Virus record (IMG/VR): IMGVR_UViG_3300046513_000221
Span: 62,001-126,000 of that record
Direction: 5' to 3' (one strand)
Length of the DNA stretch: 64,000 bases
Part shown: piece by piece, positions 1 through 64,000 of the stretch
Numbering within the stretch: position 1 is the stretch's first letter
How the letters are laid out: each line of letters opens with the position of its first letter
Program-made: the position numbers and the translations under genes
Notes under the pieces: model-generated
Seen by the model: only the letters and a program-made list of their open reading frames with translations
What the model was told of the DNA's origin: nothing
The model's database searches: none

Positions 1-1705
1 GCTGCTTATCGTAGTCGGATGCGTAAACGGTCGCCTTGATGGTCGAGCAAGCACGGTTGCTCACCCACTTCTTCAGGTAACTGTTCAGGTTGTAGGACAT
101 CGCCTCGTGGGTGATGTCATCGTTGAACTCGTCGCGGTATTCGTCGACGAGTTGCTCGACGTCACGCTTGATACGGAACAGCGCACGAACGTTGTTCAGG
201 TTCGACAGGGCCGAGTTGACGGTCTGCGAGGTCAGCTGGGTACCGAGATTGACGCGTTTAGGGTCTTTCTCGATGTAGTTGATCTGCTTCTTGTACAGGG
301 TCTCTTTCCATGCCTCGTTCGGGAAGAAGTTGATGGCTTCGTAGCCCGAGATCACGCCGCGACGTGGACCTGCGAAGGACCAGTGTACGCCGAACTTGTC
401 GTCGTGCGGGGCGATCTTCTTCGCGAGGAAGTAAGGCGTGGTGACCTTGACGTTCTGGCCGGTGTACTCGTCGTAGACCACGAAGTCCTGTGCGAAGATC
501 GCGGTGGCGAACGAGGACATACCGATCGAGTTGGTGCGGAAGTCCACGGTCTGCTGCTCATTGGCTTGGAAGCCGCAGTCCAGCAGTGCCACGCAGTCGC
601 CACGGATGTCCGTAGCCATCTGCGACATGGCGTTCTTCACGGCGGCGCTGTTGTTGCCGTCCAGCATCAGGTCGAACAGGTATTGCTTCTTGTCGGTCGC
701 GTTGGAGTCCAGCTGGCCGGTGTAGGCTTTGATCAGCAGGGAGTCTTCCGAGTTGCCACCGGTCCAGGTACCTTCCGAGCCGCCCGAGATGTGATTCACG
801 GTCTTCAGGTCAGCGGCGGTGTCGTCGGTGACTTGGTTATCGGCCAGACCAGCGGTCAGCGGAGTCGCGAACTTGACAGCTTGGTGGATACCTTGTGCGA
901 CGGACACGCCGTTACGCTCGGCACCGAAGAAGATGTCCAGATGCAGCGGGTTCACAGTATCCGTAGGATTGATGAACTCGCGGATGGTATCGATCAGATC
1001 CTTGCGGTCGAGGACGCGGAAGGTAGTCGAGTACTTGTTGACCACGTTGGCCCAGTACATGGATTCGCGGTTGCGGTCCTTGGCGGTAGGCTCGAACGAA
1101 ACGGTGTATGGACCATCGATGATGGTGTCCACGCCGACCGTGTTCTTCGCGGCGATCTCGAAGGTGTACGTACGGAAGTCGTAGGTACCGTCCAGCGAGT
1201 CCAGCAGCGAGATGCGGAAGCCCAGATCTTCGTAGGCTTTGCCGCGACCGACAGGCATCAGGACGCCCAGCGGGTAGGACACGAAGGTGGCATCGGTCAC
1301 CGGGTCAGCGCCCAGCAGGGTCTGCATCGCGGCGACGGAGGTCGCGCCCGGTACAGTCGTCAGCGTTGGCTTGACGATGTTGGTCAGGCCATCCTGACCG
1401 CAAGCGACGCTCAGCATCGCGTTGGCGTACAGGCCGTCTTCCGGCAGAATGCGGATGAAGTAGGCTTCGCCGCCAGCTTTCAGATGCTCGAACACGTTGT
1501 AGAGCGTCTGGCCGGTTTCCGACATATCGGGTTCACCGAAGTAGAACTTCGCCTCGCCGACGGAGGTCAGGCGCACCAGTTTGTTGTCTGGGCCTTTGGT
1601 TGCTTTACCGCATGCAAACAGGACGGTCGAGCCCTCAGCCGTCTGGAAGACGAAGGAGTTGTCGATGATCCTGGAATGCACTGAAGGGTGGAGATATTCA
1701 GGCAT
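1..1705 (-). CDS. Contractile tail sheath protein (runs off the left edge)
   Basis: Not in the ORF track because it is open-ended. Manual translation from ATG 1705 gives MPEYLHPSVHSRIIDNS..GKATKGPDNKLV..FYFGEPD..YFIRILPED..WSFAGPRRGVI..LYKKQINYI..SALSNLNNVRALFRIKR, typical sheath N- and C-terminal motifs. Late promoter motif upstream. Confidence 0.9.
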   Translation of the reverse strand, partial: MPEYLHPSVHSRIIDNSFVFQTAEGSTVLFACGKATKGPDNKLVRLTSVGEAKFYFGEPDMSETGQTLYNVFEHLKAGGEAYFIRILPEDGLYANAMLSVACGQDGLTNIVKPTLTTVPGATSVAAMQTLLGADPVTDATFVSYPLGVLMPVGRGKAYEDLGFRISLLDSLDGTYDFRTYTFEIAAKNTVGVDTIIDGPYTVSFEPTAKDRNRESMYWANVVNKYSTTFRVLDRKDLIDTIREFINPTDTVNPLHLDIFFGAERNGVSVAQGIHQAVKFATPLTAGLADNQVTDDTAADLKTVNHISGGSEGTWTGGNSEDSLLIKAYTGQLDSNATDKKQYLFDLMLDGNNSAAVKNAMSQMATDIRGDCVALLDCGFQANEQQTVDFRTNSIGMSSFATAIFAQDFVVYDEYTGQNVKVTTPYFLAKKIAPHDDKFGVHWSFAGPRRGVISGYEAINFFPNEAWKETLYKKQINYIEKDPKRVNLGTQLTSQTVNSALSNLNNVRALFRIKRDVEQLVDEYRDEFNDDITHEAMSYNLNSYLKKWVSNRACSTIKATVYASDYDKQ

Positions 1706-1776
1706 GTTTCTTTCCTTAGAGAAAGTGGTTATTGACTTCCAAAAGTCGGTGTTACGATAAACTTTGGAATGCGATC

Positions 1777-1788
1777 TAATCTACTGTT
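1777..1788 (-). promoter_or_regulatory. Late-type promoter AACA-N6-TA (AACAGTAGATTA)
   Basis: Matches the AR9 nvRNAP late consensus; lies ~70 nt upstream of the sheath gene. Confidence 0.75.
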
Positions 1789-1879
1789 TGGCAGTAAGAC
1801 GTACTATTCGATTGCTTTTCAGACCCGCCGCGACAGCGAAGGCTCTGGTTCAAATACGCAATCGGGAATCCCCCGTAGA

Positions 1880-2212
1880 TCACGCGAATTTCGGATGATT
1901 CCTCAAGAACTCCTCCTGATGACGCAGTTTCGCCTCATTCTGCTGAATGGTGTGCTCGTAGCTCTTCCGAAGAGCGTATTGAGTCATAAGCAGTGAATCG
2001 ACGCCACTGATCTTGGACCGGATGGAGTCCTGCTGATGAGCATCCGATGCACGGTGGAGTTCCGTCTGTAACTGTTGCTTTTGCTGATTGAGTTCTCTGA
2101 TGTGCTGGACCACATGGTCCATGCCCTGACGAGTCTTATCCAGCGTCTGCCGCATATCCTCCGGGGAGAATTCGTTGAGCAGACATTCCATGAAAAACTG
2201 TACTGAAGTCAT
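1880..2212 (-). CDS. Hypothetical coiled-coil protein, probably virion/head
   Basis: 110-aa ORF, Q/L heptads, late motif upstream. Confidence 0.65.
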   Translation of the reverse strand: MTSVQFFMECLLNEFSPEDMRQTLDKTRQGMDHVVQHIRELNQQKQQLQTELHRASDAHQQDSIRSKISGVDSLLMTQYALRKSYEHTIQQNEAKLRHQEEFLRNHPKFA

Positions 2213-2237
2213 GGCGGTTTCCCAAGTAGTTTGGTTC

Positions 2238-2249
2238 TAAGAAGTTGTT
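2238..2249 (-). promoter_or_regulatory. Late-type promoter AACAACTTCTTA
   Basis: AACA-N6-TA, 26 nt upstream of ATG 2212. Confidence 0.7.
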
Positions 2250-2259
2250 ACTGAAAGGA

Positions 2260-2290
2260 TTGGACTTACCCCGATGAAGGGTAAGTCCAA
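2260..2290. terminator. Hairpin terminator
   Basis: TTGGACTTACCC..GGGTAAGTCCAA, 12-bp stem just after the stop at 2295. Confidence 0.7.
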
Positions 2291-2294
2291 TTTC

Positions 2295-2993
2295 CTAGTA
2301 GCGCAGGATCTGCTCGACTGGCGAGAGGATCTGGTTCTTCTTACCCCGCGTCATTGTAACCGATGCTTGCAGGGATTTGTTCATATCCTCGAAGGCCACG
2401 GCGTTGAACACCGAGGTCACGCGGGACACGTTCTTGATGCTCACCAGAGAGAAATCCTCCGGCTTCACGCTCGGATCCACCAGTGCCATGCGGAGTGGTA
2501 GGGTCTCGTCCTTGTCCCAGCGCACCAGCTCTGCAGTCAGTGCTTCCAGCACGGCTGGCTGAGAGGCGATCCGAGTGTCATTCATGGCAGCGTTCTGTTG
2601 GAAGAGCTTGATCAGGTCTTCCGGGTTGCTGACGTTGATCTTCGATGCCAGCAGGTAGTTCAGGAACTTGTTGACGGTATCAACGCGCTTGAAGTACTGC
2701 GTGTTCTCGATGATGATGTCTCCGGCCTCAAACTCGATGTAGTGGTTCTTCGAGTCGGTGTCGATGTTGAAGGCTGAGATCTTCACGATGATTGGCAGGT
2801 TGACTTGGATGTCCTTGTAGCCACCGTCCTTGCCAGCAGGAACGCGGAAGATGAAGAAGCCAAGCATATGGATATCGGTATCGATAACCTCTGCCAGATT
2901 GTTGGTGAACATGTCCTTCGAGATCACCACCTGCAGGTTCTGCTTGGCAATGACTTGGTTGTTCTTTTGTTCGATGAATGGGAAGGAAGGCAT
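2295..2993 (-). CDS. RNA polymerase beta' extreme C-terminal fragment (probable small virion-RNAP subunit)
   Basis: SIKNVSRVTSVFNAVAFEDMNKSLQASV resembles beta' [25 protein letters not shown]. Start moved from 3062 to ATG 2993 because a late promoter (3017-3028) and a hairpin (3038-3069) lie in the longer 5' extension. Confidence 0.65.
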   Translation of the reverse strand: MPSFPFIEQKNNQVIAKQNLQVVISKDMFTNNLAEVIDTDIHMLGFFIFRVPAGKDGGYKDIQVNLPIIVKISAFNIDTDSKNHYIEFEAGDIIIENTQYFKRVDTVNKFLNYLLASKINVSNPEDLIKLFQQNAAMNDTRIASQPAVLEALTAELVRWDKDETLPLRMALVDPSVKPEDFSLVSIKNVSRVTSVFNAVAFEDMNKSLQASVTMTRGKKNQILSPVEQILRY

Positions 2994-3016
2994 ATCACTT
3001 CTCGGTTGGTATCTAA

Positions 3017-3028
3017 TATTATGCTGTT
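3017..3028 (-). promoter_or_regulatory. Late-type promoter AACAGCATAATA
   Basis: AACA-N6-TA, 24 nt upstream of ATG 2993. Confidence 0.65.
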
Positions 3029-3073
3029 TCAATGAAATACCCCTATGACCTTTTCGGGCCATAGGGGTAGTGA

Positions 3074-3913
3074 TTACTTCTTGGAGGTGAGTTTGATCTC
3101 TGGCATGTACTCGTCACGCAGCTTGTCGGCCAGTACAGGTACATGGTTCAGGCGAACCGCGTACTTCATGACCATGAACTGCAGACGGATGTACATCTCG
3201 CGTTCGCCAGCCGACTTGGGGTTGCGGATGATGAACTGCATGACGGCGTTGAACATCAGCAGCATGGTGCGGCGGAAGTCAGCGTTCTCGATCTTCTTGA
3301 TCATGGACAGCGTGTCCTTGTACTTCAGGCACGGGATGCGGTTCACGCGCACCAAGCTACCGAACTTCTGCATCAGTTGGCGCGAGGTCGCGACGCTGGC
3401 GAAGTTAGGAGGCATGCAGGTGCCGACCTGACGCATGATCTCGGCGTTGTCTTCCAACAGGTCGAGGCTCATGATGTTGGCCGCAGCCTTCTTGCGCTGG
3501 GCATCGGTGATGCTTTGGTTGAACAGGTTCTGCGTGTTGGTCGAGCGCAGATCCTTGACGAACTTTTCGAGGAAGTTCACGAAGTCCTGACGCGACTTGA
3601 TGTACATGTCGTGCAGTTCTTCCTTGCCTTCAGCATCGATGATGTTGTCGAGGCTCAGGTCCAGACGGATCGGGGTGTCACCCGAAGGCGCGGGTACCGT
3701 GCCGTTCAGCATGTCAGCGGTCAGGGTGACCGCACGGGACGACTCTTCTTCGGTAACGATCTTGGCGACCTGATCGTCGGTCAGGGCCATGGTCTTACCC
3801 ACATTGCGAGGGACGGCGATCTTACCATCATCGCCAGCCTTGAAGAAAGGCAGCTCATCGATGATCTGGATCGAAGGGTTCTCGCCACGGGCCGGGGTGG
3901 AGGTGGTTTGCAT
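3074..3913 (-). CDS. Hypothetical protein (terminase operon)
   Basis: 279-aa ORF, phage codon bias, AAGGAAA RBS. Confidence 0.75.
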   Translation of the reverse strand: MQTTSTPARGENPSIQIIDELPFFKAGDDGKIAVPRNVGKTMALTDDQVAKIVTEEESSRAVTLTADMLNGTVPAPSGDTPIRLDLSLDNIIDAEGKEELHDMYIKSRQDFVNFLEKFVKDLRSTNTQNLFNQSITDAQRKKAAANIMSLDLLEDNAEIMRQVGTCMPPNFASVATSRQLMQKFGSLVRVNRIPCLKYKDTLSMIKKIENADFRRTMLLMFNAVMQFIIRNPKSAGEREMYIRLQFMVMKYAVRLNHVPVLADKLRDEYMPEIKLTSKK

Positions 3914-3936
3914 GTTGGGTTTCCTTTTCTTTTGGG

Positions 3937-4689
3937 TTAAGCCATGTCCTTCATCTGCTCCACGAGTTCATCGCGGAAGCTAATGAGGAAATGGTTGTAG
4001 CTGGAGTGCTCGGGGAAGTTATCCACGAACTTGGTGAACAGGGCGACGTCATCGGAATCCTTGAAGATTTCCTGGAAGGCCATCGTCTGGTCGAACGTGA
4101 GCGGGTTGCTCATCAGGACGCTCTGGAAGCTGCCGACGTTGGACGTCAGTGCCTCGTTGGCGATCTCCTGATAGCTCATGATCAGGTAGATGTAGTTAGG
4201 GTTCTTGAACGTCAGCTCATTCTTGATGCGAGCGTAGATCAGATCCTTCTTGCTGTCCTTGCGGAACCGCTCGACCAAGGTCTTACGGTTGTTGATCGTC
4301 TCGGACACCAAAAACTCCATCAGACTATTCAACTTGTTGAGGTAGAAGAAGCGGTAGATGAGGCGCAGAATGCTGGAACGCATTGCACCTTCCAGCGCGT
4401 CCGGATCCGCGTAACCCTCGTAATCACGCAGGAACGCTTTCGCCACCTCGTTCTCGGCGTCCAGACGGGCCTGATCCATGCGCGGCTTGTCCTCGTCCGG
4501 CACCATGCTGATGGCGAAGTTGACCTTGTCGTTCACAGCTTGCAGGTAGTCGGTGGTACGAGAGTCATAGATCTCGTCCGGGTTGTTAAGGGACTCCACC
4601 AGTCCCTCGTACAGCAGGTGGTAGGTCTCCTCGGTGGATGGGTCCGTCTCAACGACGGACATCAGGGAGTCTTGGTTTTCGATAGCCAT
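3937..4689 (-). CDS. Hypothetical protein (terminase operon)
   Basis: 250-aa ORF starting 4 nt after the terminase stop. Confidence 0.75.
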   Translation of the reverse strand: MAIENQDSLMSVVETDPSTEETYHLLYEGLVESLNNPDEIYDSRTTDYLQAVNDKVNFAISMVPDEDKPRMDQARLDAENEVAKAFLRDYEGYADPDALEGAMRSSILRLIYRFFYLNKLNSLMEFLVSETINNRKTLVERFRKDSKKDLIYARIKNELTFKNPNYIYLIMSYQEIANEALTSNVGSFQSVLMSNPLTFDQTMAFQEIFKDSDDVALFTKFVDNFPEHSSYNHFLISFRDELVEQMKDMA

Positions 4690-4693
4690 GATA

Positions 4694-6757
4694 TCACTTC
4701 AAAAAGGACAGGGTTTGTCGGTTAATAGTCACCTCGCGGCGACCCTCTAATGCTGGGTTCTTGTGTTTCTGCTTTAGGTATTCCCTCACATTCATGCCAC
4801 TATCTTTGATCTGGATCAGCTCCTCAATGCTCAAAGCAGCGATCTCGGAGGAAACCTTTTCTACTTTGTTGAGCTCGTTGGCCATCAGTTGACGGCCCTG
4901 ACGGTTGATCGTGTTGAGCACAGCAGCGTTGTCGCTGATGCGGCTCATGAGCTGCATGAAGATGTGGATGGTGTTGGAGTACGCTACAGCATACCGGACG
5001 AAGAGGTACGAGAACAGGGAGTCATCGTGACAGCCGCGCTCGTGTTCCACCTTACCGTTCCGGTCATAGACCAGCGTTTTCACGTCCTCGTAGATCTCCG
5101 GAATAGCCAGAAGCTCAGGCTCGTCGTTCACGAAGCCGACCAAGAGGTCGATCATCGCGTCGCGGCTCTGGGACGTGGTGTTGATGCCGTATACGATGTT
5201 TTCCTTATCGGATACCTTGCCCTTCTCCTTGTCCTTGTCGGCGAGAGGGATGTCGTAGAAGATGTTGTCTGGGATAACCCGGACCAGATTGTCGATCAGG
5301 CTCTTACCGTAGCTGTTGCGCTCGATGATGAGGATCGAGTTCGGCAGGATGTCCTCGATGAGGTTCTGCAGCAGATCGGTGTAGTACGAGATGTTGATCT
5401 TCGGGTTCTTGAAGGTCGCGCAGATACCCATGTCGTTCGGATCGACGATGGTGAAGGCCGAGTTGTCTCGTCCGGTACCACCCGCCGTATCGACGCCGAT
5501 GAAGTAGCGTTTCTCCAGATCCAGCTCTCGGTAGATCTTGAGTGCGTACTTCTCGTGGATCTTGCCTTCCGGATCGTTCGCACGTTTCTCCTTGCGCTCG
5601 ACTTCGAGGAAGAAGGTCTCCAGAGGCTCATCCGGGAGCAGTGCTGAGATGGCATCCAGCAGTTCTTCCTTGAAGACCGAGTTGTCGGTCGCCTTGGTCC
5701 AGACCATATCCAGCTCGCGCTTGATCTTGAGGGTGTCGTTCGCCAGAACGCGGCACTCCTTGTTGTACCATTGCTGGGACAGACCGAGCTGCTGCCAAGT
5801 GAACTTGATGAAGAGGAAGTCGTTATCCGAGTTCGTCTCGATGTACGCTTCGATCTCTTCCTTCGACCAATCGTAAAGCTCCTCGGTGAACTCTGCGGAA
5901 CCAGTCATCATGCCATGGCAGAAGGTTCCCTCCGGCACGTCGATGTTGTTCGGCGTAGTGGTGATGATCTTCGAGTAAGGCTTACCGTTGGCCTTAGCCA
6001 CCTCCGCGATCTTGGATTGTGCCGGACCTGCGGACTTGTAGATGGTGTCATTGAACTTCAGGAACGCGAACTCGTCGTACCACAGGATGGGAACCGACTG
6101 GCCGCGACCCTGCTTGTCGGCGAGGTCTTCGTTGATCGGTTGACCGGAGCAGGTGATGCGGTTGTTGCGCTTGACGCCAACCACGGACTCGACGTTGTTG
6201 GTGTCCTTGGCGTGGTTGATCGCATCCTTGATGTACTGCGGTAGGAGATCCTTGATGTCCTTGAAGCGCTTCAGGTTGTTGTTGGCATCGGCCACCGTCT
6301 TGTTGCTGAAGATGAACGAGCTGTTGTCGGTACCGAAGCTGTAGATCCACGTCAACAGGGCCGCAACACCGATGGTCTTACCGCGCTGACGAGGCAGCAT
6401 CAGGAAGATGTTGAGGTTGTTCAAAATGGCCCAAAGTGTGGCAAGAGTGCCGCGATTCAGTTCAAACTTGAGCGATGCACCCGGAGCCGGGATCCTCACG
6501 ACTTCCCGTAGGTAGTAGAACGGATTCTTGACGATCTCCACCAGAACCTTGGCCTGAATCTCCTTCGACAGCTTCTTGTCGTGCGGGTCAACGTTCATCA
6601 GATCCTTGTCGTACAATCGGAGGAAGAACTTGTTGTTCTCTACCCCGAGGGTCTTGAGCGTACGGTACATCTTGATGAACGATATGTTTTTGGAGGCGGT
6701 ATGGATGACGTAGTCGTCATAGTCCACCTCGCCGAAGTTGGGGTCAATCCTCGACAT
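4694..6757 (-). CDS. terL: Terminase large subunit (phiKZ/AR9-like)
   Basis: Walker A LPRQRGKT, Walker B WYDEFAF, coupling motif ITTTP, nuclease GVDTAGG..DNS..HDD; N-terminal NNKFFLRLYD..NPFYYLREVVRIP as in phiKZ-like TerL. ATG 6757 follows an AGAGGAAG RBS. Confidence 0.93.
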   Translation of the reverse strand: MSRIDPNFGEVDYDDYVIHTASKNISFIKMYRTLKTLGVENNKFFLRLYDKDLMNVDPHDKKLSKEIQAKVLVEIVKNPFYYLREVVRIPAPGASLKFELNRGTLATLWAILNNLNIFLMLPRQRGKTIGVAALLTWIYSFGTDNSSFIFSNKTVADANNNLKRFKDIKDLLPQYIKDAINHAKDTNNVESVVGVKRNNRITCSGQPINEDLADKQGRGQSVPILWYDEFAFLKFNDTIYKSAGPAQSKIAEVAKANGKPYSKIITTTPNNIDVPEGTFCHGMMTGSAEFTEELYDWSKEEIEAYIETNSDNDFLFIKFTWQQLGLSQQWYNKECRVLANDTLKIKRELDMVWTKATDNSVFKEELLDAISALLPDEPLETFFLEVERKEKRANDPEGKIHEKYALKIYRELDLEKRYFIGVDTAGGTGRDNSAFTIVDPNDMGICATFKNPKINISYYTDLLQNLIEDILPNSILIIERNSYGKSLIDNLVRVIPDNIFYDIPLADKDKEKGKVSDKENIVYGINTTSQSRDAMIDLLVGFVNDEPELLAIPEIYEDVKTLVYDRNGKVEHERGCHDDSLFSYLFVRYAVAYSNTIHIFMQLMSRISDNAAVLNTINRQGRQLMANELNKVEKVSSEIAALSIEELIQIKDSGMNVREYLKQKHKNPALEGRREVTINRQTLSFLK

Positions 6758-6869
6758 CTTGCTTCCTCTCACGATCCTCGGCGCTCTCTTCGGCCTTTTG
6801 GATCATACGAAAAGCAACGATGGAGCCCAGATCTTCTTTCTCTTTTTCAATCTTTTCGAGAGTGCTCAT
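6744..6869 (-). CDS. Small charged 41-aa ORF overlapping the terL start
   Basis: MSTLEKIEKEKEDLGSIVAFRMIQKAEESAEDRERKQDVED*, AAGGT RBS; too short for the ORF track. Confidence 0.45.
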   Translation of the reverse strand: MSTLEKIEKEKEDLGSIVAFRMIQKAEESAEDRERKQDVED

Positions 6870-6924
6870 TTCGTTACCTTACAAAAAAAAAAAAGAACCG
6901 GATGCCCGAAGGCACCCGATCCAA

Positions 6925-7923
6925 TTAGGCCGCTACTGCGACCGGGGCTGGTTTGGAGTTGCTGGACAGCCAGCCGAAGATGCCACGGAAGACGTCGTCA
7001 ATGCCTTCAGCGAGCGTATCGCCAACGGCGCAGCCGATCTCTTCAACGGCAGTGCAAGCGCCGCCGATGATGCCTTCGGCCACGTTGACGGTACCGCCAA
7101 CGACGTTCTCGGTCAGCGTGAAGCCGCCCATGATGATCGAGTCAACACCCTTCGCCAGCATGACGATGCCGCCACCAATGACGCGCAGGACACCACCGGA
7201 GACTTCACCGATGATCTTCACGCCTTGCAGGATCAGGTTGCCGGTCTTCTTCAGGACGGTCATGGTCAGTTCGCCAGCAAAGACAGCGCCGCGATAGACC
7301 AGATCGCCGACCTTGACGGCTGCGTCGCTGACCAGTTCGTACATGGTACCGAAGGTGCGTTCCAGCAGACCCTGCTGCTCGGCGTCCGGCTTGCCCTTCA
7401 GGACGACCGAGACGCGCTTGGTCTTGTCGTCCACGATCACGTAGGTCTTGTCGGCCTTGAGGTCGGTGGTCACTTCGACGGCTTCGATCTTGGAGCCGGT
7501 TGCGGTTTCGAGAACGACCGATTCAGGCAGTGGGGTTGCGGATGCTTCGCTCATGGTGACGGTTTCCTTCGTGTTGGTTTCGATCGTGGTCTGGGTTTCA
7601 ATGGTAGCTTGTGCAGCTGCTACCGAAGCTTTGTTCTCCGCGACTGGTGCGTCGAAGAGAGCGCCCTGCGCCGTGGCGGCACCGGTACCGACTTGCATGT
7701 CGGACGCGATGTCTTTCATCTGCTGCTCGTGCTGAGCGGTCTCCGCTTTCTTGGACTTGCGGTGAACGACAGGTTTGGTATCAGGAGCAGCCTTGACGGC
7801 GGCTTTTTTGGCCACCGGCTTGACTTTGAAAGCGGCCTTGGCAGCTGGGGTTGCTTTGGCTGAGGTGCCCTTCTTAGCGGCGGTTTTAGCGGTCGATGCT
7901 GCTGCGGTTTTCGAGGTAGTCAT
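6925..7923 (-). CDS. Protein with a K/A-rich histone-like N-terminus and a Gly-rich amphipathic C-terminus
   Basis: 332 aa, GGAG RBS, early motif upstream, hairpin plus T12 downstream. Confidence 0.8.
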   Translation of the reverse strand: MTTSKTAAASTAKTAAKKGTSAKATPAAKAAFKVKPVAKKAAVKAAPDTKPVVHRKSKKAETAQHEQQMKDIASDMQVGTGAATAQGALFDAPVAENKASVAAAQATIETQTTIETNTKETVTMSEASATPLPESVVLETATGSKIEAVEVTTDLKADKTYVIVDDKTKRVSVVLKGKPDAEQQGLLERTFGTMYELVSDAAVKVGDLVYRGAVFAGELTMTVLKKTGNLILQGVKIIGEVSGGVLRVIGGGIVMLAKGVDSIIMGGFTLTENVVGGTVNVAEGIIGGACTAVEEIGCAVGDTLAEGIDDVFRGIFGWLSSNSKPAPVAVAA

Positions 7924-7982
7924 AGTGTATTCTCCAGTATTTGATAAGTGAGGTTAATGAGCATGGTAGTACCTTCTCATGA

Positions 7983-7999
7983 TCACCAGAATCATATAT
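7983..7999 (-). promoter_or_regulatory. Early/middle-type promoter ATATATGAT-N5-TGA
   Basis: One of 10 copies of ATATATNAT-N5-YGR. Confidence 0.7.
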
Positions 8000-8141
8000 C
8001 CTTGATGGATGCTCAGATTCGGTATTTTGACTACCTCACTTATCCCCGGATCACACAAAAATTCGATCCACCTAAAAAAAAAACACGAGGTTTGGGAACC
8101 TTACGGCTCCGGTCTCGTGTTTCGGTTTCAGATAGATCTGC

Positions 8142-8327
8142 TTACATGCAGAATTCGATCTTGATGTAGTCAGCGATTTCCTTGATGGTCTCGCCTACGG
8201 CGAACATGAATTCGCGCACAACTTCATTGCATTTGGCAACGATCTTCAAGCATCCATTTACGGCCTCAGCCGATTCGATTTGTATGATGCCGATCTTGGT
8301 ACCAGCTGCGAAAGTGGTGTGTGCCAT
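8142..8327 (-). CDS. Small hypothetical protein
   Basis: 61 aa, own early motif (8381-8397), GGGAG RBS, terminator at ~8074-8122. Confidence 0.7.
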   Translation of the reverse strand: MAHTTFAAGTKIGIIQIESAEAVNGCLKIVAKCNEVVREFMFAVGETIKEIADYIKIEFCM

Positions 8328-8380
8328 GTTACCATTACTCCCAAAAGTTAAGATTGAAGGTGCTAAGACGATTCCCTACA

Positions 8381-8397
8381 CCATTCAAATCATATAT
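8381..8397 (-). promoter_or_regulatory. Early/middle-type promoter ATATATGAT-N5-TGG
   Basis: Motif copy. Confidence 0.65.
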
Positions 8398-8403
8398 GTT
8401 TGA

Positions 8404-9006
8404 TTATTCAGCAGGTACGGCTTCGATGCAACCGTAGTCCTCCACCAACAGCTGGACCAGCTCACGTGGGTTCACGTATTTGCCGTTGCCGTTCATGAAG
8501 ATACTGTCGGCATGCTCCAGAACCTTGCGTTCTTTGGCGATGAACTCGTCGTCGCGTCCACGAACAGCACGGTCCTCTTCGGACAGCTCTTCGTAGCGCA
8601 CGTCGAGGCCGATGACGATGACGTTGTAGTCGGCGTACAGGTTGCCGGGACCGCACTTGCTGCGCAGGTCTTCAATGCCTTCTTCAGCGAGGATGATCGT
8701 CGCGATCTTACCATCGGTAAAGTCTGGCAGGGATCCGTACATGTCCTTGAACAGCGAGTCCGGCTTGGTGCCGATCACGCCGATCAGGCGATCTTGCAGC
8801 AGCGGGAAGGTCTTGCGCTGCACGAAGATGTACGGGTTGCCGAAGGTCTCGCCGGGGCGCATGCTGCGCGTGGAGAACTGTTGCAACTTGTAGAACAGCT
8901 CGGGATAGTCCTTGACCAGATTCTGTTCGAGGGTACTCTTCCCGGAGCCAGACACGCCCACGAGGGCGAGGATGATCGGATTTACGATTTTGTATTGGGT
9001 CTTCAA
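8404..9006 (-). CDS. Guanylate-kinase-like nucleoside monophosphate kinase
   Basis: P-loop GVSGSGKST, STRSMRPGE..G..Y.FV and YG motifs of the Gmk family; TTG start with GGAG RBS. Confidence 0.8.
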   Translation of the reverse strand: MKTQYKIVNPIILALVGVSGSGKSTLEQNLVKDYPELFYKLQQFSTRSMRPGETFGNPYIFVQRKTFPLLQDRLIGVIGTKPDSLFKDMYGSLPDFTDGKIATIILAEEGIEDLRSKCGPGNLYADYNVIVIGLDVRYEELSEEDRAVRGRDDEFIAKERKVLEHADSIFMNGNGKYVNPRELVQLLVEDYGCIEAVPAE

Positions 9007-9259
9007 AGCAATTTCTCCGTGAAATATAGCCGGACCTTCTGTCCCCTATGTTTCAGTTAGTCCGGCCTTGATAGTACATCAGGTTTTCTGGATACCGTAC
9101 GTACACGGGAAGATCCACCCCGTTATACGATGGATCTTCATCGATGAAACGCACGACCCACAGCAATAACATATGAACGAATAGCGTTACGTATTTTCAC
9201 GGAATTGTCGTCAGCTATAATACAATTCTATAGTAGAGTTCAATTCCGAGGAAGCAATT

Positions 9260-9607
9260 ATGAAGATCGTAGCTAAATTTTTCCACAAGGTCAGCGAGTC
9301 TCTGCTGGAGACTAATAGCACAAACTGGTCCATGACGAAGCTCGTCATGATGTTCCTGATGTACCCGACCGTCACCGGCATCTTCATCTACGATGCCATC
9401 ATCCACCAGCGCATGGACGTCATGAATTCGCTGGTATACATCACCGCAGTGGCGACTCCACGCGCCCTGAGCCAGATTCTGGCAGCGCGGTACGGTTTCA
9501 AGTCCAGTGACGGCAGCGCCATCACAGACGGCAACTTCGTCGATGCCTCCCCTGTGAAGAAGTCCAAACCTGCGGAGTGTCCTGATGACGACACTCCTAG
9601 ACAGTAA
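9260..9607 (+). CDS. Small membrane protein, possible holin
   Basis: Two hydrophobic segments (LVMMFLMYPTVTGIFIY; SLVYITAVATPRAL) and a charged C-tail; GAGG RBS. Confidence 0.5.
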   Translation: MKIVAKFFHKVSESLLETNSTNWSMTKLVMMFLMYPTVTGIFIYDAIIHQRMDVMNSLVYITAVATPRALSQILAARYGFKSSDGSAITDGNFVDASPVKKSKPAECPDDDTPRQ

Positions 9608-9623
9608 GGTCAGATAAAGAAGA

Positions 9624-9657
9624 TCCCCCATACACCCGTGAAGGTGTATGGGGGATT
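9624..9657. terminator. Bidirectional hairpin terminator
   Basis: ATCCCCCATACACC..GGTGTATGGGGGAT between convergent genes. Confidence 0.8.
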
Positions 9658-9696
9658 TTATCTAGCGGCTATGCGCCGCTGGCCGACGCCGGAGAA

Positions 9697-10140
9697 TTAC
9701 TTCTTGGCGACTGGCTTCTTCAGCGGAGCCTTGACCGGGGCTTTGGCTGCAGGAGCAGCTGCTTTCACCGGTGCCTTGACTGGTGCCTTAGCCGGAGCTT
9801 TAGCAGCCGGTTTGGCGGCAGCTTTAGCAGGGGCTTTCTTGGCGACCTTGTCCGCGTCGTTCACGCGCACCGACTTGCCGACCTTGAACTTCATGGTCGA
9901 GTAGGCCGGAACGTGAACGGTCTCGGTCGTGCGCGGATTGATGCGGTCGCGCGCTTCGACGTGCGCCCAGCGGAAGGTACCGATCGAGGTGCGGACCGAT
10001 TCCTTGGCCTGGATGGTGTCCTTCAGGCCGTCGAACACCGCAGCGATCATCACTTCGGTGTCTTTCTTGTTGGCGGTTACGCCGTTTGCGGCCAGTTGGG
10101 CTTGTACTGCAACTACCAGATCGTCTTTTACTGCGCTCAT
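9697..10140 (-). CDS. hup: HU-family DNA-binding protein with a PAKA/H1-like C-terminal tail
   Basis: IGTFRWAHVEARDRINPRTTETVHVPAYSTMKFKVGK is the HU arm, followed by KKAPAKAAAKPAAK repeats. Confidence 0.9.
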   Translation of the reverse strand: MSAVKDDLVVAVQAQLAANGVTANKKDTEVMIAAVFDGLKDTIQAKESVRTSIGTFRWAHVEARDRINPRTTETVHVPAYSTMKFKVGKSVRVNDADKVAKKAPAKAAAKPAAKAPAKAPVKAPVKAAAPAAKAPVKAPLKKPVAKK

Positions 10141-10224
10141 GATGCATTCCTTTAAAGGGGTTTGGTTTTGAAAATTGGGTTTCCGAGTCCCGGCGGCGAT
10201 GTGACGCCACCGAATCTCACTTTC

Positions 10225-10236
10225 TAATCGTATGTT
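10225..10236 (-). promoter_or_regulatory. Late-type promoter AACATACGATTA
   Basis: AACA-N6-TA upstream of hup. Confidence 0.7.
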
Positions 10237-10395
10237 ACGAAGTGGGCCATCGCAAACTCAAAATCTAAATTCCAAACGTCGATCAAATACTATGCATTCT
10301 TGAAATCCCATGTAACTAATGAAATGAATCCCCGAATGATGAAATTAATCACCATTCGGGGTACCTAACATCTCTTGATGCTAGTTTTGATCAGG

Positions 10396-11067
10396 TTAGC
10401 CCAGCAGGTTTGCCTTGATCACTTCCACCATCTGAGCGACAGTGGTGTTTTTCTTGAAGCCAGCGATGGTGGCCTGAGCTTCTTCGCTCAGGTGCGGTGC
10501 CATCTTCTGCAGGAACTCGGTTAGCTCTGCCTTCGAGTAGGTCGAGTACTGTTCTTCGGTCAGAGGGGAGAAGGTGACTTCGCCGTTCTCTTCGCCGATG
10601 GTGGTCAGCAGGTTGATCTTCTCGCCGGTGCCGGTGCCTTGGGTGGAATCTTCGGTCGATTCTTCCGACTTGGACTCGCCAGCGCCTTCGGTGCCTTCAG
10701 GAGCGGCTTGCTCCGGGGTTTTCACGTCTTCGATCAGCTCAGCGACCGACTCCTGCGGTGCTGCCGGGGCCGGGGCTTCAGGAGCTGCGGCTTCCGGGAT
10801 CACCGGGGCGATGATGTTGGCAATGTGCTCCGGTACCGGATCGGACTCGAACACGCTGGTCGGGCGATTGATGGTGGTGCCATTCTTCAGCACTGCCTTC
10901 AGCACTTCCATCGAGAACGACTGCGACTTCAGGAAGTCGTATTGGTGGGTCAGCATCGTCACTGCTTTCAGTGGGCCATTCTTGACGAAGAACGGGATAC
11001 GGCGGGTGTCGTTCACGTCCACTACCAGATGCGAAACGTCGCCGATTTGGATATCTTCTTGGGTCAT
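10396..11067 (-). CDS. Hypothetical protein with an acidic/Pro linker
   Basis: 223 aa, AAGGAAG RBS. Confidence 0.75.
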   Translation of the reverse strand: MTQEDIQIGDVSHLVVDVNDTRRIPFFVKNGPLKAVTMLTHQYDFLKSQSFSMEVLKAVLKNGTTINRPTSVFESDPVPEHIANIIAPVIPEAAAPEAPAPAAPQESVAELIEDVKTPEQAAPEGTEGAGESKSEESTEDSTQGTGTGEKINLLTTIGEENGEVTFSPLTEEQYSTYSKAELTEFLQKMAPHLSEEAQATIAGFKKNTTVAQMVEVIKANLLG

Positions 11068-11144
11068 TTGGGTCTTCCTTAAAGGTTAAAAGAAAATCTC
11101 ACTAGCGATTTTGGTCGCTAGTGAGATTCATTTGTCTAAGCAAC

Positions 11145-11156
11145 TATGGAGTTGTT
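11145..11156 (-). promoter_or_regulatory. Late-type promoter AACAACTCCATA
   Basis: AACA-N6-TA. Confidence 0.6.
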
Positions 11157-11175
11157 AGATGTTGGAAACGAGGAC

Positions 11176-11844
11176 TTAGTCTTCGTCTTCCTCGTCTTCT
11201 TCGTCGTCAGCCGACGCAGCGGCATCCGCATCGGAGCCGTCGCCGTCCAGACCCTTCAGGAAGGCGGCTTCGTCGAAGTCGGCTGGCAGATCGACCGAGT
11301 CGTCGTCATCGTCCGGGATGATGCCGTCGTTGGAAGCTGCGGCGTCATCAGCCGAGTCTTCGGCCAGCAACGATGCCATGATCGAGGTTGCCGAGCTGAA
11401 GTCGGTCTCGTTCAGGCGCTTCTTCTCGTCGGTGATGTCCGAAACAGGCGGCATCTCGACGGCTGCGAGGTTGCGGTCGGGGTCTTCCGCACGGGCGACG
11501 GAGTCCGATGCCGCTTTGACAGCACTGCCGTCTTCGTTGATCGAGGTACCGGTCAGCGGTTTGTCCGGATTGGTGATGTCGTACAGATCTTCATCCGTGA
11601 CGCCCATCACTTGATCCTGATTGAAGAACTGATACTTGTCGAAGTCGCCGTCCGACTTCAGATCCGCCATACCGGCCAGATCACTATCCGACTTTGGCAG
11701 GTCAGCGGTCTCGACGAGGAAGCGTGGCTCCATCGCATCGCATACGGCTTCTTCAGCCGACAGGGTCTCCTGCAGCGACAACTCTTCCAGCTCCTTCTGC
11801 TCCAGAAGCTTGATTTTTTCTTTGGTGGTTTGGGTATTAGCCAT
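11176..11844 (-). CDS. Highly acidic protein (possible prohead core/scaffold)
   Basis: 222 aa, D/E-rich, many hydrophobic-X-E motifs. Confidence 0.75.
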   Translation of the reverse strand: MANTQTTKEKIKLLEQKELEELSLQETLSAEEAVCDAMEPRFLVETADLPKSDSDLAGMADLKSDGDFDKYQFFNQDQVMGVTDEDLYDITNPDKPLTGTSINEDGSAVKAASDSVARAEDPDRNLAAVEMPPVSDITDEKKRLNETDFSSATSIMASLLAEDSADDAAASNDGIIPDDDDDSVDLPADFDEAAFLKGLDGDGSDADAAASADDEEDEEDED

Positions 11845-11903
11845 TTCGATTGGTCTTTCCTAGAAAATTCGTACGGGTGAAAACAGAGAGGTGTGCAGCG
11901 TTC

Positions 11904-13139
11904 TTATTGCCCACTCACCACTTCCCTCCGATAGTACCTGAGGGAAAATAGCACCAGAGGTACTATATAGTAGTTATCGTTGAAGTCGTCCACGAAGCCA
12001 ACATCGTTGGGGATCTCGTGGAAGTTGGACTCGTTGTAGTACCCATTGAAGGTTCGTGTGAGGAATTTCTTGTATGGGTTAGCGTTCGTCTGGATGTTGT
12101 TTTGAATCTCGTCCAGGAACGCCGGATCTATCGGGAAGACGATCTCGTCGATCGGTGCCGTTGTGGATGTGTCGAGGATCGGCGACAGGATGTAGTGGTT
12201 CGTGCTGGAGAACCAGTCCATCGAGTAGCGTGTGGCGTTACTGCGCTGGATGATGCCGCGCTTGGCGGTGTAATCCGAAGACAGACGCTCCTTCACCGCA
12301 TCCATCGGCGATGCCGAAAGGATACCGTATATTGACCTGTTGGTGTCGCCGCGACGCAGACCCTTGGTGAAGTCCGTCGAGGAGTAGCGGAAGTCACGGT
12401 AGCTCGTGTAGAACTCGATGAGTTTCTGCTTCTGGATGAAGTCGTTCAGCAGGGGGTCGATGATGCTGCGGCGGAAGCAATCGCTCTCTTGATCAACGAA
12501 CAGGAATGTCTCGTTGTCGTAATAGATTTCGTTGTACCACCGGGCGATGCCGTCGTAGATGTCCTCGATTGCCAGACCAAGCTCGAAGGCGGTCTTCTTG
12601 ACGATCGGATTCTTGGACTGACCGATGAGGTCGTAATCCACCACGAGGTTCTCGCCAACCTGCTTGGCTACATCAACCATGTCGTGGTCGGAAAGCCTGA
12701 AGGTGACTTTATAGTACTTCGAGTTGTTGTAGTTGTCCTGCTCGACGTCGGTGACGAGGAACAGCTTACTCACGTTCTGGTACTTCAGGAAGATGAGATC
12801 GTCCTGCAGCGGAATGATGGTGTCCGGCAGTACGATGCACGAACTCGTCACACTACCCACGATACCGAAATCGGTGATCTCGGTGCCGAAGGATGCGTTC
12901 TCGATCTTGTAGATCGGAAGGTTCTCAATCTTATTGAAGACGACCGGGGAGTCAGCACCAACGACCTCGCTGATGTTCTCCAAGCTCCGGTCATAGGTAC
13001 TCTTGAAGCTGTCCTTCGAGAAGTACGTGCAGAACGTAGGCGCTGACGCGAGGAAGGTCGAATAGTCCTTCGTTGCCTGTTCGAGGTAGTGCTGAATATT
13101 CGACTCGGTGATGCGCCCGTTGGTTAGAAGTCGGCCCAT
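11904..13139 (-). CDS. Virion structural protein (possibly neck/head completion)
   Basis: 411 aa under a late motif; function inferred from context. Confidence 0.6.
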   Translation of the reverse strand: MGRLLTNGRITESNIQHYLEQATKDYSTFLASAPTFCTYFSKDSFKSTYDRSLENISEVVGADSPVVFNKIENLPIYKIENASFGTEITDFGIVGSVTSSCIVLPDTIIPLQDDLIFLKYQNVSKLFLVTDVEQDNYNNSKYYKVTFRLSDHDMVDVAKQVGENLVVDYDLIGQSKNPIVKKTAFELGLAIEDIYDGIARWYNEIYYDNETFLFVDQESDCFRRSIIDPLLNDFIQKQKLIEFYTSYRDFRYSSTDFTKGLRRGDTNRSIYGILSASPMDAVKERLSSDYTAKRGIIQRSNATRYSMDWFSSTNHYILSPILDTSTTAPIDEIVFPIDPAFLDEIQNNIQTNANPYKKFLTRTFNGYYNESNFHEIPNDVGFVDDFNDNYYIVPLVLFSLRYYRREVVSGQ

Positions 13140-13166
13140 TTCTCTGGATCCTATCGGTTGTGTGTC

Positions 13167-13178
13167 TATCTGGTTGTT
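13167..13178 (-). promoter_or_regulatory. Late-type promoter AACAACCAGATA
   Basis: AACA-N6-TA, 28 nt upstream of ATG 13139. Confidence 0.7.
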
Positions 13179-13240
13179 GCAACCTCAAGCGAAAAAAAAA
13201 ACGAACGACCTACAGGATTTCTCCCATAGGCCGCTGTCTT

Positions 13241-13384
13241 TTAGTCGTTCAGGATGAACTGGCGATTGCCACTCTTGTCCGACGGGTTGATCTGCATCAG
13301 GCTCTCGCTGAATGGGATCTCCGGTACCGGCTCCGGTTTCGGAACTGGTTTCTTCTGCTCTGCTTGCGGCTTGCTGTTTTCCAT
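13241..13384 (-). CDS. Small Pro-rich hypothetical protein (47 aa)
   Basis: MENSKPQAEQKKPVPKPEP..., AAGGAA RBS right after the upstream stop. Confidence 0.6.
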   Translation of the reverse strand: MENSKPQAEQKKPVPKPEPVPEIPFSESLMQINPSDKSGNRQFILND

Positions 13385-13394
13385 GTGTTTTTCC

Positions 13395-13943
13395 TTAGAA
13401 GAATTGGTACCATTTGCGCTGCACGTACTCCGAGTCCTCGTTGAGTCGGATGTCCGCGATAGCACTAATGATTTGTCCTGCATTCCGCTCCAGATCGCGA
13501 AGGACATCAACCAGCAGATCGATGTCTTCCACGATATCTGGACTGTTGGTGAGGAAGGTCTGGAGATCGGTGTGCAGCCAAGGACTGCCGGAGCTGAGGA
13601 TCTTCTTGGCCTCGTTGCTCCGCGTCTTCATGGCACTGAACCAGCTCGTGTAAGCCAAATTCCACTTCTCCTCGAAGCGCATGATGTCGCCGATGACATC
13701 CTTGGTGGCGTATGCGAATGCCGATGTAGCTACTACCGGACAGGTATTCCCGCGCAGTGCATTGCGCAGCGCCTCCATGAGTGGGAAGCAGCCATTGATG
13801 AACTCAGCGATATTCATCACACCCTTTTCGTCATTGACGATCCGGGTATTGATGTCTACAGCCACCATGTTGGTCAGCCGGAAGTACTGATCAACGTTCT
13901 TACCGTTATCCATTGTCTCCCGGCGTGGGATTTTCTTTTTCAT
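13395..13943 (-). CDS. Hypothetical protein
   Basis: 182-aa ORF in the helicase operon. Confidence 0.7.
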   Translation of the reverse strand: MKKKIPRRETMDNGKNVDQYFRLTNMVAVDINTRIVNDEKGVMNIAEFINGCFPLMEALRNALRGNTCPVVATSAFAYATKDVIGDIMRFEEKWNLAYTSWFSAMKTRSNEAKKILSSGSPWLHTDLQTFLTNSPDIVEDIDLLVDVLRDLERNAGQIISAIADIRLNEDSEYVQRKWYQFF

Positions 13944-13951
13944 GCTTTTCC

Positions 13952-14587
13952 TTATTCTTCTTCGCTCACGCTGCGACTAGCTGATGACGACGAAGATCTT
14001 TGACGACGACTGCCGATGAACGAATTTACGAGCAGCAGACTGTTGGTCGTCAGGTTGAATTCTTGTATGGCTAGGTTGAGCGAGAGGAAGACATCCATCG
14101 GGAAGAAGACAGTCGTGGCCTCTGAAACCACATTCATACGGACGCCCTTGTCGTAGGTGCCCCTGTTGTCGTTCTCTTGGATGTCAAACTCAAGGGTGAG
14201 GTAGCCTTCGACAGCCTTCACCTTTTCGCAGTAGCTAGCATACTTCTCGTTGACCCCGATGAGCTGACCGTGTACGGGATCGTTCAGCTCATCGAAGATC
14301 TTTTGCTCATTGGTACGGAGTCTCTCGGCAACAGCGTGAAATGCCTCCTTCAGATTGTACATGTGGGGGTGGCTGAAGTACGCCTCCTCCGACAGGTTGT
14401 TATCTGGATTCTCCTTATCAAACTTCTTGTAAGCGAGAATCACGTAACTGCTATAGTTCAGCGTTGCATATGAAGCGTCGCTGTTACGTGGGGTAAAATT
14501 CTTCACTCGCAGATCGTCCGGAGACTTGCACCTCAATCGCAAGGTGAATGGGCCGTACCGGAAGATGTCGTTCGATATATTTTGCAT
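13952..14587 (-). CDS. Hypothetical protein
   Basis: 211-aa ORF in the helicase operon, beta-rich with a Ser/acidic tail. Confidence 0.7.
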   Translation of the reverse strand: MQNISNDIFRYGPFTLRLRCKSPDDLRVKNFTPRNSDASYATLNYSSYVILAYKKFDKENPDNNLSEEAYFSHPHMYNLKEAFHAVAERLRTNEQKIFDELNDPVHGQLIGVNEKYASYCEKVKAVEGYLTLEFDIQENDNRGTYDKGVRMNVVSEATTVFFPMDVFLSLNLAIQEFNLTTNSLLLVNSFIGSRRQRSSSSSASRSVSEEE

Positions 14588-14608
14588 GCAGCTCTTTCTT
14601 TTCTAAAG

Positions 14609-16126
14609 TCAATCATCCTCTTCGGAGACTTCCTTCTGAGGTTTACCGACTGTGATCCTATCCATGCTGATGGATACCTCCTCCATGACCTTGCGCTCGC
14701 GGTACATCATGTTGCGAGCCTTCTTGAAGGAGAGATCACCCAGTTGGATGAAGATACGACGCTTATCCTTCTCCTTGCGGAGACGACCAGCAATTTGCTT
14801 GATATGCGCCTCGGACGTCACCGGGGTCACATTGATGATGACCTCCAGATGAGGAATGTTTAAGATACCGGCAAACGATCTATCGGTACTGATGATCACG
14901 TTTCGATCCAACTCCGGGAGACGGTCATCGAACTTCGCAGCCGTCTTGCTGTTGAAGTAGCCGATGGTGAGATGCGGGAACTCCGTAGCGATGTACTCGC
15001 CGATCCACTCCCCCGACTCGTTGGTCTTCGTCAGGATGGCGATGCGGTTGGTGTCATCACTGAGGTTCTTTAGTGCGAGCTTCAGACTAGGGCGAAGTAC
15101 CTTCTGAAGGAACCAGTCCTTATAGTCCAGCTGCGCTTGTCCCAGCATCTTCAGATAAACCAGAGCGTCGAAGCCGTTCGGCTTGTTGATGCCCTTGGAG
15201 TGATCTGCCGAGGCATTGAGATGATACCCTACCTCGATGTACTCGAACTTCTGCAGCGGAGGCGGCTGATAGACGCAGTCCTCAGACGGTGTCATGTGAT
15301 CGAGGATGACCTGCTCGCCGTGGATGCGCTTGATGTTGGTGGCAGTCAGGTAAAAAGTGCTATGAGTTACCAGTAACATCTCCATGTAGAAGATGCACTC
15401 CAGCCCCATGTGCAACTCATCGTAAACCTTACGCCCGATCTGCATCTCTTCGAAGAAGTGCAGCAGCTCGTCGTCTGCCTTGTCCTTGAAGATAAACGAG
15501 CAAGTACGGTTACTCAGCAGCACCAGCTTGTATTTGTCTTTGTTCTTCAGGACGATACGCATCCTGTCGCGACCCTTGACGACTGCGATCTCCTCGGACT
15601 TGATGTCTGTGAATTTCTGAAATTCCTCGATCCACGTCTTGATCGCCCGGTCATCCGGGCAGACGATGACCGACATCACATCCTTCTCGCAGATGTCCTT
15701 GATGGTCGTGAAGGTCTTACCGGAGTCCGTGTCTGCGAAGAGCGCACGACGCGGCTTGTCTTTGATCCCCTTGTACTGACCGCGTCCGGCGAGGAAGTCG
15801 AGGATATCGACCTGCATCTCGTTGCGCGGGACCGCGTCTGGGTTCATCTTGATACCGCACTTGCGGTATGGAATGTAATAGTCGTCCTTCTTCACCCCGA
15901 TCTCGTCGTTTTCGAGGTAGCTGTAGAGGAACCTTGATGGGAAGTTTCGTGGCAGTGCGAAGTACTTCTCACCTTCATAGACGATGTCCTTGATTCCCGT
16001 CCACATCTCGTCGTAGCCGAAGGTGATCTTCTTCTGGAAGACCGTGTTTTTCTTAATGAACTCCGGGAGAGAATCCTCTCGGAACCCGTTTACCAACATC
16101 CTGTTTCTGTGGAGGATGATGCTCAT
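14609..16126 (-). CDS. Superfamily 2 DExH helicase (UvsW-like)
   Basis: Q motif RNEMQ, ADTDSGKT, VYDELH, LTAT, QIAGRLR. Confidence 0.88.
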   Translation of the reverse strand: MSIILHRNRMLVNGFREDSLPEFIKKNTVFQKKITFGYDEMWTGIKDIVYEGEKYFALPRNFPSRFLYSYLENDEIGVKKDDYYIPYRKCGIKMNPDAVPRNEMQVDILDFLAGRGQYKGIKDKPRRALFADTDSGKTFTTIKDICEKDVMSVIVCPDDRAIKTWIEEFQKFTDIKSEEIAVVKGRDRMRIVLKNKDKYKLVLLSNRTCSFIFKDKADDELLHFFEEMQIGRKVYDELHMGLECIFYMEMLLVTHSTFYLTATNIKRIHGEQVILDHMTPSEDCVYQPPPLQKFEYIEVGYHLNASADHSKGINKPNGFDALVYLKMLGQAQLDYKDWFLQKVLRPSLKLALKNLSDDTNRIAILTKTNESGEWIGEYIATEFPHLTIGYFNSKTAAKFDDRLPELDRNVIISTDRSFAGILNIPHLEVIINVTPVTSEAHIKQIAGRLRKEKDKRRIFIQLGDLSFKKARNMMYRERKVMEEVSISMDRITVGKPQKEVSEEDD

Positions 16127-16147
16127 GATGATTTTCCTTCATATCAT

Positions 16148-16164
16148 TCGTACTAATGATATAT
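16148..16164 (-). promoter_or_regulatory. Early/middle-type promoter ATATATCAT-N5-CGA
   Basis: Motif copy 22 nt upstream of the helicase ATG. Confidence 0.7.
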
Positions 16165-16246
16165 TCCGAAAAGCGGAATCGGAAAAAAATAGCGCTTGCT
16201 TGGGAACGCCCAAGCAAGCACCATGAGACAACCGACGTGTCTTCTA

Positions 16247-16816
16247 CTAACGACCGTCGTTTCCTTCCATTTCGTGACTGAAGTGATCCTCACGTTCCTC
16301 CGCATCGCGCCGCGCCTGCTCGGCAGCGAGACGACGACGGTCGAACTCAGGATCCACATCGACCACTTGGATCAGCTCGATCCCGTGGCTACTCAGGAAG
16401 TCGTTGGAGATGCCCCCTTTGAACTCTTCCAAGAAGTAGATACGCTTCACCTTGGCGCGCTTCAGCCTCGCGGCGCATCGCATGCATGGTGAGTGCGTGA
16501 TGTAGAGTGTTGCCCCTTCCAGATTCTTTCCGGATTCCATCGCACGAGCCAGCAGCTCATCCTCCGCGTGGAGGGTGGTGTCTAGCGTACGACCGTTCTC
16601 ATCGACGGTGCTTGGATCGGAGTCGTCGGCGTTGTAGTTCCAACCGTAGCCGAGAACAGAGCCGTCTTGTCCGGTCGCGATCACACCGACTTTCTTGTCA
16701 GGAGCAGGGGAACGCTTAGCCATCTGGATAGCGATGTTAAGCCATGTATTCAAAGCTGTAGCCGGTTTCGACTTCTGATAGATGAGGAGTTCCTCGTCAG
16801 GCAGTGCTTGTTCCAT
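16247..16816 (-). CDS. dCMP deaminase (ComEB-like)
   Basis: KVG..GYGWN, HAE, LYITHSPCMRCA Zn-deaminase motifs. Confidence 0.9.
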   Translation of the reverse strand: MEQALPDEELLIYQKSKPATALNTWLNIAIQMAKRSPAPDKKVGVIATGQDGSVLGYGWNYNADDSDPSTVDENGRTLDTTLHAEDELLARAMESGKNLEGATLYITHSPCMRCAARLKRAKVKRIYFLEEFKGGISNDFLSSHGIELIQVVDVDPEFDRRRLAAEQARRDAEEREDHFSHEMEGNDGR

Positions 16817-17090
16817 TTTTATTCACCTGTAGGGTAAGCTTTCGTTTCTCGACGTCAGCCGCCTTCTTCCGCATACGTGAGTTGTAGGCAGCTTCAATGG
16901 CGGCGACTCTGGTTTCCATGATCTCCTGCGGCGAACCGGCTATGGGGCAGATGCGACGCACCCGCACAACCGACTTTGCTTCGATCTTCAACTTGTCGAT
17001 CACGCTTTTGGTAACGTCCAGAACGAACGCACCATCCCTTCCCAGTTTCTGGAACTGGGGTAGGGTAATTTTCAAATCCAGAGTCGCCAT
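16797..17090 (-). CDS. Hypothetical protein
   Basis: 97 aa, coupled between beta'C and the dCMP deaminase. Confidence 0.65.
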   Translation of the reverse strand: MATLDLKITLPQFQKLGRDGAFVLDVTKSVIDKLKIEAKSVVRVRRICPIAGSPQEIMETRVAAIEAAYNSRMRKKAADVEKRKLTLQVNKNGTSTA

Positions 17091-17095
17091 GTCTA

Positions 17096-18946
17096 TCAGT
17101 ACAGAAGGTCAATGATTGAGGATTGGTTCTTCTGGAACAAGTTGTTTTCGACAACCTGATCCATACGTTCAAACGCCAGAGTGATCGCCGCAGACGGGTG
17201 GTTCACAAGAGCATTGGTCAGCTTCAGAAACTTGATGTTCTCCACGTCAGCGAAGTTCTTCGGACGTTCCTGAATGTTGTTTGCATCACGGATCAGCTCG
17301 CGCAGAATCAACTCGATCGTCACGGAGCTGGAGCGAATGTTGGATTTCTCCAGCAGACTCAGGAACTCCGGCAGCAGCAGGTGGATGCTATACTCGTTGA
17401 GCAGAGCCTCGCTTTCCAGCAGCTTGATGATCTTCTTCAGCGGCGTGATCAGCTCGGTGTTCTCGATGTTGATGCGGAACACCTCGTTGTCTTCGTAGAT
17501 GTCGAGGATGTTGTCGGAACGGTAGGTGCTGATCTTGTCCTGCACCAAATCGAGGAAGATCTCCTTGCCCTCTTCGAAGTCGAACTCGATCTGACGGTCG
17601 TCGTCGAGAACGATGATTTTGTTGCTCGAAAGCTCTTCTTCGTCGCCGGTCTTCTGGATGTTCTGTACGTTCACCCGGAAGTTCCGCTTCGCGATGAGGC
17701 TGGTCTTGTCGATGTAGAAGTACTCTTCCAGCCCCGGTGGCAGCTCGATCTTCTCAGGATTGATCTGCAGCAAGTGCTTAGACGACAGCAGCATCTGAGT
17801 CAGCTGTTCGGTCAGGTTCAGCACGCCAGCGATACCGATGTGGAACGGATTGACGCGGTGCAGCTGACCGTAGCAGGTACGACAGATTTCGCCGTTGCCG
17901 AGGTGGCAAGTCGCCGGTGAGCGCAGTTTGATGTGCTTCCCGATCATCTCCATGCCGTGCTTACTCAGGGTCTTCAGACCCTTCTTGGTGTAATGGAAAC
18001 GACCGTGCAGACGCTTCAGCGAGTCCTTGGTCTCGATCTGCATCATCACGTAGTCCTCGGAACCGCAGTCCTCCACATCGGAGAGCTTCTGGTTGAGGAC
18101 GAGCAGCAGCAGCTTACGTGACGTGTAACCGGCACGGCGAACCTGCAGAGCATTGGTGATCAGCGCCTTACGAGCACCCATCGCCGAGACGAAGTAATCC
18201 ATCTCGTTACGCATGCCCTGATACAGGTTGGTGTTGACGCAGTGCGGATAGATCGCACTCGAAATGATTTCCGGCTTGTAGCCGATATTGCAGAATACTT
18301 GCTGAAACTGACCGACCGAGATGGCCAAGATCAGATTGCGATAGCAGTTGTTGGTATCGCGGGAAATCTCCTCAAGCAAATCGCGGGTCGCGGTCTTGAT
18401 GGAGTCAACGGTCTCGAAGTATCCTTGATTCTCGTCAACCTTGAAGGCGAGCAGGTCGGCTACGCGCTTGTTTTTCTCCGACAGCTTCAGCATGTCGTAG
18501 ATGTTGACTGAGTTACCAGCGGACTGGTTGATCTCGAACGTGAGATCTGCGAACTCCTCCAAGGAGTACGCGATGATGCTCTTGAGGTCATCGATATCGA
18601 CGGTGTCGTCTTCGATGCTTTCCTCGATGGTCTCGCTGAAGTATTTCTTAACTGCGGAAGCGACGTTGTCGTCCGGGCCGCAGATCAGAATGTCGCGCAT
18701 CTCAACAGGACGCGCCAACAGGAAGCGAGACTTGATCAGGATCAGCGCGATCACCAACTGGCCGAGGTTGATCTCGAATGGATCACTGCCGTCCTTGTTG
18801 ATGGAACACACAAAACTTTGCTTACGGTTGACGAAGTCCTTGGACATCAGTGTCTTTCCGTTGTTGCAGAAGTCGATCAGGCCTTCAGGGTTTTTTTCTT
18901 GCACGAAGTCTAGGAGCATCGCCTTCGATTTTTGCTGTTTTGCCAT
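17096..18946 (-). CDS. RNA polymerase beta' C-terminal subunit (probably non-virion RNAP)
   Basis: Bridge helix DYFVSAMGARKALITNALQVRRAGYTSRKL, Zn site DCG..RSPATC..EICRTCYG, trigger loop EQLTQMLLSSKH. Confidence 0.92.
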   Translation of the reverse strand: MAKQQKSKAMLLDFVQEKNPEGLIDFCNNGKTLMSKDFVNRKQSFVCSINKDGSDPFEINLGQLVIALILIKSRFLLARPVEMRDILICGPDDNVASAVKKYFSETIEESIEDDTVDIDDLKSIIAYSLEEFADLTFEINQSAGNSVNIYDMLKLSEKNKRVADLLAFKVDENQGYFETVDSIKTATRDLLEEISRDTNNCYRNLILAISVGQFQQVFCNIGYKPEIISSAIYPHCVNTNLYQGMRNEMDYFVSAMGARKALITNALQVRRAGYTSRKLLLLVLNQKLSDVEDCGSEDYVMMQIETKDSLKRLHGRFHYTKKGLKTLSKHGMEMIGKHIKLRSPATCHLGNGEICRTCYGQLHRVNPFHIGIAGVLNLTEQLTQMLLSSKHLLQINPEKIELPPGLEEYFYIDKTSLIAKRNFRVNVQNIQKTGDEEELSSNKIIVLDDDRQIEFDFEEGKEIFLDLVQDKISTYRSDNILDIYEDNEVFRINIENTELITPLKKIIKLLESEALLNEYSIHLLLPEFLSLLEKSNIRSSSVTIELILRELIRDANNIQERPKNFADVENIKFLKLTNALVNHPSAAITLAFERMDQVVENNLFQKNQSSIIDLLY

Positions 18947-19130
18947 TTTCGTACCTCGTCTTTTGCACTAGGAAGGAGATCTGCAATCCCTTGGACTTCA
19001 CCTTCAGTTGAACCTTGGAAGTGGCTTTTCCGCCATTTCCCCTTTTGCTGATCGGTTTTGCTTCTTCCGGGATGTCCGGACTCAGCGCATTACCAACCTT
19101 TGATACGAAATCCATTACACCGCTTTTCAT
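18885..19130 (-). CDS. Small basic hypothetical protein
   Basis: MKSGVMDFVSKVG.. after a GGGGA RBS; overlaps the beta'C start by 62 nt. Confidence 0.4.
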   Translation of the reverse strand: MKSGVMDFVSKVGNALSPDIPEEAKPISKRGNGGKATSKVQLKVKSKGLQISFLVQKTRYENGKTAKIEGDAPRLRARKKP

Positions 19131-19276
19131 ACAGTCCCCATGATTGGAATCATAGGGTGTGGCTAAGAGCCGTAGCCAGCACATCACCGCCTAAGCAGAT
19201 TTAGCGCCTCGTTCGGTTTTACACCTTAGTCATCCCTGCACCCTTGCGTTCAAAAAAATATGACGTTGTCATATAA

Positions 19277-19314
19277 ATACCTCCGCTATACCCGTGAGGA
19301 TATAGCGGAGTTAT
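19277..19314. terminator. Hairpin terminator
   Basis: CTCCGCTATA..TATAGCGGAG after the stop at 19344. Confidence 0.65.
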
Positions 19315-19343
19315 TCAGTCTTATTCAGACTTTCGGTGCAGGT

Positions 19344-20288
19344 TTACTTCTTTTTGCCAACGACCTTCTTGGCAGCGGGAGTGAACTCGTCGCCGTTCCA
19401 GGTGCCCAGGATGAAGTTGCCTTCATCGTCGAACGCGCCTTCTTCGAACTCGCCAGCGTCGTTGACTTGACCTTTCGAGGTGGTCTTGTCGAAGTACAGC
19501 GAGAACGAAACCTTGGTGTGCGGCGACACCATGGTGTGGTACGGCGTGGCGACCTTGTCCAGACCCGGATTCGGTGCGTACACGCGCGCTTCAGCCTGAC
19601 GGCGCTTCGACTTGACGCCGAGGAACTTCAGGTCGTTGTTGACCAGCACTTCGCCCATGGTTTCTTCCATGGTCTTCAGGATGGCGGCGGTCATGGCCTT
19701 GGTCGGAGGAGCGATGTCCTTCTCGACCAGCTTCTCGTGCAGCAGGTCGACGAACATGTCGGCTGGCATCCACTGGCCCGGTTCCAGAACGCGCTGTTCC
19801 TTCTGCTCTTTCTTGGCCCAGCCGCCGCCTTTCTTGGCAGCAGGAGCGGCAGCGGCAGCAGGTGCTTTCTTCGCGGCAGGTGCCGGAGCGGCTTTAGGCG
19901 CGACCTTGGCGGCAGGAGCGGCAGCTTTAGGAGCGACTTTACCGACGACCTTCTTCGGTGCAGGTGCGGCCACTTCTTCTTCTTCGGCCTCGCCGCCTTC
20001 TTCGCCTTCTTCTTCGCTTTGCTCTTCTTCTTCGGTTTCTTCAACCGGAGCAGGAGCGGCTTTCTTCGGAGCGACCTTACCGACGACCTTCTTCGGTGCC
20101 GGTGCAGCCACTTCTTCTTCTTCGGCTTCGCCGCCTTCTTCGCCTTCGGTCTGCTCTTCTTCTTCGGTTTCTTCAACCGGAGCAGGTGCTGGCTTCTTCA
20201 CAACACCCTTCGGTGCGACCTTGGCTGCAGGTGCTGCTGCGCCACCGGCTTTTTTCGCTGCCAACAGTTCTTTCATCGTCTTTGCCAT
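19344..20288 (-). CDS. Divergent HU/IHF-fold protein with a long alternating basic/acidic N-terminal tail
   Basis: C-domain ADMFVDLLHEKL..TKAMTAAILKTMEETMGEVL..LKFLGVKSKRRQAEARVY.PNP..HTMVSPHTKVSF follows the HU pattern; ATG 20288 has a GGAG RBS. Confidence 0.75.
   Translation of the reverse strand: MAKTMKELLAAKKAGGAAAPAAKVAPKGVVKKPAPAPVEETEEEEQTEGEEGGEAEEEEVAAPAPKKVVGKVAPKKAAPAPVEETEEEEQSEEEGEEGGEAEEEEVAAPAPKKVVGKVAPKAAAPAAKVAPKAAPAPAAKKAPAAAAAPAAKKGGGWAKKEQKEQRVLEPGQWMPADMFVDLLHEKLVEKDIAPPTKAMTAAILKTMEETMGEVLVNNDLKFLGVKSKRRQAEARVYAPNPGLDKVATPYHTMVSPHTKVSFSLYFDKTTSKGQVNDAGEFEEGAFDDEGNFILGTWNGDEFTPAAKKVVGKKK
19925..20198 (-). repeat. Tandem duplication of ~135 nt (APAPVEETEEEEQ..GEEGGEAEEEEVAAPAPKKVVGKVAPK x2)
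   Basis: Near-identical DNA copies inside the HU-like gene. Confidence 0.85.
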
Positions 20289-20370
20289 GCTAAACTCCAT
20301 TTTGGTTTGGTTAAAATACAACTTGCTTATCGATAAGTAGCTGAAATGCCGAATGAATCTTTCTCAACGG

Positions 20371-20387
20371 ACACCATAAGAATATAT
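20371..20387 (-). promoter_or_regulatory. Early/middle-type promoter variant ATATATTCT-N5-TGT
   Basis: Two mismatches to consensus; a late motif is also present at 20424-20435. Confidence 0.5.
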
Positions 20388-20520
20388 CCACGTTTTCCGA
20401 GTCAAAGTTTTCCATTCGACATCTAGCATACTGTTGGGAGCCGATGAGTCTAATCACTTTCGAAAATGCGATATAGTTCATCGATCCCTTGACTTGGATG
20501 TAATTAAGCTATGAAACTCT

Positions 20521-21552
20521 TCAGATTTTTTCTTCCTGAGCGTCGAGCAGCTTCTGGAAGAGGAATCCTACGATTACGCGAGCCATCGCAATGCTACGAT
20601 GATTCCACTTCAAACGGTCCTCACCACTCACCATCGACAGCGGAACCTCGCGGTGCATTTCGCGGTCGTAGATAGCGAAGATGGAATTGTAACCGAAATC
20701 GCGCCAGAGCGTTTCGAGGAACGAGTCGTCGCCATACTGCTGGGTGGTCGGTACGAAGAGACGACCGTACATGTGGCCGACGGCGTGGTGCATGATCTCG
20801 CCGTTCTTGGCGATGCTCGCGGTCGTCACGAAGTTACCGGTCGCCATGTAGCGCTTGAAGAACGGATCAGAGAAACCGATCGAGCCGCTCAGCTTTTCGC
20901 GGATGGCCTCGGAGATGATCACCTTGTTGACGAAGTCCTTCATGTTCTTGCGGAACTTCGACAGCGATTTCTCTTCCGTCGCTTTACGCGTGAGGAACCG
21001 GTCCAGTTCTGGGAACTGGCGACTGATGCGGTCGTAGACGCCCTCGTACAGGATATCGTCCTGCACGCGAGCCGAGTGTACGCCCGGACGACCGTTGAGG
21101 ATGTCCACGCAGATGCCGGAGTCCTCAGCGAGGATGTACTTATTCTCGTTCTGGAACATACTGGACAGACCGCGACTCTTGATGAAGCAGTTGTCGAGGA
21201 AGGTCTGACCGGTCTCGTCCTGTTCCGCGTAGGCGTCACCTTCCAGCACGCCGAACGTCAGGATCCCGGTGGTGATCCCGGCCAGCTGGGTGTTCACCTT
21301 CAAGAAGTTGTTGAACTCGTCGATCTTGCCGTGGTTGCCGGTACCGAACGAGATGTGCCACTTGCCGTTCTTCGGATTCTCCAGCCACGCACGGGTGGAC
21401 AGGGTTCCGAAGTTATTCTGGATGACATCGATCTGGTGCTTGAGCTCCTTCACGCTATTCTGGAAGGTGCCGATCTTGTCGTGTTGCTGGTCCACCGACA
21501 CAAAGCCTATGGATAGCGTGTCTTTCACAAAGTCTACTGGTGTTTCATTCAT
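20521..21552 (-). CDS. Ham1/RdgB-family nucleoside triphosphate pyrophosphatase (divergent)
   Basis: TGNHGK, ETGQTFLDNCFIKS, AEDSGICVDILNGRPGVHSAR, FGYNSIF, NHR. Confidence 0.88.
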   Translation of the reverse strand: MNETPVDFVKDTLSIGFVSVDQQHDKIGTFQNSVKELKHQIDVIQNNFGTLSTRAWLENPKNGKWHISFGTGNHGKIDEFNNFLKVNTQLAGITTGILTFGVLEGDAYAEQDETGQTFLDNCFIKSRGLSSMFQNENKYILAEDSGICVDILNGRPGVHSARVQDDILYEGVYDRISRQFPELDRFLTRKATEEKSLSKFRKNMKDFVNKVIISEAIREKLSGSIGFSDPFFKRYMATGNFVTTASIAKNGEIMHHAVGHMYGRLFVPTTQQYGDDSFLETLWRDFGYNSIFAIYDREMHREVPLSMVSGEDRLKWNHRSIAMARVIVGFLFQKLLDAQEEKI

Positions 21553-21668
21553 TTCTTCTTTTCCGTCTGTTTCGACCGACCCTAACTAGAGAGTAGGCCC
21601 AGATGCCAGTCCCGCCACGCACCGAGCGAAGGGGGATTTGGGGGAAGTTCGCTATCGCTACCTTCCCC

Positions 21669-21796
21669 TATATTTTAAATAATCATAAATAATAATAAGA
21701 AAATGGTTATTATACCATTTATCTTCTTATCTTATAAAAGAATCTCCTAACGTTTAGTACGTTAGGAGATTACTTATAATTATTAAATAGTAAAAT
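21669..21796. other. AT-rich island with a 13-bp perfect palindrome, candidate replication origin
   Basis: Strongly A/T-rich stretch in a GC-rich genome; AATCTCCTAACGT-ttagt-ACGTTAGGAGATT. Confidence 0.45.
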
Positions 21797-21827
21797 CGCA
21801 CGAGGGTTGAAGGATGTCTTTCGATAT

Positions 21828-21844
21828 CCGTCCTTATCATATAT
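21828..21844 (-). promoter_or_regulatory. Early/middle-type promoter ATATATGAT-N5-CGG
   Basis: Motif copy pointing into the AT island and the Ham1 gene. Confidence 0.6.
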
Positions 21845-21878
21845 TCGTAATCAACATCTTAAAGTTTGACGCACGAGC

Positions 21879-21890
21879 AACAGTAGAATA
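21879..21890 (+). promoter_or_regulatory. Late-type promoter AACAGTAGAATA
   Basis: AACA-N6-TA ~30 nt upstream of the beta gene. Confidence 0.75.
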
Positions 21891-21921
21891 ATACCAGTCA
21901 TCCACATTTGGAAAGACCATC

Positions 21922-24900
21922 ATGCTAGTCCAGCTCGACAAGATCCTCAATTCGCGGATTTATTTCTCATCGACCCTGCAGTGCAACCCATCTACCGACT
22001 CCGGCAAGTACTACGCTTTGGCGTACGACCCGGCTGACGAGAACGGGTTCAACAACCTGCTGAAATCGATCAAGTTCATGCCAAAGGGTAAGGAGTACGT
22101 GTACTACCCGGCATCGATCTTCAACCCTACATCGTTCGCTCCGATGCCATCCACCAAGGCAAAGGCAGCGTTCTACGAGTGGCTCGACAAGAACCATCCC
22201 GCATCGCACACCAAGATGAACCAGCTGACGCTGAGCGAATCACAGCAAGCCGACCACAACCCGGTGCTGTTGAACCTCGCGTCGTACTTCACGGTTCTCG
22301 ATCCGTACGCGGAGCAACACAAGAACTCCGCCTCCAACAAATACAAGTACTTCAAGATGGTTCTGGCAAAGATCCTGCCGAAGTACTCCGAATTCTCGAA
22401 GGAGAAGATGAACCTGCTGATCGACATCAGCGGCACCGTCACCAGCTCCTTCCTCTTCTTCATCCTGTACGGTCTGCGTCACGACTACGAGGCGATGACC
22501 AAGGCATTCGAGGGCATCAACGTGATCTTCGTGGACGGTCCTCACGGCCTGTTCATGAAGCCTGATCTGGCTGATCGCAAGAAGGTCCAGTCCAATCTGA
22601 ACCTGATCGCCAAGATGCTCAACATGAGCCGCAACTTCGATCGCGATGCGATCATGAAGGACAAGGACGTAAGCATCACCGACGAGAGCGTCGCAGTGTC
22701 CTCCGACAAGGTGGACCAGAAGACCATCGATGCAGCCATTGCTGGCTTCGATATCGATCGCACCACCGAGCTGGAGGGACAGACTCCCGAGCAGATCATG
22801 GCCGCGAAGACCAAACGGATCTCCATCGCCGAGAAGGATCCGAGCGACATCGCGTCCGTGACGGTCGCCAACGAGTCCGACCTCGAAGAGATTCTCGGTA
22901 GCGTCGCCACCGATGACTTCCAGAAGGTAGCCAAGGCCAATCAGGACTTCCTGAACAAGTACGCTCCTGTACAGGAGAAAGCGATCTCCAAGGCGCGTGC
23001 TGAGGCGGAGAAAGCCTTCACCGATAGCAAGCTTTCCATCACCAAAGCTGTCGATAGTTCCGTGATGAACTCGAACGTGAAGTCGTCCGTTATTGCAGCT
23101 CTGACCTCCTCGTACTATCGCAAGATCTACAAGAAGGACATCCTGAGCATCTTCACGAACCTGAACAACGATCCTGATCATCCGGTCGTGATCACCAGCT
23201 TCGAGATGAAAGACAACTCCGATCCGCTGAACATGCTGGATGAGCTGTCCGTGCAGTTCCTCGACAAGAACGGCAAGCGCCACACCTTCACGGTGGACGT
23301 GCCTAAAGTCTCCCACGATGGCTTCCTGTACCTCAATGGCAACAAGAAGTTCGTGACGAAGCAAGCCGCGCTGCTGCCGATCATCAAAGAGGCTCCGAAC
23401 CGAGTCCAGATCACCACCAACTACAAGAAGACCTTCCTGTATCGCAAGAACGACAAGACCTCCGGTATCGTCGATCGCATCTTGAAGACTCTGGTTGGCA
23501 AGAAGATCGACGGCGTGAAGCAGATCTCCGGTAACAGCTTCGCTTCGAACCTGCCGTACAACGTCAGCATCCCTTACAACCTCTTTGGTCGTCGCCTTTA
23601 TAGCGTCGAGATCCAGCAGGGTACCAGCGGTGGCAACGTCCTGCATCTGGTGTTCAACCAGAATAAGATCCGTGAGGACATGAAGGATCTTGGATTCGAC
23701 ATCGAGAAGCTCGGCGATCATGCAATTCCAGTCGCCTTCCGCTGCATCAACAACAAGATCGAGACGGTCTACTGCGAGATGAACACCCGCTCCGGGAAGA
23801 TCATCGGTGCGTGGGATCGTACAGGCAAGCCGAAGCAGGAAAACTACAAGAACATCACTCAATTCATGGCTGACCAGATCCGCAACAGCGGCAACTCGTC
23901 CCTGATCGAGGCTTTCAACAGCACCTCCGCAGGTAAGTCACTCGGTCAGACCGAGATCCGGCTGGCCGGTCGCATGATGTCGCTCGGCGTGCTGCTCTGC
24001 TTCTACCGTGGCATGTTGCCGCTGCTGGAACAGTATGGCATCAAGTACACTGTCTCCGACAAGGGTGGTCGTGCAACCGATACGCAGACCATCCTGCGTT
24101 TCAAGGATGTGTCACTCATCATCGATGCCGAGGGAGACACGACCAAGGAACTGATCGTCAACGGCTTCTACTACCTGAACACCAAGGAGTACAACCTCGA
24201 CGACGCAGGTCAGCGCGGCGCAGTCTACATCGAGTACTTCGGCGAGTACACCGGTTCCCGGAACACCGCCAAGGCCGTGCTGAACTTCGAGTCGGCGATG
24301 ATCGATCCGATTACGTTGGAGGTGCTGAAGGATCTGCACCTGCCGACCACCTTCGTCGATCTGCTGCTGTACGGTAACACCATGCTCGGCGACTTCACGC
24401 ACAAATCGAAGAACGACATGTCGAACTTCCGTACCCGTGACGCGGAGGTCGTGTCCGTGGCGGTCTACAACACCCTGATCACCGCGTTCAACGAGTACAA
24501 ACGTACCGTGAAGACCGGTGTGGTCACCTCGATCTCGGCTCCTCGCGATGCCGTGACGAAGACTCTTCAGACCTACCAGAACATCGAGGGCTACTCGACG
24601 CTGTCACCGTTTCTGGAGATCCAGAACAAGGCTAAGACCACGTTTAAGGGTCCGTCGGGTCTAAACTCCGACGACAGCTACACTGCGGATATGAGAGCAT
24701 TCGACGAGTCCATGGTCGGGGTTTTCGGTATCTTTACCCCCGTTTCTGCACAGGTGGGTATCGCACGCTCCATGACCCTGAACCCACGCATCAACCATGT
24801 GCGTGGCTATCTGGAAAAGAAGAACGTCAATGACATGAACATGGACGAGTTGTACGCCCCCGGCGAGCTGCTCAACATCTTCGTGGCGTCCCACTCCGAC

Positions 24901-26109
24901 CCGATGCGTATCTGCATGGCGACGACTCAGGGCGGTCACATCATCGCGACCAAGGTCCAGCACAACTACCTGATCGGTACCGGCATCGACAAGACGCTGT
25001 CCCATCTGGTTGGTCAGGACTTCGCCTTCAAGGCATCGGAGGACGGTGTGGTGTCCAAGGTCGATGAGACCAACAAGCTCGTCTTCCTGAAGTACGCCTC
25101 CGGCGAGACGACCGCGATCGACATCAGCGACAAGCCAGCCAACAACTCGGCTGGTGGCTTCTACATGAAGAATCAGCTGGAATTGACTGATGGTCTGAAG
25201 GTAGGCTCGAAGTTCAAGGTCGGTCAAATCCTCGCGACGAATCGCCAGTTCTTCAAGGAGGACATGGATGGCTCGCACGGCTTCGCTGCCGGTCGCCTGA
25301 CCAAGGTCGCCCTGATGTGCCTGACGACCACCTACGAGGACTCGATGCCGATCACCGACACCGTGCGCCGCGAGATGGCCTCGACGATCATCTCGGAGAA
25401 GGAGACCATCCTCAAGGAGAACTCCCGCATCCACTCGATCGCCAAGGAAGGTCAGTATATCAACATCAACGAGCCGCTGGTCATCTTCGAGGAGATCGGC
25501 GATACCGAGAAGGCCGCACTGAGTGCCGTAGAGAAGGCTTCCAACCCGGACTTTGGTAAAGGTTCGGAGCTGGAGTATCTCGGCAAGAACGTGGTCAAGT
25601 CGAAGTACGCCGGTCTGATCACTAACATCAAGGTCTACTACAACTGCGATCTGGAGTCGCCAACGCTCGAACCAACTCTGAAGGAGTATCTGCAGGGCTA
25701 CATCGAGTCGAACAAGCGTCGCTCCGGTCTGCTGAAGGGCATCAAGGCTGACGAGCTGATCGAACAAGCATCGACCGAGCGGATCATGAAGGACAAGATC
25801 CTCGGCAATGAGATGCAGGGCGTGCTGATCGTGTTTTACATCCAGCACGAGGAAGATTCTTCTATCGGTAACAAGTTGACCTTCTTCTCCGCAGCCAAGG
25901 GCATCGTGTCCGAGGTGATCCCGGACGAGTTGGCTCCGTATACTGACTACCGTCCGAAGGATCCTATCGAGGCGATCCTGAGTCCGATGTCGCTGATCAG
26001 TCGTAACGTACCCGACCTGATGCTGACGGGTCTGTCGAACCGCGTGATCGTGGAACTGCGCAAGCAGGTTCTTGAAGATCTCGGTCTCATCCCCGTCGCT
26101 ACTGCTTGA
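21922..26109 (+). CDS. RNA polymerase beta subunit, large N-terminal part (probably virion RNAP)
   Basis: VPKVSHDGFLYLNGNKKFVTKQ, FKGPSGL..FTPVSAQVG, HSDPMRICMATTQ, TYEDS, GNKLTFFSAAKG, LSPMSLISRN; lacks the C-terminal clamp region; late promoter fits packaging. Confidence 0.92.
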   Translation: MLVQLDKILNSRIYFSSTLQCNPSTDSGKYYALAYDPADENGFNNLLKSIKFMPKGKEYVYYPASIFNPTSFAPMPSTKAKAAFYEWLDKNHPASHTKMNQLTLSESQQADHNPVLLNLASYFTVLDPYAEQHKNSASNKYKYFKMVLAKILPKYSEFSKEKMNLLIDISGTVTSSFLFFILYGLRHDYEAMTKAFEGINVIFVDGPHGLFMKPDLADRKKVQSNLNLIAKMLNMSRNFDRDAIMKDKDVSITDESVAVSSDKVDQKTIDAAIAGFDIDRTTELEGQTPEQIMAAKTKRISIAEKDPSDIASVTVANESDLEEILGSVATDDFQKVAKANQDFLNKYAPVQEKAISKARAEAEKAFTDSKLSITKAVDSSVMNSNVKSSVIAALTSSYYRKIYKKDILSIFTNLNNDPDHPVVITSFEMKDNSDPLNMLDELSVQFLDKNGKRHTFTVDVPKVSHDGFLYLNGNKKFVTKQAALLPIIKEAPNRVQITTNYKKTFLYRKNDKTSGIVDRILKTLVGKKIDGVKQISGNSFASNLPYNVSIPYNLFGRRLYSVEIQQGTSGGNVLHLVFNQNKIREDMKDLGFDIEKLGDHAIPVAFRCINNKIETVYCEMNTRSGKIIGAWDRTGKPKQENYKNITQFMADQIRNSGNSSLIEAFNSTSAGKSLGQTEIRLAGRMMSLGVLLCFYRGMLPLLEQYGIKYTVSDKGGRATDTQTILRFKDVSLIIDAEGDTTKELIVNGFYYLNTKEYNLDDAGQRGAVYIEYFGEYTGSRNTAKAVLNFESAMIDPITLEVLKDLHLPTTFVDLLLYGNTMLGDFTHKSKNDMSNFRTRDAEVVSVAVYNTLITAFNEYKRTVKTGVVTSISAPRDAVTKTLQTYQNIEGYSTLSPFLEIQNKAKTTFKGPSGLNSDDSYTADMRAFDESMVGVFGIFTPVSAQVGIARSMTLNPRINHVRGYLEKKNVNDMNMDELYAPGELLNIFVASHSDPMRICMATTQGGHIIATKVQHNYLIGTGIDKTLSHLVGQDFAFKASEDGVVSKVDETNKLVFLKYASGETTAIDISDKPANNSAGGFYMKNQLELTDGLKVGSKFKVGQILATNRQFFKEDMDGSHGFAAGRLTKVALMCLTTTYEDSMPITDTVRREMASTIISEKETILKENSRIHSIAKEGQYININEPLVIFEEIGDTEKAALSAVEKASNPDFGKGSELEYLGKNVVKSKYAGLITNIKVYYNCDLESPTLEPTLKEYLQGYIESNKRRSGLLKGIKADELIEQASTERIMKDKILGNEMQGVLIVFYIQHEEDSSIGNKLTFFSAAKGIVSEVIPDELAPYTDYRPKDPIEAILSPMSLISRNVPDLMLTGLSNRVIVELRKQVLEDLGLIPVATA

Positions 26110-26114
26110 TTTTA

Positions 26115-26155
26115 ACGGACTTGCCCTTACTCGGCAAGTCCGTTTTTCTTTTTCT
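26115..26155 (+). terminator. Intrinsic terminator
   Basis: AACGGACTTGCC..GGCAAGTCCGTT plus T tract. Confidence 0.85.
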
Positions 26156-26167
26156 TGAACATTTTCC

Positions 26168-26179
26168 AACAACTCTTTA
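26168..26179 (+). promoter_or_regulatory. Late-type promoter AACAACTCTTTA
   Basis: Heads the tail-fibre operon. Confidence 0.75.
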
Positions 26180-26211
26180 GTCATTCGTTAAATCTATGAA
26201 GAAAGTGGCAT

Positions 26212-26514
26212 ATGACTGATATCAAAATCAAGTCCACCAACGTGGCCGGTAAGGTTCCTCATGTCTCTGACATCGATGATTCCGAGCTGGCGATGAACAC
26301 GGCGGATGGCAAACTCTTCCTGAAACGCAGTGATGCTGGTGTTGACTCGATCGTGGAGATCGGGAAGACTGAGATCGTCGATGATCTCTCCTCCAGCGAT
26401 GCCTCCAAGGCGCTTTCTGCGGCTCAGGGTCGAGTTCTGAGCGAGCGTATCGACACGCTTTCGGCTGACAACGGCGTGAGCATGGCGCTCGCGCTTTCTA
26501 TCGCACTGGGGTAA
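26212..26514 (+). CDS. Tail-fibre-associated protein
   Basis: IKIKSTNVAGKVP..SELAMNTADGKLF (T4 gp34-like N-terminus) and the DDLSS..ALSAAQG fibre motif. Confidence 0.7.
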   Translation: MTDIKIKSTNVAGKVPHVSDIDDSELAMNTADGKLFLKRSDAGVDSIVEIGKTEIVDDLSSSDASKALSAAQGRVLSERIDTLSADNGVSMALALSIALG

Positions 26515-26517
26515 CAC

Positions 26518-26835
26518 ATGCCAAGCTTTGCAAGCTTTCCCGTGCAGAACGTGGGCACTGTCGAGAAGGAGCTGTATCACAACGATACCGCCCTCTCCGC
26601 AGTGATCACCGGCTGCAACGTGGCCAACCTTCAGGCCTCGAACCTGCCTGTAACGGTTGGTATCCGACGTGGACAGACGTTCACGCGGATTGCCCCGACC
26701 AAGATGATCGCCGGTGATGACAACGAAGAACTTGCCAAGGGCAAAATCGTTGTGATGCCGGATGACAGGGTCGTGGCATTTTCCAACACGGACGATGCAT
26801 TTGACATCATCCTCTCTGTATTGCAAGGAGTATGA
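26518..26835 (+). CDS. Small beta-sandwich virion protein
   Basis: 105 aa in the fibre operon. Confidence 0.65.
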   Translation: MPSFASFPVQNVGTVEKELYHNDTALSAVITGCNVANLQASNLPVTVGIRRGQTFTRIAPTKMIAGDDNEELAKGKIVVMPDDRVVAFSNTDDAFDIILSVLQGV

Positions 26836-27098
26836 TCATGTCTCTCCAAACAGCACAACTCGGTGGCGTAGTCATCGACGACAGTATTTCCAAGAAGGTC
26901 TTCTATGGTATCCGTTTCCAACAGGCAACGGGCCACCTGAACATCGAGGAGATCTCCAAGGGTTCCGATCCGATCGCCCTGCCACAGGACGGTGTGATCG
27001 ACCCTACCGATTACAAACAATGGCTCTGGACTAACTCCAAGCTTTCCTTTCAATGGTCCACGACAAAACCGGGCCACCTCGAACTGGTGATTAAATGA
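26832..27098 (+). CDS. Hypothetical virion protein
   Basis: 88 aa, 4-nt overlaps with both neighbours. Confidence 0.65.
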   Translation: MIMSLQTAQLGGVVIDDSISKKVFYGIRFQQATGHLNIEEISKGSDPIALPQDGVIDPTDYKQWLWTNSKLSFQWSTTKPGHLELVIK

Positions 27099-29236
27099 AT
27101 ATTATCGATCTGGGTAAACTCCGCTTCCACTTCGCCGGTCAATTCGACGCTGGCGCGAACTACGAGTACAACGACATCGTCAAGTACGGCGGTAATGTGT
27201 ACTGCTACATCTATGCCCTGAAAGAACCGGGCCACCTGCCGACCGATACCAAGTACTGGGATCTGATGGTCGAGGGTATCGACTTCCAAGGCGTCTTCTC
27301 GCCGACGACCGCCTACAAGGTCGGTCAAGGTATCGCCTACGGCGGTAAGGTCTACATCGCCATCGCCGACTCGCAAGGTCAAATTCCTCCGAACGCTGCC
27401 TTCTGGTCGCAGTTCGTGGATGGCGTGCAGTATGAAGGTGTGTGGTCGAATCTGACCGCCTACCAGAAGAACGACATGGTGAAGTACGGTGCTTGCATGT
27501 ACATCGCCAAGGTTGACAACACCAATGCCAATCCGGTCGATCCGACCAAGTGGGACAAGATGGTTGACGGTATCTCGGCGCAGAGCGTCTGGAACTCCGC
27601 TACCGCTTACGTTCCCAACGACGTGGTCGCCTACGGTGCCAATCTGTACCGCGCTCTGGTGAATAACACCAACATCGTTCCGGGTTCGGACCCTGCCAAG
27701 TGGGATCTGTACATCGGCGGCGCATCGTACAAAGGTGTATACAGTGCTGCAGCCGTTTATCTGTGCGGTGAGATTGTCGCCTACGGTGCCAACCTGTACC
27801 GTGTGAAGACGACCGTGCAGTCCGTGACTGCTGGTGTGCTGCCAACCGACAACACCAAGTACGACCTGTTCCTGTCGGGTGTGACCTTTAGCGGTGTATG
27901 GTCGTCCGCGAACGCGTACACCATCGGTTCGCTCGTGTCCTACGGTGCCAACCTGTACCGCGCCAAGGCCGACTCGCCAATCGCAACGCTGCCAACCGAC
28001 ACCTCGAAATGGGATCTGTTGAACACCGGTTTCCGCAACACCGGCCCATGGACGACCGCAGCCACTTATCTGCTGAACGACGTAGTGTCGTATGGTGGTA
28101 ACACCTTCATCTGTCTCGTACCTCATGCTTCGGCTGCATTTAACGCCGATCTGGCGGCTGCTAAATGGCAGAAGTTCAATGGTGGCGTACGCTATCGTGG
28201 TACGTGGGCGACCGGTGTGTCGTACCTGAAGGACGATATGTTGACGGATGGCATCTCGCTGTTCATCGTTCTCAACGACTACGTTTCCGGTGCAACCTCC
28301 GCCGCCGATATCGCCGGTGTCAACCTGCAGATGACTGCACGCGGTGCATCCGGAGTGCCAGTTTTCACTCTGGCCGACAAAGACAAAACCATCACCAACG
28401 ATGGCGTGAACCTGATCTGGACTCCTCGCGATGTATTCGCCGGTCGTGAGATCATCGACGGCGTAACGTTGGCCCCGATCGTGGCTTCGATGTTCTCCGT
28501 ATTCTCGCGCCAAGGTGCTTACAGCTCCATGGCGACTGGTAATACTTCCCCTGCTGCACCACAGCTGATTCCGGCTGGTTCGCAGGGTGCTACGGATGCG
28601 ATGCAGCTGCTCAACATCGCGATGGGCGACGGTTACGGCGCGTCCGGTAGCGCCACCCAGCCATGGCTGATGGATGATACCGGTGGCATGAACCGTCGTC
28701 TCGAATACGCAGCCGGTCTCCGCTTGGGTCACCGCCGTACGTTCTACAGTATGAACAACCCGACGTCTTATCCGCCGATTGGTATTCGCATCATGCCAGT
28801 ACGGAATAACTCGGCGGTTTCGAAGAACATCACGCTTAACTTTGCGCATTCAGCGTACAGTGAAGGTGCAGCTCTCTATGTCGGTACCCCTACCACGGGT
28901 CTGTATAGCGCTGCAGCTGCCGTAGCTTGGACTGTTCCCTACACCTACAGTGGTTCCATTTATGAGACGACTGGCTCGACCACGATCACCATCCCGCCGA
29001 ACACGACCGTCCTGATCATGCTGGCTAACACCATGCAGTATCAGACGACCAACATGTTCCAGGATATCAACTACTTCTATGGCCTGAATACGACGTTCTC
29101 GGATCCGGCCATCCAAGTGGATATGCGTATGCTCACCATGCTGGCACATGCTCGCCTCCCGGCTAACTACAGCTACTCGTCCAACGAAGCGCACAAGGTC
29201 TACAACCAGTGCGCTAAAATCTACGGAGATCGTTAA
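27095..29236 (+). CDS. Tail fibre with tandem carbohydrate-binding-like (CBM5/12-type) repeats
   Basis: IIDLGKLRF start; about 8 repeats of G.W....AY..ND.V.YG...Y.A....P.D..KWD. Confidence 0.8.
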   Translation: MNIIDLGKLRFHFAGQFDAGANYEYNDIVKYGGNVYCYIYALKEPGHLPTDTKYWDLMVEGIDFQGVFSPTTAYKVGQGIAYGGKVYIAIADSQGQIPPNAAFWSQFVDGVQYEGVWSNLTAYQKNDMVKYGACMYIAKVDNTNANPVDPTKWDKMVDGISAQSVWNSATAYVPNDVVAYGANLYRALVNNTNIVPGSDPAKWDLYIGGASYKGVYSAAAVYLCGEIVAYGANLYRVKTTVQSVTAGVLPTDNTKYDLFLSGVTFSGVWSSANAYTIGSLVSYGANLYRAKADSPIATLPTDTSKWDLLNTGFRNTGPWTTAATYLLNDVVSYGGNTFICLVPHASAAFNADLAAAKWQKFNGGVRYRGTWATGVSYLKDDMLTDGISLFIVLNDYVSGATSAADIAGVNLQMTARGASGVPVFTLADKDKTITNDGVNLIWTPRDVFAGREIIDGVTLAPIVASMFSVFSRQGAYSSMATGNTSPAAPQLIPAGSQGATDAMQLLNIAMGDGYGASGSATQPWLMDDTGGMNRRLEYAAGLRLGHRRTFYSMNNPTSYPPIGIRIMPVRNNSAVSKNITLNFAHSAYSEGAALYVGTPTTGLYSAAAAVAWTVPYTYSGSIYETTGSTTITIPPNTTVLIMLANTMQYQTTNMFQDINYFYGLNTTFSDPAIQVDMRMLTMLAHARLPANYSYSSNEAHKVYNQCAKIYGDR

Positions 29237-29239
29237 ACC

Positions 29240-29707
29240 ATGAAATTCTATGCATTTTTCAAGGATGGTGTTGCCGTCCAACAAACGCAGCTGGATGAGA
29301 GCATCGATGCTCCTGAAGGCATGACCGAGATCTCGGAAGAGAATTTCGGTAAACAACTGAAGTTGGTTGGTGGCGAAGTGCGCCAACAGACTCCGGAAGA
29401 ACTGGAAGCCAAGGCTCAGGCTGAACAGTTGCTGATGCTGAAGATGGTGTTGGACGGCGCAGTTCAGGCACACATGGATACGGTCGTTCAAGGCCGTGGC
29501 TATACCAGCATGATCTACGCCGTATCGTACTACAACAGCACCAAGCCTCGGTTCAAAGCTGAGGCTGAGGCTGCGGTAAAGTTCCGTGACGATGTCTGGG
29601 AGAAGTGCATCGAGGTTCTGTCTGCTGTCGAAGCGGGTGAACGCGAGATCCCGTCCGTCGAGGAACTGATCGCTGAATTGCCACTGATCGAGTGGCCTGT
29701 CGTCTAA
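29240..29707 (+). CDS. Tail fibre assembly/chaperone protein
   Basis: VQAHMD..VQGRGY.S...AVSY..S....F.AEA..A..FRD.VW..ELIAELP...WP pattern, directly after the fibre. Confidence 0.75.
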   Translation: MKFYAFFKDGVAVQQTQLDESIDAPEGMTEISEENFGKQLKLVGGEVRQQTPEELEAKAQAEQLLMLKMVLDGAVQAHMDTVVQGRGYTSMIYAVSYYNSTKPRFKAEAEAAVKFRDDVWEKCIEVLSAVEAGEREIPSVEELIAELPLIEWPVV

Positions 29708-29712
29708 CCGAC

Positions 29713-29760
29713 GAAAAAAAAAGAATCGCCCTAGACCCGCAAAGGTCTAGGGTGGTTTTT
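29713..29760. terminator. Bidirectional terminator
   Basis: A9..GCCCTAGACC cgcaaa GGTCTAGGGT..T5. Confidence 0.8.
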
Positions 29761-29911
29761 ACTTCGGTGCCATGTGGGCGAGCATCGCGAAGGCTGCAAC
29801 GAAACCGCACAGGAGCAGTGCGCCACCGATGGCCCACTGACGGACCTCATTGTTGACGATGGATGCTTCGGCTTTGGATACGTAGCGCTGATGGATGATA
29901 CTGAATTTCAT
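29759..29911 (-). CDS. Small single-TM protein (50 aa)
   Basis: MKFSIIHQRYVSKAEASIVNNEVRQWAIGGALLLCGFVAAFAMLAHMAPK*, GGGAG RBS; not in the ORF track. Confidence 0.55.
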   Translation of the reverse strand: MKFSIIHQRYVSKAEASIVNNEVRQWAIGGALLLCGFVAAFAMLAHMAPK

Positions 29912-29970
29912 GGTTTGCTCCCAAGTGTTAAGGAAAGACGTCGGTGTTTCATCGACGTCTCTTTTCCCGA

Positions 29971-30819
29971 TTAATGTTTCGTGTGTACTTCGCTTCGCAG
30001 AGCTACACCACGCGAACGTACGTGGTAGTAGATCTGTCCAACGCCCACATTGTGCTTTGTTGCGATATTCTGGATCGTAAGCTTTTCTTCCGGATCGGAG
30101 TAGTCAGCGATCAAAGCTTTGATCGCCGATTCTTCAATCAGAGGATTTTTTGCTTTGTAACCTTCAGAATGATTCTTAACAACGCGAGAATTTTTCTTCG
30201 GTGCTTCGCTAGGATACAAGTCGAAGTAGTTGATGTACCTTCCCTCAATCTTGGTAAAACTGATTGGGAAGATTGCACGAATCGCTACCGAGATACCGAT
30301 GCAGTTGAGCTTTTTGCTGATCGTGTAAATGCGGTTACGCATTTCCGAAACGCTTTGCGGCCAATTTGGGTCATTGACAAATTTTGGGAAGCCCCAGTTC
30401 AAGTGCTTCAGCATATCTTCGGAGTTCTTCGTGACCGGACCGACAGCATCGTCCATCATTCGATGAATTGCTTTCAAGAAGACATCTTTGCTCGGAACAG
30501 GAGCCTTAATGTTTTCCATACCGGTGATGATGTTTTCCCCAAGTACAATTTTCTTTACTTGCACTTGAGGAATAGTCGTCTTAGGCCTCGGCGGCAGTGC
30601 CTTGATCTCTTCTTTTTTTCTTGGAGCCGAAAGAATCTTCCTTTTTCCTTCAGGAAACTTCTCTTCAAGCTGATCAGGGGCTGTGGCTACATGAGCTACT
30701 GGCGGGGCTGACTCGATGCTACTCTTGAAAAGTTCGAAGAGCTCATCGAGGGTGTTGTATTTAGTGTACGTCCCATCATCGAACGTCAAAAGTATTCCAT
30801 TAACCTTTTTATTTTCCAA
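29971..30819 (-). CDS. Putative DNA-binding protein with a C-terminal HTH
   Basis: LTIQNIATKHNVGVGQIYYHVRSRGV; TTG start with GGGAG RBS; AT-richer codons. Confidence 0.65.
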   Translation of the reverse strand: MENKKVNGILLTFDDGTYTKYNTLDELFELFKSSIESAPPVAHVATAPDQLEEKFPEGKRKILSAPRKKEEIKALPPRPKTTIPQVQVKKIVLGENIITGMENIKAPVPSKDVFLKAIHRMMDDAVGPVTKNSEDMLKHLNWGFPKFVNDPNWPQSVSEMRNRIYTISKKLNCIGISVAIRAIFPISFTKIEGRYINYFDLYPSEAPKKNSRVVKNHSEGYKAKNPLIEESAIKALIADYSDPEEKLTIQNIATKHNVGVGQIYYHVRSRGVALRSEVHTKH

Positions 30820-30859
30820 GTCTGTGCTCCCAAAGTTTAAACAACTTATCTACAAAATC

Positions 30860-30876
30860 TCAAAATAATTATATAT
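30860..30876 (-). promoter_or_regulatory. Early/middle-type promoter ATATATAAT-N5-TGA
   Basis: Motif copy. Confidence 0.7.
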
Positions 30877-30957
30877 AAACAATTCTCTTTCAGTTACGTT
30901 TTCAGTGCACAATTAGTGATACAACTTATAAATAATATGAACTCCATCTAATATAAA

Positions 30958-31512
30958 ATGACACAGCTAGACTACGAGCAATTCCCGGCAGATAGCCTGG
31001 AAATTGCAATGAATCTCATCGAGGATCTGGGTTTCTCCGAGAAGGAACTCGCCTCTATGGAGGCAGACATCATCAACATCCTCACCGAGGAGAACTACAC
31101 GACCCTCGAACTCACCTACTACGGTGAGCCGAAGGCACAGGCTCGCGCCCGGTCGTCCGGTCTAACGGGATTTTTCTATGATCCGAGTCAATCCCTGAAG
31201 AGCTGGCTGGTGGAGCAGATCACTTCTCAGCTCCCTCGCGGCTTCACTCTCGTGGACACTGAGATCCACATGGAGTGCAAATTCTACAAAGGGATGCCGA
31301 AAAGTGCGAGCAAGAAGGCCAAGGTCATGATGGAGCTCGGAGTCATCCGTCCCACGACAAAGCCTGACAACGACAACTATCTGAAGCTGGTACAGGATGC
31401 CCTGAACCGCGTCCTGTACACAGACGATGCCGTCATCACGAAGGTCTCGGCGGAGAAGTACTTTTCCTGCAAACCTCGTGCAACGATCAAGCTCCGATTC
31501 AAGCGCAAATGA
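30958..31512 (+). CDS. rusA: RusA-family Holliday junction resolvase
   Basis: GEPKAQARAR, KPDNDNYLKLVQDALN..YTDDAVI. Confidence 0.9.
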   Translation: MTQLDYEQFPADSLEIAMNLIEDLGFSEKELASMEADIINILTEENYTTLELTYYGEPKAQARARSSGLTGFFYDPSQSLKSWLVEQITSQLPRGFTLVDTEIHMECKFYKGMPKSASKKAKVMMELGVIRPTTKPDNDNYLKLVQDALNRVLYTDDAVITKVSAEKYFSCKPRATIKLRFKRK

Positions 31513-31561
31513 ACATCGGGATAGCAACAACTCCCCATCTTGAATTCCTCTTCTTTGGAAT

Positions 31562-31601
31562 CCCTCTAGGGCCGAAAGGCTTCTAGAGGGCTTTTTTTTT
31601 T
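31562..31601 (+). terminator. Intrinsic terminator
   Basis: CCCTCTAGGGCC gaaa GGCTTCTAGAGGG plus T10. Confidence 0.85.
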
Positions 31602-31642
31602 CTGAAGGACAAGTTATTAGATGAAACAACAAGGAGCCTTAG

Positions 31643-33055
31643 ATGGCAGTCAATAACGTATTTATCAAGGATCTCCCTTACGAGTTCCTTAAGACAAAGT
31701 CCGGTGAGTTCTTCAGTTCACCGGAGTACAAGGGCATGCAGGATCTCTTCGACTCGAAGAAGACCCCGGCACCGATGCTGGCTGATGCGCCGCCGCTCGA
31801 TGTGATGCCGGACCAGCTCCTGAACTACGCTCGTGACCTCGTGGTGAAGCGCTACATGGGCGACACGGTGATCGCCGAGACCGAGGACGAGATGATCGGC
31901 GTAATGTACACCAAGATGCTGTCGAAGATCGGTATCAAGATGAAGCGTTCGCAGAAGATGCTGCGCCCCATCACCAAGGATCTGACCAACTACGTGGTGC
32001 TTCCGGCCACCGTGATCCGCCGCGAGGTGGAACCTCCGGACATCCGGCGCTTCCGCAACGGTTCGCTGGACAAGGTGGGGATGCAGATCCCTGCTATGAC
32101 GGGCCTTCGTCCAGAGAAGACCTCGGACCCAGTACTCGACGTCGTGGCCGGAAGTCTGTTCTACCAGAACACCATGTCGAACGATGTCTTCGATGACGTC
32201 AAGTTCCGCAACAACAAGATCAATGACTTCATTCAGGACTCGATCGTAAGGGAGGAGGGCGTATCACACGGCCTCGAAGTCTTTCGAGATCCTGCGGAGG
32301 TTGATGTCAACTACGCATTTCGCTACAGCGATATCGATGCGACCGTCAAGCTCGTACGTGAATCATTCATCGACAAGTATTTCTCGTCGTTCAATTCCAA
32401 GGCTAAGCTGACAATGGATGCCGATGCCCTGAAGCAGTCGATCAGAATGAATTTCAGGATAACACCTGTACCGAGGGATCCGTTCTCGATCTTCAGGTTC
32501 ACATCTTCAGAGCAGACTCCTCAGTCGGATTATACGGTCACCCACAATCTCCGTTCGTCCAACATCATCTCAGGTACCATCATGGTAGATCAGAGTGATG
32601 AGTTCTCCTGCACCGGTGTGACAGCGGACAGTGAGAATACCGCCAAGGTGGTCCTCACCGACCCGTCCAACGTGCTGGTGACGATCGTATCCAGTAATGT
32701 CTCGGATGCGCAGTTCAGACTGAAGGACATGCTAAAGGACAAGAAGGTCTTGGTCCGCGTCATCAACTTCGACTTCGCGGACACATGGCGTCTGGACTTC
32801 GAGGGACTGGACGATGGTTTCCTGATCGATTTCGAGACGGATCAGGATCCGATACTCAAGCCCAAGTCGATCAAGCTGGTAGACCCGAACCGGGCCGAGA
32901 TTGCCTTCGACTTCCCTGTTTCCGGCAAACTCTACCTGATGGCCAACTCCGAGAACGTGCTCACTGACGGCGATATCGTTGTGACCAAAGACAACGTGGA
33001 GAACGTGCTCGCAAGCACGAACTTCTATAGGAAAGGATTCAAGATATGGAAATAG
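31643..33055 (+). CDS. Hypothetical virion protein
   Basis: 470 aa, AAGGAG RBS, GACA-N6-TA variant upstream. Confidence 0.7.
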   Translation: MAVNNVFIKDLPYEFLKTKSGEFFSSPEYKGMQDLFDSKKTPAPMLADAPPLDVMPDQLLNYARDLVVKRYMGDTVIAETEDEMIGVMYTKMLSKIGIKMKRSQKMLRPITKDLTNYVVLPATVIRREVEPPDIRRFRNGSLDKVGMQIPAMTGLRPEKTSDPVLDVVAGSLFYQNTMSNDVFDDVKFRNNKINDFIQDSIVREEGVSHGLEVFRDPAEVDVNYAFRYSDIDATVKLVRESFIDKYFSSFNSKAKLTMDADALKQSIRMNFRITPVPRDPFSIFRFTSSEQTPQSDYTVTHNLRSSNIISGTIMVDQSDEFSCTGVTADSENTAKVVLTDPSNVLVTIVSSNVSDAQFRLKDMLKDKKVLVRVINFDFADTWRLDFEGLDDGFLIDFETDQDPILKPKSIKLVDPNRAEIAFDFPVSGKLYLMANSENVLTDGDIVVTKDNVENVLASTNFYRKGFKIWK

Positions 33056-33300
33056 TAGAGATCGGAGCTAGCGAGTCGGCAGACGTAGCGAAGAGTACCA
33101 CTGACAACGTGGCGCTCAACGTCGTCAGCGCACTCGCCAACGTGGCGCTCGGCAAGGGAGAGAATGGGCTGTCCGACAAGAACGCTCGCCTCTTCGCCTC
33201 GATGCGCAACAAGCTCTTCATCAAGTACATCGGTGCCGACTACGAGGTACTGCTGCCTAGCGTGTCGCGTAATGACCGCTATCTCCCAGCCATCCAGTGA
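33046..33300 (+). CDS. Hypothetical protein
   Basis: 84 aa, coupled to its neighbours. Confidence 0.65.
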   Translation: MEIVEIGASESADVAKSTTDNVALNVVSALANVALGKGENGLSDKNARLFASMRNKLFIKYIGADYEVLLPSVSRNDRYLPAIQ

Positions 33301-33308
33301 GGTGAACC

Positions 33309-34511
33309 ATGATTCGTAACTGCCTCGGCATCACGGTTGATGACATGAAGCGAGACCTCTTCAAGCAACAGGACAACTGGCTTCTCGGTTGGCTCCTGCA
33401 GCAGAAGTGTGGCGGCGGTAGCGCAGGTCACGCCGCTCTCTCCAACTTCGACGCCTTTAATGTCTTCACGGCTAAGAAAGCTCTGGACTACCTGAACAAC
33501 GCCGATGCTCGCAACGGCCACCTCTCCGGGAATGACATGTATGGCTTCCTCAGAGACCTCTTCCCGAGTCTCCTGAGTGAGTTCGCGCAGCGCGAGTGCG
33601 TCGGTGGAAACAACTCCATCAACGACTTCATTCGTCCCTACAAGGACGATCCGTACAAGAACATGTACCCGAACACGATCACGGATGCGCAGAAAAACGT
33701 TCTGTTGAATTCCTTGCAGAACTCGAACTTCAACGCCACGCCGCGTGTGGGTACCGGTCAGGACGGCAATGGCGGTAACCCGTACGGATGGACCGGCTAC
33801 GGCAACAACGGCACCACAGGCTCTGGCCTGAATGGCAATGGTCAGTACGGTACCGGTAACGGTGGCTCCGGCGCTCCGAAGGGTGGTGGATCGGGACTCC
33901 CGTACATCATCGTCAACGAGAACGACACTCCCGGTGCAGGTAACCTGTCCGACAAGACCGGCGACCTCTTCGGCGATAGCATTCTCGGTCGTATCCCTCC
34001 CGACAAGATCGAAGGAATGAATCCCGACAAGGCCATCTACACGAAGTGCTTCAAGACGACGTTCAATCTGGACCAGTTCCTCGTCCCTGACAGTCCCGAG
34101 TCGAAGCCCGTCATTACGCAGGGCAAGATCCAGAACCTGAAGAGGATCTACGACTCGATCCTCATCCCGATCTACAAGTACTACTACGGTGATGAGGGAG
34201 ACATCTCCTGCAAGATGCGCATCCACGGAGGCCTGACTTCGATGAAGGTAGCCTACCAGCTGCTGGGATCGTCGCTCTCCACCAAGCACATCACCGGCGA
34301 GGCATGTAACTTCTCTCTGGTGTCAGTGTCCAACGATACAGTCATTAAGGACATTCAGGAACGTAGGATCAAGATCGACTTCGGCGTGATGGCCGAGATC
34401 AACGGCATCTTCATCACGCTTCCGGGTACGTTCGAGGGCTACGAGGTGAGCGGAGTGGTTCTGTCCTCTCCAACATTCGATGCGGACAACATCCAAGTCA
34501 ATTTCTCCTAG
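33309..34511 (+). CDS. Virion protein with a Gly/Asn linker and a degenerate peptidase M15-like domain
   Basis: NLKRIYDSILIPI..MRIHGGLTS..GSSLSTKHITGEACNF resembles M15_3 NL..VLEP..ITSGYR..SQH..G.AAD. Confidence 0.6.
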   Translation: MIRNCLGITVDDMKRDLFKQQDNWLLGWLLQQKCGGGSAGHAALSNFDAFNVFTAKKALDYLNNADARNGHLSGNDMYGFLRDLFPSLLSEFAQRECVGGNNSINDFIRPYKDDPYKNMYPNTITDAQKNVLLNSLQNSNFNATPRVGTGQDGNGGNPYGWTGYGNNGTTGSGLNGNGQYGTGNGGSGAPKGGGSGLPYIIVNENDTPGAGNLSDKTGDLFGDSILGRIPPDKIEGMNPDKAIYTKCFKTTFNLDQFLVPDSPESKPVITQGKIQNLKRIYDSILIPIYKYYYGDEGDISCKMRIHGGLTSMKVAYQLLGSSLSTKHITGEACNFSLVSVSNDTVIKDIQERRIKIDFGVMAEINGIFITLPGTFEGYEVSGVVLSSPTFDADNIQVNFS

Positions 34512-34587
34512 ACTTTCATTGAGATTCAACTTCATGTGGGCTTCGACTTGGAGCAACACGGTTAATAGTTAAAACCTTGCATGGAAA

Positions 34588-35226
34588 ATGAAAATGTCCA
34601 ACAACATCACACCAGATCAGATCCTGACGGAGGAGGAGAACAAACGCCTCTCCCGCATGATCTCGGTCAAGAAACACATCTACTCCTACGTGGACAACAA
34701 GAAGCTCATCGAGTTCCTGTTGCACCTGATCGACACCAGCGGTCTGCTGGCGTTCGAGCGGAAGTCCGATCGCCGGTTCCTCAACCTGCGTAACCTGAGC
34801 CTGAGCCTGGCCTTCGATGTCGAAGCGGCCAAGCAACGGTATCCGAAGGCTGATTACATCAGCCACAACATGAAGGACGGCGAGAGCCGTCCGCATGTCA
34901 TCGACCGCCGCACGGCCATCGTACGCGAGTTGGTGGTCACGCCGTTCGTCAACCTGATGAACACGATGCTGCGCGCCATCCTCCACGGCACGATCCCGGA
35001 GGAGTACGAGCACACCCAGTGGATCATGTCCATCCTGCCGGATGACTTCGAGACGCTGGCGAACTCGATCAACACCTTCGTGGACCTGATGTCGAAGAAA
35101 AACGAGCTGGAGGAGGACTTCTTCATGTTCGGCCTGACTTCGGCCCTCACCTATCCACCGGAAGACAAGGAGCGTCCGTCCAGTCTGGATCAGGATCCGG
35201 GCTTCACGCTGGAGTTCCTGCTGTAA
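34588..35226 (+). CDS. Hypothetical protein
   Basis: 212 aa, strong codon bias; hairpin at 35233-35262 downstream. Confidence 0.75.
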   Translation: MKMSNNITPDQILTEEENKRLSRMISVKKHIYSYVDNKKLIEFLLHLIDTSGLLAFERKSDRRFLNLRNLSLSLAFDVEAAKQRYPKADYISHNMKDGESRPHVIDRRTAIVRELVVTPFVNLMNTMLRAILHGTIPEEYEHTQWIMSILPDDFETLANSINTFVDLMSKKNELEEDFFMFGLTSALTYPPEDKERPSSLDQDPGFTLEFLL

Positions 35227-35288
35227 AACGTCATGGGTATGAGCCGAAAGGTTCATACCCATCAAACGTTAACTAAACTCCTTGGCGA

Positions 35289-35305
35289 ATATATTATGTA
35301 AGTGA
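35289..35305 (+). promoter_or_regulatory. Early/middle-type promoter ATATATTAT-N5-TGA
   Basis: Motif copy. Confidence 0.7.
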
Positions 35306-35344
35306 TGACTTAGGGTTCATCTTCTAATATAGGGAGTTTTAGTA

Positions 35345-35848
35345 ATGCCTAAATACAACTGCACCGTAGTAAAGCGTCCATCTCAGTTCAACCTGCGTCA
35401 GTGGAAGACCAATCTGCCGAAAGCGAAGGGTCTCCAGTACCTGTACTGCTCCGAAGTGGCCGACAAGGGCAACGAGGACATCGGTGGTGATATGACGTCC
35501 TACCTGCTTCTCAACGGTAAGGTCATCTTCGCATCGCTACTGGCCGCTGGTCACGATCTGCCTGAAGGGGATGCTCGCGCACCGAACACCCGTTCCGTGT
35601 CGATCTTCCTGATGCCGGGTCAGGAGCCTGAGAAGGCATTCGCCCCGCTATTCAGTGTCCCGAGCATCGTTGACAGTTCGCTGGCCGATGGTCTGGTCGT
35701 GTACGACATGACATCCCCGACCTTCGACGGATTCATCGCCGGTTGCAAAGAGATCGAGAAGAAGAATAAGGATCTCGGCGACAGTGTGAGCTCTTTCTTC
35801 GCGAAGTACCGCGATCTGATCGAGGGTCATCTGCGTACGAAACACTGA
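35345..35848 (+). CDS. Hypothetical protein directly upstream of the structured RNA
   Basis: 167 aa, GGGAG RBS. Confidence 0.8.
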   Translation: MPKYNCTVVKRPSQFNLRQWKTNLPKAKGLQYLYCSEVADKGNEDIGGDMTSYLLLNGKVIFASLLAAGHDLPEGDARAPNTRSVSIFLMPGQEPEKAFAPLFSVPSIVDSSLADGLVVYDMTSPTFDGFIAGCKEIEKKNKDLGDSVSSFFAKYRDLIEGHLRTKH

Positions 35849-35851
35849 TGT

Positions 35852-36245
35852 GGTGCAATGCAGTCTGGTGAAAGGATGAAAGTCCTTGGGATTCTACGAA
35901 ATGGTATTTTTGCACACCTAACAAGGTAATGTACCAGTGAGTGGGCCTCTGCCTTCCGTGCGACATCGTCGCCTGTGCGTCCCGCGCCCACTCCGTAAAC
36001 GAATTCTTCTCTGGCTTGCACCCCGGAAGAATGGAGCGTCGGGAGACGTTCCACCTCACAGACCGCAAATCGGTCTGCTGGTCGTTGCCGCGAAGCGCCG
36101 GTCACGTTGGATAAACGTGCTGGATGCTAATGCGTGGCTACGGCTGATCAGGGAAGGCTTTGCCAACCCAACCCCGAGGCGGGATAGCGGCGTTCGGGCC
36201 GTTGCGGCGTCGAGAGACGCCACCCGCCTCACCTTTTTTTTTTTT
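35852..36245 (+). ncRNA. Candidate large structured non-coding RNA of unknown family
   Basis: About 10 nested or consecutive stems, GAAA/GGGA/GAGA/UUCG loops, G-U pairs favouring the + strand, ends in T12; no credible CDS. Confidence 0.6.
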
Positions 36246-36358
36246 GCACAATCTAGTTATGCGATAGCTGGAGCCTTCTACTTTTGCGTGTTATACCGCC
36301 AAAATCTACCACATGAGACCTCACGGTTTCATGTGGTATTTCAATCTAGCTATTAGGT

Positions 36359-36375
36359 ATATATAATAACGACGA
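36359..36375 (+). promoter_or_regulatory. Early/middle-type promoter ATATATAAT-N5-CGA
   Basis: Motif copy upstream of sbcD. Confidence 0.7.
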
Positions 36376-36419
36376 TACAGATTACAGGTTTGTACCTGCA
36401 CAGCATTTAAAGGACACGT

Positions 36420-37649
36420 ATGTCTAAAACAGTATTTGATTTCATTCCATCCTTCATCACCATCTCCGACGTACACCACGGCGCGAAGCCGGAAGAGCAG
36501 ATGCGTCACGAGTTCTACGGTGAAGGCGGTTTCTTCGATGTGCTCGATGCAGCACTGCCGGAACCGGAGTTTCTCGGCGTGGCGATCACCGGCGACTGGT
36601 GGGACTGCAAGCTCTCCATGAATGATCCGAAGGCCAAGCTCGGTACCTCGATCGTCGTGGATATCATGACCCGCTGCAAGAGTCACAACAAGTGGCTCAT
36701 CATCCTGCGCGGCACGTATTCGCACGATCTCCAGCAGCTGGACCACTTCAAGGAACTCGAAGTAACCTACGAAAAGTTCCGTCTATTCAACACCGTCGAG
36801 GAGTTCCAGTTCGGGCCGCTGAAGACTCTGATCGTCCCGGAGGAGTACCCGAAGGATCCGGACGAGTACTACGGCGAGTACTACGACCGCAAGTACGATC
36901 TGATCCTCGGTCATGGCTTCTTCGACTTCAACTGTTTCGACTCCAACGACGCCGAGAAATCGATGCCGTCGATGCCGGTCTTCGATGCAGAGAAGTTCTG
37001 CAAGATGGCACCGCTGACCATCTTCGGCCACGACCATACCCACAAAAACTTCATCGGCGCGATCCACAAGGGCATGAAGGGCAAGCCGGGTCGCATCTTC
37101 TACAACGGCTCCTTCTCCCGCCTCTGCCACGGCGAGGAACCGGCGAAGGGCTTCCTCTACGTCGTCTATGATCCTAGCGATATTCAGGTGAACTTCATCG
37201 AGAACGAGCTGGCTCCGAAGTACGTGACCGTCAACATCGAGTCTCTGATGCGGAAGGTCGCCACGATCAACTTCGAGTCCATCGTGAAGACGACGGAGGC
37301 TTACCGTAAGGCTCACGGTGTCTACGACCTGAAGGTCAAAGTACCGGCGAAGTTCTCCGAAGAGTACCGGAACGAGGTGGAGCTAGCTAAGAACTACTTC
37401 TCCAGCCGCGACGGCTTCCGGTTTGAGACTGGTCGCCTGAGCATCGCCCACAAGGACGAGAACGTCACCGACGTGCATGGTGAGACCGAGAACGGTAGCA
37501 GCATCGAGAACTCGCAGTATGCCTTCCTCTTCGGTAACGACGACATCGTGACGAAGATCGGCAAGTTCATCGACACCAAGCACAACGGCGAGATCACGCT
37601 GAGCCGGGAGGACATCGCGCAGTGTCTCGCTCCGGTCAACAACACCTAA
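36420..37649 (+). CDS. sbcD: SbcD/Mre11-like metallophosphoesterase nuclease
   Basis: ISDVHHG, ITGDWWD, LRGTYSHD, LGHG, FGHDH, YNGSFSR..GEEPAKGF. Confidence 0.88.
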   Translation: MSKTVFDFIPSFITISDVHHGAKPEEQMRHEFYGEGGFFDVLDAALPEPEFLGVAITGDWWDCKLSMNDPKAKLGTSIVVDIMTRCKSHNKWLIILRGTYSHDLQQLDHFKELEVTYEKFRLFNTVEEFQFGPLKTLIVPEEYPKDPDEYYGEYYDRKYDLILGHGFFDFNCFDSNDAEKSMPSMPVFDAEKFCKMAPLTIFGHDHTHKNFIGAIHKGMKGKPGRIFYNGSFSRLCHGEEPAKGFLYVVYDPSDIQVNFIENELAPKYVTVNIESLMRKVATINFESIVKTTEAYRKAHGVYDLKVKVPAKFSEEYRNEVELAKNYFSSRDGFRFETGRLSIAHKDENVTDVHGETENGSSIENSQYAFLFGNDDIVTKIGKFIDTKHNGEITLSREDIAQCLAPVNNT

Positions 37650-37770
37650 GAAGCACACTGGGGGATGAGCTTGGTCTACGACTCATCTCCCAACATCGGA
37701 TTACCCAGTCTCCACTCCCGGAGGCCACCCGTGTCGAGCGGGAGAAGTAACAGCTTTATGGAAAAGTAGA

Positions 37771-39453
37771 ATGAAAAAAAGACAAGGCAGTTCCAGCGGT
37801 TCCTCGTCATCACCCAGCAGTAAGAAGATCGAGCTGGAGATTCCGTTATCGCTGTTTCGAAACCTGATCGCGTACCTCTTCAGCGATCACAGCAACAAAG
37901 GCTTCATCAAGCAACTGAACATCCTGTTCAAGCTGATCAACACCAACAAGTTCGAGCAGGACGTCGATTACGAAGTGGCGTTCAGCATCACCCGCCAGTA
38001 CTGCAAGATGATGCTGGACGACGACCTGCGCAACAACGAGCTGATCTACCAGAAAATGATCGCGAACGATCGCTTCGAGGGAGAGCTTGAGAGAACTCTG
38101 GACGAGTGCATCGCCGAGCAGGAGATCGACGAGAACTTCGCCCGGTTCGTCGAGAACGAGTTCATCGACCGACTGAACTTCGTCAATGCGATGCCGGTCA
38201 TCTCGGACCTGAAGCGTAAGATCCAGGCTCTTGAGAAGCACGAGTACGACGATTTTGGCACCGCGATCGAAGGGATCCGCGAGCAGACAACCGCATTCAA
38301 CAAAACACTTGCTGTGCGCAGCGCCGCGACGATCGCTCACCCGGTCATCTCGTTCGCCAGCGACAGCTTCATGACCCAGCTCCGCTCCTTCCACAAGAGC
38401 CTGACCAACCCCAAGCGTGCTATCCGCACCGGCCTGAAGCGTCTGAACCAGATGCTGGGCGGCGGCTTCATGCCGGGTAAGGTCTACGTGTTCATGGCGG
38501 TATCGGGCGGTTGGAAGTCCGGTCTGCTGCTGAACGTGCTGCTGTGGGCGGCGAAGTACAACAAGGACTCCCGCTGCCGCGACCAGTCCCGCAAGCCTCT
38601 GTATCTCTACCTGACTCAGGAGAACGATACCGAGGAGACGATGGATCGCCTGTTCAGCTATCTGCGTGCTGCGCAGGATGGTCACATCAGCGCCACGCCG
38701 GAAGAGATCTATGACCTCTTCATCGAGGAAGGCATCAAGTCCGAGCACTATGACGTTCGTGTACACTACTACCCTAAAGGTACTATCTGCGCGAACGACA
38801 TCGAGAACATCGTTCGCGAGCTGGAAGATGACGGCGTGTACGAGGTTAAACTGATCGTACACGACTACATCAAACGTCTGAAGCCGAACATTGCCACAGG
38901 CGACTTGCGTATCGATCTCGGTGAGGCCGCGAATGATCTGTCCACCAGCTCGAAGGCCATGAAGCTGCCTATCGTGACGGCGAACCAGATCAACCGGGGC
39001 GCATACGACGTGTTGATGCAGCAGGGCAAGAACGAGGGCAAGAACGACCTCGGCAAGAACGCATCGCTGACAATGCAGTCCGAATCGCAGATGGTCACGG
39101 AGAACGTGGACTGGGTTGGCGCTATCAACAAGGAGTGCCTTACCTCGACGAATGAATGGTTCATCTCGTTCACCGACCTGAAGAACCGTGCCGCAAAATC
39201 CAACAAGACCTACAGCAACCGCTACTTCGCCCAACCTTTCGAGGAAGGCAACAGTATGCGCTTGATGGAGGATGTCGATATGCCGGAAGGCGTCTGCTAC
39301 GGCGTCGATAACATCGCTGACCAGCTCAAGTCCTACGATCCTAACTCGGTCGATGAGGACGAGGGCGGTGCTCCGGCACCACAGCGCCGCAATGGCAACC
39401 GCACCGCTCGCCGCATCAGTATCAACGATGCGGTCGAAGAGGAAGCAGCCTAA
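37771..39453 (+). CDS. dnaB: DnaB-like replicative helicase
   Basis: RTGLKRLNQMLGGGF.PG, AVSGGWKS, YLTQEN, VHDYIKR, IVTANQINR. Confidence 0.9.
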   Translation: MKKRQGSSSGSSSSPSSKKIELEIPLSLFRNLIAYLFSDHSNKGFIKQLNILFKLINTNKFEQDVDYEVAFSITRQYCKMMLDDDLRNNELIYQKMIANDRFEGELERTLDECIAEQEIDENFARFVENEFIDRLNFVNAMPVISDLKRKIQALEKHEYDDFGTAIEGIREQTTAFNKTLAVRSAATIAHPVISFASDSFMTQLRSFHKSLTNPKRAIRTGLKRLNQMLGGGFMPGKVYVFMAVSGGWKSGLLLNVLLWAAKYNKDSRCRDQSRKPLYLYLTQENDTEETMDRLFSYLRAAQDGHISATPEEIYDLFIEEGIKSEHYDVRVHYYPKGTICANDIENIVRELEDDGVYEVKLIVHDYIKRLKPNIATGDLRIDLGEAANDLSTSSKAMKLPIVTANQINRGAYDVLMQQGKNEGKNDLGKNASLTMQSESQMVTENVDWVGAINKECLTSTNEWFISFTDLKNRAAKSNKTYSNRYFAQPFEEGNSMRLMEDVDMPEGVCYGVDNIADQLKSYDPNSVDEDEGGAPAPQRRNGNRTARRISINDAVEEEAA

Positions 39454-39526
39454 TCTAGGACGGACAGACCCGCTTGAGCAAATGCGCTCTTTGGGTCTGT
39501 CCGATTTATTTAACTGAGGAGTTGCA

Positions 39527-39985
39527 ATGCACGACACGCAAGAAGCAAAGATGTACTCCGTATCGATTTACGATGCACTGGAAGAGAAGGTCATCTTCCG
39601 TCAGGTAGAGTCGCCAACCGGCAATGTCGATGACATCCTGTTGGCCGTCTTCAAGGACATCTTCGACACCGAGGATGGTTCCGTATCGATCGACGCGGAA
39701 TACGTTAAGAATAACCCTTATACCTTCAAGGACATGGTAGTCGTATCGATCATCCAGACCGATGCGCCGAACCTGTACGATATCCACGAAGACGACGAAA
39801 CGGAAGAAGAAGATGACGGACACGAGTTCGCCCTCACCGGCACCATCGACACCGCCAACTCCGCAGCAGCTGTTCAGCTTGTTGACCGAGGCGATGCGGC
39901 AGAGGGACAAGCTGTACGAGGACACTGTCCTTTCCGGAAAGTACTGTCAGTATTCAGGTCTCTCAACCCTTTCAGCGGTCCTTGA
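39527..39985 (+). CDS. Acidic hypothetical protein
   Basis: GAGGAG RBS; last ~57 codons overlap the next ORF. Confidence 0.6.
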   Translation: MHDTQEAKMYSVSIYDALEEKVIFRQVESPTGNVDDILLAVFKDIFDTEDGSVSIDAEYVKNNPYTFKDMVVVSIIQTDAPNLYDIHEDDETEEEDDGHEFALTGTIDTANSAAAVQLVDRGDAAEGQAVRGHCPFRKVLSVFRSLNPFSGP

Positions 39986-40358
39986 TTACATCGAGGTCTT
40001 CGCTCTAAATGATCTGCAACTGTTGGAACTGGAACGTCTCCAGAAGATGGAGATCCTGCGTTATCTGCTCACGCAGACGAAGTACGGCCAGAACCTGATG
40101 TATTTCGGACCAAGTTCGATGAACGTCAGCCTGGATTCCATGTACAACGCTCGGATGGAGATACGTGATGCTTCCACGGGTGCAATGATTCTCGGTAATA
40201 TCTCGAACAACAATGGCTACAGCCAAAGTCAAGTAGCCGTGAAATTCTTCGGGGCCAACATCGTGGTCGCTGATGAAAGTGTATCGTCGCGGTTCAATAC
40301 GGCGATGGCGGTTCTCGATGGTATTGCCCTCAACATTATGACCTTCTTCGGTCTGTAG
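39813..40358 (+). CDS. Hypothetical protein
   Basis: Probable start MTDTSSP at ATG 39813; terminator at ~40366-40406. Confidence 0.65.
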   Translation: MTDTSSPSPAPSTPPTPQQLFSLLTEAMRQRDKLYEDTVLSGKYCQYSGLSTLSAVLDYIEVFALNDLQLLELERLQKMEILRYLLTQTKYGQNLMYFGPSSMNVSLDSMYNARMEIRDASTGAMILGNISNNNGYSQSQVAVKFFGANIVVADESVSSRFNTAMAVLDGIALNIMTFFGL

Positions 40359-40431
40359 AATTCGAGAGAAGCGGATGATACCCGCTTCTCCACCCTCTTT
40401 TTTTTTGCATTTGCCTTTTCTGACAAAAGAT

Positions 40432-40443
40432 AACAGCTTCATA
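40432..40443 (+). promoter_or_regulatory. Late-type promoter AACAGCTTCATA
   Basis: AACA-N6-TA. Confidence 0.7.
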
Positions 40444-40469
40444 GTTGCAACCACTAACAGAAAATTCTC

Positions 40470-41648
40470 ATGAAAACACAGATTATCTCAGCAGTATTAC
40501 TCCTGATATCCGGCTTCCTGATCACCGGGTCTGGAGCGTACTTCTCGGTGAAGGGCTTCACGATGTTCATCCCGGATGAGACCATCTTCATCGGTCTGCT
40601 CGTTCTGGCGGTGGCCTTCGAGGTCGCCAAGATCACAGCATCGACCTTCCTCTTCCACAAGTCCGGAGACTCTCGTTACCCGACTTGGATGAAGTTCGTC
40701 CTGTCGCTGTGCGTGGTCGTCTTGATCCTAATGTCCGACATCTTCACTTTCTCGCACCTCAACGTGTCCGTCGCCAAGTCGATGGCACAGGTCGAGGCTA
40801 TCGACCGAGGCAAGGAGCGCCAGACCACAGAGCACCAGCGTCTGGTGGACGCAATCGCGAAGGTCGATAAGCAGATCGAGTCCGTCCCGGACAACGCGAG
40901 TGTTAACCAGCGCCTCCGCATGAAGAACGCCTACAACGAGGAAAAGACACAATTGCGTCAGAAGCTCGACAAGATGGAGACTGAGATCACCGCATCGGAG
41001 AAGGAATCCATCGACAACGATCGGTTCCTGTTCCTCAACTCCATCTCCAAGCTCATGCATGTTGGTAAGGAGACCATGTTCACCATCGTCGTCCTGACCG
41101 TGACCTTCATCATCGACCCTCTAGCTATCTCGCTGATAGTCTTCGGTACGGCTGTGCTGACCGATGCCTTCCGGAAAAGGAACGAAAAACTGATACCTCT
41201 GTCGGAGGTGGAATTTGATCCTGTCGAGACCATTACCGAGCCTGTAGTTGAGGTGGAAATGGTACAGATTACCCCGGAACCGGTGCGTGACGCTGGTGAT
41301 GCGTGGTCCAAGGCCGATCTCGATGCCGTTATCGCCACCATCGTACACAAGCCCGTGATTGACGACACCGAGACCTTCGAGGCCGTCAGTGCGATGGTCA
41401 CTGCCGAGGTGGAACACACAAAAAATGAGGAAGCTCCGGAACCAATCGAAGAGCCTGTGATCGAACCTGATCCAGTCGTCGAGGCGGATCCCGAAGCGGA
41501 ATCGCTGGAGGAAGCGGAGCTGCGCGCCGAACTGACCGCCGACGTCTCCATCCAAGCAACTCCGACCACCCCGACCGCCAAGCTGGCGCGTAAGCACCTG
41601 CAGGTGACCAACTACAAGGTGAAGGACAACGAAGATGCAGCAGAGTAA
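40470..41648 (+). CDS. Membrane protein: 3 TM, coiled coil, 1 TM, acidic tail
   Basis: Hydrophobic segments at about aa 5-30, 39-62, 73-95 and 204-233. Confidence 0.8.
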   Translation: MKTQIISAVLLLISGFLITGSGAYFSVKGFTMFIPDETIFIGLLVLAVAFEVAKITASTFLFHKSGDSRYPTWMKFVLSLCVVVLILMSDIFTFSHLNVSVAKSMAQVEAIDRGKERQTTEHQRLVDAIAKVDKQIESVPDNASVNQRLRMKNAYNEEKTQLRQKLDKMETEITASEKESIDNDRFLFLNSISKLMHVGKETMFTIVVLTVTFIIDPLAISLIVFGTAVLTDAFRKRNEKLIPLSEVEFDPVETITEPVVEVEMVQITPEPVRDAGDAWSKADLDAVIATIVHKPVIDDTETFEAVSAMVTAEVEHTKNEEAPEPIEEPVIEPDPVVEADPEAESLEEAELRAELTADVSIQATPTTPTAKLARKHLQVTNYKVKDNEDAAE

Positions 41649-42234
41649 GTACTATGCGGTCTCCCCGACCGACACGCGGCGTCAGAACCGCTACATCATC
41701 CTCGCCCACGTATCGGACTTCGTGATGCGGGGATGGTTCTTCGATCCGGATCTGCGGAACAAGACGAACTACTTCTGCTTCGACAAGATCAAGAACTACT
41801 TCCGGGAGCGCGTCGACATCCGTCAGATGCCCTTCCACTACTACACCTCGATCATCAAGGGCGACTGGGAGCTGTTCCACGCCGCCCCGGCTACGTACCG
41901 CTCGCCGATGATCTCCGAGGCCATCCAGCGCTACTACATCCCCGACCGCTTCCGGGATGCGATCGTCATCTGTGTTCAGGACAACTTCGCCCTGAACACG
42001 GCTGATATGCGGATGCACCAGCTGCTCGGCTCGACCCTGATCGCGCCTCTGCTCAACCAGTTCAAGGTGAACTTCATGGACTCCGTGTTCTGGTTCGACG
42101 AGATCTTCGATTGGGACAAGTACAATCAGGACGTGGAGGACGACCCGCTCGGCTACACGTACCCATACGAGACGAATCGAATGAAGTTCTTCGATCGTAC
42201 CATATTCAACCTTGAATGCCGGAGGTTCATCTAA
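41635..42234 (+). CDS. Degenerate N-acetylmuramoyl-L-alanine amidase (Amidase_2)-like protein
   Basis: YIILAHVS..MPFHYY..AIVICVQDNF..LIAPLLNQFKV echoes the T7 lysozyme/PGRP pattern. Confidence 0.45.
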   Translation: MQQSKYYAVSPTDTRRQNRYIILAHVSDFVMRGWFFDPDLRNKTNYFCFDKIKNYFRERVDIRQMPFHYYTSIIKGDWELFHAAPATYRSPMISEAIQRYYIPDRFRDAIVICVQDNFALNTADMRMHQLLGSTLIAPLLNQFKVNFMDSVFWFDEIFDWDKYNQDVEDDPLGYTYPYETNRMKFFDRTIFNLECRRFI

Positions 42235-42677
42235 TGGCTACATCTTTCATTCAATTCGACTCGGCTGACATGGCTACCTTGGAGGAGTCCATCACTCACT
42301 CCAAGGAGAATCCCTTCCTCATGGACAAGTTCTCGGACAAGCTCCGGACCACCATCGACGGAGAGGGTTGCCTCGTCAACGAGCCAGCCAACATCCTCAG
42401 TTCTCTGGTGTGGATGCTGGAACCGTTTCTGGTGGAGGAGCCTCTCCCGGATAACGAGAAGTACATGCCAGAGAGGACTTCGAAGCGTCTATACAACTCG
42501 CATGATTTCTGGTTCGTCCTGATGCTGATCAACGGCGTCGCGGCGTGCAGCGAGTACAACCTGACGACAATCAAGCTCCTACAGGCGAAGGATCTTCACA
42601 AGATCGAGATCTTCCTAGCGAAGGTCAAGGGTCAGGTCAGCGCCTACGGAGAGGACCGCGACGTGATCTACAGCTAA
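42234..42677 (+). CDS. Baseplate wedge protein (T4 gp53/LysM-like)
   Basis: YMPERTSKRLYNSHDFWFVLMLING; TAATG coupling to the previous gene. Confidence 0.65.
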   Translation: MATSFIQFDSADMATLEESITHSKENPFLMDKFSDKLRTTIDGEGCLVNEPANILSSLVWMLEPFLVEEPLPDNEKYMPERTSKRLYNSHDFWFVLMLINGVAACSEYNLTTIKLLQAKDLHKIEIFLAKVKGQVSAYGEDRDVIYS

Positions 42678-42687
42678 GGAGAACGAT

Positions 42688-43044
42688 ATGACCCTCATGA
42701 TGTTCTGGCTTTTCACCAAGCACATTCTGGCAGACTTCTTCCTCCAATCGGAGGTGCAGCTCAGTCAGAAGGGTGACTTCAACCGCATCGGCGGCTACAT
42801 CCACGCCGGTATCCACGCTGTGCTGACCCTGTCGGTGTTCCTGTTCATGAAGCATCCTCTAGGGGCGGCGTTTCTGGCGGCGATGGTGGACTTCGGTATT
42901 CACTACCTGATCGACTGGTGTAAGGTCAACGTCGGACGCCTGATGAAGACCAAGCCCTCCGACAAGGCTTTCTGGTGGAGCTTCGGCATAGACCAGTACC
43001 TCCACTTCCTCACATACGCTTTGCTCATCCATCTCTTTGGCTAG
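42688..43044 (+). CDS. DUF3307-family membrane protein
   Basis: HILADFFLQ, HAGIH, HYLIDWCK, GIDQYLH. Confidence 0.85.
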   Translation: MTLMMFWLFTKHILADFFLQSEVQLSQKGDFNRIGGYIHAGIHAVLTLSVFLFMKHPLGAAFLAAMVDFGIHYLIDWCKVNVGRLMKTKPSDKAFWWSFGIDQYLHFLTYALLIHLFG

Positions 43045-43045
43045 C

Positions 43046-43095
43046 AAAAAAAAAAAGAAGACCATTACCCTCAACGGGGTAATGGTCTCTTTACT
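43046..43095. terminator. Bidirectional terminator
   Basis: A11..AGACCATTACCC..GGGTAATGGTCT..TTT. Confidence 0.8.
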
Positions 43096-43326
43096 TTACT
43101 TCTTCCTGTGACTCCAGACAAGGATCATCTTCCCGATGTAGAGCGCCGCTGATATCAGCAAGCCGCGCACCACTACGGTCGGAGTCACCTGCTCCAGAGG
43201 CTCGATTACCCCGCCGTCACTCAACGCGAGTATGAAGAGCATCCCCATAGTCAGGTTGAAGAAGACGACGTGGACGGTGATGATCACTCGCGTGACAAAG
43301 CCGAGTTCGTCCACTTGGATCTTCAT
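43096..43326 (-). CDS. Small 2-TM membrane protein
   Basis: 76 aa, ATGA overlap with the sbcC stop. Confidence 0.65.
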   Translation of the reverse strand: MKIQVDELGFVTRVIITVHVVFFNLTMGMLFILALSDGGVIEPLEQVTPTVVVRGLLISAALYIGKMILVWSHRKK

Positions 43327-46106
43327 TTTTTCGACTTCTTACGATAGTCTGCGATGATCTCCTTGTTCGCCATGAAGCCGGTGTCGTCGGTCTCCACGGA
43401 GCTTCCCGGCAGCAGGATCAGGGCCAGTTCCGCAGCGTGGAACGCGTCGTTGTGGGTGATCATGAAGCACTGCTCGCAGTTCAGGGTGTCAAGCTGCACA
43501 TCCAGAATGTCGATGAAGCGCTTCCGGTTCACGGTGTCGAGTTCCGCGTCGATCTCGTCGAGGTAGACGATGTTGTACTTGCTCTCGTCCTCCTTCTTAC
43601 GCTTGATCGCGGAGCTGGAGATACCGAGGGACAGAGCGCACTTGATGAGCGCCGTCTCACCCTGACTGCAGGACTTGACGTCTTTGTTGTACATGACGTT
43701 GTTCTGGTAGACAGGTACGAGGAAGTCCTCGTCGGAGATGTGGAAGTCGATGAAGAACGACTCACCGAACGCCATGTTGAGCAGATCGTTGGTGGACTCC
43801 TTGATCTCGCCGAGGTACACGCCGAGTACGTACAGCGGCATCCCGGTCTTGATGTCCAGAGTGTCGCGCACGATCATCAGCTTGTCGCGTATGGCGACCA
43901 GAGCGTCCTTGCGCTCCTTGTACTGCGTGATGCGCTCCAGCTTCAGCTTCTCCTTGTTGAGGGAGTCGCTTGTCTCGATCACGATCTCGTCGGCGTTCAC
44001 CTTGCGGATCTTGATCTCCTCCATCTTATCGATGTTGGAATCGCGCTTGGTGATGCTGTCCTTGTTACGCTCGTAGATCTTGTTGAGCGTCTTCAGGCTC
44101 TTGTCGATGTCCTTGATCGAAACCATGTGACCGTAGATGGCGGAGTACAATTCCACGATCTGTTCCTTGGTGTCGATCTCGGTATCAACTGCATCGATCT
44201 TCTCGATGAGGTCGGCCTCCTCGCTCGTCATCGTATTGATCTCTTCACGATGAGTGGCGATACGCTGACGGATGTCAACCAGCAGCTGCTCGGCATTCTG
44301 GAGGTTGTCGATGCGTTCCTTGGTGTTGACCTTGGCGCGCTCGGTATCCTTCATCTTCTGACTCAGGTTGATCTTGGTCACCAGACGACCGAAGTCATAC
44401 TGCTTGCCGATGTCCTCGCCGGAGGACTGGTAGGTGATGCGACCGATCTCGGTGGCGTCGCCCAGACTCAACAGCTCCACCAGATCGCTCTTGGAAGCGG
44501 TGATAGAGTGCATCTCCAGCGACATGTAGACCGACTCGTTGAAGAGCTTGTAGTGACGCTGGACCATCTGCATCATGGTCAGAGTAGCGTGGAGTTCAGC
44601 CAGTTCATCTTCCTTCAACTGAATCTGTTCTTCAACCTTGACCTGCTCGCCGTCCTTCTCCAGTTCCTTCTGGCCGATGCGGTACACCGCGCAGGTACTG
44701 GTCTTGCACATCGCGGTGATGCGACGTACGGCTTCCGAAGCGATCTTATCGTCCTCCAGCTGACGCAGCCGCTTCTTCAGACCGGAGATCTCCTTCTCGG
44801 TAGTCTCGATGAGACCGGAGTACTCGCTGATGTTAGCGTTGAGGGCGCTCCCACCAATGTCGAACAAAACTGATTCAATCACCTCTTGATCGTAGCTGCT
44901 CAGATCGTGTTTAGCCTCGACCAGACGGTTGGCGAAGCGGCTCAGCTCGTTGACGGATGCCGTGGCCTCCTCCAACTCGAAGCTCTCCACCAGCTTCGAG
45001 TCGAACTCGGAGATGGAATTGAAGCGTTCGGTGTGCTGGCGCAGGTTCTCGGTGTGCTCCTGCAGCTGGAGCTTCATGTTGGCGATACTGGCGCTCGTCG
45101 GCGACGAGTACTTACGCTCGTCTGCCTCGGCAGCGGCTTTGTTCTTCGAAGCGTTGTGCTTGTTAGACTGGAGCTTCTCCCGCTCGACGTTCAGCTTGCT
45201 CTGCGTCACGCGCAGTTCCTTCAGCTTCTCGTTGAGGCTCTCGATCTTCTCCTTCAGTTCTTCGGCGGAGATGCCGCGACGCTTGGGGAACTTCTCGTAG
45301 ATGGCCTCCAGCTTGGCCTCCTCACCGTCGCGCTGCTCGATCAGCAGGAGGCGTTGCTCCAGATCGGACGCGAAGGCTTCGAGGTTCTCATCGATCGCCT
45401 CGTTTTCCTTCTGTACGGTACCCAACTCGACCGCGATGGCGTTCGCCTCGGCGGTGTTCTTCTTCAGAGTCTTCGTGAGGATGTCGATCTGCGTGGTGAC
45501 ATCGGCCTCGGAGTCGAGACGACCCAGCTCATCGGTGATGTGCTTGATCTCCTTCCCGGATGCGTTGAACTTATCGTTCACGATCTTGAAGTGGTTGGTG
45601 TACTCTTCGACGCTCGGAGTGAAGCGCTGCATGAACTGCTTGCGTGCGCTGCTGTTCATGTCGATCAGGCTGGTGGAGCCGGAGCCGATGCGGACCAGCT
45701 TGAAGTGCTCGGGCGTCACACCCAGTTCCTTCTCGCACAGTGCCTCGAAGGTGCGCTTACCGCCGTTACCGTTCAGGTTGTGCTCGTCGTCGGTGCCGTT
45801 CTTGAACATGAATGACTTGACCTTGCCACTCTTGTAGAAGTGCTGGATGACGTAGTAGTCCTCGTCCTTCTGGTAATGAATCTCTTTGTAGCCCTCCTTG
45901 CCTTCGAGGATCAGCTCGGTGCGACCGTCGAAGGACTCAGCGAACGGCGTCAGCATGCTCATGGCGGTGCTCTTACCGGATCCGTTCTCGCCGAGGAACA
46001 TGATGTTTCGCTTGTCAGACTCGCGCAGGTCGATCTCGAATTCCGAGATCTTCATCCCGGCCCAGATGCCCTTGAAGTTGACAAGCTTGAAGTATGGAAT
46101 ACGCAT
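43323..46106 (-). CDS. sbcC: SbcC/Rad50-like SMC ATPase
   Basis: GENGSGKST, long coiled coils with a central C-x4-C hook, signature CSQGE, YLDEIDAELD, ITH. Confidence 0.92.
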   Translation of the reverse strand: MRIPYFKLVNFKGIWAGMKISEFEIDLRESDKRNIMFLGENGSGKSTAMSMLTPFAESFDGRTELILEGKEGYKEIHYQKDEDYYVIQHFYKSGKVKSFMFKNGTDDEHNLNGNGGKRTFEALCEKELGVTPEHFKLVRIGSGSTSLIDMNSSARKQFMQRFTPSVEEYTNHFKIVNDKFNASGKEIKHITDELGRLDSEADVTTQIDILTKTLKKNTAEANAIAVELGTVQKENEAIDENLEAFASDLEQRLLLIEQRDGEEAKLEAIYEKFPKRRGISAEELKEKIESLNEKLKELRVTQSKLNVEREKLQSNKHNASKNKAAAEADERKYSSPTSASIANMKLQLQEHTENLRQHTERFNSISEFDSKLVESFELEEATASVNELSRFANRLVEAKHDLSSYDQEVIESVLFDIGGSALNANISEYSGLIETTEKEISGLKKRLRQLEDDKIASEAVRRITAMCKTSTCAVYRIGQKELEKDGEQVKVEEQIQLKEDELAELHATLTMMQMVQRHYKLFNESVYMSLEMHSITASKSDLVELLSLGDATEIGRITYQSSGEDIGKQYDFGRLVTKINLSQKMKDTERAKVNTKERIDNLQNAEQLLVDIRQRIATHREEINTMTSEEADLIEKIDAVDTEIDTKEQIVELYSAIYGHMVSIKDIDKSLKTLNKIYERNKDSITKRDSNIDKMEEIKIRKVNADEIVIETSDSLNKEKLKLERITQYKERKDALVAIRDKLMIVRDTLDIKTGMPLYVLGVYLGEIKESTNDLLNMAFGESFFIDFHISDEDFLVPVYQNNVMYNKDVKSCSQGETALIKCALSLGISSSAIKRKKEDESKYNIVYLDEIDAELDTVNRKRFIDILDVQLDTLNCEQCFMITHNDAFHAAELALILLPGSSVETDDTGFMANKEIIADYRKKSKK

Positions 46107-46132
46107 TTTCTTCCTTTAGATGAAACTATCGA

Positions 46133-46149
46133 TCATTGCTATTATATAT
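46133..46149 (-). promoter_or_regulatory. Early/middle-type promoter ATATATAAT-N5-TGA (sbcC)
   Basis: Motif copy; divergent partner at 46238. Confidence 0.75.
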
Positions 46150-46237
46150 GTCCATACGAGCTTTTGTATAGTGATGCGTCACCTCAACAAGATCCTTTGG
46201 ATCACAGGAAAATGTGTAATTCGAAAGGATTATGCAC

Positions 46238-46254
46238 ATATATAATGGGAATGA
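46238..46254 (+). promoter_or_regulatory. Early/middle-type promoter ATATATAAT-N5-TGA (S8 protease)
   Basis: Motif copy. Confidence 0.75.
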
Positions 46255-46301
46255 ACCATGTTGAGGGATCATCCCTCGAAATCAATTAAAGGAGATACAC
46301 C

Positions 46302-48161
46302 ATGAGTAACGATATCGCATTTCTGCTGTCCACCGCATCCATCAAGTCCACGGATGACGGCGAGCCCGGACGTTTCAAGCTCACCAACGATTCCAAAGAG
46401 AAGATCTACCTCTCGTGGATCGATTTCACTGGCAGCATCAAGCAGTACGCGGTCATTGATCCCGGTCAGAGCTACGTTCAGCTCACCACGCAGACTTCCC
46501 ATGCGTGGCAGGTCAGCAGCGACAGCGGTAACGTCGCTTTCAAGTTCTTCCCAACTGTCTATGGCAACATCGATGTCAAGGGGTCCGGTACGCCGGTCTT
46601 CGAGTCGTTTGCCAACGCCACCGTCCATACCGACATCGGTAACTGGAACACCTACACTGGCTACGGCCTGATCAACGTCGGACGTTCCCTCGGCATCGCC
46701 GACACGGGCGACGACGGCTTCCATCTGGGCGGCAAGAACAACAATGTCGCTCTGGAGCTGATCAACGCACCAGTGGCATGGAAGAACGGCTTCACCGGCA
46801 AGGGCGTCAAGGTGGCGGTGATCGACTCCGGCATCGCCGACAACCCGGAGATCCACGGCAAGATCGTCGATCAGTGGGACTTCCGCGATAACGATTCCGA
46901 TGCTTCTCCGACGAACGGTGCCTACAAGGACCACTCTCTCGGCGTGGCATCGATCATCGCGGCCAATCACGACAACAAGGGCAACGCCCCGGATACGTCC
47001 GGCGTGGCCCCTGATGCGTCCCTGCTGAACGTGCGTGTCTCCAGCCCCGAAGGCGCTCGCGGCGACGACATCGCCAAGGGCATCATCTGGTCGGTGGATC
47101 ACGGTGCTGACGTTCTCTGCATCCCACTGCAGGGTGCCGGTGACGGCTACGACCAGTCCATCCACGATGCTCTGAAGTACGCCGCAGACCACAACGTCGT
47201 GAGCGTGGTGATCGGCGGTAACTTCGGCATCTACGGCGGCTCCGGTATCGGTCTGGCAGCTAAAGAAGGTCTTTGCATCACGGTAGGCAACTACGACGTG
47301 AATGTCGGTGACCCGTTCGGCTCGTCCAACCTTCCCGGCAATACCCCGTTTGACTGGGTGATGGCCTCCTCGACAGGCTACGTACCCAACTCGCACGGCG
47401 GTTACACATTCTACATGGATGGCGGCACCTCGTTCGCTGGTCCGTACGTCGCCGGTCTGGCCGCTCTGCTCGTGCAGAAGTATCCTGACGCTTCCGCGAA
47501 GTTCATCATGGACAAGATCGTCGAAGGTGCGACTGGCGTACCTAACGACGGTTCCTCCCGCACCGGGACTGCGCTGGCCGACAAGTTCATCAACACGAAC
47601 ATCGGCGAGCACTTCTTCGGCAAGGAGGGAATTGACACCGTGTCCTACGGCGGCAATCAGGGCGACTACACCGTAGCGAATACCAACGGTGTCTTCACGG
47701 TGACCGACAACCACACCAAGGTTGTGGACGCATTCTCCAGCGTGGAGCGCATCCAGTTCTCCGACCATGCCGTTGCCCTCGACATCGATGGTAATGCGGG
47801 TCAGGTGTACCGCCTCTACCAAGCGGCGTTCGACCGTAAGCCGGATGTGCAAGGTCTCGGCTTCTGGATCAACGCTATGGACAAGGGCATGACTTTGGAG
47901 CAAGTAGCCAAAGGCTTTCTCGACTCCCCGGAAATGAAGCGGGTCTATGGTGACACGAGCGATAAAGGCTTCATCACCAACCTGTACAGCAACGTGCTCC
48001 ACCGCACCGCCGATCAGGGCGGTTTCAACTGGCACGTTGATAACCTGTCCCACGGCGTTTCCCGCGTGCAGGAGCTGATCGGCTTCAGCGAAAGCGCGGA
48101 GAACGTTGCAAATCTGGTAGGCGTGATCAACCACGGCATTGATTTTGTGCCGGTAATCTAA
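46302..48161 (+). CDS. S8 subtilisin-family protease with N-terminal VHL-beta-like and C-terminal DUF4214 domains
   Basis: VAVIDSG, DHSLGVASII, GGTSFAGPYVAG; N-terminal LTNDS..LSWIDFTG..Y..I.PG....T..SHAW; C-terminal AGQVYRLYQAAFDRKPD..GLGFW..FSESAEN. Confidence 0.9.
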   Translation: MSNDIAFLLSTASIKSTDDGEPGRFKLTNDSKEKIYLSWIDFTGSIKQYAVIDPGQSYVQLTTQTSHAWQVSSDSGNVAFKFFPTVYGNIDVKGSGTPVFESFANATVHTDIGNWNTYTGYGLINVGRSLGIADTGDDGFHLGGKNNNVALELINAPVAWKNGFTGKGVKVAVIDSGIADNPEIHGKIVDQWDFRDNDSDASPTNGAYKDHSLGVASIIAANHDNKGNAPDTSGVAPDASLLNVRVSSPEGARGDDIAKGIIWSVDHGADVLCIPLQGAGDGYDQSIHDALKYAADHNVVSVVIGGNFGIYGGSGIGLAAKEGLCITVGNYDVNVGDPFGSSNLPGNTPFDWVMASSTGYVPNSHGGYTFYMDGGTSFAGPYVAGLAALLVQKYPDASAKFIMDKIVEGATGVPNDGSSRTGTALADKFINTNIGEHFFGKEGIDTVSYGGNQGDYTVANTNGVFTVTDNHTKVVDAFSSVERIQFSDHAVALDIDGNAGQVYRLYQAAFDRKPDVQGLGFWINAMDKGMTLEQVAKGFLDSPEMKRVYGDTSDKGFITNLYSNVLHRTADQGGFNWHVDNLSHGVSRVQELIGFSESAENVANLVGVINHGIDFVPVI

Positions 48162-48171
48162 GGAACTTGAT

Positions 48172-48789
48172 TTGATCGATATCGATAGACCTGATCGTAA
48201 CGGACGCATCTATGATCGTAGTGTCCTGAACGCTCTGATGGCGCAGATTGCCCTTTCCGGCCCCGGTCGTCAGCTTGTGCAAGAAGCTGCTCGCTCGATG
48301 CCGGAAAGGGTGGTGTTCATGACCGCATCACCTCGTAATTCGGGACGATGCTACGCGCACACCATGCACGGCCTGCACCGCCATTGGGATATCCAGCCTT
48401 ACGGACGCTATCACTGGCCCAAGCTGGACTACACCAGTCCAAGTAATCTGGACACGTTTTACGAACGTGGTAGTTTGCAAAATAACCTGAAGAGCGTCAA
48501 TGCTAAGAAGGCACTAGCTGCGGACTTCATCAGCGAGAGTCGTAAGCGCGCCGAGCGTAACAAACTCCGTCAGAAGGTGATGGAGGTACTGGTCAGTATG
48601 AAGACCTGTGGTTGGACCCGTTTCAACAACGAGAACGTTCCTCCTGTTGTTCCTCTGGATGTCACACGGGAAGGACTGCGGATGGGAGTATTCGAAGGAA
48701 AGAGTGTGGGGGAGATGCGAGTCACCAAAAAAGGTAGGAACCTGGTGAATAAACTGACTAAGGAAAGGGAAAGCCATGCAACAAGTTAA
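48172..48789 (+). CDS. Hypothetical protein
   Basis: 205 aa, TTG start, N-terminal DRNGRIY motif. Confidence 0.6.
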   Translation: MIDIDRPDRNGRIYDRSVLNALMAQIALSGPGRQLVQEAARSMPERVVFMTASPRNSGRCYAHTMHGLHRHWDIQPYGRYHWPKLDYTSPSNLDTFYERGSLQNNLKSVNAKKALAADFISESRKRAERNKLRQKVMEVLVSMKTCGWTRFNNENVPPVVPLDVTREGLRMGVFEGKSVGEMRVTKKGRNLVNKLTKERESHATS

Positions 48790-49153
48790 CACGCTGACTC
48801 TGGTCGGCACTCAGCCGTCCCGCTTGACCAAGGCGGTAGAGATCGCTATGAACCCTGAAGTAGACAACGTTCTGAAGCCTCGTAGCTTCACCTTCAGTCG
48901 GGAAGATGGTCTCATCCTGTTCTCCGAAAAGGAAGCGGGTGCGAATGTCTTCCGCTCGCCTGTCAACTCCGGCGACATCGCGGAGATGGCTCGCGAGTGG
49001 CTGAAGACCGAGGATGCGTCCAATGTCTCCTACGAGCAGTGGGAGAAGGAGGGCGTTGACCGCGACGGCTGGAAGGTCTACTGCGGTGCCAATCATCGTG
49101 TGGGCAACTACTCGAACGTGATCTGCGCGATCCGTCCGACTCAGGTCTGCTAA
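48776..49153 (+). CDS. Hypothetical protein
   Basis: 125 aa, overlapping start with RBS. Confidence 0.7.
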   Translation: MQQVNTLTLVGTQPSRLTKAVEIAMNPEVDNVLKPRSFTFSREDGLILFSEKEAGANVFRSPVNSGDIAEMAREWLKTEDASNVSYEQWEKEGVDRDGWKVYCGANHRVGNYSNVICAIRPTQVC

Positions 49154-49163
49154 AGTAGTTTCA

Positions 49164-49276
49164 AGGGGACGATCTCGGTCGTCTCCTGTTGTAAAACCGG
49201 GTATGCCACCGTCCCAAGCGGTACATGCTCGGTAACCCGAAAGGGTTCTAGCACTCCTTAGCTAAAACTAGGGAGT
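49164..49276 (+). ncRNA. Four-hairpin structured intergenic element (leader or sRNA)
   Basis: Four abutting stems with G-U pairs and a GAAA loop, no T tract. Confidence 0.35.
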
Positions 49277-49319
49277 TAACATTCGTGCTGTTCTTAGTAG
49301 AAAAAGAGAGGACACGGTC

Positions 49320-50150
49320 ATGAGCAGTCAGCAACACGCGGGTGAAGGTTCCCAGCAGCTGCAACGAGGGGATACCACCGCACATCAAAGCAGCGTATCG
49401 CAGACCAACGTACTGGTCGCGCGTTTCGACCGTAAGGACTACGATGTGGTTAGGGAGACGGTGAACCGCTTCAGGGCGAGGTTCGCTGATGTGGAGTTCC
49501 ACTTTGTCAAGTCGGAGCTCGGCACGCAGAGGGATTTCCTCTACGTTAACCGGATGCCGGACGGAACTGCGATAGGCGAGTTCTGGGGAATCCATCATGC
49601 CATGATGGCCTCTAAAGAAGCGGGGATTCCACTGAAGCTGGCGGAGACCTCGTTCAAGCCAGTCCTGACTGAGCCTCTAGTCATCAGACCTCCGAGTCTG
49701 GTCCCGGAGGAGTTCATCCATTCGTTCGACAAGAGCATGACGGAGATCTACTCTGAGGCGGCACGTCGCTTCCGGGCTGACAACCCTCATCTCTGGTTCA
49801 AGATCGTCTGGGGCGCAAGCGAGAACGCTCTTGTGGTCTACGGTCGTAATGGTAAGGAGGACATGGAAGACCTCGTCCACTGCGTCCATTACCTCATCGC
49901 CCACCAAAACGGCGATGGCACTTTCGACTGCTACACGCCGATGCATCGGGTCAGGGCTAATGATATTCGTCCGTTCAAGAGTGTATTTGTAAGGCAAAAG
50001 GATTCGCCGATCTATACCGAGTTTCGGTTAGTGTTCGCCGAGGAGCCTACAGAAGAAAAATGGCATGGGGATGCCTTAGCAGTTAACGTGAAGACGGGGG
50101 AGTGCGGCCATCTCTCCAGCTTCAGGTTAGAAGAAGTATTTGCTCCTTAG
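49320..50150 (+). CDS. Hypothetical protein (FHF..FWGIHH family)
   Basis: 276 aa, GAGG RBS. Confidence 0.7.
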   Translation: MSSQQHAGEGSQQLQRGDTTAHQSSVSQTNVLVARFDRKDYDVVRETVNRFRARFADVEFHFVKSELGTQRDFLYVNRMPDGTAIGEFWGIHHAMMASKEAGIPLKLAETSFKPVLTEPLVIRPPSLVPEEFIHSFDKSMTEIYSEAARRFRADNPHLWFKIVWGASENALVVYGRNGKEDMEDLVHCVHYLIAHQNGDGTFDCYTPMHRVRANDIRPFKSVFVRQKDSPIYTEFRLVFAEEPTEEKWHGDALAVNVKTGECGHLSSFRLEEVFAP

Positions 50151-50208
50151 AGAGATAAACCGGTCAAACAAGAGATTACGATGTAAACCTAGAGAAAGGA
50201 ACAGCATT

Positions 50209-50490
50209 GTGATCGAATCGATGACCGATCCGAATGATTCCGTCTGGACTTCCCGTGGGCGTAGGTTCGTAACTAACCTCCTTCCCGGCCAGTTGGAGAC
50301 GTACACCGAGTCAACGAGGGAATTCGAGCGTCGATACCCCGGCGTTCTGTTTCACTTCGGTGCTTCGTCAGTGGGAACACCGGGCGATCTTGGCCTTGAA
50401 GCGAGTTTTCCTCAAGGCCGTTTGCCAGACCTGAATAAGTTCTGGGGAATCCATCATGTGATAGAGAACCAACGATTCAGACGAATCTAG
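50209..50490 (+). CDS. Hypothetical protein, paralog of the N-terminal part of the 49320 ORF
   Basis: GTG 50209 (or ATG 50221) after AAGGA; AACA-N6-TA at 50167-50178; shared FWGIHH. Confidence 0.6.
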   Translation: MIESMTDPNDSVWTSRGRRFVTNLLPGQLETYTESTREFERRYPGVLFHFGASSVGTPGDLGLEASFPQGRLPDLNKFWGIHHVIENQRFRRI

Positions 50491-50494
50491 GATA

Positions 50495-50540
50495 AAAATC
50501 CCTATACCCTTTGCGGGGTATAGGGGTTCTTTTTTTTTTT
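50495..50540. terminator. Bidirectional terminator
   Basis: CCCTATACCC..GGGTATAGGG plus T11. Confidence 0.85.
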
Positions 50541-50557
50541 ACAAGCCGGGTTTCCGA

Positions 50558-51031
50558 TCACGCATGACGTTCTCCTTTGAGTTTGATTGCGGCGGCCTCA
50601 CGTTGGACCTTCTTCAGGTCTGCCATGTGGTCGCGGATCTTCTTCTCGCCGCGAATCTTCAGCGACACGTAGCGTGGACCTCCGGTGAGAAAGGTCTCCT
50701 TCGCGATCATCAGACCCAAGAGCTGCAGGATTATGATGGGGGTGAAGGTGAGCGCCACACCGGCCACGAAGACTCCGCCCCAAAAGATACCCTCGTGGCT
50801 CTTACCGTCGAGGATGTCAATCGCGAAGTCGCAGACCTTGATGGAATTGGCGATCTCATCTTCGAGTTCCTTCTTGTCCTCCGGATTACTTACCTTGGCG
50901 ATACGGTTCCGGTACATCTGGATCTCGGATGGATCAATGTGCGTCAACACCTTCTTCATCCCACTGTAGACTCGTTCAGGGGTCGATTCCCCGCTGAGGA
51001 GTTCGTTCAGGAATTCTTGCTGGCTTTTCAT
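50558..51031 (-). CDS. Hypothetical protein with a hydrophobic hairpin (possibly virion)
   Basis: 157 aa, IFWGGVFVAGVALTFTPIIILQLLGLMIA. Confidence 0.7.
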   Translation of the reverse strand: MKSQQEFLNELLSGESTPERVYSGMKKVLTHIDPSEIQMYRNRIAKVSNPEDKKELEDEIANSIKVCDFAIDILDGKSHEGIFWGGVFVAGVALTFTPIIILQLLGLMIAKETFLTGGPRYVSLKIRGEKKIRDHMADLKKVQREAAAIKLKGERHA

Positions 51032-51822
51032 GTTGGATCCTTGTCAAGACGAAATGCGGTTGCGAGTTCTACCATCAGTCCCTTAGCCGTCATCTCGTCG
51101 AAGAACGCCGCGTAGGTACGGGCGCTCACTATTTTGTTGAACCACGCATCGCAGACGACGTCTTCGGTCACGTAGATCGCGTCGAATGCGGTCAGGATGA
51201 ACCTGATCCGGTCAACCAGATCCCCGGCGACCGCGTCACTGTACGTCTCGACCCAACCGAATGGGACGCCATTCACGGTCTTGAGGAACTCGCCGAGCAG
51301 ATGGCACCGGGCCATGATCGACAAGTCCTCATCACCGCGATTGGTGATGTAGTAGTGGTGCATTTTCTTCAGCGCCTTGTTGTTGCCGTTCGAGTCAAAA
51401 GACCCGCCGATTACGTAGGCTAGCAGCATCTGCTGGAAGACAGCTCCACGGTTGACGATCTCCAGACCTTCCCCATCGAGACGGATCAGATCGGTCACGA
51501 GGAACGATCCCCTGAGACCGGTACCGTAGAAGCCCTCCGAGAAGGACAGTACGAAGTCTGAAGGAATCGCGGACGCGATGAAACCGTAATCCACATGCTC
51601 CCGGCTCCCGCTGGCCGCAAGGAGTCTCTCATGCGTCTCCGGTCGAAGCAGACGGTTGATCTCCTCATAGCCGGTACGACCATAGACCGAGCGGATGATC
51701 GGCGCTGCGAGCTGGTAGAGTCCACCGGCGATCATGCCGTGGTAGCGAATGAGATCATCCGGACGCTCGAACAGCCCTCTGTATGGTGCCATTCCGATGG
51801 CGAATTGTTTAAGCGTCCTCAT
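51028..51822 (-). CDS. Hypothetical protein
   Basis: 264 aa, AGGAG RBS. Confidence 0.7.
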   Translation of the reverse strand: MRTLKQFAIGMAPYRGLFERPDDLIRYHGMIAGGLYQLAAPIIRSVYGRTGYEEINRLLRPETHERLLAASGSREHVDYGFIASAIPSDFVLSFSEGFYGTGLRGSFLVTDLIRLDGEGLEIVNRGAVFQQMLLAYVIGGSFDSNGNNKALKKMHHYYITNRGDEDLSIMARCHLLGEFLKTVNGVPFGWVETYSDAVAGDLVDRIRFILTAFDAIYVTEDVVCDAWFNKIVSARTYAAFFDEMTAKGLMVELATAFRLDKDPT

Positions 51823-51830
51823 GATTTCTC

Positions 51831-52238
51831 CTATGCGGCGTGCTGGTGTTGTTGCTGCTGACGCTTCTGGATCTCGTGCTCGATGCGCGGGATGACCATG
51901 ATGCAGAACCGAACCAGATCGGCCAGAACCGGTTCGTGGTAACAGTCATCCCGTAGGCTGTGCAGACGATTGACGATGCTCTGCAGCTCGCCGACGCTCA
52001 TCCGGTCCACATCGTCACGGTGCAGGATACGATCATGGATCTCTCTTGCCTCATGACGAAGACGCTGTACATGCAACGCTGCGTCTTCATCGATGAGCAG
52101 CTGTTCCATCAGTTGGCTCACCGACGTGGAGTTGTCGTAGCGGCTAGTAGCCAGTTGCAGCTCGACTTCCACGAAGAACTGCTTGGTTGCTTCACGGCGT
52201 TCTGCCGGGTCTTGTATCAGTTGTTCAATTAAGTTCAT
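51831..52238 (-). CDS. Hypothetical helical protein
   Basis: Probable start MNLIEQ, ATGA overlap with the upstream stop. Confidence 0.65.
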   Translation of the reverse strand: MNLIEQLIQDPAERREATKQFFVEVELQLATSRYDNSTSVSQLMEQLLIDEDAALHVQRLRHEAREIHDRILHRDDVDRMSVGELQSIVNRLHSLRDDCYHEPVLADLVRFCIMVIPRIEHEIQKRQQQQHQHAA

Positions 52239-53926
52239 GATATCTCTTCTGGTGAAAATAGACTTGCCCACTCGTCCTCAACACCGGTGATCCCCTTGAG
52301 GGGTTCGGTCTCTTGGAGAGGGAAAGAGTCTGGTGCTGTGCCGTTGAGAGGCCAGCCCCCGGTGAGCGCGGAGGCGTCCATCTCACGGTCGATGTCGTGC
52401 ATGCTCTCGAACAGTACAACGTTGTTTTGCACGTTGTTCTCGTTGAGGCGGTTGACGTAGTCCACGCTACTCCGGCACTCACCGGAGAAGTCGTTGATCT
52501 TGGAGAAATCGGTCTGCACTTCGGAGAGATTACCGAGGAGAGAATTGGATACGCGGTACGTCTCCAGATTCGTGCCAAGATTCTGCGTCAGGATGTTGGA
52601 TTCATCGAAGCCGTAGGTCGAGACCACCTGCGAAGCCAGACCATTAGGAAGGCTACTGGTACTGGATGGGAAGGAGAAAGTCTGACCGGGAAGCTGCTTA
52701 GTCGAATCGATGTATTGAGTGCTGCGATCGTAATACTTGGTCGAAGTATCGACCTTAGCGTCCCGAGCACGGTACATATCGCCGGAGCAGCAGTAGCAAG
52801 CCGTCCTGTCCGAGAAGGAACCCTGATTCAGACCGTACTGCTGGTATGCCATCTGTTGATTAGCCGCCGAGAGGCCGGAGACCCCCATAGCCGTGCTGAT
52901 GAACGGGTCGTAGTTGCCGAACCTGTTGAGGGACTGGGCTGCGATACAGGCACTAACTGATTTGTTGCCAAACGATCCCTGCAAGGAGTTGCCCAGCGCC
53001 GTACCGAGGATACTCGATACACCGTTCTTTGTCATGAACCGACCCACCTCCGGAGAGATACCCGCTAGGGCGCTCTTCATCTGAGGTGGGATCTTGTCGG
53101 TTATACCGTTCACCGTGCTCTGGATCCCGGCGACGCCTTTAGCCGCGTACGATACAGCACCGTTAACGACACTCATAGTGCCGTTGATGGCTCCCATGAC
53201 ACCGGACACCGGTGACTTGAAGTCGAACGATGTACCGCTCGTCTGCGCCAGCTTGGTCAGACCCATAGAGAGCAGACCGAGGACCGTGTCTTCCTTGCAC
53301 TCCATCATCTTGGCGACATTGGAGATCGGATCCTTGATGGTAGGGATGTTGGTGTTAGAGCGAGCGCCGGGTGCGAACCCAGACAACGCATTGCCAGCTG
53401 CCTTGGCGATCTTCACCAGAGAGTTACCGATGCCCTTGATGCAGTCCTTGATGAAGTCTCCGTCCACCTTGGACAGACCGATCTTAAGGTCATCGAAGGC
53501 CATATCGATCTTATCCAAAAGATGACCAATGTTGAGGGACGCCACCTTGTCGGTGAGCTTACCAAGGAAATCGAGACACTCCGCACCCGCCTGTGCGATC
53601 AGGAGACCGGTCTGGATGCCAGTATCCACGATCCCCATCACGGCCTGGACACCAACTCGGGAGTTCAAGAGATTCCTATCGGCAGAGCCGAGAATGGAGC
53701 CCATGTTGCCGAAGTTGATGTTACCGCAGGGGAGGTTGTTGGAGACATACTGCTGTTTTGTGTAGCCACTGTATGGCCGAACGTTGGACTCAGTCGGCAG
53801 CAACTTGCTGAACGGCCTGATGAGTGAGTCCTTGATATCTACTGCTATCATGCTGTGCTCCTTGCACGTCGCATGCAATGAAGTCCAATCCGATATGGAA
53901 TGAACTCCATGAGGCATGACTTTCAT
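52235..53926 (-). CDS. Hypothetical virion (tail/baseplate) protein
   Basis: 563 aa, G/S-rich, divergent from the tape-measure gene, late motif at 53934-53945. Confidence 0.7.
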   Translation of the reverse strand: MKVMPHGVHSISDWTSLHATCKEHSMIAVDIKDSLIRPFSKLLPTESNVRPYSGYTKQQYVSNNLPCGNINFGNMGSILGSADRNLLNSRVGVQAVMGIVDTGIQTGLLIAQAGAECLDFLGKLTDKVASLNIGHLLDKIDMAFDDLKIGLSKVDGDFIKDCIKGIGNSLVKIAKAAGNALSGFAPGARSNTNIPTIKDPISNVAKMMECKEDTVLGLLSMGLTKLAQTSGTSFDFKSPVSGVMGAINGTMSVVNGAVSYAAKGVAGIQSTVNGITDKIPPQMKSALAGISPEVGRFMTKNGVSSILGTALGNSLQGSFGNKSVSACIAAQSLNRFGNYDPFISTAMGVSGLSAANQQMAYQQYGLNQGSFSDRTACYCCSGDMYRARDAKVDTSTKYYDRSTQYIDSTKQLPGQTFSFPSSTSSLPNGLASQVVSTYGFDESNILTQNLGTNLETYRVSNSLLGNLSEVQTDFSKINDFSGECRSSVDYVNRLNENNVQNNVVLFESMHDIDREMDASALTGGWPLNGTAPDSFPLQETEPLKGITGVEDEWASLFSPEEIS

Positions 53927-53933
53927 TGTCGAT

Positions 53934-53970
53934 TATTAAGGTGTTTCCTATGATGCGCAACACATTAGTA
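53934..53970. promoter_or_regulatory. Back-to-back late-type promoters (- 53934-53945; + 53959-53970)
   Basis: AACACCTTAATA and AACACATTAGTA. Confidence 0.7.
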
Positions 53971-54009
53971 ATCGAAATCAAGCAACTTTCTAGCATAGGG
54001 GCTACTAAC

Positions 54010-57000
54010 ATGGCCGGTTTATTCAAGAACATAATGAAGTCCCTGACGACTAAGGTAATCCCTGACATCGCCAAGAACGCATTCCCCACGGTTCAGCAGC
54101 TGAACGAGGAAAGGCGTCAGAACTTTAGAGAAGCTGAAGGTGTAATGGATGAGCTCGGCGTGAAGATGAACTCCTTCAAGGAGAACTTCGCCGGTCTCGG
54201 TACAATCCACAGGAATCTAGCTAAACAGCTGGGTTCCGGCAGCTTCGGCACCTCTCAGGAGGACGCCGACAACGCGATGATGAAGTCGATGTTCGGCATC
54301 GACTTCGACGAACCTATCGGCGGCGCGGATGATTCCGCCGACGGTGCGAAGGGTTCCAAGAAGGTCATCATCAACAATATCAACTCCTCGAAGATGCCTT
54401 CAGGTATCACCGAGGACGGTCTGGGTACCATCCAGTCCATCGCCAAGCAGACGAACGTCAACGCACGCGGTCTGGCCTCCAACGCCAAGATCCTCTCCTC
54501 CATCAACTACAATCTGGGTCTGATGAACGCCTTCCACATCGAGAAGACGTCAGCTTACTACGATCTGTCGCTGGAGTCGATGAAAGGCCTCATGGCCGGT
54601 CAGAAGGAGATGATGGACCAGAATAGGGCCATGGCGGATCACTATAAAGAGATGCAGGAGAACGCACGCCTTGATGCAATGAACCGCCAGCTCGACGTGA
54701 AGCAGGTGCTGAACCCGGCCAACTTCATGAAGCGCATCGCCGAGAACCCGCTCTTCAGCGATCTCGTGATGGGTGCCGCTGGCTCCAAGGTCAAGCAAGC
54801 CATTCAGGATCCTCTCGGTATGGCGGCTTCGCTCGCCGGTACGGCCATCATGCAGAAGTTCGCAGGTGGTCTGATCAACAGCGTGGAGCAGTTCGCCAAA
54901 GACTTGCCTTACATGGCACAGAATAAGTTCGAGAAGTGGTCCGGCTCCCGTGACTTCTCCAAGAGCGGCTTCAGTCTGACGAACGTCCTCGCCACGATCG
55001 GCGACAACCTGAAGCTGAACACCGCCGATGCGCGTGTCCGCATGAATCAGGACAAGGACGGCCCGGTAGCATGGGATGCCAAGGCACGCCGCGCACTGGT
55101 GACGGAGATCCCCGGATACCTCGCCAAGATGCTGCGTGAGCTGGAGGCGACCAACCACTTGATGGCCGACGCGTGGGGAACCAAGCGTCGCAACGTCGAG
55201 CATCAGGTCTACGACGGCATGACCGGATCCTTCACCTACGAGGGTGAGATCAAGAAGCGTCTGAACAAGAACATCAAGGACATCGATCAGGGCCAGCACT
55301 TCGGTGGTCTGGGCAGTCAGGTCGATACTGTTGCTCGCATGGGTAACATGTCCAAGTCCGAGGCCGCTAAGGTCAAGGCGATCATGATGAACATCGGCAA
55401 CTCCAACATGGCTGGCGAGGTCAACCTCCGCTCCAAGGAGAATGTCAAGGCCAACATGGCGAACTACGTCAAACAGACGTACAAGCGCAAAGAAGGTCAG
55501 ACCGACGAGAACTACAACAAGGCCATCGAACGCCGCATCGCAGCTCTGACGACTGGTAAGTCCGGTAAGTCGATTGACAAGTTCATCGGCACACTGCAGT
55601 CCTCCGGCACTGGCGGTAACGCCATTCGTCAGCAGACCCTCGACCGTCTGCTGGGCGAGCTGAACGGCACGTCCGACGCTTCCAAGAAGCAAGAGCTGCA
55701 AGAGGAGTACACCCGTCAAAAGGACATGTTTGACGAGGCAAAGAAGCGCGGTCGTAATGAGCTGGAGAAGACCGAATCGGCATTGAAACGCCATTCGCTC
55801 GACCGCTTCACCGCAGCAGAGCGCTTCGGCAACTCGCAGCGTGACTCCGCGTCCTCCAGTGTCTTCGCTATCAACAACATGTCCGGTCAGATGTCCAAGC
55901 GTCAGATGATCGCGCAGCGTACCAAGATGCCGGATGCCAGCGCCCTCGACAAGCTCGATGCATGGGCAGAGCGTCTGAAGGAACCCTTCGACAAGCTCAA
56001 TGCCTTCTTCAGCAAGTGGTACGGCAAGTTCGAAGTCAAGATGAATCAGGCTATGGACTGGGTCGGAGACAAGGTCAAGAAGGCTTGGGGCTGGATGAGC
56101 GACAAGGCCACCAAGGGCTACAACAAGGCCAAGGACGGCTTGAAGAACCTGAACGAGATGTTCCAGGCCAACATCGTCCTGCCTCTGAAGAAGCGCCTGA
56201 TGGGCGGTGATGAAGACAAGGCCAAGAAGCTCTCCTTCATGAAGGTCATGGAGATCAACTGGAACAAGAACGTCCTCCTGCCGTTCAAGCGCATGCTGCT
56301 CGGCGACGACAAGGATGCCGCCAAGAAGCTGTCGCTCTGGCAGACGATCAAGTTCAGCGCCAACAAGGCCATGCAGCCCGTCAAGGACTGGTTCAACAAA
56401 CAATTCGTGCCTTCGATGAAGGACATGTACAAGGAAGTCTCCGGCGAGGTCAAGAAGTACGCCCTCCAGTTCAAGGACTGGATCGTTAAGGATGTCTTCG
56501 GAGGCGGTAAAGCCTTCTTCAAGGGCATCTTCGGCGACGAAAACATCGCCAAGCTCCGCAAGAATCTGGTCGATCCATTCAAGAATGCCGTGAACAAACT
56601 GACCGACTCGCTCGGCGGTATGCTCAAGTTCTTCGCCCGTATCCCGGTCAACTTCTTCCGTGGTGTCGCAGACACTATCAAGATGAAGCGCTGGAAAAAG
56701 GGTGAGGGTAACTTCTCCGAAGAAGAGATCGAACGCTTCAAGGGTCACGAGGAGCGCGGCTCCGCTTTCGATTGGAAGAACAAAGGCAATCCAGCCAAGA
56801 AGGCTCAGGACGCTACCGCTGGTGTGCGCTCCGAGGCTACTGAAATGGGTGCCAACATCAACGAGGGTCTCGCAGACGGCATGCAGCAGACTCAGGATCA
56901 GGTTCAAGAGCAAGTGGACGAGGTAGCTCACACCAGCATCCTGGACCGTATCAAGAAGGCTCTGGGTATCCATTCTCCTTCCCGCGAGATGATTGCCATC

Positions 57001-60000
57001 GGCGGTCACATCATGGACGGTCTGCGGATCGGCATGGAGAACGGTCGTGACGACCTGCGCAACACCATGCGCGGTATCCACGAGGATATCATCGACGTGG
57101 ATGCACGTGAGGTGTTCCCTATGGCCGGTGGCGGTGATCGCAAGGCCAACGCTGGTGGTTCTGGCAACCGCGCCTCCGGTACTGGTCCTTCCAACATCCT
57201 CGAATCGATCAAGCGCTCGGTGGAAGCCATCGAGAAGACGACCGACAACAACCTGCCAATCATCGCCGACAACACCAAGACCATCATCGACATCCTCAAC
57301 GGTCTCGATCATAGTGGCGGAAATGGCGGCAAGAAGGGTGGTCTCTTCGGTAAGATCAAGGGCTTCTTCACCAACATTATGACCGCACCGATGAAGGTGC
57401 TGAAGGATACCTTTAACAGCCTGAAAGACCTCCCCGGCAAACTGCTCACAGGCATTTCCGGGTTCGCCAAGGACTTCTTCGGCAAGGCCGGTAAGGTAAT
57501 CACCGGACTGGTCGAGACCGTCACTCCGATGATCGGCAACCTCATGGAGGGTGCCGCGAACGTACTGAAGAGTACAACCGAGATGCTGATGACCGGCGCT
57601 AAACGCGTCTTCGATCAGATCGGTCCTATGGCTGAGAAGCTGGGCAAGATGGTTCAGGACGTAGCGACCAAGGCGTTGGAAACGGCGACCAGTCTCGCCA
57701 AGTCGATTGGCAAGGCTCTCAAGCCGATGACCGATGCGGCCATCCAGATCGGTAAGGATCTCCTGACCGGTATGCGTCCTGCGATCTCCGCGCTGACGGC
57801 AACCCTGTCGAACGCGATCGTCGGCCTTGCCAAGTTCGGTAAGAGCCTCTTCGATTTGACCATGAACATCGCCAACAAGCTGCTCGCTAAGGGTGCTGGT
57901 CTGGCCGACAAGCTCATGGGTGGCATCGGCGGTCTCTCGATCGGAGGCTTCGGCAATGGCGGTAGCGCTACCGTGGCGGTGAGTAACTTCTCCGACATGC
58001 GCGGTCACCGTCGCTCGAACCCGCTGTTCGTACATGTGGTCGATGGTCGCGTCCAGACCTACTCCGGCAAGGGCAAGGCCCGTGTTGGCAAGATCGACAA
58101 CGACGAGGGAAGCTTCGGCCTGAAGGGTCTGCTCGGCGGTAAGAAAGACAAGAAGGATGGCGAGGGCGACAGCGATTCGCTGATGGGTGCCGCAGGTGGA
58201 GCACTGGCCGGTACCGCTGGTGCCGCGCTGCTGGGTCGTGGTAAGGCTCTTGTAGGTAAGGGCATGTCCAAGATCGGTGGCTTCCTCGGCTTCAAAGGCA
58301 AGGCTCCTGCTGTTCCAGCAGGTGCCGCTGCCGGTGCTGAGAGCGCGACCGTCAAGGCCGCTGCTGGCACTGCGACCAAGGTTCCGACCGCAGCCGGTGA
58401 AATGGCTGAGACCGCAGCCAAGGGCGAAGCAAGCGCTGCCGCTAAAACCGCATCCAAAGTTCCTACATCCGGCGCTGCCGCTGGTGCTGAGAGCGCGACC
58501 GTCAAGGCCGCGTCCGGCGCAGCAGGTGCTGCTGAGAACGTCGCTGCTGGTGCGGCGAAGTCCGGTGGAGTCATGTCCAAGATCGGTAGTGCTGGCAAAG
58601 GCCTTATGAAGGGCGGAGTCGGTAAGCTGGTCAAGGGCGTGGGTGCTGGTGCTATCGTCAGCATGGGCGGTTCCGCTCTGACCAACCTCTTCACCGAGGA
58701 AGGTTCGAAGACTAACAAACTCCTGAACGCCGTCTTCGGAACGGTGGGTGACGCGGCAACTGGCGCGGCGATCGGTAGCTTCATCCCGGTCATCGGTAAC
58801 GTCGTTGGTGCCGTGGGCGGTGCGCTGTACGGTGCCGCTACCAAACTCATCCCTGCAATCGAGGATGCTTTCAGCGAAGAGATTCAGAGCATGACGACCT
58901 CCTTCTTGGAGTTCCCGGACAAGCTGACCGCATGGATCGATGCACTGCCAGCCAAGGTTGACAAGTTCGCCGAGGACATCCCTAAGAAGCTGCTCTCGTT
59001 GTTCGAGGCTCCTGATGCTGGTGACCTCGATCCGGTGACTGGTCTGCCGAAGGAAGAAAAACCATCTATCCTTTGGAAAATGACCAAGGCGCTGGGTAAT
59101 GCCGGTGTCGCCCTGATCGCAGCCATGCCTAAGCTGGGTATCACTCTTGCCGAGTCCTTCGGTAAGATCCTCGGTTCCGCCTTGATGGGTGCCGTTGGTA
59201 TGCTCGGTAAGGGCGTGACGAGTGTGGTGTTCGGCGTGTCGAACTACTTCGAGGACATGGTCGCAGGTGTCAAGAACTGGGCTGCGTCCACGAAGATCGG
59301 TAGCATGCTGGGCCTGAAGGGTGAGTCCAAGGACGAGGAGAACAATCGCAAGGTTTCTCGTGCCGCGTCTCAGAACGCATACATGGCGAACTACGATGCC
59401 ACTGTTTCGGACCTGTCCTCCAAGGCGGGTAAGCTCGGTGGTCAGATCGGCGGTGCCGTTGGTGCTGTCGCTATGGCCCCGGTGACGGGTGCTGCAGTGC
59501 TCGCTAAGGGTGCTCAAGCCCTGACCGATGATGGTGGTGCGGAGAAGAACCGTAACCGCTACGACGAGGCCATGAAGGCATCCGGTGGTGATGAGAAGAA
59601 GGCTAAGGAGTATGCCAAGACCAAGTTCGGTGGCGACGTTGAGTCCTACTGGAACAAGGGCAAGGATGCTTCTGGTCAAGCCAACAAGGCCGTTAGCGAC
59701 GCTCGCTACCAGAAGTGGCTGATCGCCAACAACGAGAAGTCTGGCCCTGAGTCGCGTGCTCGTTTCGACGCTATGGTCGCATCCGAAGCCGGTGGTAAGG
59801 CCAAGGGTAACTTCGGTAGCAAGGAAGTCAGCGACGCGATCGCTCAGGCCTCCGCTGCGTACGGTCTCGACGTAAGTCTGATGACCAAGATGGCTCTGGT
59901 GGAATCCGGTATGGATCCGAAGGCGACCTCACCAACGGGTGCTAAGGGTCTCTTCCAGTTCGTCACCGGCACCGGTAAGGAGATGGGTCTGAACAGCGAG

Positions 60001-60927
60001 GACCAGTTCTTCAATCCGTACACCAATGCTATGGCAGGTGCGCGGTACCTGAAGATGAACGGTAATCAGCTGGCCGCGAAGAACGTCCCTGTCAATCCAC
60101 TGACCCTGTATCTGGCTCACCAGCTGGGTGCTGGCGGTGTGACTGAGGTATGGAATGCTGCCGCCAACGGCAAGCTCCTGTCCGACGATCGCATCAAGGC
60201 AATGACCCTCAACAATCCGGGTCTGACCAAGGAGCAACTGTCCAATCCGAAGCTGTACATCTCAGCGTGGGACAAGAAGCTCCAGACCGGCATCAATCCG
60301 TTCGGCGATCTGTCGAGCGCGATGAGTGCCGTGAAGGTTGATTCCCGCGTGGCCGCAATCGGCGCGGCTGGTATCACTCCGACCTCGTCCAGCACCCCGG
60401 CAACAGCTACCGCAGATTCCAAGGTTCCTGCGGTGGCCGCGTCTAGCCCTATGGTAGCAGCAGCGACCGCAACCCCTTCAGTATCGGGTGGTAACGCGAT
60501 CAATGGTGCTTCCCCTTCGGTTATGGCAGCTGGTGGTAGTGCGCAGGTAGCTGCCAATGAGACTGTTGCTCAGAACCGTAACACCGGTTCCGTGATGGCC
60601 GCTGCGGTATCGACCGGCGTATCGACCGACAAGGATCCGATCCTGTCCGAGATGCAGAAGCAGACCGGCATCCTCGCATCCATCGCTGGCAACACCGGTG
60701 AGATGAAGATCGCGGCCCTGAGCGCTGTGCAGAACAACATCGCTGAATCCTCTTCCGACAAGGCCGAGGACAAGATGGTTGCTGCAAAGGCTCAGATCGC
60801 GGGTAAGAGGGCTGAACGTCTCGCCACCGATCTCTTCGGTAACATGAATCAGAACAGCGGTTCCAGTGCAGTGCCTTCGGGTAACGCGCTGCGTATCGCC
60901 TCTGGCATGAGTGGTCGCTTCGCGTGA
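54010..60927 (+). CDS. Tail tape-measure protein with a C-terminal lytic transglycosylase (SLT) domain
   Basis: ~2305 aa, helical A/G/K-rich; ALVESGMDPKATSPTGAKGLFQF..YLAHQLGAGG; start MAGLFK downstream of the late promoter. Confidence 0.88.
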   Translation: MAGLFKNIMKSLTTKVIPDIAKNAFPTVQQLNEERRQNFREAEGVMDELGVKMNSFKENFAGLGTIHRNLAKQLGSGSFGTSQEDADNAMMKSMFGIDFDEPIGGADDSADGAKGSKKVIINNINSSKMPSGITEDGLGTIQSIAKQTNVNARGLASNAKILSSINYNLGLMNAFHIEKTSAYYDLSLESMKGLMAGQKEMMDQNRAMADHYKEMQENARLDAMNRQLDVKQVLNPANFMKRIAENPLFSDLVMGAAGSKVKQAIQDPLGMAASLAGTAIMQKFAGGLINSVEQFAKDLPYMAQNKFEKWSGSRDFSKSGFSLTNVLATIGDNLKLNTADARVRMNQDKDGPVAWDAKARRALVTEIPGYLAKMLRELEATNHLMADAWGTKRRNVEHQVYDGMTGSFTYEGEIKKRLNKNIKDIDQGQHFGGLGSQVDTVARMGNMSKSEAAKVKAIMMNIGNSNMAGEVNLRSKENVKANMANYVKQTYKRKEGQTDENYNKAIERRIAALTTGKSGKSIDKFIGTLQSSGTGGNAIRQQTLDRLLGELNGTSDASKKQELQEEYTRQKDMFDEAKKRGRNELEKTESALKRHSLDRFTAAERFGNSQRDSASSSVFAINNMSGQMSKRQMIAQRTKMPDASALDKLDAWAERLKEPFDKLNAFFSKWYGKFEVKMNQAMDWVGDKVKKAWGWMSDKATKGYNKAKDGLKNLNEMFQANIVLPLKKRLMGGDEDKAKKLSFMKVMEINWNKNVLLPFKRMLLGDDKDAAKKLSLWQTIKFSANKAMQPVKDWFNKQFVPSMKDMYKEVSGEVKKYALQFKDWIVKDVFGGGKAFFKGIFGDENIAKLRKNLVDPFKNAVNKLTDSLGGMLKFFARIPVNFFRGVADTIKMKRWKKGEGNFSEEEIERFKGHEERGSAFDWKNKGNPAKKAQDATAGVRSEATEMGANINEGLADGMQQTQDQVQEQVDEVAHTSILDRIKKALGIHSPSREMIAIGGHIMDGLRIGMENGRDDLRNTMRGIHEDIIDVDAREVFPMAGGGDRKANAGGSGNRASGTGPSNILESIKRSVEAIEKTTDNNLPIIADNTKTIIDILNGLDHSGGNGGKKGGLFGKIKGFFTNIMTAPMKVLKDTFNSLKDLPGKLLTGISGFAKDFFGKAGKVITGLVETVTPMIGNLMEGAANVLKSTTEMLMTGAKRVFDQIGPMAEKLGKMVQDVATKALETATSLAKSIGKALKPMTDAAIQIGKDLLTGMRPAISALTATLSNAIVGLAKFGKSLFDLTMNIANKLLAKGAGLADKLMGGIGGLSIGGFGNGGSATVAVSNFSDMRGHRRSNPLFVHVVDGRVQTYSGKGKARVGKIDNDEGSFGLKGLLGGKKDKKDGEGDSDSLMGAAGGALAGTAGAALLGRGKALVGKGMSKIGGFLGFKGKAPAVPAGAAAGAESATVKAAAGTATKVPTAAGEMAETAAKGEASAAAKTASKVPTSGAAAGAESATVKAASGAAGAAENVAAGAAKSGGVMSKIGSAGKGLMKGGVGKLVKGVGAGAIVSMGGSALTNLFTEEGSKTNKLLNAVFGTVGDAATGAAIGSFIPVIGNVVGAVGGALYGAATKLIPAIEDAFSEEIQSMTTSFLEFPDKLTAWIDALPAKVDKFAEDIPKKLLSLFEAPDAGDLDPVTGLPKEEKPSILWKMTKALGNAGVALIAAMPKLGITLAESFGKILGSALMGAVGMLGKGVTSVVFGVSNYFEDMVAGVKNWAASTKIGSMLGLKGESKDEENNRKVSRAASQNAYMANYDATVSDLSSKAGKLGGQIGGAVGAVAMAPVTGAAVLAKGAQALTDDGGAEKNRNRYDEAMKASGGDEKKAKEYAKTKFGGDVESYWNKGKDASGQANKAVSDARYQKWLIANNEKSGPESRARFDAMVASEAGGKAKGNFGSKEVSDAIAQASAAYGLDVSLMTKMALVESGMDPKATSPTGAKGLFQFVTGTGKEMGLNSEDQFFNPYTNAMAGARYLKMNGNQLAAKNVPVNPLTLYLAHQLGAGGVTEVWNAAANGKLLSDDRIKAMTLNNPGLTKEQLSNPKLYISAWDKKLQTGINPFGDLSSAMSAVKVDSRVAAIGAAGITPTSSSTPATATADSKVPAVAASSPMVAAATATPSVSGGNAINGASPSVMAAGGSAQVAANETVAQNRNTGSVMAAAVSTGVSTDKDPILSEMQKQTGILASIAGNTGEMKIAALSAVQNNIAESSSDKAEDKMVAAKAQIAGKRAERLATDLFGNMNQNSGSSAVPSGNALRIASGMSGRFA

Positions 60928-60953
60928 TAACTAATGTTTAGAGAAGCATTTAC

Positions 60954-60996
60954 GGGCGCTACGGGATTAACTTCTCGTAGCGCCCTCTTTTTTATT
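60954..60996 (+). terminator. Intrinsic terminator
   Basis: GGGCGCTACGGGA..TCTCGTAGCGCCC plus T tract. Confidence 0.8.
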
Positions 60997-61009
60997 TAGG
61001 AGTAACGAC

Positions 61010-62365
61010 ATGGCTGCTGACCTGAACATGTCCAATCCGTCCGAGAACCCCTACGCTAAGTTCTACGAGCCTAGCTTCGGGACCATCATCGGACGTCCGA
61101 TGGCATTCAACGCAAAATGCGACCCAAACCAGCGCGTGTATCAAGACACGATGCTAAAGAACAACACGATCGTCCGGATCACTCCGGGCATCTACAACTA
61201 CAATCAGGCAAGCCTGAAGCGAGCTGATGAGATCCTGGAAGAACATAGTAAAGAGATGCAGGAACTCAAGGCCAAGGGTCTGGAACCCGGATCCTACGAG
61301 CGGAAGGTCAACGAGATCAACCAGAAGTATCAGGATAAGCTGATCAAGGAGAAGGTGGACATGCGCTACCTGACCTTCAAGCCGGACTTCCCGCACTTCC
61401 TGCGCGCCCTGCAGCTGCTGATCAACCGCACCTCCACCTCGCTCTTCAACCGGAAGCTCAACAGCGCCACCGGCTCGAAGTCGTCCTTCCTGACCGACAT
61501 CCTCGCGTCGCTGGACATCGAGCAGAACGCGGCCTACCGTGGCTTCAACATGTGGGTGGAGAAGTCCACCTCGATCTCCGAGTCCATCAACAACAGCTAT
61601 ACCAGCTCGGTGTTCGAGGGTCTCCAGAACAAGGTCTCTCGTTTCACCCGCGAGCTTCAGGCGGTCGGTATGTCGGTAGGCAACGCCACCAACGCCGACC
61701 AGCAGAAGGACGTGAAGGTTGATGGCGACTTCCAGAATCAGGCGTCCGTCCTCGGTCAGCTGGTGCAGAAAGCATCGTCTGCGATGGCAGGTTCCAAGAT
61801 CATCATCCCTCAGATCTGGGACGACTCGAAGTTCACCCGTACGTACAACATCGCCTTCCGCTTCAGCTCACCGTACGGCGACGACCGCTCGTGCTACGTG
61901 AACGTCATCCTCCCGTTCCTGTTCCTGTTGTGCTGCGCACTGCCGCGTCAGGACGGTCCTTCCGGTATGATGAACCCGTTCCTGCTTCAGATGGACTGCC
62001 CCGGCTACTTCAGCACCCCAATGGGATGCGTGACCGACATGTCGTTCGTCAAGGGCGGCAACGAGCAGCTGTGGAACTACTCCGGTCTACCTATGGTGAT
62101 CGAGGGTACGATGGCCGTGTCCGACCTGTACAACGCGCTGTCGCTCCCGCTGGAGAACCAGCAGCTGCTGAGTAACTACGGCACTGCGGCATTCCTCAAC
62201 AACCTCGTTGGTGCGTCCCTGTACTCGACGGAAGACCCTAGCGTCCTCGACCAACTGGCCAACTCCATCAAGGGTGGTCTGATGAGCGTGGCCGATCCTC
62301 TGAATCAGGCCGACGCCAAGATCCTCTCGATCATGCGTTGGGCTGGTCTGACCAAGCAGAACTAA
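61010..62365 (+). CDS. Virion structural protein (baseplate/tube-initiator-like)
   Basis: PQIWDDSKFTRTYNIAFRFSSPYGD..ALPRQ..NPFL..GCVTDMSFVKG tube-like pattern; follows the tape-measure gene. Confidence 0.65.
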   Translation: MAADLNMSNPSENPYAKFYEPSFGTIIGRPMAFNAKCDPNQRVYQDTMLKNNTIVRITPGIYNYNQASLKRADEILEEHSKEMQELKAKGLEPGSYERKVNEINQKYQDKLIKEKVDMRYLTFKPDFPHFLRALQLLINRTSTSLFNRKLNSATGSKSSFLTDILASLDIEQNAAYRGFNMWVEKSTSISESINNSYTSSVFEGLQNKVSRFTRELQAVGMSVGNATNADQQKDVKVDGDFQNQASVLGQLVQKASSAMAGSKIIIPQIWDDSKFTRTYNIAFRFSSPYGDDRSCYVNVILPFLFLLCCALPRQDGPSGMMNPFLLQMDCPGYFSTPMGCVTDMSFVKGGNEQLWNYSGLPMVIEGTMAVSDLYNALSLPLENQQLLSNYGTAAFLNNLVGASLYSTEDPSVLDQLANSIKGGLMSVADPLNQADAKILSIMRWAGLTKQN

Positions 62366-62374
62366 GGAGGAAAC

Positions 62375-62563
62375 ATGCGTAAAACGATTGGAATGGTCGT
62401 GAGCATCATCGTTCTCGGTATCACACTGAACGGTTGCTCCAGCGAACCGAAAAAGAGTACCATGCGTGTCGAACGCGGTGAGGTGACCTCGGCACCCTAC
62501 GGCTACACCGACTACTGTCGGAACCACCCCGAGTACAAGGAGTGCGGCAATGCAGCTAAGTGA
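62375..62563 (+). CDS. Lipoprotein carrying the BTLCP N-terminal P.G...C..HP...C motif
   Basis: Signal peptide plus lipobox LNG-C; AAGGAGG RBS. Confidence 0.75.
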   Translation: MRKTIGMVVSIIVLGITLNGCSSEPKKSTMRVERGEVTSAPYGYTDYCRNHPEYKECGNAAK

Positions 62564-62924
62564 ACTTGACTCCATCAACCGGCGCGTGAACGAGTCGGTT
62601 ACCTACAAGACCGACATCGAGGAGTACAACCAGCTGGAGTTCTGGAACGTGGCCGGTACGGTCGGTGACTGCGAGGACTACTGCCTCCTGAAGATCCACC
62701 GTCTTCTGGCGGCTGGACTCCCGATCTCGGCGATGTCGCTGGTGGTCTGCGCCTATGAGGACGAAGGTCACTGCGTCCTCTTCGTCGAGCTGGACGGCGA
62801 GACCTACGTGCTCGACAACAACAGCGACCAGCTGCTCTTCCCGGAGGACACCCCGTACGAGTGGATCAAGGTCCAGACCCCCGGTACGCCGGAGTGGCGC
62901 GAGATGAAGCTGGTCAAGCGCTAA
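62550..62924 (+). CDS. Transglutaminase-like cysteine protease (BTLCP/LapG family), catalytic domain
   Basis: INRRVN..Y.TD..EFW..GDCEDYCLLK..GHCVL..YVLDN (Cys-His-Asp); own AAGGAG RBS. Confidence 0.88.
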   Translation: MQLSELDSINRRVNESVTYKTDIEEYNQLEFWNVAGTVGDCEDYCLLKIHRLLAAGLPISAMSLVVCAYEDEGHCVLFVELDGETYVLDNNSDQLLFPEDTPYEWIKVQTPGTPEWREMKLVKR

Positions 62925-62930
62925 ACACGG

Positions 62931-62969
62931 AAACCCCATAGACCTTAACGGGCCTATGGGGTTTATTTT
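62931..62969. terminator. Bidirectional terminator
   Basis: AAACCCCATAG..CTATGGGGTTT. Confidence 0.8.
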
Positions 62970-63411
62970 ATTTCTTCAGGAAAGTACTCGGTCGATAGTC
63001 ATACTCGAACACCGAGCTATATCGCTCTTGCATGGTCATGGGTTCCAGCATTACCGTACGGCACTTCACCGCAACCACCTTGTCGCTGTGGTTGTGCTGA
63101 AACGCGTAAAATACTAGGCCGATGATTCTTGTTACTTCTTGTAGGGCGTCTAGGAGTGGTGGAACCTTGACGTTCACGTAGAAGACTTCTTGCTTGGTCC
63201 CGGTGACGGTTGTGTCGTATGCGAAATCCTCTTCTCGCTCCCGAGAGAAGACACGGATCTCGACATCCGGTCGTACCTCCATCGATGCATTGAAAAGGTC
63301 AAACATCTCTCTGTAGATAGGCGCGGTGCCATCCGACTCGACGTCTATATCGACACGGATCTTGTAGAAATCGCCGTACTTTGTCAGCACAGGTTTCTTG
63401 TCGGTACTCAT
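62968..63411 (-). CDS. Hypothetical protein
   Basis: Probable start MSTDKK at ATG 63411. Confidence 0.65.
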   Translation of the reverse strand: MSTDKKPVLTKYGDFYKIRVDIDVESDGTAPIYREMFDLFNASMEVRPDVEIRVFSREREEDFAYDTTVTGTKQEVFYVNVKVPPLLDALQEVTRIIGLVFYAFQHNHSDKVVAVKCRTVMLEPMTMQERYSSVFEYDYRPSTFLKK

Positions 63412-63483
63412 GTGGTTTCTTCTTTCATAAACCGTTCTTCTGCGGAACGGTGCTTTCGTTGCTCGGACAAGCATCGATTGTAC

Positions 63484-63495
63484 AACAGTTACTTA
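63484..63495 (+). promoter_or_regulatory. Late-type promoter AACAGTTACTTA
   Basis: AACA-N6-TA upstream of the prohead protease. Confidence 0.75.
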
Positions 63496-63539
63496 GTTAA
63501 ACAATCTTGCATCAGAAAATTTCACCAAAGGAATATGTC

Positions 63540-64000
63540 ATGACTGACAAAATCGTAGGCTACATTTTTCATGAGAGCGGTCCGGTGAACGAGTCGGAGA
63601 TCCGCTCGATCGAACACCGTCGCAATGGTGTGGTACGCATGACGACCGTGTTGCAGGAGGCGAACCTCCCGAACCGCAACGGTCGCATCTACCCTAAAGC
63701 TATCATCGAGAAGGCTCTGGCGGCTCCTTTCATCAAGGAGAAGCTGGGTACTAATTCCCTGTTAGGCGAGGACGGTCACCCTGTAACGGACTCGATCCAG
63801 CGTCAGGCAACCATCGTCCAGCAGAACGCCGCCTGTGCCATCAAGCGCTTCTGGTGGGACGAGAGCGACTCCAACATCCTGCTGGGTGAAGTGGAGTCGG
63901 CTGGCACCACCGTCGGTAAGGACTGGGCCGGTCTGATCCGCGAGAACGGCATGATCCCCTCGTTCTCCATGCGCGGCATGGGCGACGTGATCAAGGGTCC
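63540..64000 (+). CDS. Prohead core protease (T4 gp21-like), runs off the right edge
   Basis: Manual translation: MTDKIVG..LQEANLPNRNGRIYP..LLGEDGHP..PSFSMRGMG. Confidence 0.9.
   Translation, partial: MTDKIVGYIFHESGPVNESEIRSIEHRRNGVVRMTTVLQEANLPNRNGRIYPKAIIEKALAAPFIKEKLGTNSLLGEDGHPVTDSIQRQATIVQQNAACAIKRFWWDESDSNILLGEVESAGTTVGKDWAGLIRENGMIPSFSMRGMGDVIKG

What the first reader, a model, noticed from the sequence alone, without database searches (positions are those of the whole stretch)
1777..63495. AR9-type late promoter AACA-N6-TA conserved in a GC-rich phage
Seen: exact AACA-N6-TA just upstream of genes at 1777(-), 2238(-), 3017(-), 10225(-), 11145(-), 13167(-), 20424(-), 21879, 26168, 40432, 50167, 53934(-), 53959 and 63484. 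Variants: TG at 37749; AACT at 9047(-), 30923 and 60929; GACA at 31608. Established: this is the consensus read by the Bacillus phage AR9 non-virion RNAP, which needs deoxyuridines in the template strand, and the known AR9/PBS1/phiR1-37 relatives are AT-rich uracil-DNA phages. Inference: either a GC-rich uracil-DNA phage or an nvRNAP that reads the same motif with thymine.
Basis: partly seen in the sequence, partly recalled or inferred. Interest (0 to 1): 0.7.

Follow-up and report, generated by a model that had tools for sequence, protein, structure and literature searches.

The report
AR9-type late promoters, GC-rich phage
A 263-kb soil phage with 55% G+C uses the same short late-gene promoter (AACA-N6-TA) as the uracil-DNA giant phages AR9 and phiR1-37, and its genes suggest that it too replaces thymine with uracil, which would make it the first G+C-rich lineage of that group.

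Summary
All 14 listed exact sites exist and face a gene. Two more promoter-placed sites (31512+, 37692+) were missed.

Enrichment:
- Genome-wide, 46 of 83 AACA-N6-TA copies lie in sense 5-100 nt upstream of a start. That compares with about 4.5 expected by area, 11.5 in shuffles and 7 antisense.
- The motif ranks first of 28,508 gapped motifs tested.
- N5/N7 spacings, permuted words and five unrelated T-DNA jumbo phages show no such signal.
- AR9 (positive control), phiR1-37 and two other G+C-rich relatives do.
- Orthologous genes keep the promoter.

The window is part of a complete uncultivated rhizosphere jumbo phage. Its nearest cultured relative is phiR1-37.

The genome has all five nvRNAP subunits. 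The gp226 homologue keeps the valine that excludes thymine at -10, and none of 18 environmental homologues has Gly or Ala there.

Homologues of the phiR1-37 dCTP deaminase and dTTP pyrophosphatase lie in the window. No ThyA, ThyX, dUTPase or UDG gene was found.

Avoidance of 6-bp palindromes falls as the number of T per strand rises, as in AR9 and phiR1-37.

Verdict: a new G+C-rich member of the AR9/phiR1-37 kind, probably with dU-DNA. TSSs and base content remain untested. The listed variant sites are not statistically supported.

The parts
1777..1788 (-). Late promoter AACAGTAGATTA(G); predicted TSS 1777; 72 nt before the tail-sheath gene (start 1705).
   Evidence: Sheath orthologues in 6 loci, phiR1-37 among them, all carry AACA-N6-TAG 72-113 nt upstream.
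2238..2249 (-). Late promoter; TSS 2238; 26 nt before ATG 2212 (110-aa ORF).
3017..3028 (-). Late promoter; TSS 3017; 24 nt before the virion structural protein gene 2295-2993.
   Evidence: The phiR1-37 orthologue also has the motif.
10225..10236 (-). Late promoter; TSS 10225; 85 nt before the HU-like DNA-binding protein gene 9697-10140.
   Evidence: The phiR1-37 orthologue has the motif at 90 nt.
11145..11156 (-). Late-promoter match; TSS 11145; 78 nt before gene 10396-11067. A terminator-like hairpin with a T-run lies between this site and the gene.
   Evidence: The order promoter-then-hairpin is unexplained.
13167..13178 (-). Late promoter; TSS 13167; 28 nt before the head-tail joining protein gene 11904-13139.
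   Evidence: The orthologues in phiR1-37 (29 nt) and AR9 (34 nt) also have it.
20424..20435 (-). Late-promoter match inside the Dtt / beta'C / Dcd gene string; about 100 nt before the 325-aa gene 19344-20321.
21879..21890 (+). Late promoter; TSS 21890; 32 nt before the 1395-aa RNAP large subunit gene.
   Evidence: phiR1-37 g099 has the motif at 34 nt.
26168..26179 (+). Late promoter; TSS 26179; 33 nt before gene 26212-26514 (tail-fibre-like N-terminus).
31512..31523 (+).
31608..31619 (+). Candidate variant GACAAGTTATTA(G); 24 nt before ATG 31643, directly after a T-run.
   Evidence: The GACA class is not significantly enriched.
37692..37703 (+).
40432..40443 (+). Late promoter; TSS 40443; 27 nt before ATG 40470 (392-aa ORF).
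50167..50178 (+). Late-promoter match; TSS 50178; 31 nt before GTG 50209, which has a GAAAGGA Shine-Dalgarno sequence. This 93-aa ORF was not called by my gene caller.
   Evidence: The start was read by eye.
53934..53945 (-). Late promoter, one of a divergent pair; faces gene 52235-53926/53851.
53959..53970 (+). Late promoter, one of a divergent pair; TSS 53970; 40 nt before ATG 54010 of the tape-measure-like gene (to 60927).
63484..63495 (+). Late promoter; TSS 63495; 45 nt before the head maturation protease homologue, which starts at 63540.
   Evidence: The phiR1-37 orthologue has the motif at 32 nt.
16247..16816 (-). Deoxycytidylate-deaminase family gene, homologue of the phiR1-37 dCTP deaminase (Dcd). 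The HAE and PCxxC zinc motifs are present.
   Evidence: 34% identity, E=4e-23; PMC12697855.
17096..18946 (-). nvRNAP beta'C subunit, homologue of AR9 gp154.
   Evidence: PDB 7S00 chain D, E=2.7e-59.
20521..21552 (-). Ham1-family NTP pyrophosphatase, homologue of the phiR1-37 dTTP pyrophosphatase (Dtt).
   Evidence: PF01725, E=8e-20; 26% identity over 293 aa, E=2e-11. It sits at the same position in the syntenic block. The family is absent from the 5 T-DNA controls.
21922..26109 (+). 1395-aa RNAP large subunit of the second RNAP set (presumed virion RNAP), homologue of phiR1-37 g099.
   Evidence: The virion location is inferred, not tested.
36359..36374 (+). Early-type promoter ATATATAAT-N6-G; TSS 36374; before the SbcD-like gene 36420-37649.
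46134..46149 (-). Early-type promoter; TSS 46134; before the SbcC-like gene 43323-46106.
46238..46253 (+). Early-type promoter; TSS 46253; before gene 46302-48161.
30861..30876 (-). Early-type promoter; TSS 30861; before gene 29971-30819.

Best explanation
The window belongs to a complete, uncultivated 263-kb jumbo phage from rhizosphere metagenomes. It is a G+C-rich (55%) member of the AR9/PBS1/phiR1-37 lineage.

Its late genes, mostly virion genes, are preceded by AACA-N6-TA, often followed by G at +2. This is the promoter of the phage's own non-virion multisubunit RNA polymerase. By homology with AR9, the sigma-like fifth subunit (gp226 homologue) and betaN bind the template strand 3'-UUGU-5' at -11 to -8. 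The -10 base is flipped into a pocket that has no room for a 5-methyl group. Transcription starts at the A of TA.

For this to work the DNA should carry deoxyuridine in place of thymidine. The phage has the phiR1-37-type means to achieve that: a dCTP deaminase homologue to make dUTP and a Ham1-family pyrophosphatase homologue to destroy dTTP. It has no thymidylate synthase or dUTPase.

A second, A+T-rich motif (ATATATAAT-N6-G) marks early genes. It is presumably read by the injected virion RNAP, as in AR9.

Shown here: the motif, its placement, its conservation among relatives and orthologues, the homologies, and the retained pocket residues. Inferred: that transcription starts at these sites, which polymerase reads them, that they are late, and that the DNA contains dU.
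For: Promoter:
- Positional, strand-specific and spacing-specific enrichment.
- The same pipeline recovers the experimentally mapped AR9 signal (76 of 274 copies, 15.6 expected) and finds it in phiR1-37 (61 of 189, 11.6 expected).
- It is replicated in two further G+C-rich contigs: 15 of 26 and 18 of 36, against 1.4 and 1.7 expected.
- It is absent from five unrelated T-DNA jumbo phages (1-6 sites each).
- Orthologous genes share the promoter: Fisher P = 1.3e-4 (rel3), 1.3e-5 (rel4), 1.5e-4 (phiR1-37) and 0.03 (AR9).
- Tail-sheath orthologues in six loci (not all independent: they represent four distinct upstream sequences), with 39-56% GC, all have AACA-N6-TAG upstream within otherwise unalignable DNA.
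- Distances from predicted TSS to start codon (mode 19-50 nt) resemble those in AR9.
- Downstream genes are virion genes.

Polymerase:
- Homologues of all five AR9 nvRNAP chains: gp226 (E=8e-37), betaN (4e-83), betaC (2e-109), beta'N (3e-71) and beta'C (3e-59).
- The 2.1bis helix reads YSDRVMWEYLKN. V206, W208, Y210 and S245 are kept, I207 is M and Y246 is F.
- In betaN, R363 and N382 are kept and K375 is R.
- Among 18 environmental homologues the V206 column is V in 16 and I in 2, never G or A.
- The roles of these residues come from PMC9209446.

dU-DNA:
- Dcd and Dtt homologues lie in the same block as in phiR1-37: large RNAP subunit / Dtt / unknown gene / beta'C / Dcd (enzyme functions from PMC12697855).
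- No ThyA, ThyX, dUTPase (either family) or UDG was found.
- All five T-DNA controls have ThyA and none has a Ham1-like gene.
- Homologues of all the protein families (g207, g278/g282, g234, g244, g196) that PMC10303552 lists in its table of proteins exclusive to uracil-DNA phages are present.
- Observed/expected for 6-bp palindromes by number of T per strand (0/1/2/3) is 0.13/0.70/0.87/1.26. phiR1-37 gives 0.00/0.67/0.97/0.95 and AR9 0.14/0.41/0.98/0.93.
- That gradient matches the reported cleavage behaviour of dU-DNA (PMC12697855).
Against: - No transcript 5' ends are available. The only RNA libraries with matches hold short 90-96% identical capsid-gene fragments of relatives.
- No chemical evidence on the DNA exists.
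- Dcd-family deaminases also occur in T-DNA phages. The Dtt homologue is only 26% identical to the characterised enzyme, so its substrate is unproven.
- The six 'exclusive' proteins may simply be lineage markers.
- The palindrome gradient is not unique to the clade. Two of the five T-DNA controls show a weaker one: Lu11 0.33/0.42/0.75/0.77 and pEa_SNUABM_6 0.57/0.76/0.92/0.98.
- No Ung inhibitor is recognisable, though none is known for phiR1-37 either (PMC10303552).
- Gene starts come from a crude home-made caller, so individual distances may be off.
- At 11145(-), and at the 60929 variant, a terminator-like hairpin follows the site, which is odd for a promoter.
Confidence: 0.75

Rival explanations
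1. The promoter and polymerase are the same, but the genome contains ordinary thymine. In that case the nvRNAP of this G+C-rich lineage has adapted to read 3'-TTGT-5' in the template strand.
For: The sequence itself cannot distinguish U from T. AR9 gp226 V206G shows that a single change can relax the -10 requirement (PMC9209446). I207 is replaced by M and K375 by R in the pocket. The genome was assembled from ordinary metagenome libraries, which shows only that the DNA was sequenceable.
Against: - The valine is kept, and it is never G or A in 18 environmental homologues.
- In AR9, exclusion of the -11 methyl comes from DNA backbone geometry, not from a side chain (PMC9209446).
- Homologues of both phiR1-37 dU-pathway enzymes are retained in synteny.
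- No ThyA or ThyX is present, whereas 5 of 5 T-DNA jumbo controls have ThyA.
- The palindrome avoidance pattern matches the dU phages.
Confidence: 0.15
2. Thymine is replaced by another base made from dUMP or dUTP, such as 5-hydroxymethyl-dU or a hypermodified derivative, or is only partly replaced.
For: Other phages build T substitutes from dU precursors (general knowledge). Nothing measured here rules out a further modification step carried out by one of the many unannotated genes.
Against: - No ThyA-family gene was found. By general knowledge, the known dUMP hydroxymethylases belong to that family.
- A C5 substituent would clash with the retained valine, just as a methyl group does (PMC9209446).
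- The nearest relatives with measured DNA have plain dU (PMC12697855).
Confidence: 0.05
3. The motif is not a promoter. It would then be a compositional by-product of A+T-richer intergenic DNA, or another signal such as a regulator binding site or a processing site.
For: Abundance in the window alone is only marginally above shuffles. Two sites are followed by terminator-like hairpins.
Against: - Shuffled zones, the antisense strand, N5/N7 spacings, permuted words and unrelated phages all lack the signal.
- The motif is identical to the mapped AR9 late promoter.
- It sits before orthologues of AR9 genes that also carry the motif.
Confidence: 0.03

Closest known systems
Bacillus phage AR9 / PBS1 late promoters and non-virion RNAP (gp105, gp089, gp270, gp154, gp226; PDB 7S00/7S01)
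   Same: - The same AACA-N6-TA core, with similar distances to start codons.
- Homologues of all five subunits.
- The 2.1bis helix with V206 is conserved.
- There is a separate A+T-rich early promoter with N6 before a G start.
- Orthologous late genes carry the motif.
   Different: - Protein identity is only 27-38%.
- The genome is 55% G+C against 28%.
- G at +2 is frequent here (31 of 52) and not in AR9 (17 of 90).
- The TG start variant is not enriched here.
- The dT-clearing enzyme is of the phiR1-37 type (Ham1-like Dtt), not the PBS1 nucleotidase type.
- No Ugi homologue was seen.
- AANA words occur once per 38 bp here, against once per 10 bp in AR9.
Yersinia phage phiR1-37 (dU-DNA, 262 kb, 32.5% G+C)
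   Same: - It is the nearest cultured relative: 81 shared genes, usually 30-50% identical.
- The genome size is nearly the same.
- The block large RNAP subunit / Dtt / unknown gene / beta'C / Dcd is syntenic.
- The extended promoter AACA-N6-TAG is shared.
- No recognisable Ung inhibitor is present in either.
   Different: - G+C content differs by 23 points.
- This phage comes from rhizosphere soil, is uncultivated, and its host is unknown.
- The literature read here says no late-promoter consensus had been found for phiR1-37 (PMC5312081). The motif appears there in my scan (61 sites; +2 G in 57 of 69).
phiKZ-type nvRNAP with gp68 (Chimalliviridae)
   Same: Split beta/beta' multisubunit phage RNAP with a fifth sigma-like subunit. 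Transcription is independent of the host.
   Different: phiKZ reads T-containing double-stranded DNA with a TATG-type late promoter (PMC5312081, PMC9209446). The phiKZ-like control RP31 shows no AACA-N6-TA enrichment and encodes ThyA.
Roseophage DSS3_VP1 (dU-DNA phage outside this lineage)
   Same: The strategy is a dCTP deaminase plus an enzyme that clears dT nucleotides (PMC12697855).
   Different: It is an unrelated phage whose clearing enzyme is an HD-family dTMP phosphatase. No relation to its transcription system was examined here.

Membership tests
AR9-type late (nvRNAP) promoter | Non-template AACA at -11 to -8, exactly six bases, then T at -1 and A/G at +1 | tested here: met
   46 sense-upstream sites have N6 spacing, against 6 for N5 and 5 for N7. 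Permuted words are not enriched. TA is enriched but TG is not.
AR9-type late (nvRNAP) promoter | Located a few tens of nt upstream of late (virion) genes, on the coding strand | tested here: met
   The modal distance from TSS to start is 19-50 nt. Downstream genes include tail sheath, virion proteins, tape measure, protease and head-tail joining protein. Lateness itself is inferred.
AR9-type late (nvRNAP) promoter | Transcription starts at the last base of the motif | not testable with these tools
   No usable RNA data. The metatranscriptome contigs were short fragments of relatives.
AR9-type late (nvRNAP) promoter | Read by an nvRNAP holoenzyme containing a gp226-like specificity subunit | tested here: inconclusive
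   All five subunit homologues are encoded. Binding and initiation were not tested.
AR9-type late (nvRNAP) promoter | Requires deoxyuridine at template positions -11 and -10 | not testable with these tools
   The indirect evidence is in favour: V206, R363 and N382 are kept, and K375 is R.
AR9/PBS1/phiR1-37 jumbo phage lineage | Two sets of split multisubunit RNAP genes plus a gp226 homologue, and shared core genes | tested here: met
   81 genes have phiR1-37 hits and 62 have AR9 hits at E<1e-5.
AR9/PBS1/phiR1-37 jumbo phage lineage | A+T-rich early promoter followed by N6 and a G start | tested here: met
   ATATATAAT-N6-G occurs at about 17-20 sites. They lie before SbcCD, helicase and gp226-homologue genes. 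The TSS is not measured.
dU-DNA phage (thymidine fully replaced by deoxyuridine) | Phage dCTP deaminase supplying dUTP | tested here: inconclusive
   A homologue is present with intact zinc motifs, 34% identical to the characterised phiR1-37 enzyme. Its substrate is unknown.
dU-DNA phage (thymidine fully replaced by deoxyuridine) | Enzyme that removes dTTP or dTMP from the pool | tested here: inconclusive
   A Ham1-family homologue of phiR1-37 Dtt sits at the syntenic position. Its activity is unknown.
dU-DNA phage (thymidine fully replaced by deoxyuridine) | No thymidylate synthase, no dUTPase and no uracil-DNA glycosylase of its own | tested here: met
   No match for PF00303, PF00692, PF08761 or PF03167. 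One sub-threshold PF02511 match (13 bits) falls in an ORF with no Pfam hit.
dU-DNA phage (thymidine fully replaced by deoxyuridine) | Inhibitor of host uracil-DNA glycosylase | tested here: not met
   No AR9 small protein gives a blastp hit. The same holds for phiR1-37, whose inhibitor is unknown (PMC10303552), so this does not exclude membership.
dU-DNA phage (thymidine fully replaced by deoxyuridine) | dU in place of dT in virion DNA by chemical analysis | not testable with these tools
   This needs LC-MS or UDG sensitivity testing of the DNA.

The most novel reading that the evidence does not exclude
The G+C-rich soil lineage keeps the AR9 promoter and the 'uracil pocket' but has thymine, or only partly substituted, DNA. 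Its nvRNAP would then read 3'-TTGT-5' in the template strand by some means other than the known V206G route. That would be a natural thymine-reading version of a template-strand-reading polymerase.
Probability: 0.12. Interest if true: 0.75.

Novelty: new member of a known kind. Interest (0 to 1): 0.5.

Why it matters
All AR9-like phages described in the papers I read infect low-G+C hosts or have A+T-rich genomes. Only twelve gp226 homologues were known in 2022 (PMC9209446).

- This finding points to a soil and rhizosphere branch with 50-56% G+C that keeps the whole system: two phage RNAPs, template-strand promoter reading and the dU pathway.
- In G+C-rich DNA the short promoter stands out sharply, since more than half of all genomic copies are promoters. 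These genomes are therefore good material for defining the promoter and its +2 G extension.
- The comparison also yields a late-promoter consensus for phiR1-37, which earlier work had not found.
- If the DNA is dU-DNA, it extends this anti-restriction strategy to G+C-rich hosts, where only about 22% of bases are affected.
- The avoidance of palindromes graded by T content may offer a sequence-only hint for dU-DNA in metagenomes.

Tried and rejected
- A megablast of the RNAP gene against the phage collection found nothing. Only protein-level relatives exist.
- RNA evidence: two soil metatranscriptome runs and one unlabelled run hold 4-23% of the capsid gene's words. Laid on the locus, they were short contigs 90-96% identical, meaning relatives. 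They had no informative ends, so no TSS could be read.
- The DNA runs are assembler contigs and say nothing about base modification.
- I first guessed that G000 49980-51563 was the betaN subunit. It is the major capsid protein (PDB 7X30-like).
- One search was a malformed query and gave nothing.
- A single-protein scan of viral contigs with the 1395-aa RNAP subunit found no relatives. An alignment-based scan with the tail sheath did.
- The weak ThyX match (13 bits) was followed up and dismissed.
- Depletion of the motif inside genes is modest: 28 copies against 41 +/- 6 in codon shuffles. I do not build on it.
- The Dtt / beta'C / Dcd string should be early. Only a one-mismatch early-type site (ATATATGAT-N6-G, about 270 nt upstream of Dtt) was seen by eye in the 370-bp A+T-rich spacer. 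It was not scored by the matrix.
- Structure prediction and complex prediction were not used, because sequence homology to solved AR9 chains was already decisive.

Full report
**What the window is.** The window is bases 62,001-126,000 of a 263,413-bp IMG/VR virus record with direct terminal repeats, 55.2% G+C and estimated completeness of 100%. Near-identical DNA occurs in three rhizosphere metagenome runs.
- No nucleotide-level relative exists in the phage collection.
- At protein level, the 1395-aa RNAP subunit at 21922-26109 is closest to g099 of Yersinia phage phiR1-37 (39.5% identity over 99% of its length). The Staphylococcus S6-like phages, Listeria LPJP1 and Bacillus AR9/PBS1 follow at about 34%.
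- With a simple gene caller of my own (about 300 genes), 81 genes have blastp hits in phiR1-37 and 62 in AR9. Long stretches are syntenic.

**The observation.**
- Each lies between genes and points at the next gene.
- After checking starts by eye, distances from the final A to the start codon are mostly 24-85 nt. The extremes are 20424(-) at about 100-136 nt, and 53934(-) at 8 nt if the gene starts at ATG 53926.
- Two further exact sites in promoter position (31512+, 37692+) were missed. Five matches lie within genes.

**Statistics.** Raw abundance in the window is only marginally high: 21 against 13.4 +/- 3.7. The evidence is positional.
- Genome-wide, 46 of 83 copies lie in sense 5-100 nt upstream of a called start. 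The zone's share of the genome predicts 4.5. Shuffling the zones gives 11.5. The antisense strand of the same zones has 7.
- Changing the spacer to N5 or N7 gives 6 and 5.
- Permuted or single-base-changed words give at most 21, in line with their own abundance.
- Counting all 28,508 motifs of the form 4-mer/N3-9/2-mer, AACA-N6-TA ranks first (P=1.6e-14).

**Controls and replication.**
- The same script recovers the experimentally established AR9 signal: 76 of 274 copies, 15.6 expected. For comparison, 94 mapped late TSSs carry the motif (PMC5312081).
- It gives a clear signal in phiR1-37: 61 of 189, 11.6 expected.
- Two other G+C-rich contigs found through the gp226 homologue replicate it: 98 kb at 54.6% G+C (15 of 26) and 95 kb at 49.5% G+C (18 of 36), against 1.4 and 1.7 expected.
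- Five jumbo phages outside the lineage (RP31, PaBG, Lu11, RSL1, pEa_SNUABM_6; 120 kb each) give 1-6.
- Presence of the motif is correlated between orthologues. Against rel3 the table is 10/4/3/25 (P=1.3e-4), rel4 11/3/3/27 (1.3e-5), phiR1-37 17/6/8/27 (1.5e-4) and AR9 9/5/5/14 (0.03).
- Tail-sheath orthologues in six loci with 39-56% G+C all have AACA-N6-TAG 72-113 nt upstream, within DNA that is otherwise unalignable. Some of the six are near-duplicates, so they represent four distinct upstream sequences.

**Extended consensus.** Position +2 is G in 31 of 52 sites here and in 57 of 69 in phiR1-37, but shows no preference in AR9. Position +3 is never G here. The consensus for this branch is therefore AACA-N6-TAG.
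- The TG start variant known from AR9 is not enriched here (9 against 8.2).
- The site at 31608 remains a reasonable individual candidate.

**Which genes carry which promoter.** Late-type sites precede:
- the tail sheath and two virion structural proteins;
- a head-tail joining protein and an HU-like protein;
- the tape-measure-like gene and the head protease homologue;
- the large subunit of the second RNAP set.

A different motif, roughly TTTG-N3-ATATATAAT-N6-G, occurs about 17-20 times. It precedes SbcD- and SbcC-like genes, a helicase and the gp226 homologue. It has the architecture of the AR9 early promoter AAATATATATTAT-N6-G (PMC5312081). The two-polymerase programme therefore seems to be conserved as a whole.

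**The polymerase.** Homologues of all five chains of the AR9 nvRNAP structure are encoded:

| AR9 chain | Location | E-value |
|---|---|---|
| gp226 | G000 223804-225288 | 8e-37 |
| betaN | G000 35428-36873 | 4e-83 |
| betaC | G000 215580-217646 | 2e-109 |
| beta'N | G000 203422-204780 | 3e-71 |
| beta'C | window 17096-18946 | 3e-59 |

According to PMC9209446, the -10 template uracil sits between gp226 I207 and betaN R363. It bonds to betaN K375, and its C5 is 3.9 A from the C-beta of V206. V206G makes the enzyme accept thymine. The -11 uracil has no room for a methyl group because of the DNA backbone.
- Here the helix reads YSDRVMWEYLKN. V206, W208, Y210 and S245 are kept, I207 is Met and Y246 is Phe.
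- In betaN, R363 and N382 are kept and K375 is Arg.
- Among 18 environmental homologues from the large protein collection, the V206 column is Val in 16 and Ile in 2, never Gly or Ala.

**Uracil or thymine.** PMC12697855 shows that phiR1-37 makes dUTP with a dCTP deaminase. It destroys dTTP with a Ham1-family pyrophosphatase encoded nearby.
- Both have homologues in the window: 16247-16816 (34% identical, zinc motifs intact) and 20521-21552 (PF01725; 26% identical over 293 residues). They sit in the same block (large RNAP subunit / Dtt / unknown gene / beta'C / Dcd) as in phiR1-37.
- The genome has no match to ThyA, either dUTPase family or UDG. The one sub-threshold ThyX match falls in an ORF with no Pfam hit.
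- All five T-DNA jumbo controls have ThyA, and none has a Ham1-like gene.
- Homologues of all the protein families that PMC10303552 tabulates as exclusive to uracil-DNA phages are present. These may be lineage markers rather than dU functions.

**A sequence-level hint.** PMC12697855 reports that dU-DNA is cut at G+C-only sites, partly protected at sites with one T, and fully protected at sites with two. I compared observed and expected counts (maximal-order Markov) of all 64 six-base palindromes, grouped by T per strand.

| Genome | 0 T | 1 T | 2 T | 3 T |
|---|---|---|---|---|
| This phage | 0.13 | 0.70 | 0.87 | 1.26 |
| rel3 | 0.02 | 0.66 | 0.80 | 0.99 |
| rel4 | 0.13 | 0.82 | 0.97 | 0.96 |
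| phiR1-37 | 0.00 | 0.67 | 0.97 | 0.95 |
| AR9 | 0.14 | 0.41 | 0.98 | 0.93 |

- GCCGGC, CCGCGG, CCCGGG and CTCGAG each have 0 copies where 62-129 are expected.
- In none of the five lineage genomes is any palindrome with two or more T strongly avoided.
- The T-DNA controls have G+C-only ratios of 0.33-0.91. All five have at least one strongly avoided two-T site.
- Two controls (Lu11, pEa_SNUABM_6) show a weaker gradient. I treat this as supporting, not decisive, evidence.

**Conclusion.** The motif is real, is far beyond chance in its placement, and is the AR9-type late promoter in a new G+C-rich soil branch of the AR9/phiR1-37 lineage (confidence about 0.9). That the DNA carries dU rather than T is probable (about 0.75) but unmeasured. 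A thymine-reading enzyme remains possible (about 0.12-0.15).

The kind of system is known, so I rate this as a new member of a known kind. The additions are the G+C-rich lineage, the TAG extension shared with phiR1-37, a late-promoter consensus for phiR1-37, and the palindrome pattern.

**Limits.**
- Gene starts come from a home-made caller.
- No transcript or chemical data exist.
- There are only five controls.
- The host is unknown.

Noticed in passing
window 30861-30876(-), 36359-36374(+), 46134-46149(-), 46238-46253(+); weaker matches with TSS at 8382(-) and 16149(-); also G000 225325(-), before the gp226 homologue: A second conserved upstream motif, about TTTG-N3-ATATATAAT-N6-G, occurs 17-20 times genome-wide. 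It lies before DNA-metabolism genes and the nvRNAP specificity subunit. It looks like the counterpart of the AR9 early (virion RNAP) promoter AAATATATATTAT-N6-G.
   Followed up: partly
whole genome G000; also L058-L067 (two relatives), phiR1-37 and AR9: Six-base palindromes made only of G and C are almost absent: GCCGGC, CCGCGG, CCCGGG and GGGCCC have 0 copies and GGCGCC has 1. Avoidance fades as the number of T per strand rises. The same gradient appears in the proven dU-DNA phages, and is weaker or absent in five T-DNA jumbo phages.
   Followed up: partly
phiR1-37 record (L016-L029): phiR1-37 has 61 sense-upstream AACA-N6-TA sites, with G at +2 in 57 of 69. The AR9 transcriptome paper states that no late-promoter consensus had been found for this phage (PMC5312081).
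   Followed up: partly
window 11085-11156(-) and 60929-61005(+): At two sites the promoter-like motif is followed, before the gene, by a G+C-rich hairpin and a T-run that looks like an intrinsic terminator. The order promoter-then-terminator is unexplained. It could be an attenuator, or a terminator for upstream transcripts.
   Followed up: no
window 21553-21921: A 370-bp A+T-rich spacer lies between the divergent Dtt string and the large RNAP subunit gene. It holds the late promoter at 21879(+), a one-mismatch early-type site (ATATATGAT-N6-G) on the minus strand near 21824-21845, a hairpin with a T-run, and a TATAAT-like word.
   Followed up: no
window 53934-53970: Two late promoters face away from each other, with only 13 bases between the two 12-mers. 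They serve the tape-measure-like gene and the 563-aa gene on the other strand.
   Followed up: no
L051 (G000 48001-53500): Soil metatranscriptome libraries (runs X4, X5) and another run (X6) contain capsid-gene fragments 90-96% identical to this phage. Related phages are therefore present, and possibly transcribed, in other soils.
   Followed up: partly
window 62968-63474(-) against 63190-63543(+): My gene caller is unsure which strand is coding here, and also at 9215-9631, 29944-30819 and 46269-48209. The motif copies at 63008(+) and 63752(-) could not be assigned to a gene.
   Followed up: no

What the first reader, a model, noticed from the sequence alone, without database searches (positions are those of the whole stretch)
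20521..21552. Ham1/RdgB pyrophosphatase with a rewired base-recognition pocket
Seen: the phosphate-binding and catalytic motifs are intact (TGNxGK, EDSG, PGVHSAR), but the base-specificity motifs differ: FGYDP is FGYNS, SHR is NHR, and the preceding conserved Lys is Arg. There is also a large insertion and an N-terminal extension. Established: those residues select ITP/XTP in RdgB/ITPase, and the related Maf fold hydrolyses dTTP/UTP. Inference: it may remove a canonical dNTP (for example dTTP) to favour a substituted base. Together with dCMP deaminase (16247) and a divergent NMP kinase (8404), this would fit a non-canonical DNA pathway.
Basis: partly seen in the sequence, partly recalled or inferred. 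Interest (0 to 1): 0.6.

Follow-up and report, generated by a model that had tools for sequence, protein, structure and literature searches.

The report
Phage dTTP-removing Ham1 enzyme (Dtt)
This gene most likely encodes a phage enzyme that destroys dTTP so the virus can build its DNA with uracil instead of thymine; a distant relative in Yersinia phage phiR1-37 was shown to do this in 2025, so it is a new member of a known kind.

Summary
Window 20521-21552 (-) encodes a 343-aa Ham1/ITPase-fold protein. Its phosphate and catalytic motifs are intact (TGNHGK, EDSG, PGVHSAR). Its base-pocket motifs are changed (FGYNS, NHR, Arg for Lys). It also has a 64-aa N-terminal extension and two insertions.

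The phage is a complete 263-kb jumbo phage. Its nearest cultured relatives by terminase are PBS1/AR9, Staphylococcus S6 and Yersinia phiR1-37, which are the known uracil-DNA phages.

The gene sits in the same block as phiR1-37 g100: RNAP beta | Ham1 | structural protein | RNAP beta' | deaminase. Li et al. 2025 (PMC12697855) showed that g100 is a dTTP pyrophosphatase (Dtt). They also showed that the neighbouring deaminase is a dCTP deaminase that makes dUTP.

P0001 and Dtt are only 26% identical. They align collinearly, share the indels and share FGYN plus NHR. All 12-13 long-form proteins carry this signature and none of 68 ordinary RdgB-like proteins does.

The genome has no credible thymidylate synthase, dUTPase, UDG or alternative dTMP phosphatase.

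It is a new, distant member of the Dtt family and marks a likely high-GC uracil-DNA phage.

The parts
20521..21552 (-). Dtt-like Ham1-fold nucleoside-triphosphate pyrophosphatase gene (343 aa, P0001)
   Evidence: Pfam PF01725 at E 8e-20. AF2 model pLDDT 87.8. VIA Z 18.1, rmsd 2.5 A over 195 aa to Ham1 3tqu_A and Z 17.6 to RdgB. 26% identity, collinear, E 2e-11 to phiR1-37 Dtt.
21361..21552 (-). N-terminal extension, aa 1-64 (two helices at aa 29-58; aa 1-15 disordered in the model), absent from ordinary RdgB
   Evidence: Alignments; secondary structure. It is conserved in the long-form clade and present (83 aa) in phiR1-37 Dtt.
21325..21342 (-). TGNHGK phosphate-binding motif (N73, K76 = RdgB N10, K13)
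   Evidence: invariant in both clades.
21067..21126 (-). EDSG (catalytic Asp144 = RdgB D69) through PGVHSAR
   Evidence: D144, S145, G146, P156, S160 and A161 are invariant in both clades. The Asp is not replaced by His as it is in KomB.
20857..21066 (-). Enlarged helical lobe after PGVHSAR (aa 163-232), holding about 45 residues that ordinary RdgB lacks
   Evidence: Alignment; helices 172-179, 182-193 and 197-224 in the model. phiR1-37 Dtt has it too.
20701..20748 (-). 16-aa insertion (aa 269-284, one short helix) just before the FGYN motif
   Evidence: shared by all long forms including phiR1-37 Dtt.
20683..20700 (-). D-FGYNS base/sugar-pocket motif. D285 replaces Gly and N289 replaces the Asp of FGYDP. 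F286, G287 and Y288 are retained.
   Evidence: N is 12/12 in long forms against D 68/68 in short forms. At the position before it, D is 11/12 against G 65/68.
20596..20616 (-). R-L-K-W-N-H-R motif. R313 replaces the Lys (RdgB K177) and N317 replaces the Ser of SHR. H318 and R319 are retained.
16247..16816 (-). Zinc deaminase (189 aa), syntenic homologue of phiR1-37 Dcd (a dCTP deaminase); the proposed dUTP supply
   Evidence: Pfam dCMP_cyt_deam_1 at E 1e-17. 34% identity, E 4e-23 to phiR1-37 g103. Activity of g103 from PMC12697855.
8404..9006 (-). Guanylate-kinase-like P-loop kinase (200 aa); a candidate (d)NMP or dUMP kinase, function not shown
   Evidence: Pfam Guanylate_kin at E 1e-6 over the N-terminal 55 aa only. 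Far below the NCBIfam guanylate-kinase cut-off, 34.9 against 160 bits. 49% identity to phiR1-37 g056.
21922..26109 (+). Synteny anchor: divergently transcribed multisubunit RNAP beta-like subunit (1395 aa)
   Evidence: 39% identity over the full length to phiR1-37 g099, a virion protein.
17096..18946 (-). Synteny anchor: RNAP beta'-like fragment (616 aa)
   Evidence: Pfam RNA_pol_Rpb1_5 at E 3e-6. Same position as phiR1-37 g102 and in L004, L002 and the P0005 contig.
19344..20321 (-). Synteny anchor: Ala/Lys/Glu-rich repeat protein (325 aa) between Dtt and RNAP beta'
   Evidence: 34% identity to phiR1-37 g101, a virion structural protein.

Best explanation
The gene encodes a Dtt-type enzyme, a Ham1/ITPase-fold Mg-dependent nucleoside-triphosphate pyrophosphatase whose base pocket has been retuned from hypoxanthine/xanthine to thymine. 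It would hydrolyse dTTP to dTMP + PPi during infection and largely spare dUTP. The nearby zinc deaminase, probably a dCTP deaminase, would make dUTP. Together they shift the pool so that the phage polymerase builds uracil-containing DNA. Shown here: the fold, the intact catalytic and phosphate residues, the clade-specific substitutions and indels, membership of the clade that contains the assayed phiR1-37 Dtt, the conserved gene neighbourhood, and the absence of thymidylate synthase, dUTPase and UDG genes. Inferred: the substrate preference of this particular protein, the uracil content of this phage's DNA, and which residues read thymine. My guess is that N289, N317 and R313/D285, together with the aromatic residue before NHR (W316), reach further into a pocket that must hold a smaller pyrimidine with a 5-methyl group.
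For: (1) It is a Ham1-fold enzyme with all catalytic and phosphate residues kept. (2) Terminase relatives at 31-49% identity are Bacillus Goe21/BpSp/AR9/PBS1, Staphylococcus S6-like phages and Yersinia phiR1-37; all other hits are at or below 28%. PBS1/2, AR9, S6 and phiR1-37 are the U-DNA phages listed in the review PMC8150378. (3) The gene order is the same as phiR1-37 g099-g103. Pairwise identities are RNAP beta 39%, structural protein 34%, deaminase 34% and Ham1 26% over 293 collinear residues, E 2e-11. (4) g100 = G4KK39 was shown to be a dTTP pyrophosphatase and G4KK42 a dCTP deaminase (PMC12697855). (5) In a maximum-likelihood tree the long forms, including phiR1-37 Dtt, are separated from ordinary RdgB by one branch with 99/100 support. 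The profile search shows a gap from at least 236 bits for long forms to at most 80 bits for ordinary ones. (6) FGYN is 13/13 and N-H/S-R is 13/13 in long forms, against FGYD and SHR in about 70 short forms. (7) The block Ham1-X-RNAP beta'-deaminase-helicase recurs on every long-enough contig: L004, the P0005 contig, L002/L003 and phiR1-37. (8) The complete genome (direct terminal repeats, 263,413 bp) has no ThyA, no dUTPase, no UDG and no NT5C-type or YfbR-type Dtm. The only ThyX hit is 13.9 bits, E 0.047.
Against: Identity to the only assayed family member is low (26%), and phiR1-37 Dtt sits on a very long branch, so specificity could have drifted. The two residues that the literature names as the key hypoxanthine readers, Arg of SHR and Phe of FGY/W, are retained. 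This is also compatible with residual dITP/XTP activity. The published assay panel lists dNTPs, and I found no dITP or XTP test in the parts I read. The K->R change is ambiguous in phiR1-37 Dtt, where a 5-aa insertion places a Lys at position -4. Sequencing cannot tell U from T, so dU-DNA is not shown for this phage. Known U-DNA phages have low GC (28-33%), whereas this genome is 55% GC.
Confidence: 0.7

Rival explanations
1. It is an ordinary house-cleaning dITP/XTP pyrophosphatase (RdgB/ITPA function) that keeps deaminated purines out of phage DNA and RNA, decorated with phage-specific extensions.
For: Pfam and fold place it in Ham1. Arg319 and Phe286, the main hypoxanthine readers named in PMC5075207, are kept. 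Other large phages (Lak, Acinetobacter MD-2021a) carry ordinary rdgB genes.
Against: It fails the NCBIfam RdgB equivalog model, 64.8 bits against a cut-off of 145.35, whereas the Salmonella RdgB control scores 232.5. It lacks the SHR and FGYDP signatures that are invariant in 68/68 ordinary members. The one assayed member of its clade prefers dTTP.
Confidence: 0.13
2. It is a pyrophosphatase aimed at another nucleotide, for example dGTP or a ribonucleotide such as UTP or TTP. It would serve a different pool-shaping purpose, and this phage's DNA is canonical or modified in another way.
For: phiR1-37 Dtt has measurable dGTPase activity, 0.4 /s. 26% identity leaves room for drift. The genome's GC content is unlike that of known U-DNA phages.
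Against: The signature residues are invariant across the whole clade, including Dtt. The deaminase partner is conserved next to it. No thymidylate synthase or other base-modification gene was found in the targeted searches.
Confidence: 0.08
3. It is a counter-defence enzyme that destroys the dITP alarm signal of Kongming-type systems. Those systems are triggered by phage nucleotide kinases such as the one at 8404.
For: Kongming signals with dITP, which is sensed by KomB, a catalytically dead Ham1 protein (bioRxiv 10.1101/2024.12.20.629578). KomB structures are among the fold matches at Z 13-14. This phage encodes a kinase and an active-looking Ham1.
Against: This is pure inference. The only published anti-Kongming factors are dNMP phosphatases. 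The pocket signature differs from dITP-binding Ham1 proteins. The tight linkage is to a deaminase and RNAP genes, not to anti-defence genes.
Confidence: 0.05
4. It is an inactive, nucleotide-binding or structural Ham1 derivative that uses the extension and insertions to bind another phage protein such as the RNAP.
For: It lies between two RNAP subunit genes in all relatives. It has extra domains. Potyviral Ham1 proteins are reported as partners of viral polymerases (PMC8893687, abstract).
Against: All catalytic and metal/phosphate residues are invariant. The phiR1-37 homologue is enzymatically active and is not flagged as a virion protein, whereas its neighbours g099 and g101 are.
Confidence: 0.03

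Closest known systems
Dtt_PhiR1-37 (Yersinia phage phiR1-37 g100, UniProt G4KK39), a HAM1-family dTTP pyrophosphatase (Li et al. 2025, PMC12697855)
   Same: Same clade and same length class (358 against 343 aa). Same N-terminal extension and two insertions. Same FGYN and NHR substitutions. Same position between RNAP beta and structural protein/RNAP beta'/deaminase.
   Different: Only 26% identical. Dtt has FGYN-P, F-NHR and a 5-aa insert before NHR, where the window protein has FGYN-S and W-NHR. The host phage is 55% GC against 33%. The window protein has not been assayed.
RdgB / ITPA / Ham1 (XTP/dITP diphosphatase; PDB 1k7k, 2q16, 2j4e, 3tqu, 4bnq)
   Same: Same fold: Z 17-18, rmsd 2.5-2.9 A over the whole ~195-aa chain. 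Same catalytic and phosphate residues N10, K13, E16, E41, N49, K53, D69, S70, G71, P81, S85, A86 and R87, plus F154, G155, Y156, H182 and R183.
   Different: About 140 extra residues. The discriminating changes are D157N, S181N, K177R, G153D, A54S and L172V. It falls below the RdgB equivalog cut-off.
Maf (YhdE) dTTP/UTP pyrophosphatases
   Same: Same superfamily fold and a pyrimidine-triphosphate substrate (PMC3899018, abstract).
   Different: Much weaker structural match: Z 7-9, rmsd 3.5-3.9 A. No Pfam Maf hit. dTTP recognition would have arisen independently inside the Ham1 branch.
Dtm_PBS1 (NT5C family) and Dtm_DSS3_VP1 (YfbR HD family) dTMP phosphatases of other dU-DNA phages
   Same: Same proposed role, removing dT nucleotides so that dU is incorporated.
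   Different: Unrelated folds that act on dTMP rather than dTTP. Neither family is present in this genome.
KomB, the dITP-sensing dead Ham1 of the Kongming defence system
   Same: Ham1 fold, Z 13-14.
   Different: KomB has His in place of the catalytic Asp and does not hydrolyse dITP. The window protein keeps EDSG.

Membership tests
Ham1/ITPase superfamily (Pfam PF01725) | Score above Pfam's gathering cut-off | tested here: met
   71.9 bits against 22.5, E 8e-20.
Ham1/ITPase superfamily (Pfam PF01725) | Ham1 alpha/beta fold over the whole domain | tested here: met
   AF2 pLDDT 87.8. Z 18.1, 2.5 A, 195 of 197 residues of 3tqu_A.
Ham1/ITPase superfamily (Pfam PF01725) | Catalytic Asp and phosphate/metal ligands (RdgB N10, K13, E16, E41, K53, D69) | tested here: met
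   N73, K76, E79, E113, K125 and D144 are invariant.
RdgB/ITPA XTP/dITP diphosphatase (equivalog) | Score above the NCBIfam TIGR00042 / NF011397 equivalog cut-offs | tested here: not met
   64.8 against 145.35 bits and 64.3 against 234 bits. The Salmonella RdgB control scores 232.5 and 240.
RdgB/ITPA XTP/dITP diphosphatase (equivalog) | SHR signature and FGYDP/FGWDP motif | tested here: not met
   NHR and FGYNS here; SHR and FGYD are 68/68 in ordinary members.
RdgB/ITPA XTP/dITP diphosphatase (equivalog) | Preference for dITP/ITP/XTP over canonical NTPs | not testable with these tools
   This needs an enzyme assay.
Dtt (HAM1-type dTTP pyrophosphatase of dU-DNA phages) | Full-length collinear homology and common clade with Dtt_PhiR1-37 | tested here: met
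   26% identity over 293 aa, E 2e-11. Other clade members are 28-30% identical to Dtt, E 1e-14 to 1e-21. Clade split has 99/100 support. Dtt is a long branch.
Dtt (HAM1-type dTTP pyrophosphatase of dU-DNA phages) | Shared derived characters: N-terminal extension, two insertions, FGYN, NHR | tested here: met
   These characters are my own definition; the paper gives none.
Dtt (HAM1-type dTTP pyrophosphatase of dU-DNA phages) | Genomic linkage to a Dcd-type deaminase | tested here: met
   Three genes apart, as in phiR1-37. The same holds in L004, L002 and the P0005 contig.
Dtt (HAM1-type dTTP pyrophosphatase of dU-DNA phages) | dTTP hydrolysed much better than dUTP, dATP or dCTP | not testable with these tools
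   Known only for Dtt_PhiR1-37.
Dtt (HAM1-type dTTP pyrophosphatase of dU-DNA phages) | Phage DNA contains dU in place of dT | not testable with these tools
   Indirect evidence only: no ThyA, ThyX, dUTPase or UDG genes, and the nearest cultured relatives are all U-DNA phages.
Maf (YhdE/YceF) pyrophosphatases | Pfam Maf match or closest structural neighbours | tested here: not met
   No Maf hit at E<=1. Z 7-9 against 17-18 for Ham1.
KomB-type defensive HAM1 | Catalytic Asp replaced by His; association with a SIR2 KomC | tested here: not met
   Asp144 is retained. The neighbours are RNAP and structural genes.

The most novel reading that the evidence does not exclude
A small set of switch residues converts a purine-cleaning ITPase into a thymine-specific dTTPase. 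The set is D157N, S181N, K177R and G153D in RdgB numbering, an aromatic residue before NHR, and two lobe insertions. The FGYN/NHR long form would then be a sequence marker for an unrecognised, environmentally scattered lineage of uracil-DNA jumbo phages, including high-GC ones such as this 263-kb genome.
Probability: 0.45. Interest if true: 0.55.

Novelty: new member of a known kind. Interest (0 to 1): 0.4.

Why it matters
Uracil-for-thymine DNA cannot be seen in sequence reads, and only a handful of such phages are known. A reliable gene marker would let dU-DNA phages be predicted from metagenomes. This locus offers one: the long-form Ham1 with FGYN/NHR next to a Dcd-type deaminase, in a genome without thymidylate synthase, dUTPase or UDG. 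It extends the one assayed Dtt to about a dozen divergent natural sequences. That set pinpoints six positions separating dTTP-type from dITP-type enzymes, which gives a concrete mutagenesis and structure target. It does not reveal a new kind of system, because the function was published in 2025.

Tried and rejected
- **Megablast against phage records.** Window 18000-24000 found nothing.
- **PHROGs.** It gave only an insignificant hit.
- **tblastn of P0001 against 50,697 phage records.** It found only ordinary rdgB-like pieces (Lak phages and others) and missed phiR1-37 at E<=1e-3. The link came from terminase relatives, the paper and a Pfam scan of the phiR1-37 record.
- **Weak ThyX hit in the genome.** L009:1075-1707 scores 13.9 bits, E 0.047, over 52 of 191 profile positions. 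I dismissed it as not significant.
- **Anti-Kongming dITPase idea.** I considered it after KomB structures appeared among the fold matches. It is kept only as a low-probability rival.
- **Maf-like origin of dTTP specificity.** Rejected on fold scores.
- **Residue-level pocket modelling with dTTP.** Not possible: model coordinates are not exposed to the script box, and dTTP is not an offered ligand.

Full report
**What is there**

The ORF at window 20521..21552 (- strand) encodes 343 aa (P0001). Its codon-position GC (GC3 0.79) matches the other genes of the window.

It matches Pfam Ham1p_like (PF01725) at E 8e-20 and solved Ham1/RdgB proteins by sequence. An AlphaFold2 model built on 15 sequences is confident (pLDDT 87.8, pTM 0.85). 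The model superposes on whole Ham1/RdgB chains: Z 18.1, rmsd 2.5 A over 195 residues of 3tqu_A, and Z 17.6 to E. coli RdgB. Maf proteins reach only Z 7-9.

The 64-aa N-terminal extension, the enlarged helical lobe after PGVHSAR and a 16-aa insert before FGYNS are real and conserved in homologues.

**Which changes are real signals**

I aligned 12 long-form proteins with 68 ordinary ~200-aa Ham1 proteins from the word searches plus Salmonella RdgB for numbering.

The phosphate-binding and catalytic positions are identical in both groups. These are RdgB N10, K13, E16, E41, N49, K53, D69, S70, G71, P81, S85, A86 and R87. F154, G155, Y156, H182 and R183 are also identical.

Only six well-conserved columns separate the groups:
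- A54->S
- G153->D
- D157->N (12/12 against 0/68)
- L172->V
- K177->R (11/12 against 0/68)
- S181->N (12/12 against 0/68)

A review of human ITPA names the Arg of SHR (O6/N7 reader) and the Phe of FGW (excludes GTP) as the main specificity residues. It also reports that K172A even improves ITP selectivity (PMC5075207). Both main readers are kept here. The pocket is retuned around them rather than rebuilt.

**What phage this is**

The window is bases 62001-126000 of a complete IMG/VR virus record of 263,413 bp with direct terminal repeats, 55% GC. It encodes split multisubunit RNAP subunits, a T4-type terminase and a head-tail joining protein.

The terminase finds Bacillus phages Goe21, BpSp, AR9 and PBS1 (38-42% identity), Staphylococcus S6-like jumbo phages (31-34%) and Yersinia phiR1-37 (49% over part). 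Every other phage is at or below 28%. PBS1/PBS2, AR9, S6 and phiR1-37 are the U-DNA phages listed in the review PMC8150378.

**The decisive link**

Li et al. 2025 (Adv Sci, PMC12697855) studied phiR1-37. [quoted passage not shown]
- dTTP: kcat 2.2 /s, Km 108 uM.
- dGTP: 0.4 /s, 440 uM.
- dUTP: 0.1 /s, 145 uM.
- dATP and dCTP: little or no activity.
- dTMP: weak phosphatase activity.

They also showed that G4KK42 is a dCTP-specific deaminase and that phiR1-37 DNA is dU-DNA. By kcat/Km, dTTP is favoured about 30-fold over dUTP and 22-fold over dGTP.

A Pfam scan of the phiR1-37 record finds one Ham1 gene, g100. Its neighbourhood is g099 RNAP beta (divergent, virion protein) | g100 | g101 structural protein | g102 RNAP beta' part | g103 dCMP deaminase.

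The window has the same order: 21922-26109(+) | 20521-21552(-) | 19344-20321(-) | 17096-18946(-) | 16247-16816(-). Pairwise identities are 39% (RNAP beta, full length), 26% (Ham1, 293 collinear residues, E 2e-11), 34% (structural protein) and 34% (deaminase, E 4e-23).

phiR1-37 Dtt carries the same extension and insertions, and reads FGYN-P and F-NHR. The K->R change is ambiguous in Dtt, because a 5-aa insertion places a Lys at position -4.

**Size and coherence of the clade**

A word search with P0001 found eight long-form relatives (28-47% identity). A profile of 11 long forms added P0018 and P0017, which is 97.5% identical to phiR1-37 Dtt. Scores fall from at least 236 bits for long forms to at most 80 bits for ordinary RdgB-like proteins.

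Two IMG/VR contigs carry another member. Among 50,697 cultured-phage records, only phiR1-37 has a full-length match to Dtt.

FGYN is present in 13/13 long forms and NHR in 12/13 (P0018 has NSR). About 70 short forms all have FGYD and SHR.

A maximum-likelihood tree separates long forms, Dtt included, from ordinary ones with 99/100 support. Dtt is a very long branch and only eight outgroup sequences were used.

P0001 and Dtt both fail NCBI's RdgB equivalog model (64.8 and 46.2 bits against a cut-off of 145.35). Salmonella RdgB passes at 232.5.

The block Ham1 - structural protein - RNAP beta' - deaminase - helicase recurs on every contig long enough to show it: L004, the 10-kb P0005 contig, L002/L003 and phiR1-37. 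Shorter contigs show its beginning.

**Rest of the pathway**

The complete genome has:
- no ThyA;
- only an insignificant ThyX-like hit of 13.9 bits, E 0.047;
- no dUTPase-family gene;
- no UDG;
- neither type of dTMP phosphatase used by PBS1 or DSS3_VP1.

The Ham1 protein is thus the only recognisable dT-nucleotide-removing enzyme. These controls detect the families in most reference genomes. Divergent phage versions could still be missed.

The guanylate-kinase-like protein at 8404-9006 matches the kinase model only over its P-loop end. It is 49% identical to phiR1-37 g056. A dUMP kinase activity is known from PBS1/2 infection (introduction of PMC12697855). Assigning it to this gene is only a guess.

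**Mechanism**

- Shown: fold, intact catalytic apparatus, clade membership, signature and context.
- Taken from the literature: a clade member is a Mg-dependent dTTP -> dTMP + PPi enzyme that spares dUTP, and it works beside a dCTP deaminase to give dU-DNA.
- Inferred: this protein does the same, and this phage has dU-DNA.
- Inferred: the longer or neutral side chains at N289, N317, R313 and D285, and the aromatic W316, adapt a purine pocket to a smaller 5-methyl-pyrimidine.

**Rivals**

- An ordinary dITP/XTPase. The retained Arg and Phe keep this alive, and I found no dITP test of Dtt in the paper sections I read.
- A different target nucleotide.
- An anti-Kongming dITP scavenger. KomB is a dead Ham1 that senses dITP. 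There is no direct support.
- A non-catalytic partner protein.

**Verdict**

The finding is a new, distant member of a family whose function has been known since 2025, not a new kind of system.

Its value is twofold. It marks likely uracil-DNA jumbo phages, here an unusually GC-rich one. It also supplies a natural sequence set that narrows the specificity switch to six positions.

I did not use the reads tools or the exhaustive protein search.

Noticed in passing
window 19344-20321 (-): A 325-aa Ala/Lys/Glu/Pro-rich protein built on 132-138-bp tandem repeats. It is 34% identical to phiR1-37 g101, an annotated virion structural protein. It has no Pfam family. It may be a basic/acidic DNA-associated virion protein.
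   Followed up: partly
window 21553-21921: A 370-bp AT-rich divergent intergenic region between the Dtt-like gene and RNAP beta. It holds a perfect 13-bp-stem hairpin (21741-21771) and a sigma70-like site with an extended -10 on the - strand (21738-21709). These are consensus matches only, no more than shuffles give.
   Followed up: no
window 8404-9006 (-): A P-loop kinase that matches guanylate kinase only over its first ~55 residues and falls far below the equivalog cut-off. It is 49% identical to phiR1-37 g056 'guanylate kinase'. It is a candidate for the unassigned dUMP kinase activity of U-DNA phages.
   Followed up: partly
window 16247-16816 (-): The best NCBIfam hit of the deaminase is a partial match to 'anti-phage dCTP deaminase' (48.9 bits, cut-off 400). 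Its L002 counterpart is 61% identical. Whether it acts on dCTP, like phiR1-37 Dcd, or on dCMP is open.
   Followed up: partly
window 27095-29236 (+): A 713-aa protein with two CBM_5_12 chitin-binding modules. This may hint at the environment or at host recognition.
   Followed up: no
window 53926-60927 (+): A very long ORF of 2333 aa with coding-like GC3. I did not examine it.
   Followed up: no
window 30001-32000: A local GC dip to 0.476 against about 0.54 elsewhere. It lies beside a RusA resolvase gene at 30958-31512.
   Followed up: no
L009:1075-1707 (genome C1:37972-38604, outside the window): A 210-aa ORF with a sub-threshold ThyX (PF02511) match over 52 of 191 profile positions, 13.9 bits, E 0.047. 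I treated it as not significant, but it is worth a fold check because a ThyX would argue against dU-DNA.
   Followed up: partly
P0018 (metagenome protein, 292 aa): One long-form clade member reads W-N-S-R instead of W-N-H-R, so it loses the otherwise invariant His.
   Followed up: no
whole genome G000: The genome is 55% GC. The reviewed U-DNA phages are 28-33% GC. No tRNA genes lie in the 64-kb window, whereas phiR1-37 has tRNAs just downstream of its deaminase.
   Followed up: no

What the first reader, a model, noticed from the sequence alone, without database searches (positions are those of the whole stretch)
35852..36245. ~390-nt densely structured orphan RNA downstream of an uncharacterised 167-aa gene
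Seen: one of the longest gene-free stretches in the window, almost entirely base-paired. Stems: AAGGAT-GAAA-GTCCTT (35872-87); TGGTAT/GTACCA; GAGTGGGC/GCCCACTC (35939-93) enclosing GCGAC/GTCGC; ATTCTTC/GAAGAAT; TGGAGCGTC-GGGA-GACGTTCCA; CAGACCG/CGGTCTG; a multiloop closed by CTGGTC..GCCG/CGGC..GATCAG; GGG-aa-GGC-ttt-GCC-aa-CCC; and a terminal 3-way junction (GAGGCGGG/CCCGCCTC with UUCG- and GAGA-loop arms) followed by T12. GNRA loops and G-U pairs favour the + strand. The 5' GGTGCAA (35852-58) can pair with loop TTGCACC (36016-22), a possible pseudoknot. Two AACA-N6-TG promoter-like sites (35841, 35920) could give it its own start. I cannot match it to tmRNA, RNase P, SRP, 6S or intron motifs. 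Inference: a new large phage ncRNA, possibly forming an RNP with the upstream protein (35345-35848).
Basis: partly seen in the sequence, partly recalled or inferred. Interest (0 to 1): 0.85.

Follow-up and report, generated by a model that had tools for sequence, protein, structure and literature searches.

The report
New structured RNA family, jumbo phages
The last ~240 bases of this gene-free stretch encode a tightly folded RNA that matches no known RNA family and is kept, with compensating base changes, in three related giant phages, always downstream of the same small orphan gene; its function is unknown.

Summary
The window is part of a 263-kb uncultured jumbo phage (IMG/VR UViG_3300046513_000221), distantly related to phiR1-37 and AR9. 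The finding is real but smaller than described. Only 36003-36233 plus the T-run is folded beyond chance (z -5.3 on the + strand). The first 154 nt (35849-36002) are not (z -1.0) and are not conserved.

No Rfam family, tRNA or tmRNA matches. Homologues of the core exist in two other metagenomic phages, L007 and L013 (SbcD 65% and 61% identical). They sit in the same variable slot upstream of sbcD-dnaB. Two modules are conserved:
- A bulged hairpin with an invariant GGAUA loop: 8 of 14 pairs changed on both sides, 0/500 shuffles as good.
- A three-way junction with a GAU junction and a GUUMGG loop.

The window and L013 also share a hairpin with an invariant 11-nt loop and a long GNRA-capped hairpin.

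In all three lineages a member of the orphan 167-aa protein family lies upstream on the same strand. That family also occurs without the RNA. The RNA is probably made as the tail of an early transcript. My best reading is a new trans-acting, protein-binding phage RNA. The mechanism is inferred, not shown.

The parts
35289..35304 (+). Early-promoter-like box ATATATTAT-N6-G. The predicted start is near G35304, 41 nt before the 167-aa gene.
   Evidence: It matches the AR9 early consensus AAATATATATTAT-(6N)-G (PMC5312081). The 9-mer class ATATAT[TA]AT occurs only 5 times in 64 kb, and two of those flank this cassette. The same box precedes sbcD in L004 and L013.
35345..35848 (+). 167-aa orphan gene (protein P0001), co-oriented with the RNA and upstream of it.
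   Evidence: Only 4 clusters were found among 1.84 billion representatives. There are no Pfam, PHROG, NCBIfam or PADLOC hits. The AF2 model has pLDDT 80 and pTM 0.79. There is no PDB fold match. The one viral match is an AR9 166-aa uncharacterised protein, TM 0.60.
35849..36002 (+). Non-conserved 5' spacer. It holds GGUGCAA (35852-58) and the AACA-N6-TG sites at 35841-52 and 35920-31.
   Evidence: Fold z -1.04. No similarity to L013 or L007. All 3 strain SNPs of the RNA region fall here, at 35861, 35877 and 35913.
36003..36032 (+). Hairpin P-a: stem AUUCUUCU/GGAAGAAU with the loop CUUGCACCCCG (36015-36025).
   Evidence: The stem and the 11-nt loop are conserved in L013 1048-1081, with one U-A to U-G change in the stem. 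It is absent from L007.
36033..36052 (+). Hairpin P-b: 8 bp capped by the GNRA loop GGGA.
   Evidence: L013 has, at the same position, an 11-bp hairpin of unrelated sequence capped by GAAA. The structure is kept although the sequence is not.
36059..36077 (+). Hairpin CAGACCG-CAAAU-CGGUCUG, specific to the window phage.
   Evidence: Present in the MFE. There is no counterpart in L013 or L007.
36080..36145 (+). Domain A: a rod of stacked helices. Its inner 35 nt (36094-36128) form the conserved bulged hairpin with the GGAUA loop.
   Evidence: The inner hairpin aligns without gaps to L013 1129-1163 and L007 1215-1249. Of 14 pairs, 8 changed on both sides, 95% of cells are paired, 0/500 shuffles match it and slid controls give at most 1. 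RNAalifold recovers it. The G-U pair at columns 4/32 is kept in all three.
36151..36169 (+). Small hairpin GGG-aa-GGC-uuu-GCC-aa-CCC, specific to the window phage.
   Evidence: Present in the MFE. Not found in L013 or L007.
36176..36230 (+). Three-way junction: an 8-bp closing helix, the junction GAU, hairpin 1 with loop GUUCGG, and hairpin 2 with the GAGA tetraloop.
   Evidence: The same architecture is present at L013 1196-1293 and L007 1272-1336. The closing helices pair in all three with different sequences. Hairpin 1 has 7 pairs, 3 changed on both sides, 95% paired. GGGAU and GGCGUUMGGGYC are invariant.
36231..36245 (+). ACC followed by T12: the likely 3' end, where the closing helix and the U-run act as an intrinsic terminator.
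   Evidence: Seen directly in the sequence. The run is 10-12 T in other assemblies. The simple terminator scan does not call it, because the 'loop' is a junction. L007 and L013 instead carry a separate canonical hairpin plus U-run downstream.
36308..36374 (+). Not part of the RNA: a gene-end hairpin (36308-36337) and an early-like box ATATATAAT-N6-G (36359-36374) that serves sbcD.
   Evidence: This separates the RNA from sbcD (36420-37649, PHROG SbcD-like).

Best explanation
Window 36003-36245 (+) is the conserved core of a previously undescribed structured RNA of a small clade of AR9/phiR1-37-like jumbo phages.

Shown:
- It folds far better than shuffles, best as + strand RNA.
- Its modules recur in two other phages (SbcD 61-65% identical) at the same genomic slot. 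These modules are a hairpin with an invariant 11-nt loop, a GNRA-capped hairpin, a bulged hairpin with a GGAUA loop, and a three-way junction with a GAU junction and a GUUMGG loop. Stems change by compensatory substitutions while loops and bulges stay invariant.
- It matches no curated RNA family.

Inferred:
- It is transcribed early, as the 3' part of the mRNA of the 167-aa gene: an early-type box at 35289, with the end at the T-run. It may also be made later from an AACA-type site at 35920.
- It may be trimmed to a stable RNA of about 240-315 nt.
- The invariant single-stranded loops then act as contact surfaces for a partner, so the RNA works in trans as a protein-bound RNA, either a scaffold or a decoy.
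- The partner may be the co-inherited 167-aa protein.

My estimates: a real conserved RNA element, about 0.85. Trans-acting rather than cis-acting, about 0.55. The partner is the 167-aa protein, about 0.25.
For: Fold:
- z -5.33 for 36003-36233 as + strand RNA.
- z -3.73 as DNA and -2.95 on the - strand.

Homology:
- Three colinear blastn blocks with L013, best E 9e-6.
- A covariance model built from the window sequence alone finds L013 over its full length (27 bits, E 1e-5). It finds L007 in two pieces (21 bits at E 4e-4, and 8.5 bits).
- The same model finds nothing in about 1.1 Mb of other loci.

Covariation:
- Inner hairpin: 8 of 14 pairs changed on both sides, 0/500 shuffles as good.
- Hairpin 1: 3 of 7 pairs changed on both sides.
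- The junction's closing helix is kept with different sequences.
- RNAalifold recovers both hairpins independently.
- Conserved G-U pairs point to + strand RNA.

Not coding:
- Spacings between the conserved blocks differ by 10 and 11 nt.

Independent module:
- The upstream neighbour is the 167-aa gene in the window, an EAL gene in L013, and a tRNA/small-RNA cluster in L007.

Link to the protein:
- A 167-aa-family gene lies upstream on the same strand in all three lineages.

Transcription signals:
-.
Against: - Only three lineages are available, so the covariation statistics rest on 3 sequences.
- There are no expression data, and the 5' end is unknown.
- L007 has only the 3' half (domain A and the junction).
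- The protein family also occurs in a 259-kb phage with a convergent gene 54 nt downstream and no RNA within 5 kb. It also has a fold relative in AR9, which was not scanned for the RNA.
- The window's protein is neutral (pI 6.8) and has no recognisable RNA-binding domain.
- In the window the junction helix abuts the U-run. In L007 the element and its terminator lie 45 nt before a nuclease gene. Both fit a cis role.
Confidence: 0.55

Rival explanations
1. It is a cis-acting 3'/5' UTR element. The structure would be a compound terminator, an exonuclease block that stabilises the early mRNA, or a ligand- or protein-controlled attenuator for the downstream gene.
For: - In the window the closing helix of the junction is followed after 3 nt by T12.
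- In L007 the element plus a canonical terminator ends about 45 nt before the Endonuclease_NS start, with no early box between them.
- The element lies inside a transcription unit in every case.
Against: - The flanking genes differ in each lineage.
- In the window and L013 a further hairpin and an early-type promoter box separate the element from sbcD.
- Invariant loops with covarying stems are more than a terminator or a stability hairpin needs.
- No riboswitch model matches.
Confidence: 0.22
2. It is a DNA-level element of the replication module: a single-strand initiation or primosome-assembly site, or an origin, read as hairpins in single-stranded DNA.
For: - It sits just upstream of the sbcD and dnaB-like genes.
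- The + strand also folds well with DNA parameters, z -3.7.
- The loop TGGATAA equals 7 of 9 bases of the complement of the DnaA box. This comparison is from memory and was not tested.
Against: - RNA parameters give the stronger signal.
- G-U pairs are conserved in the helices: 2 of 14 in the inner hairpin and 3 of 7 in hairpin 1 of the window. These would be G-T mismatches in DNA.
- The element is co-oriented with transcription and ends in a U-run.
- There is no GC-skew switch here.
Confidence: 0.07
3. It is a very divergent member of a known RNA class that the Rfam models miss: a tRNA-like element, an intron fragment or an RNase P-like RNA.
For: - The closing helix of the junction is followed by ACC in the window, CCA in L007 and UAU-CCA in L013. 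This resembles an acceptor end.
- L007 carries a true tRNA-Asn about 600 nt upstream.
Against: - ARAGORN and RF00005 find nothing at the element, even at E<=10.
- A T-arm register for hairpin 1 works only in the window sequence, not in L013 or L007 (by inspection).
- The 167-aa ORF is complete, since its homologues end at the same place. So there is no split host gene for an intron.
Confidence: 0.06
4. It is chance structure, or the remnant of a decayed gene.
For: - GC-rich DNA gives long spurious ORFs and hairpins.
- The 5' 154 nt are indeed no better than shuffles.
Against: - Conservation with compensatory changes across phages whose SbcD proteins are only 61-65% identical.
- Indels between the blocks are not multiples of three.
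- The covariance-model E-values.
Confidence: 0.03

Closest known systems
GOLLD and ROOL large structured RNAs of phages and prophages (Rfam RF01998, RF03087; my description of them is from general knowledge)
   Same: Phage-borne and multi-domain. They are conserved by covariation, have no assigned function, and are often next to tRNA genes, as in L007.
   Different: Neither covariance model matches. This RNA is 2-3 times smaller, has a different architecture, and is known from only three lineages.
phi29 packaging RNA, pRNA (RF00044)
   Same: A phage-encoded RNA of about 170-240 nt built around a three-way junction. It is made early and acts in trans as part of a protein complex.
   Different: No model match. 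The genomic place and the phage group are unrelated. No link to packaging genes is seen here; the neighbours are replication and recombination genes.
3'-UTR-derived small RNAs that share the terminator of an mRNA
   Same: It lies directly after a stop codon, is co-transcribed from the gene's promoter, and ends at the unit's terminator.
   Different: It is much larger and more intricately folded than typical 3'-UTR sRNAs. It recurs behind unrelated genes in the other lineages.
T4 stable RNAs C and D in the tRNA cluster (from general knowledge, not tested)
   Same: Orphan stable RNAs of a large phage that are co-located with tRNA genes.
   Different: No sequence was available here for comparison. 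The window phage has no tRNA within 64 kb.

Membership tests
Any Rfam 15 family (tmRNA, RNase P, SRP, 6S, group I/II introns, GOLLD, ROOL, HEARO, pRNA, riboswitches) | Covariance-model score at or above the family's gathering score. | tested here: not met
   There are 0 hits in the whole window at gathering score. At E<=10 in 35300-36500 there are only two chance hits outside the element. Nothing at the homologous elements of L007 and L013.
tRNA / tRNA-like element | A cloverleaf or armless variant detectable by ARAGORN or RF00005. | tested here: not met
   none at the element. The only tRNA is tRNA-Asn at L007 620-695.
tRNA / tRNA-like element | An acceptor-type helix followed by N-CCA. | tested here: inconclusive
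   The tail after the closing helix is ACC-U12 in the window, CCA in L007 and UAU-CCA in L013. This is suggestive but post hoc and not uniform.
Group I intron | It interrupts a host gene whose exons join into one reading frame. | tested here: not met
   The 167-aa ORF ends where its homologues end. The sequence after the T-run has stops in all frames and is followed by a promoter box.
Riboswitch / cis-regulatory leader | It lies in the 5' UTR of the regulated gene, with an expression platform that overlaps the aptamer. | tested here: not met
   In the window and L013 a further hairpin and an early-type promoter box lie between the element and sbcD. Only L007 has the element directly before a gene.
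Intrinsic terminator | A GC-rich stem directly followed by a U-run. | tested here: inconclusive
   An 8-bp GC-rich helix, then ACC, then T12. The scan tool does not call it because the helix closes a junction. Termination was not measured.
Retron msr/msd, OMEGA/reRNA, CRISPR-type guide RNAs | Adjacency to a reverse transcriptase, TnpB/IscB or Cas gene. | tested here: not met
   The neighbours are RusA, SbcD-like, DnaB-like and unknown proteins. No repeats or arrays were noted.
New family proposed here | Bulged hairpin with a GGAUA loop, plus a three-way junction with a GAU junction and a GUUMGG loop, on the + strand, upstream of sbcD. | tested here: met
   Present in the window, L013 and L007. 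Absent from six relatives with SbcD at or below 59% identity and from phiR1-37 at that locus.

The most novel reading that the evidence does not exclude
The RNA and the co-inherited 167-aa protein (a fold with no solved relative) form a new early-expressed jumbo-phage ribonucleoprotein. It would act in trans on a host or replication/recombination target, for example as a decoy against a host nuclease or defence sensor.
Probability: 0.25. Interest if true: 0.8.

Novelty: new member of a known kind. Interest (0 to 1): 0.62.

Why it matters
Very few structured non-coding RNAs of jumbo phages are known, and none has a function tied to their early, host-takeover gene sets. This one has a defined core and conserved contact loops. 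It also has a candidate protein partner and a fixed genomic address. That makes it a concrete target for expression, pull-down and structure work. It also shows that the slot upstream of sbcD in this clade collects RNA genes: this RNA, a tRNA and a second small hairpin motif. However, it is known from only three uncultured lineages and its function is open, so the present value is that of a well-supported new orphan RNA family.

Tried and rejected
1. Known RNA families: Rfam at gathering score and at E<=10, and ARAGORN, found nothing.

2. Nucleotide similarity to 50,697 phage records: none. The 167-aa protein and P0002 by tblastn against phages: none.

3. Collection scans with motif patterns:
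- GGGATNNNGGCGTTNGGGNC gave more than 119 loci in IMG/VR, and none scored with the covariance model.
- The two-motif pattern found only the window's own contig in IMG/VR. In the metagenome collection it gave 16 hits that were PolA coding sequence or other unrelated sequence.
- An alternative pattern gave 2 hits in GTDB genomes. Neither scored significantly with the covariance model (best 13.7 bits, E 0.05), so I treat them as chance.
- The P-a pattern and the inner-hairpin pattern in IMG/VR gave coding or chance hits only.
- The metagenome collection evidently lacks the samples that hold L007 and L013.

4. A paralogue in the window: none.

5. An antisense target of the invariant loop CUUGCACCCCG:
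- Its complement is not enriched in the window.
- A 10-nt complementarity to E. coli 16S rRNA 540-549 is real. But 6-25% of shuffled loops do as well, and the host is unknown. I rejected it as evidence.

6. A CsrA-type sponge: GGA motifs are not obviously enriched (counted by eye, not computed). Dropped.

7. A hammerhead or other small ribozyme core, and a group II domain-5 likeness of the bulged hairpin: the conserved positions do not fit across the three sequences (by inspection).

8. Coding potential: the 139-aa ORF looks spurious, and stop read-through adds 26 codons only.

9. Function of the 167-aa protein: Pfam, PHROGs, NCBIfam, PADLOC, ESM Atlas and PDB Foldseek were all uninformative. 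The proteins occupying this slot in other relatives are unrelated to it.

10. Strain SNPs: there are too few to test selection.

Full report
**Origin and setting.** The window is part of IMG/VR contig UViG_3300046513_000221, 263,413 bp. The SbcD-like protein encoded just downstream (36420-37649; PHROG SbcD-like) is most similar to that of Yersinia phage phiR1-37 (36%). The next best matches are the AR9/PBS1 group (about 29%). So this is an uncultured jumbo phage of that broad lineage.

Genes from about 29 kb to 42.7 kb all run on the + strand. They form a replication/recombination block: RusA, several unknown proteins, then a 212-aa gene, the 167-aa gene, the gene-free stretch, sbcD and a DnaB-like helicase.

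**Check of the observation.** The listed stems are present. The whole 397 nt folds to -165.7 kcal/mol, z -4.0 on the + strand and z -2.7 on the - strand. In a sliding scan it is the second most over-folded + strand stretch of the window. The top one lies in an HU-type gene with a repetitive tail and is a coding artefact.

The signal splits in two:
- 35849-36002 has z -1.04 and is no better than chance.
- 36003-36233 has z -5.33 as + strand RNA, -3.73 with DNA parameters and -2.95 on the - strand.

The 139-aa ORF across the region is Arg-rich and runs through the T-run. Reading through the TGA of the 167-aa gene adds 26 codons only.

**No known family.** Rfam 15 gives no hit at gathering score in the whole window. 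At E<=10 around the region it gives only two chance hits outside the element. ARAGORN finds no tRNA or tmRNA in the window. There is no nucleotide match in 50,697 phage records.

**Finding relatives.** The 167-aa protein is nearly an orphan, with 4 clusters among 1.84 billion representatives. I looked up the contigs of these proteins and of SbcD homologues. This showed that the gap between a conserved gene of about 205 aa and sbcD is a variable slot:
- It is empty in L014 and L151.
- It holds an unrelated 109-123-aa gene in L004, L150 and L153.
- In the two closest relatives it holds long gene-free DNA. L007 (SbcD 65% identical) has 927 nt and L013 (61%) has 816 nt.

**Homology of the RNA.** blastn gives three colinear blocks between the window RNA and L013, with similar spacing:
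- AATTCTTC..CTTGCACCCCG..GAAGA.
- AGCGCCGGTC-stem-GGATAA-stem-CTGGATGC.
- CGGGATAGCGGCGTTMGGGYCG.

L007 carries the last two blocks. I built a covariance model from the window sequence alone (36076-36236, 53 pairs). It finds L013 over its full length (27 bits, E 1e-5) and L007 in two pieces (21 bits at E 4e-4, and 8.5 bits). It finds nothing in the other relatives, elsewhere in the window, or in about 1.1 Mb of unrelated loci. L007 1195-1390 and window 36076-36245 fold with z -4.8 and -4.5.

**Conserved structure.**

1. *Inner hairpin of domain A* (window 36094-36128). It aligns without gaps in the three phages. It has 14 pairs, of which 8 changed on both sides, and 95% of cells are paired. 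No shuffle of 500 reaches this, and slid controls give at most 1. The GGAUA loop, the bulged A and a basal G-U pair are invariant.

2. *Three-way junction* (window 36176-36230; L013 1196-1293; L007 1272-1336).
   - The closing helix pairs in all three with different sequences.
   - The junction reads GAU.
   - Hairpin 1 has the loop GUUMGG and 3 of 7 pairs changed on both sides.
   - Hairpin 2 varies in length and sequence.
   - RNAalifold recovers both conserved hairpins on its own alignment.

3. *Modules shared by the window and L013 only.* Both have hairpin P-a with an identical 11-nt loop, CUUGCACCCCG. Directly after it both have a long hairpin of unrelated sequence capped by a GNRA loop (GGGA versus GAAA).

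The conserved G-U pairs and the strand asymmetry of the fold indicate + strand RNA. The spacings between blocks differ by 10 and 11 nt, so the region is not coding.

**Transcription.**
- *Early promoter boxes.* The box ATATATTAT-N6-G at 35289-35304 matches the experimentally defined AR9 early promoter (PMC5312081). This class of 9-mer occurs only five times in the window. Two of the five flank this cassette. The same box precedes sbcD in L004 and L013.
- *3' end.* The element ends in ACC-T12. The run is 10-12 T in other assemblies.
- *Inference.* The RNA is probably made early, as the tail of the 167-aa transcript.
- *Late promoter motif.* The AR9 late motif AACA-N6-TR is over-represented here, 64 sites against 39.5 +/- 6.9 expected. 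Its TA form is strongly intergenic (12 of 21 sites in 7.8% of the sequence). The phage therefore probably uses it. The two sites near the RNA (35841, 35920) are the TG form, for which enrichment is weak (6 of 43).

**Link to the 167-aa gene.**
- In the window the gene is directly upstream of the RNA.
- In L007 its homologue P0003 is about 700 nt upstream. A tRNA-Asn and two small hairpin units lie between them.
- In the L013 lineage, the 3.4-kb contig that carries homologue P0004 encodes a PAS-EAL protein. That protein is 100% identical to the truncated EAL gene at the start of L013. The two contigs therefore overlap, and the gene order is: 203 aa, P0004, EAL, RNA, sbcD.

So all three RNA-bearing lineages have the gene upstream on the same strand. 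The converse does not hold. Homologue P0002, in a 259-kb phage, is followed 54 nt later by a convergent gene, and no RNA is found within 5 kb.

The protein models well (pLDDT 80, pTM 0.79) and has no PDB fold relative. Its one viral match is an uncharacterised 166-aa protein of AR9 (TM 0.60, E 9e-5), which is not next to AR9's sbcD. Its pI is 6.8, and 8.6-9.3 in the homologues. Co-inheritance is shown. Physical association is not.

**Interpretation.** I consider the element a new family of structured phage RNA. Two features suit a trans-acting RNA whose loops contact a partner:
- It has invariant single-stranded loops on covarying stems.
- It occurs behind unrelated upstream genes.

The cis-acting reading keeps real weight. 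In the window the junction helix abuts the U-run, and in L007 the element sits just before a nuclease gene. A DNA-level role, a very divergent tRNA-like identity and chance are less likely, for the reasons given under the rival explanations.

**Limits.** Only three lineages are available. All further collection scans returned chance or coding hits. A published survey of IMG/VR structured RNAs required at least three distinct IMG/VR regions and reported motifs of at most 151 nt (PMC10690425). It would therefore probably not have reported this RNA. There are no expression data, and the host is unknown. The EAL gene's nearest relatives are from Oxalobacteraceae/Burkholderiaceae, which is only a hint.

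**Verdict.** This is a real and well-supported new orphan RNA family, smaller than first described. It has a plausible but untested protein partner. Interest is moderate to high, and the mechanism is open.

Noticed in passing
window 9400-10140 (- strand gene 9700-10140): An HU-type DNA-binding protein (PF00216, E 6.5e-14) whose 3' half is repetitive and GC-rich. This makes the region the most 'over-folded' in the sliding MFE scan. It is a coding artefact, not an RNA.
   Followed up: partly
L007 696-985 and L013 900-1000: A second conserved small RNA motif. It is a hairpin whose 13-15-nt loop holds the invariant sequence CCUUUAGCAAGA. There are two copies in L007 (757-768, 946-957) and one in L013 (937-948), with different stems. 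It is absent from the window. L007 also has tRNA-Asn(GTT) at 620-695.
   Followed up: partly
L013 2-835, and the contig of P0004/P0030: A phage-borne PAS-EAL (c-di-GMP phosphodiesterase) gene lies between the 167-aa-family gene and the RNA. Its nearest relatives (about 53% identical) are from Undibacterium and Burkholderiaceae, which may hint at the host.
   Followed up: partly
window 35227-36419 and the equivalent place in L004, L007, L013, L014, L150-L153: The gap between the conserved gene of about 205 aa and sbcD is a variable slot. It is empty, holds an unrelated 109-123-aa gene, or holds the 167-aa-family gene plus RNA genes, with a nuclease gene or an EAL gene in addition.
   Followed up: yes
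whole window, e.g. 21879-21890, 40432-40443, 13167-13178 (-): AACA-N6-TA is about 7-fold enriched in intergenic DNA and co-oriented with genes. The phage probably uses AR9-type late promoters. ATATAT[TA]AT-N6-G early-type boxes occur only 5 times, at 35289, 36359, 46238 (+) and 46149, 30876 (-).
   Followed up: partly
window 36234-36245: The T-run after the RNA is 10, 11 or 12 T in different assemblies of the same phage. All three substitutions in the RNA region (35861, 35877, 35913) lie in the non-conserved 5' part.
   Followed up: yes
window 35345-35848: The model of the 167-aa protein has no solved structural relative. It does match an uncharacterised 166-aa protein of Bacillus phage AR9 (A0A172JIF8, TM 0.60). 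I did not identify which AR9 gene this is.
   Followed up: partly
window 36014-36023 versus E. coli 16S rRNA 540-549 (L187): The loop GCUUGCACCC is perfectly complementary to 10 nt of 16S rRNA. However, 6-25% of shuffled loops match rRNA equally well, and the host is unknown.
   Followed up: yes
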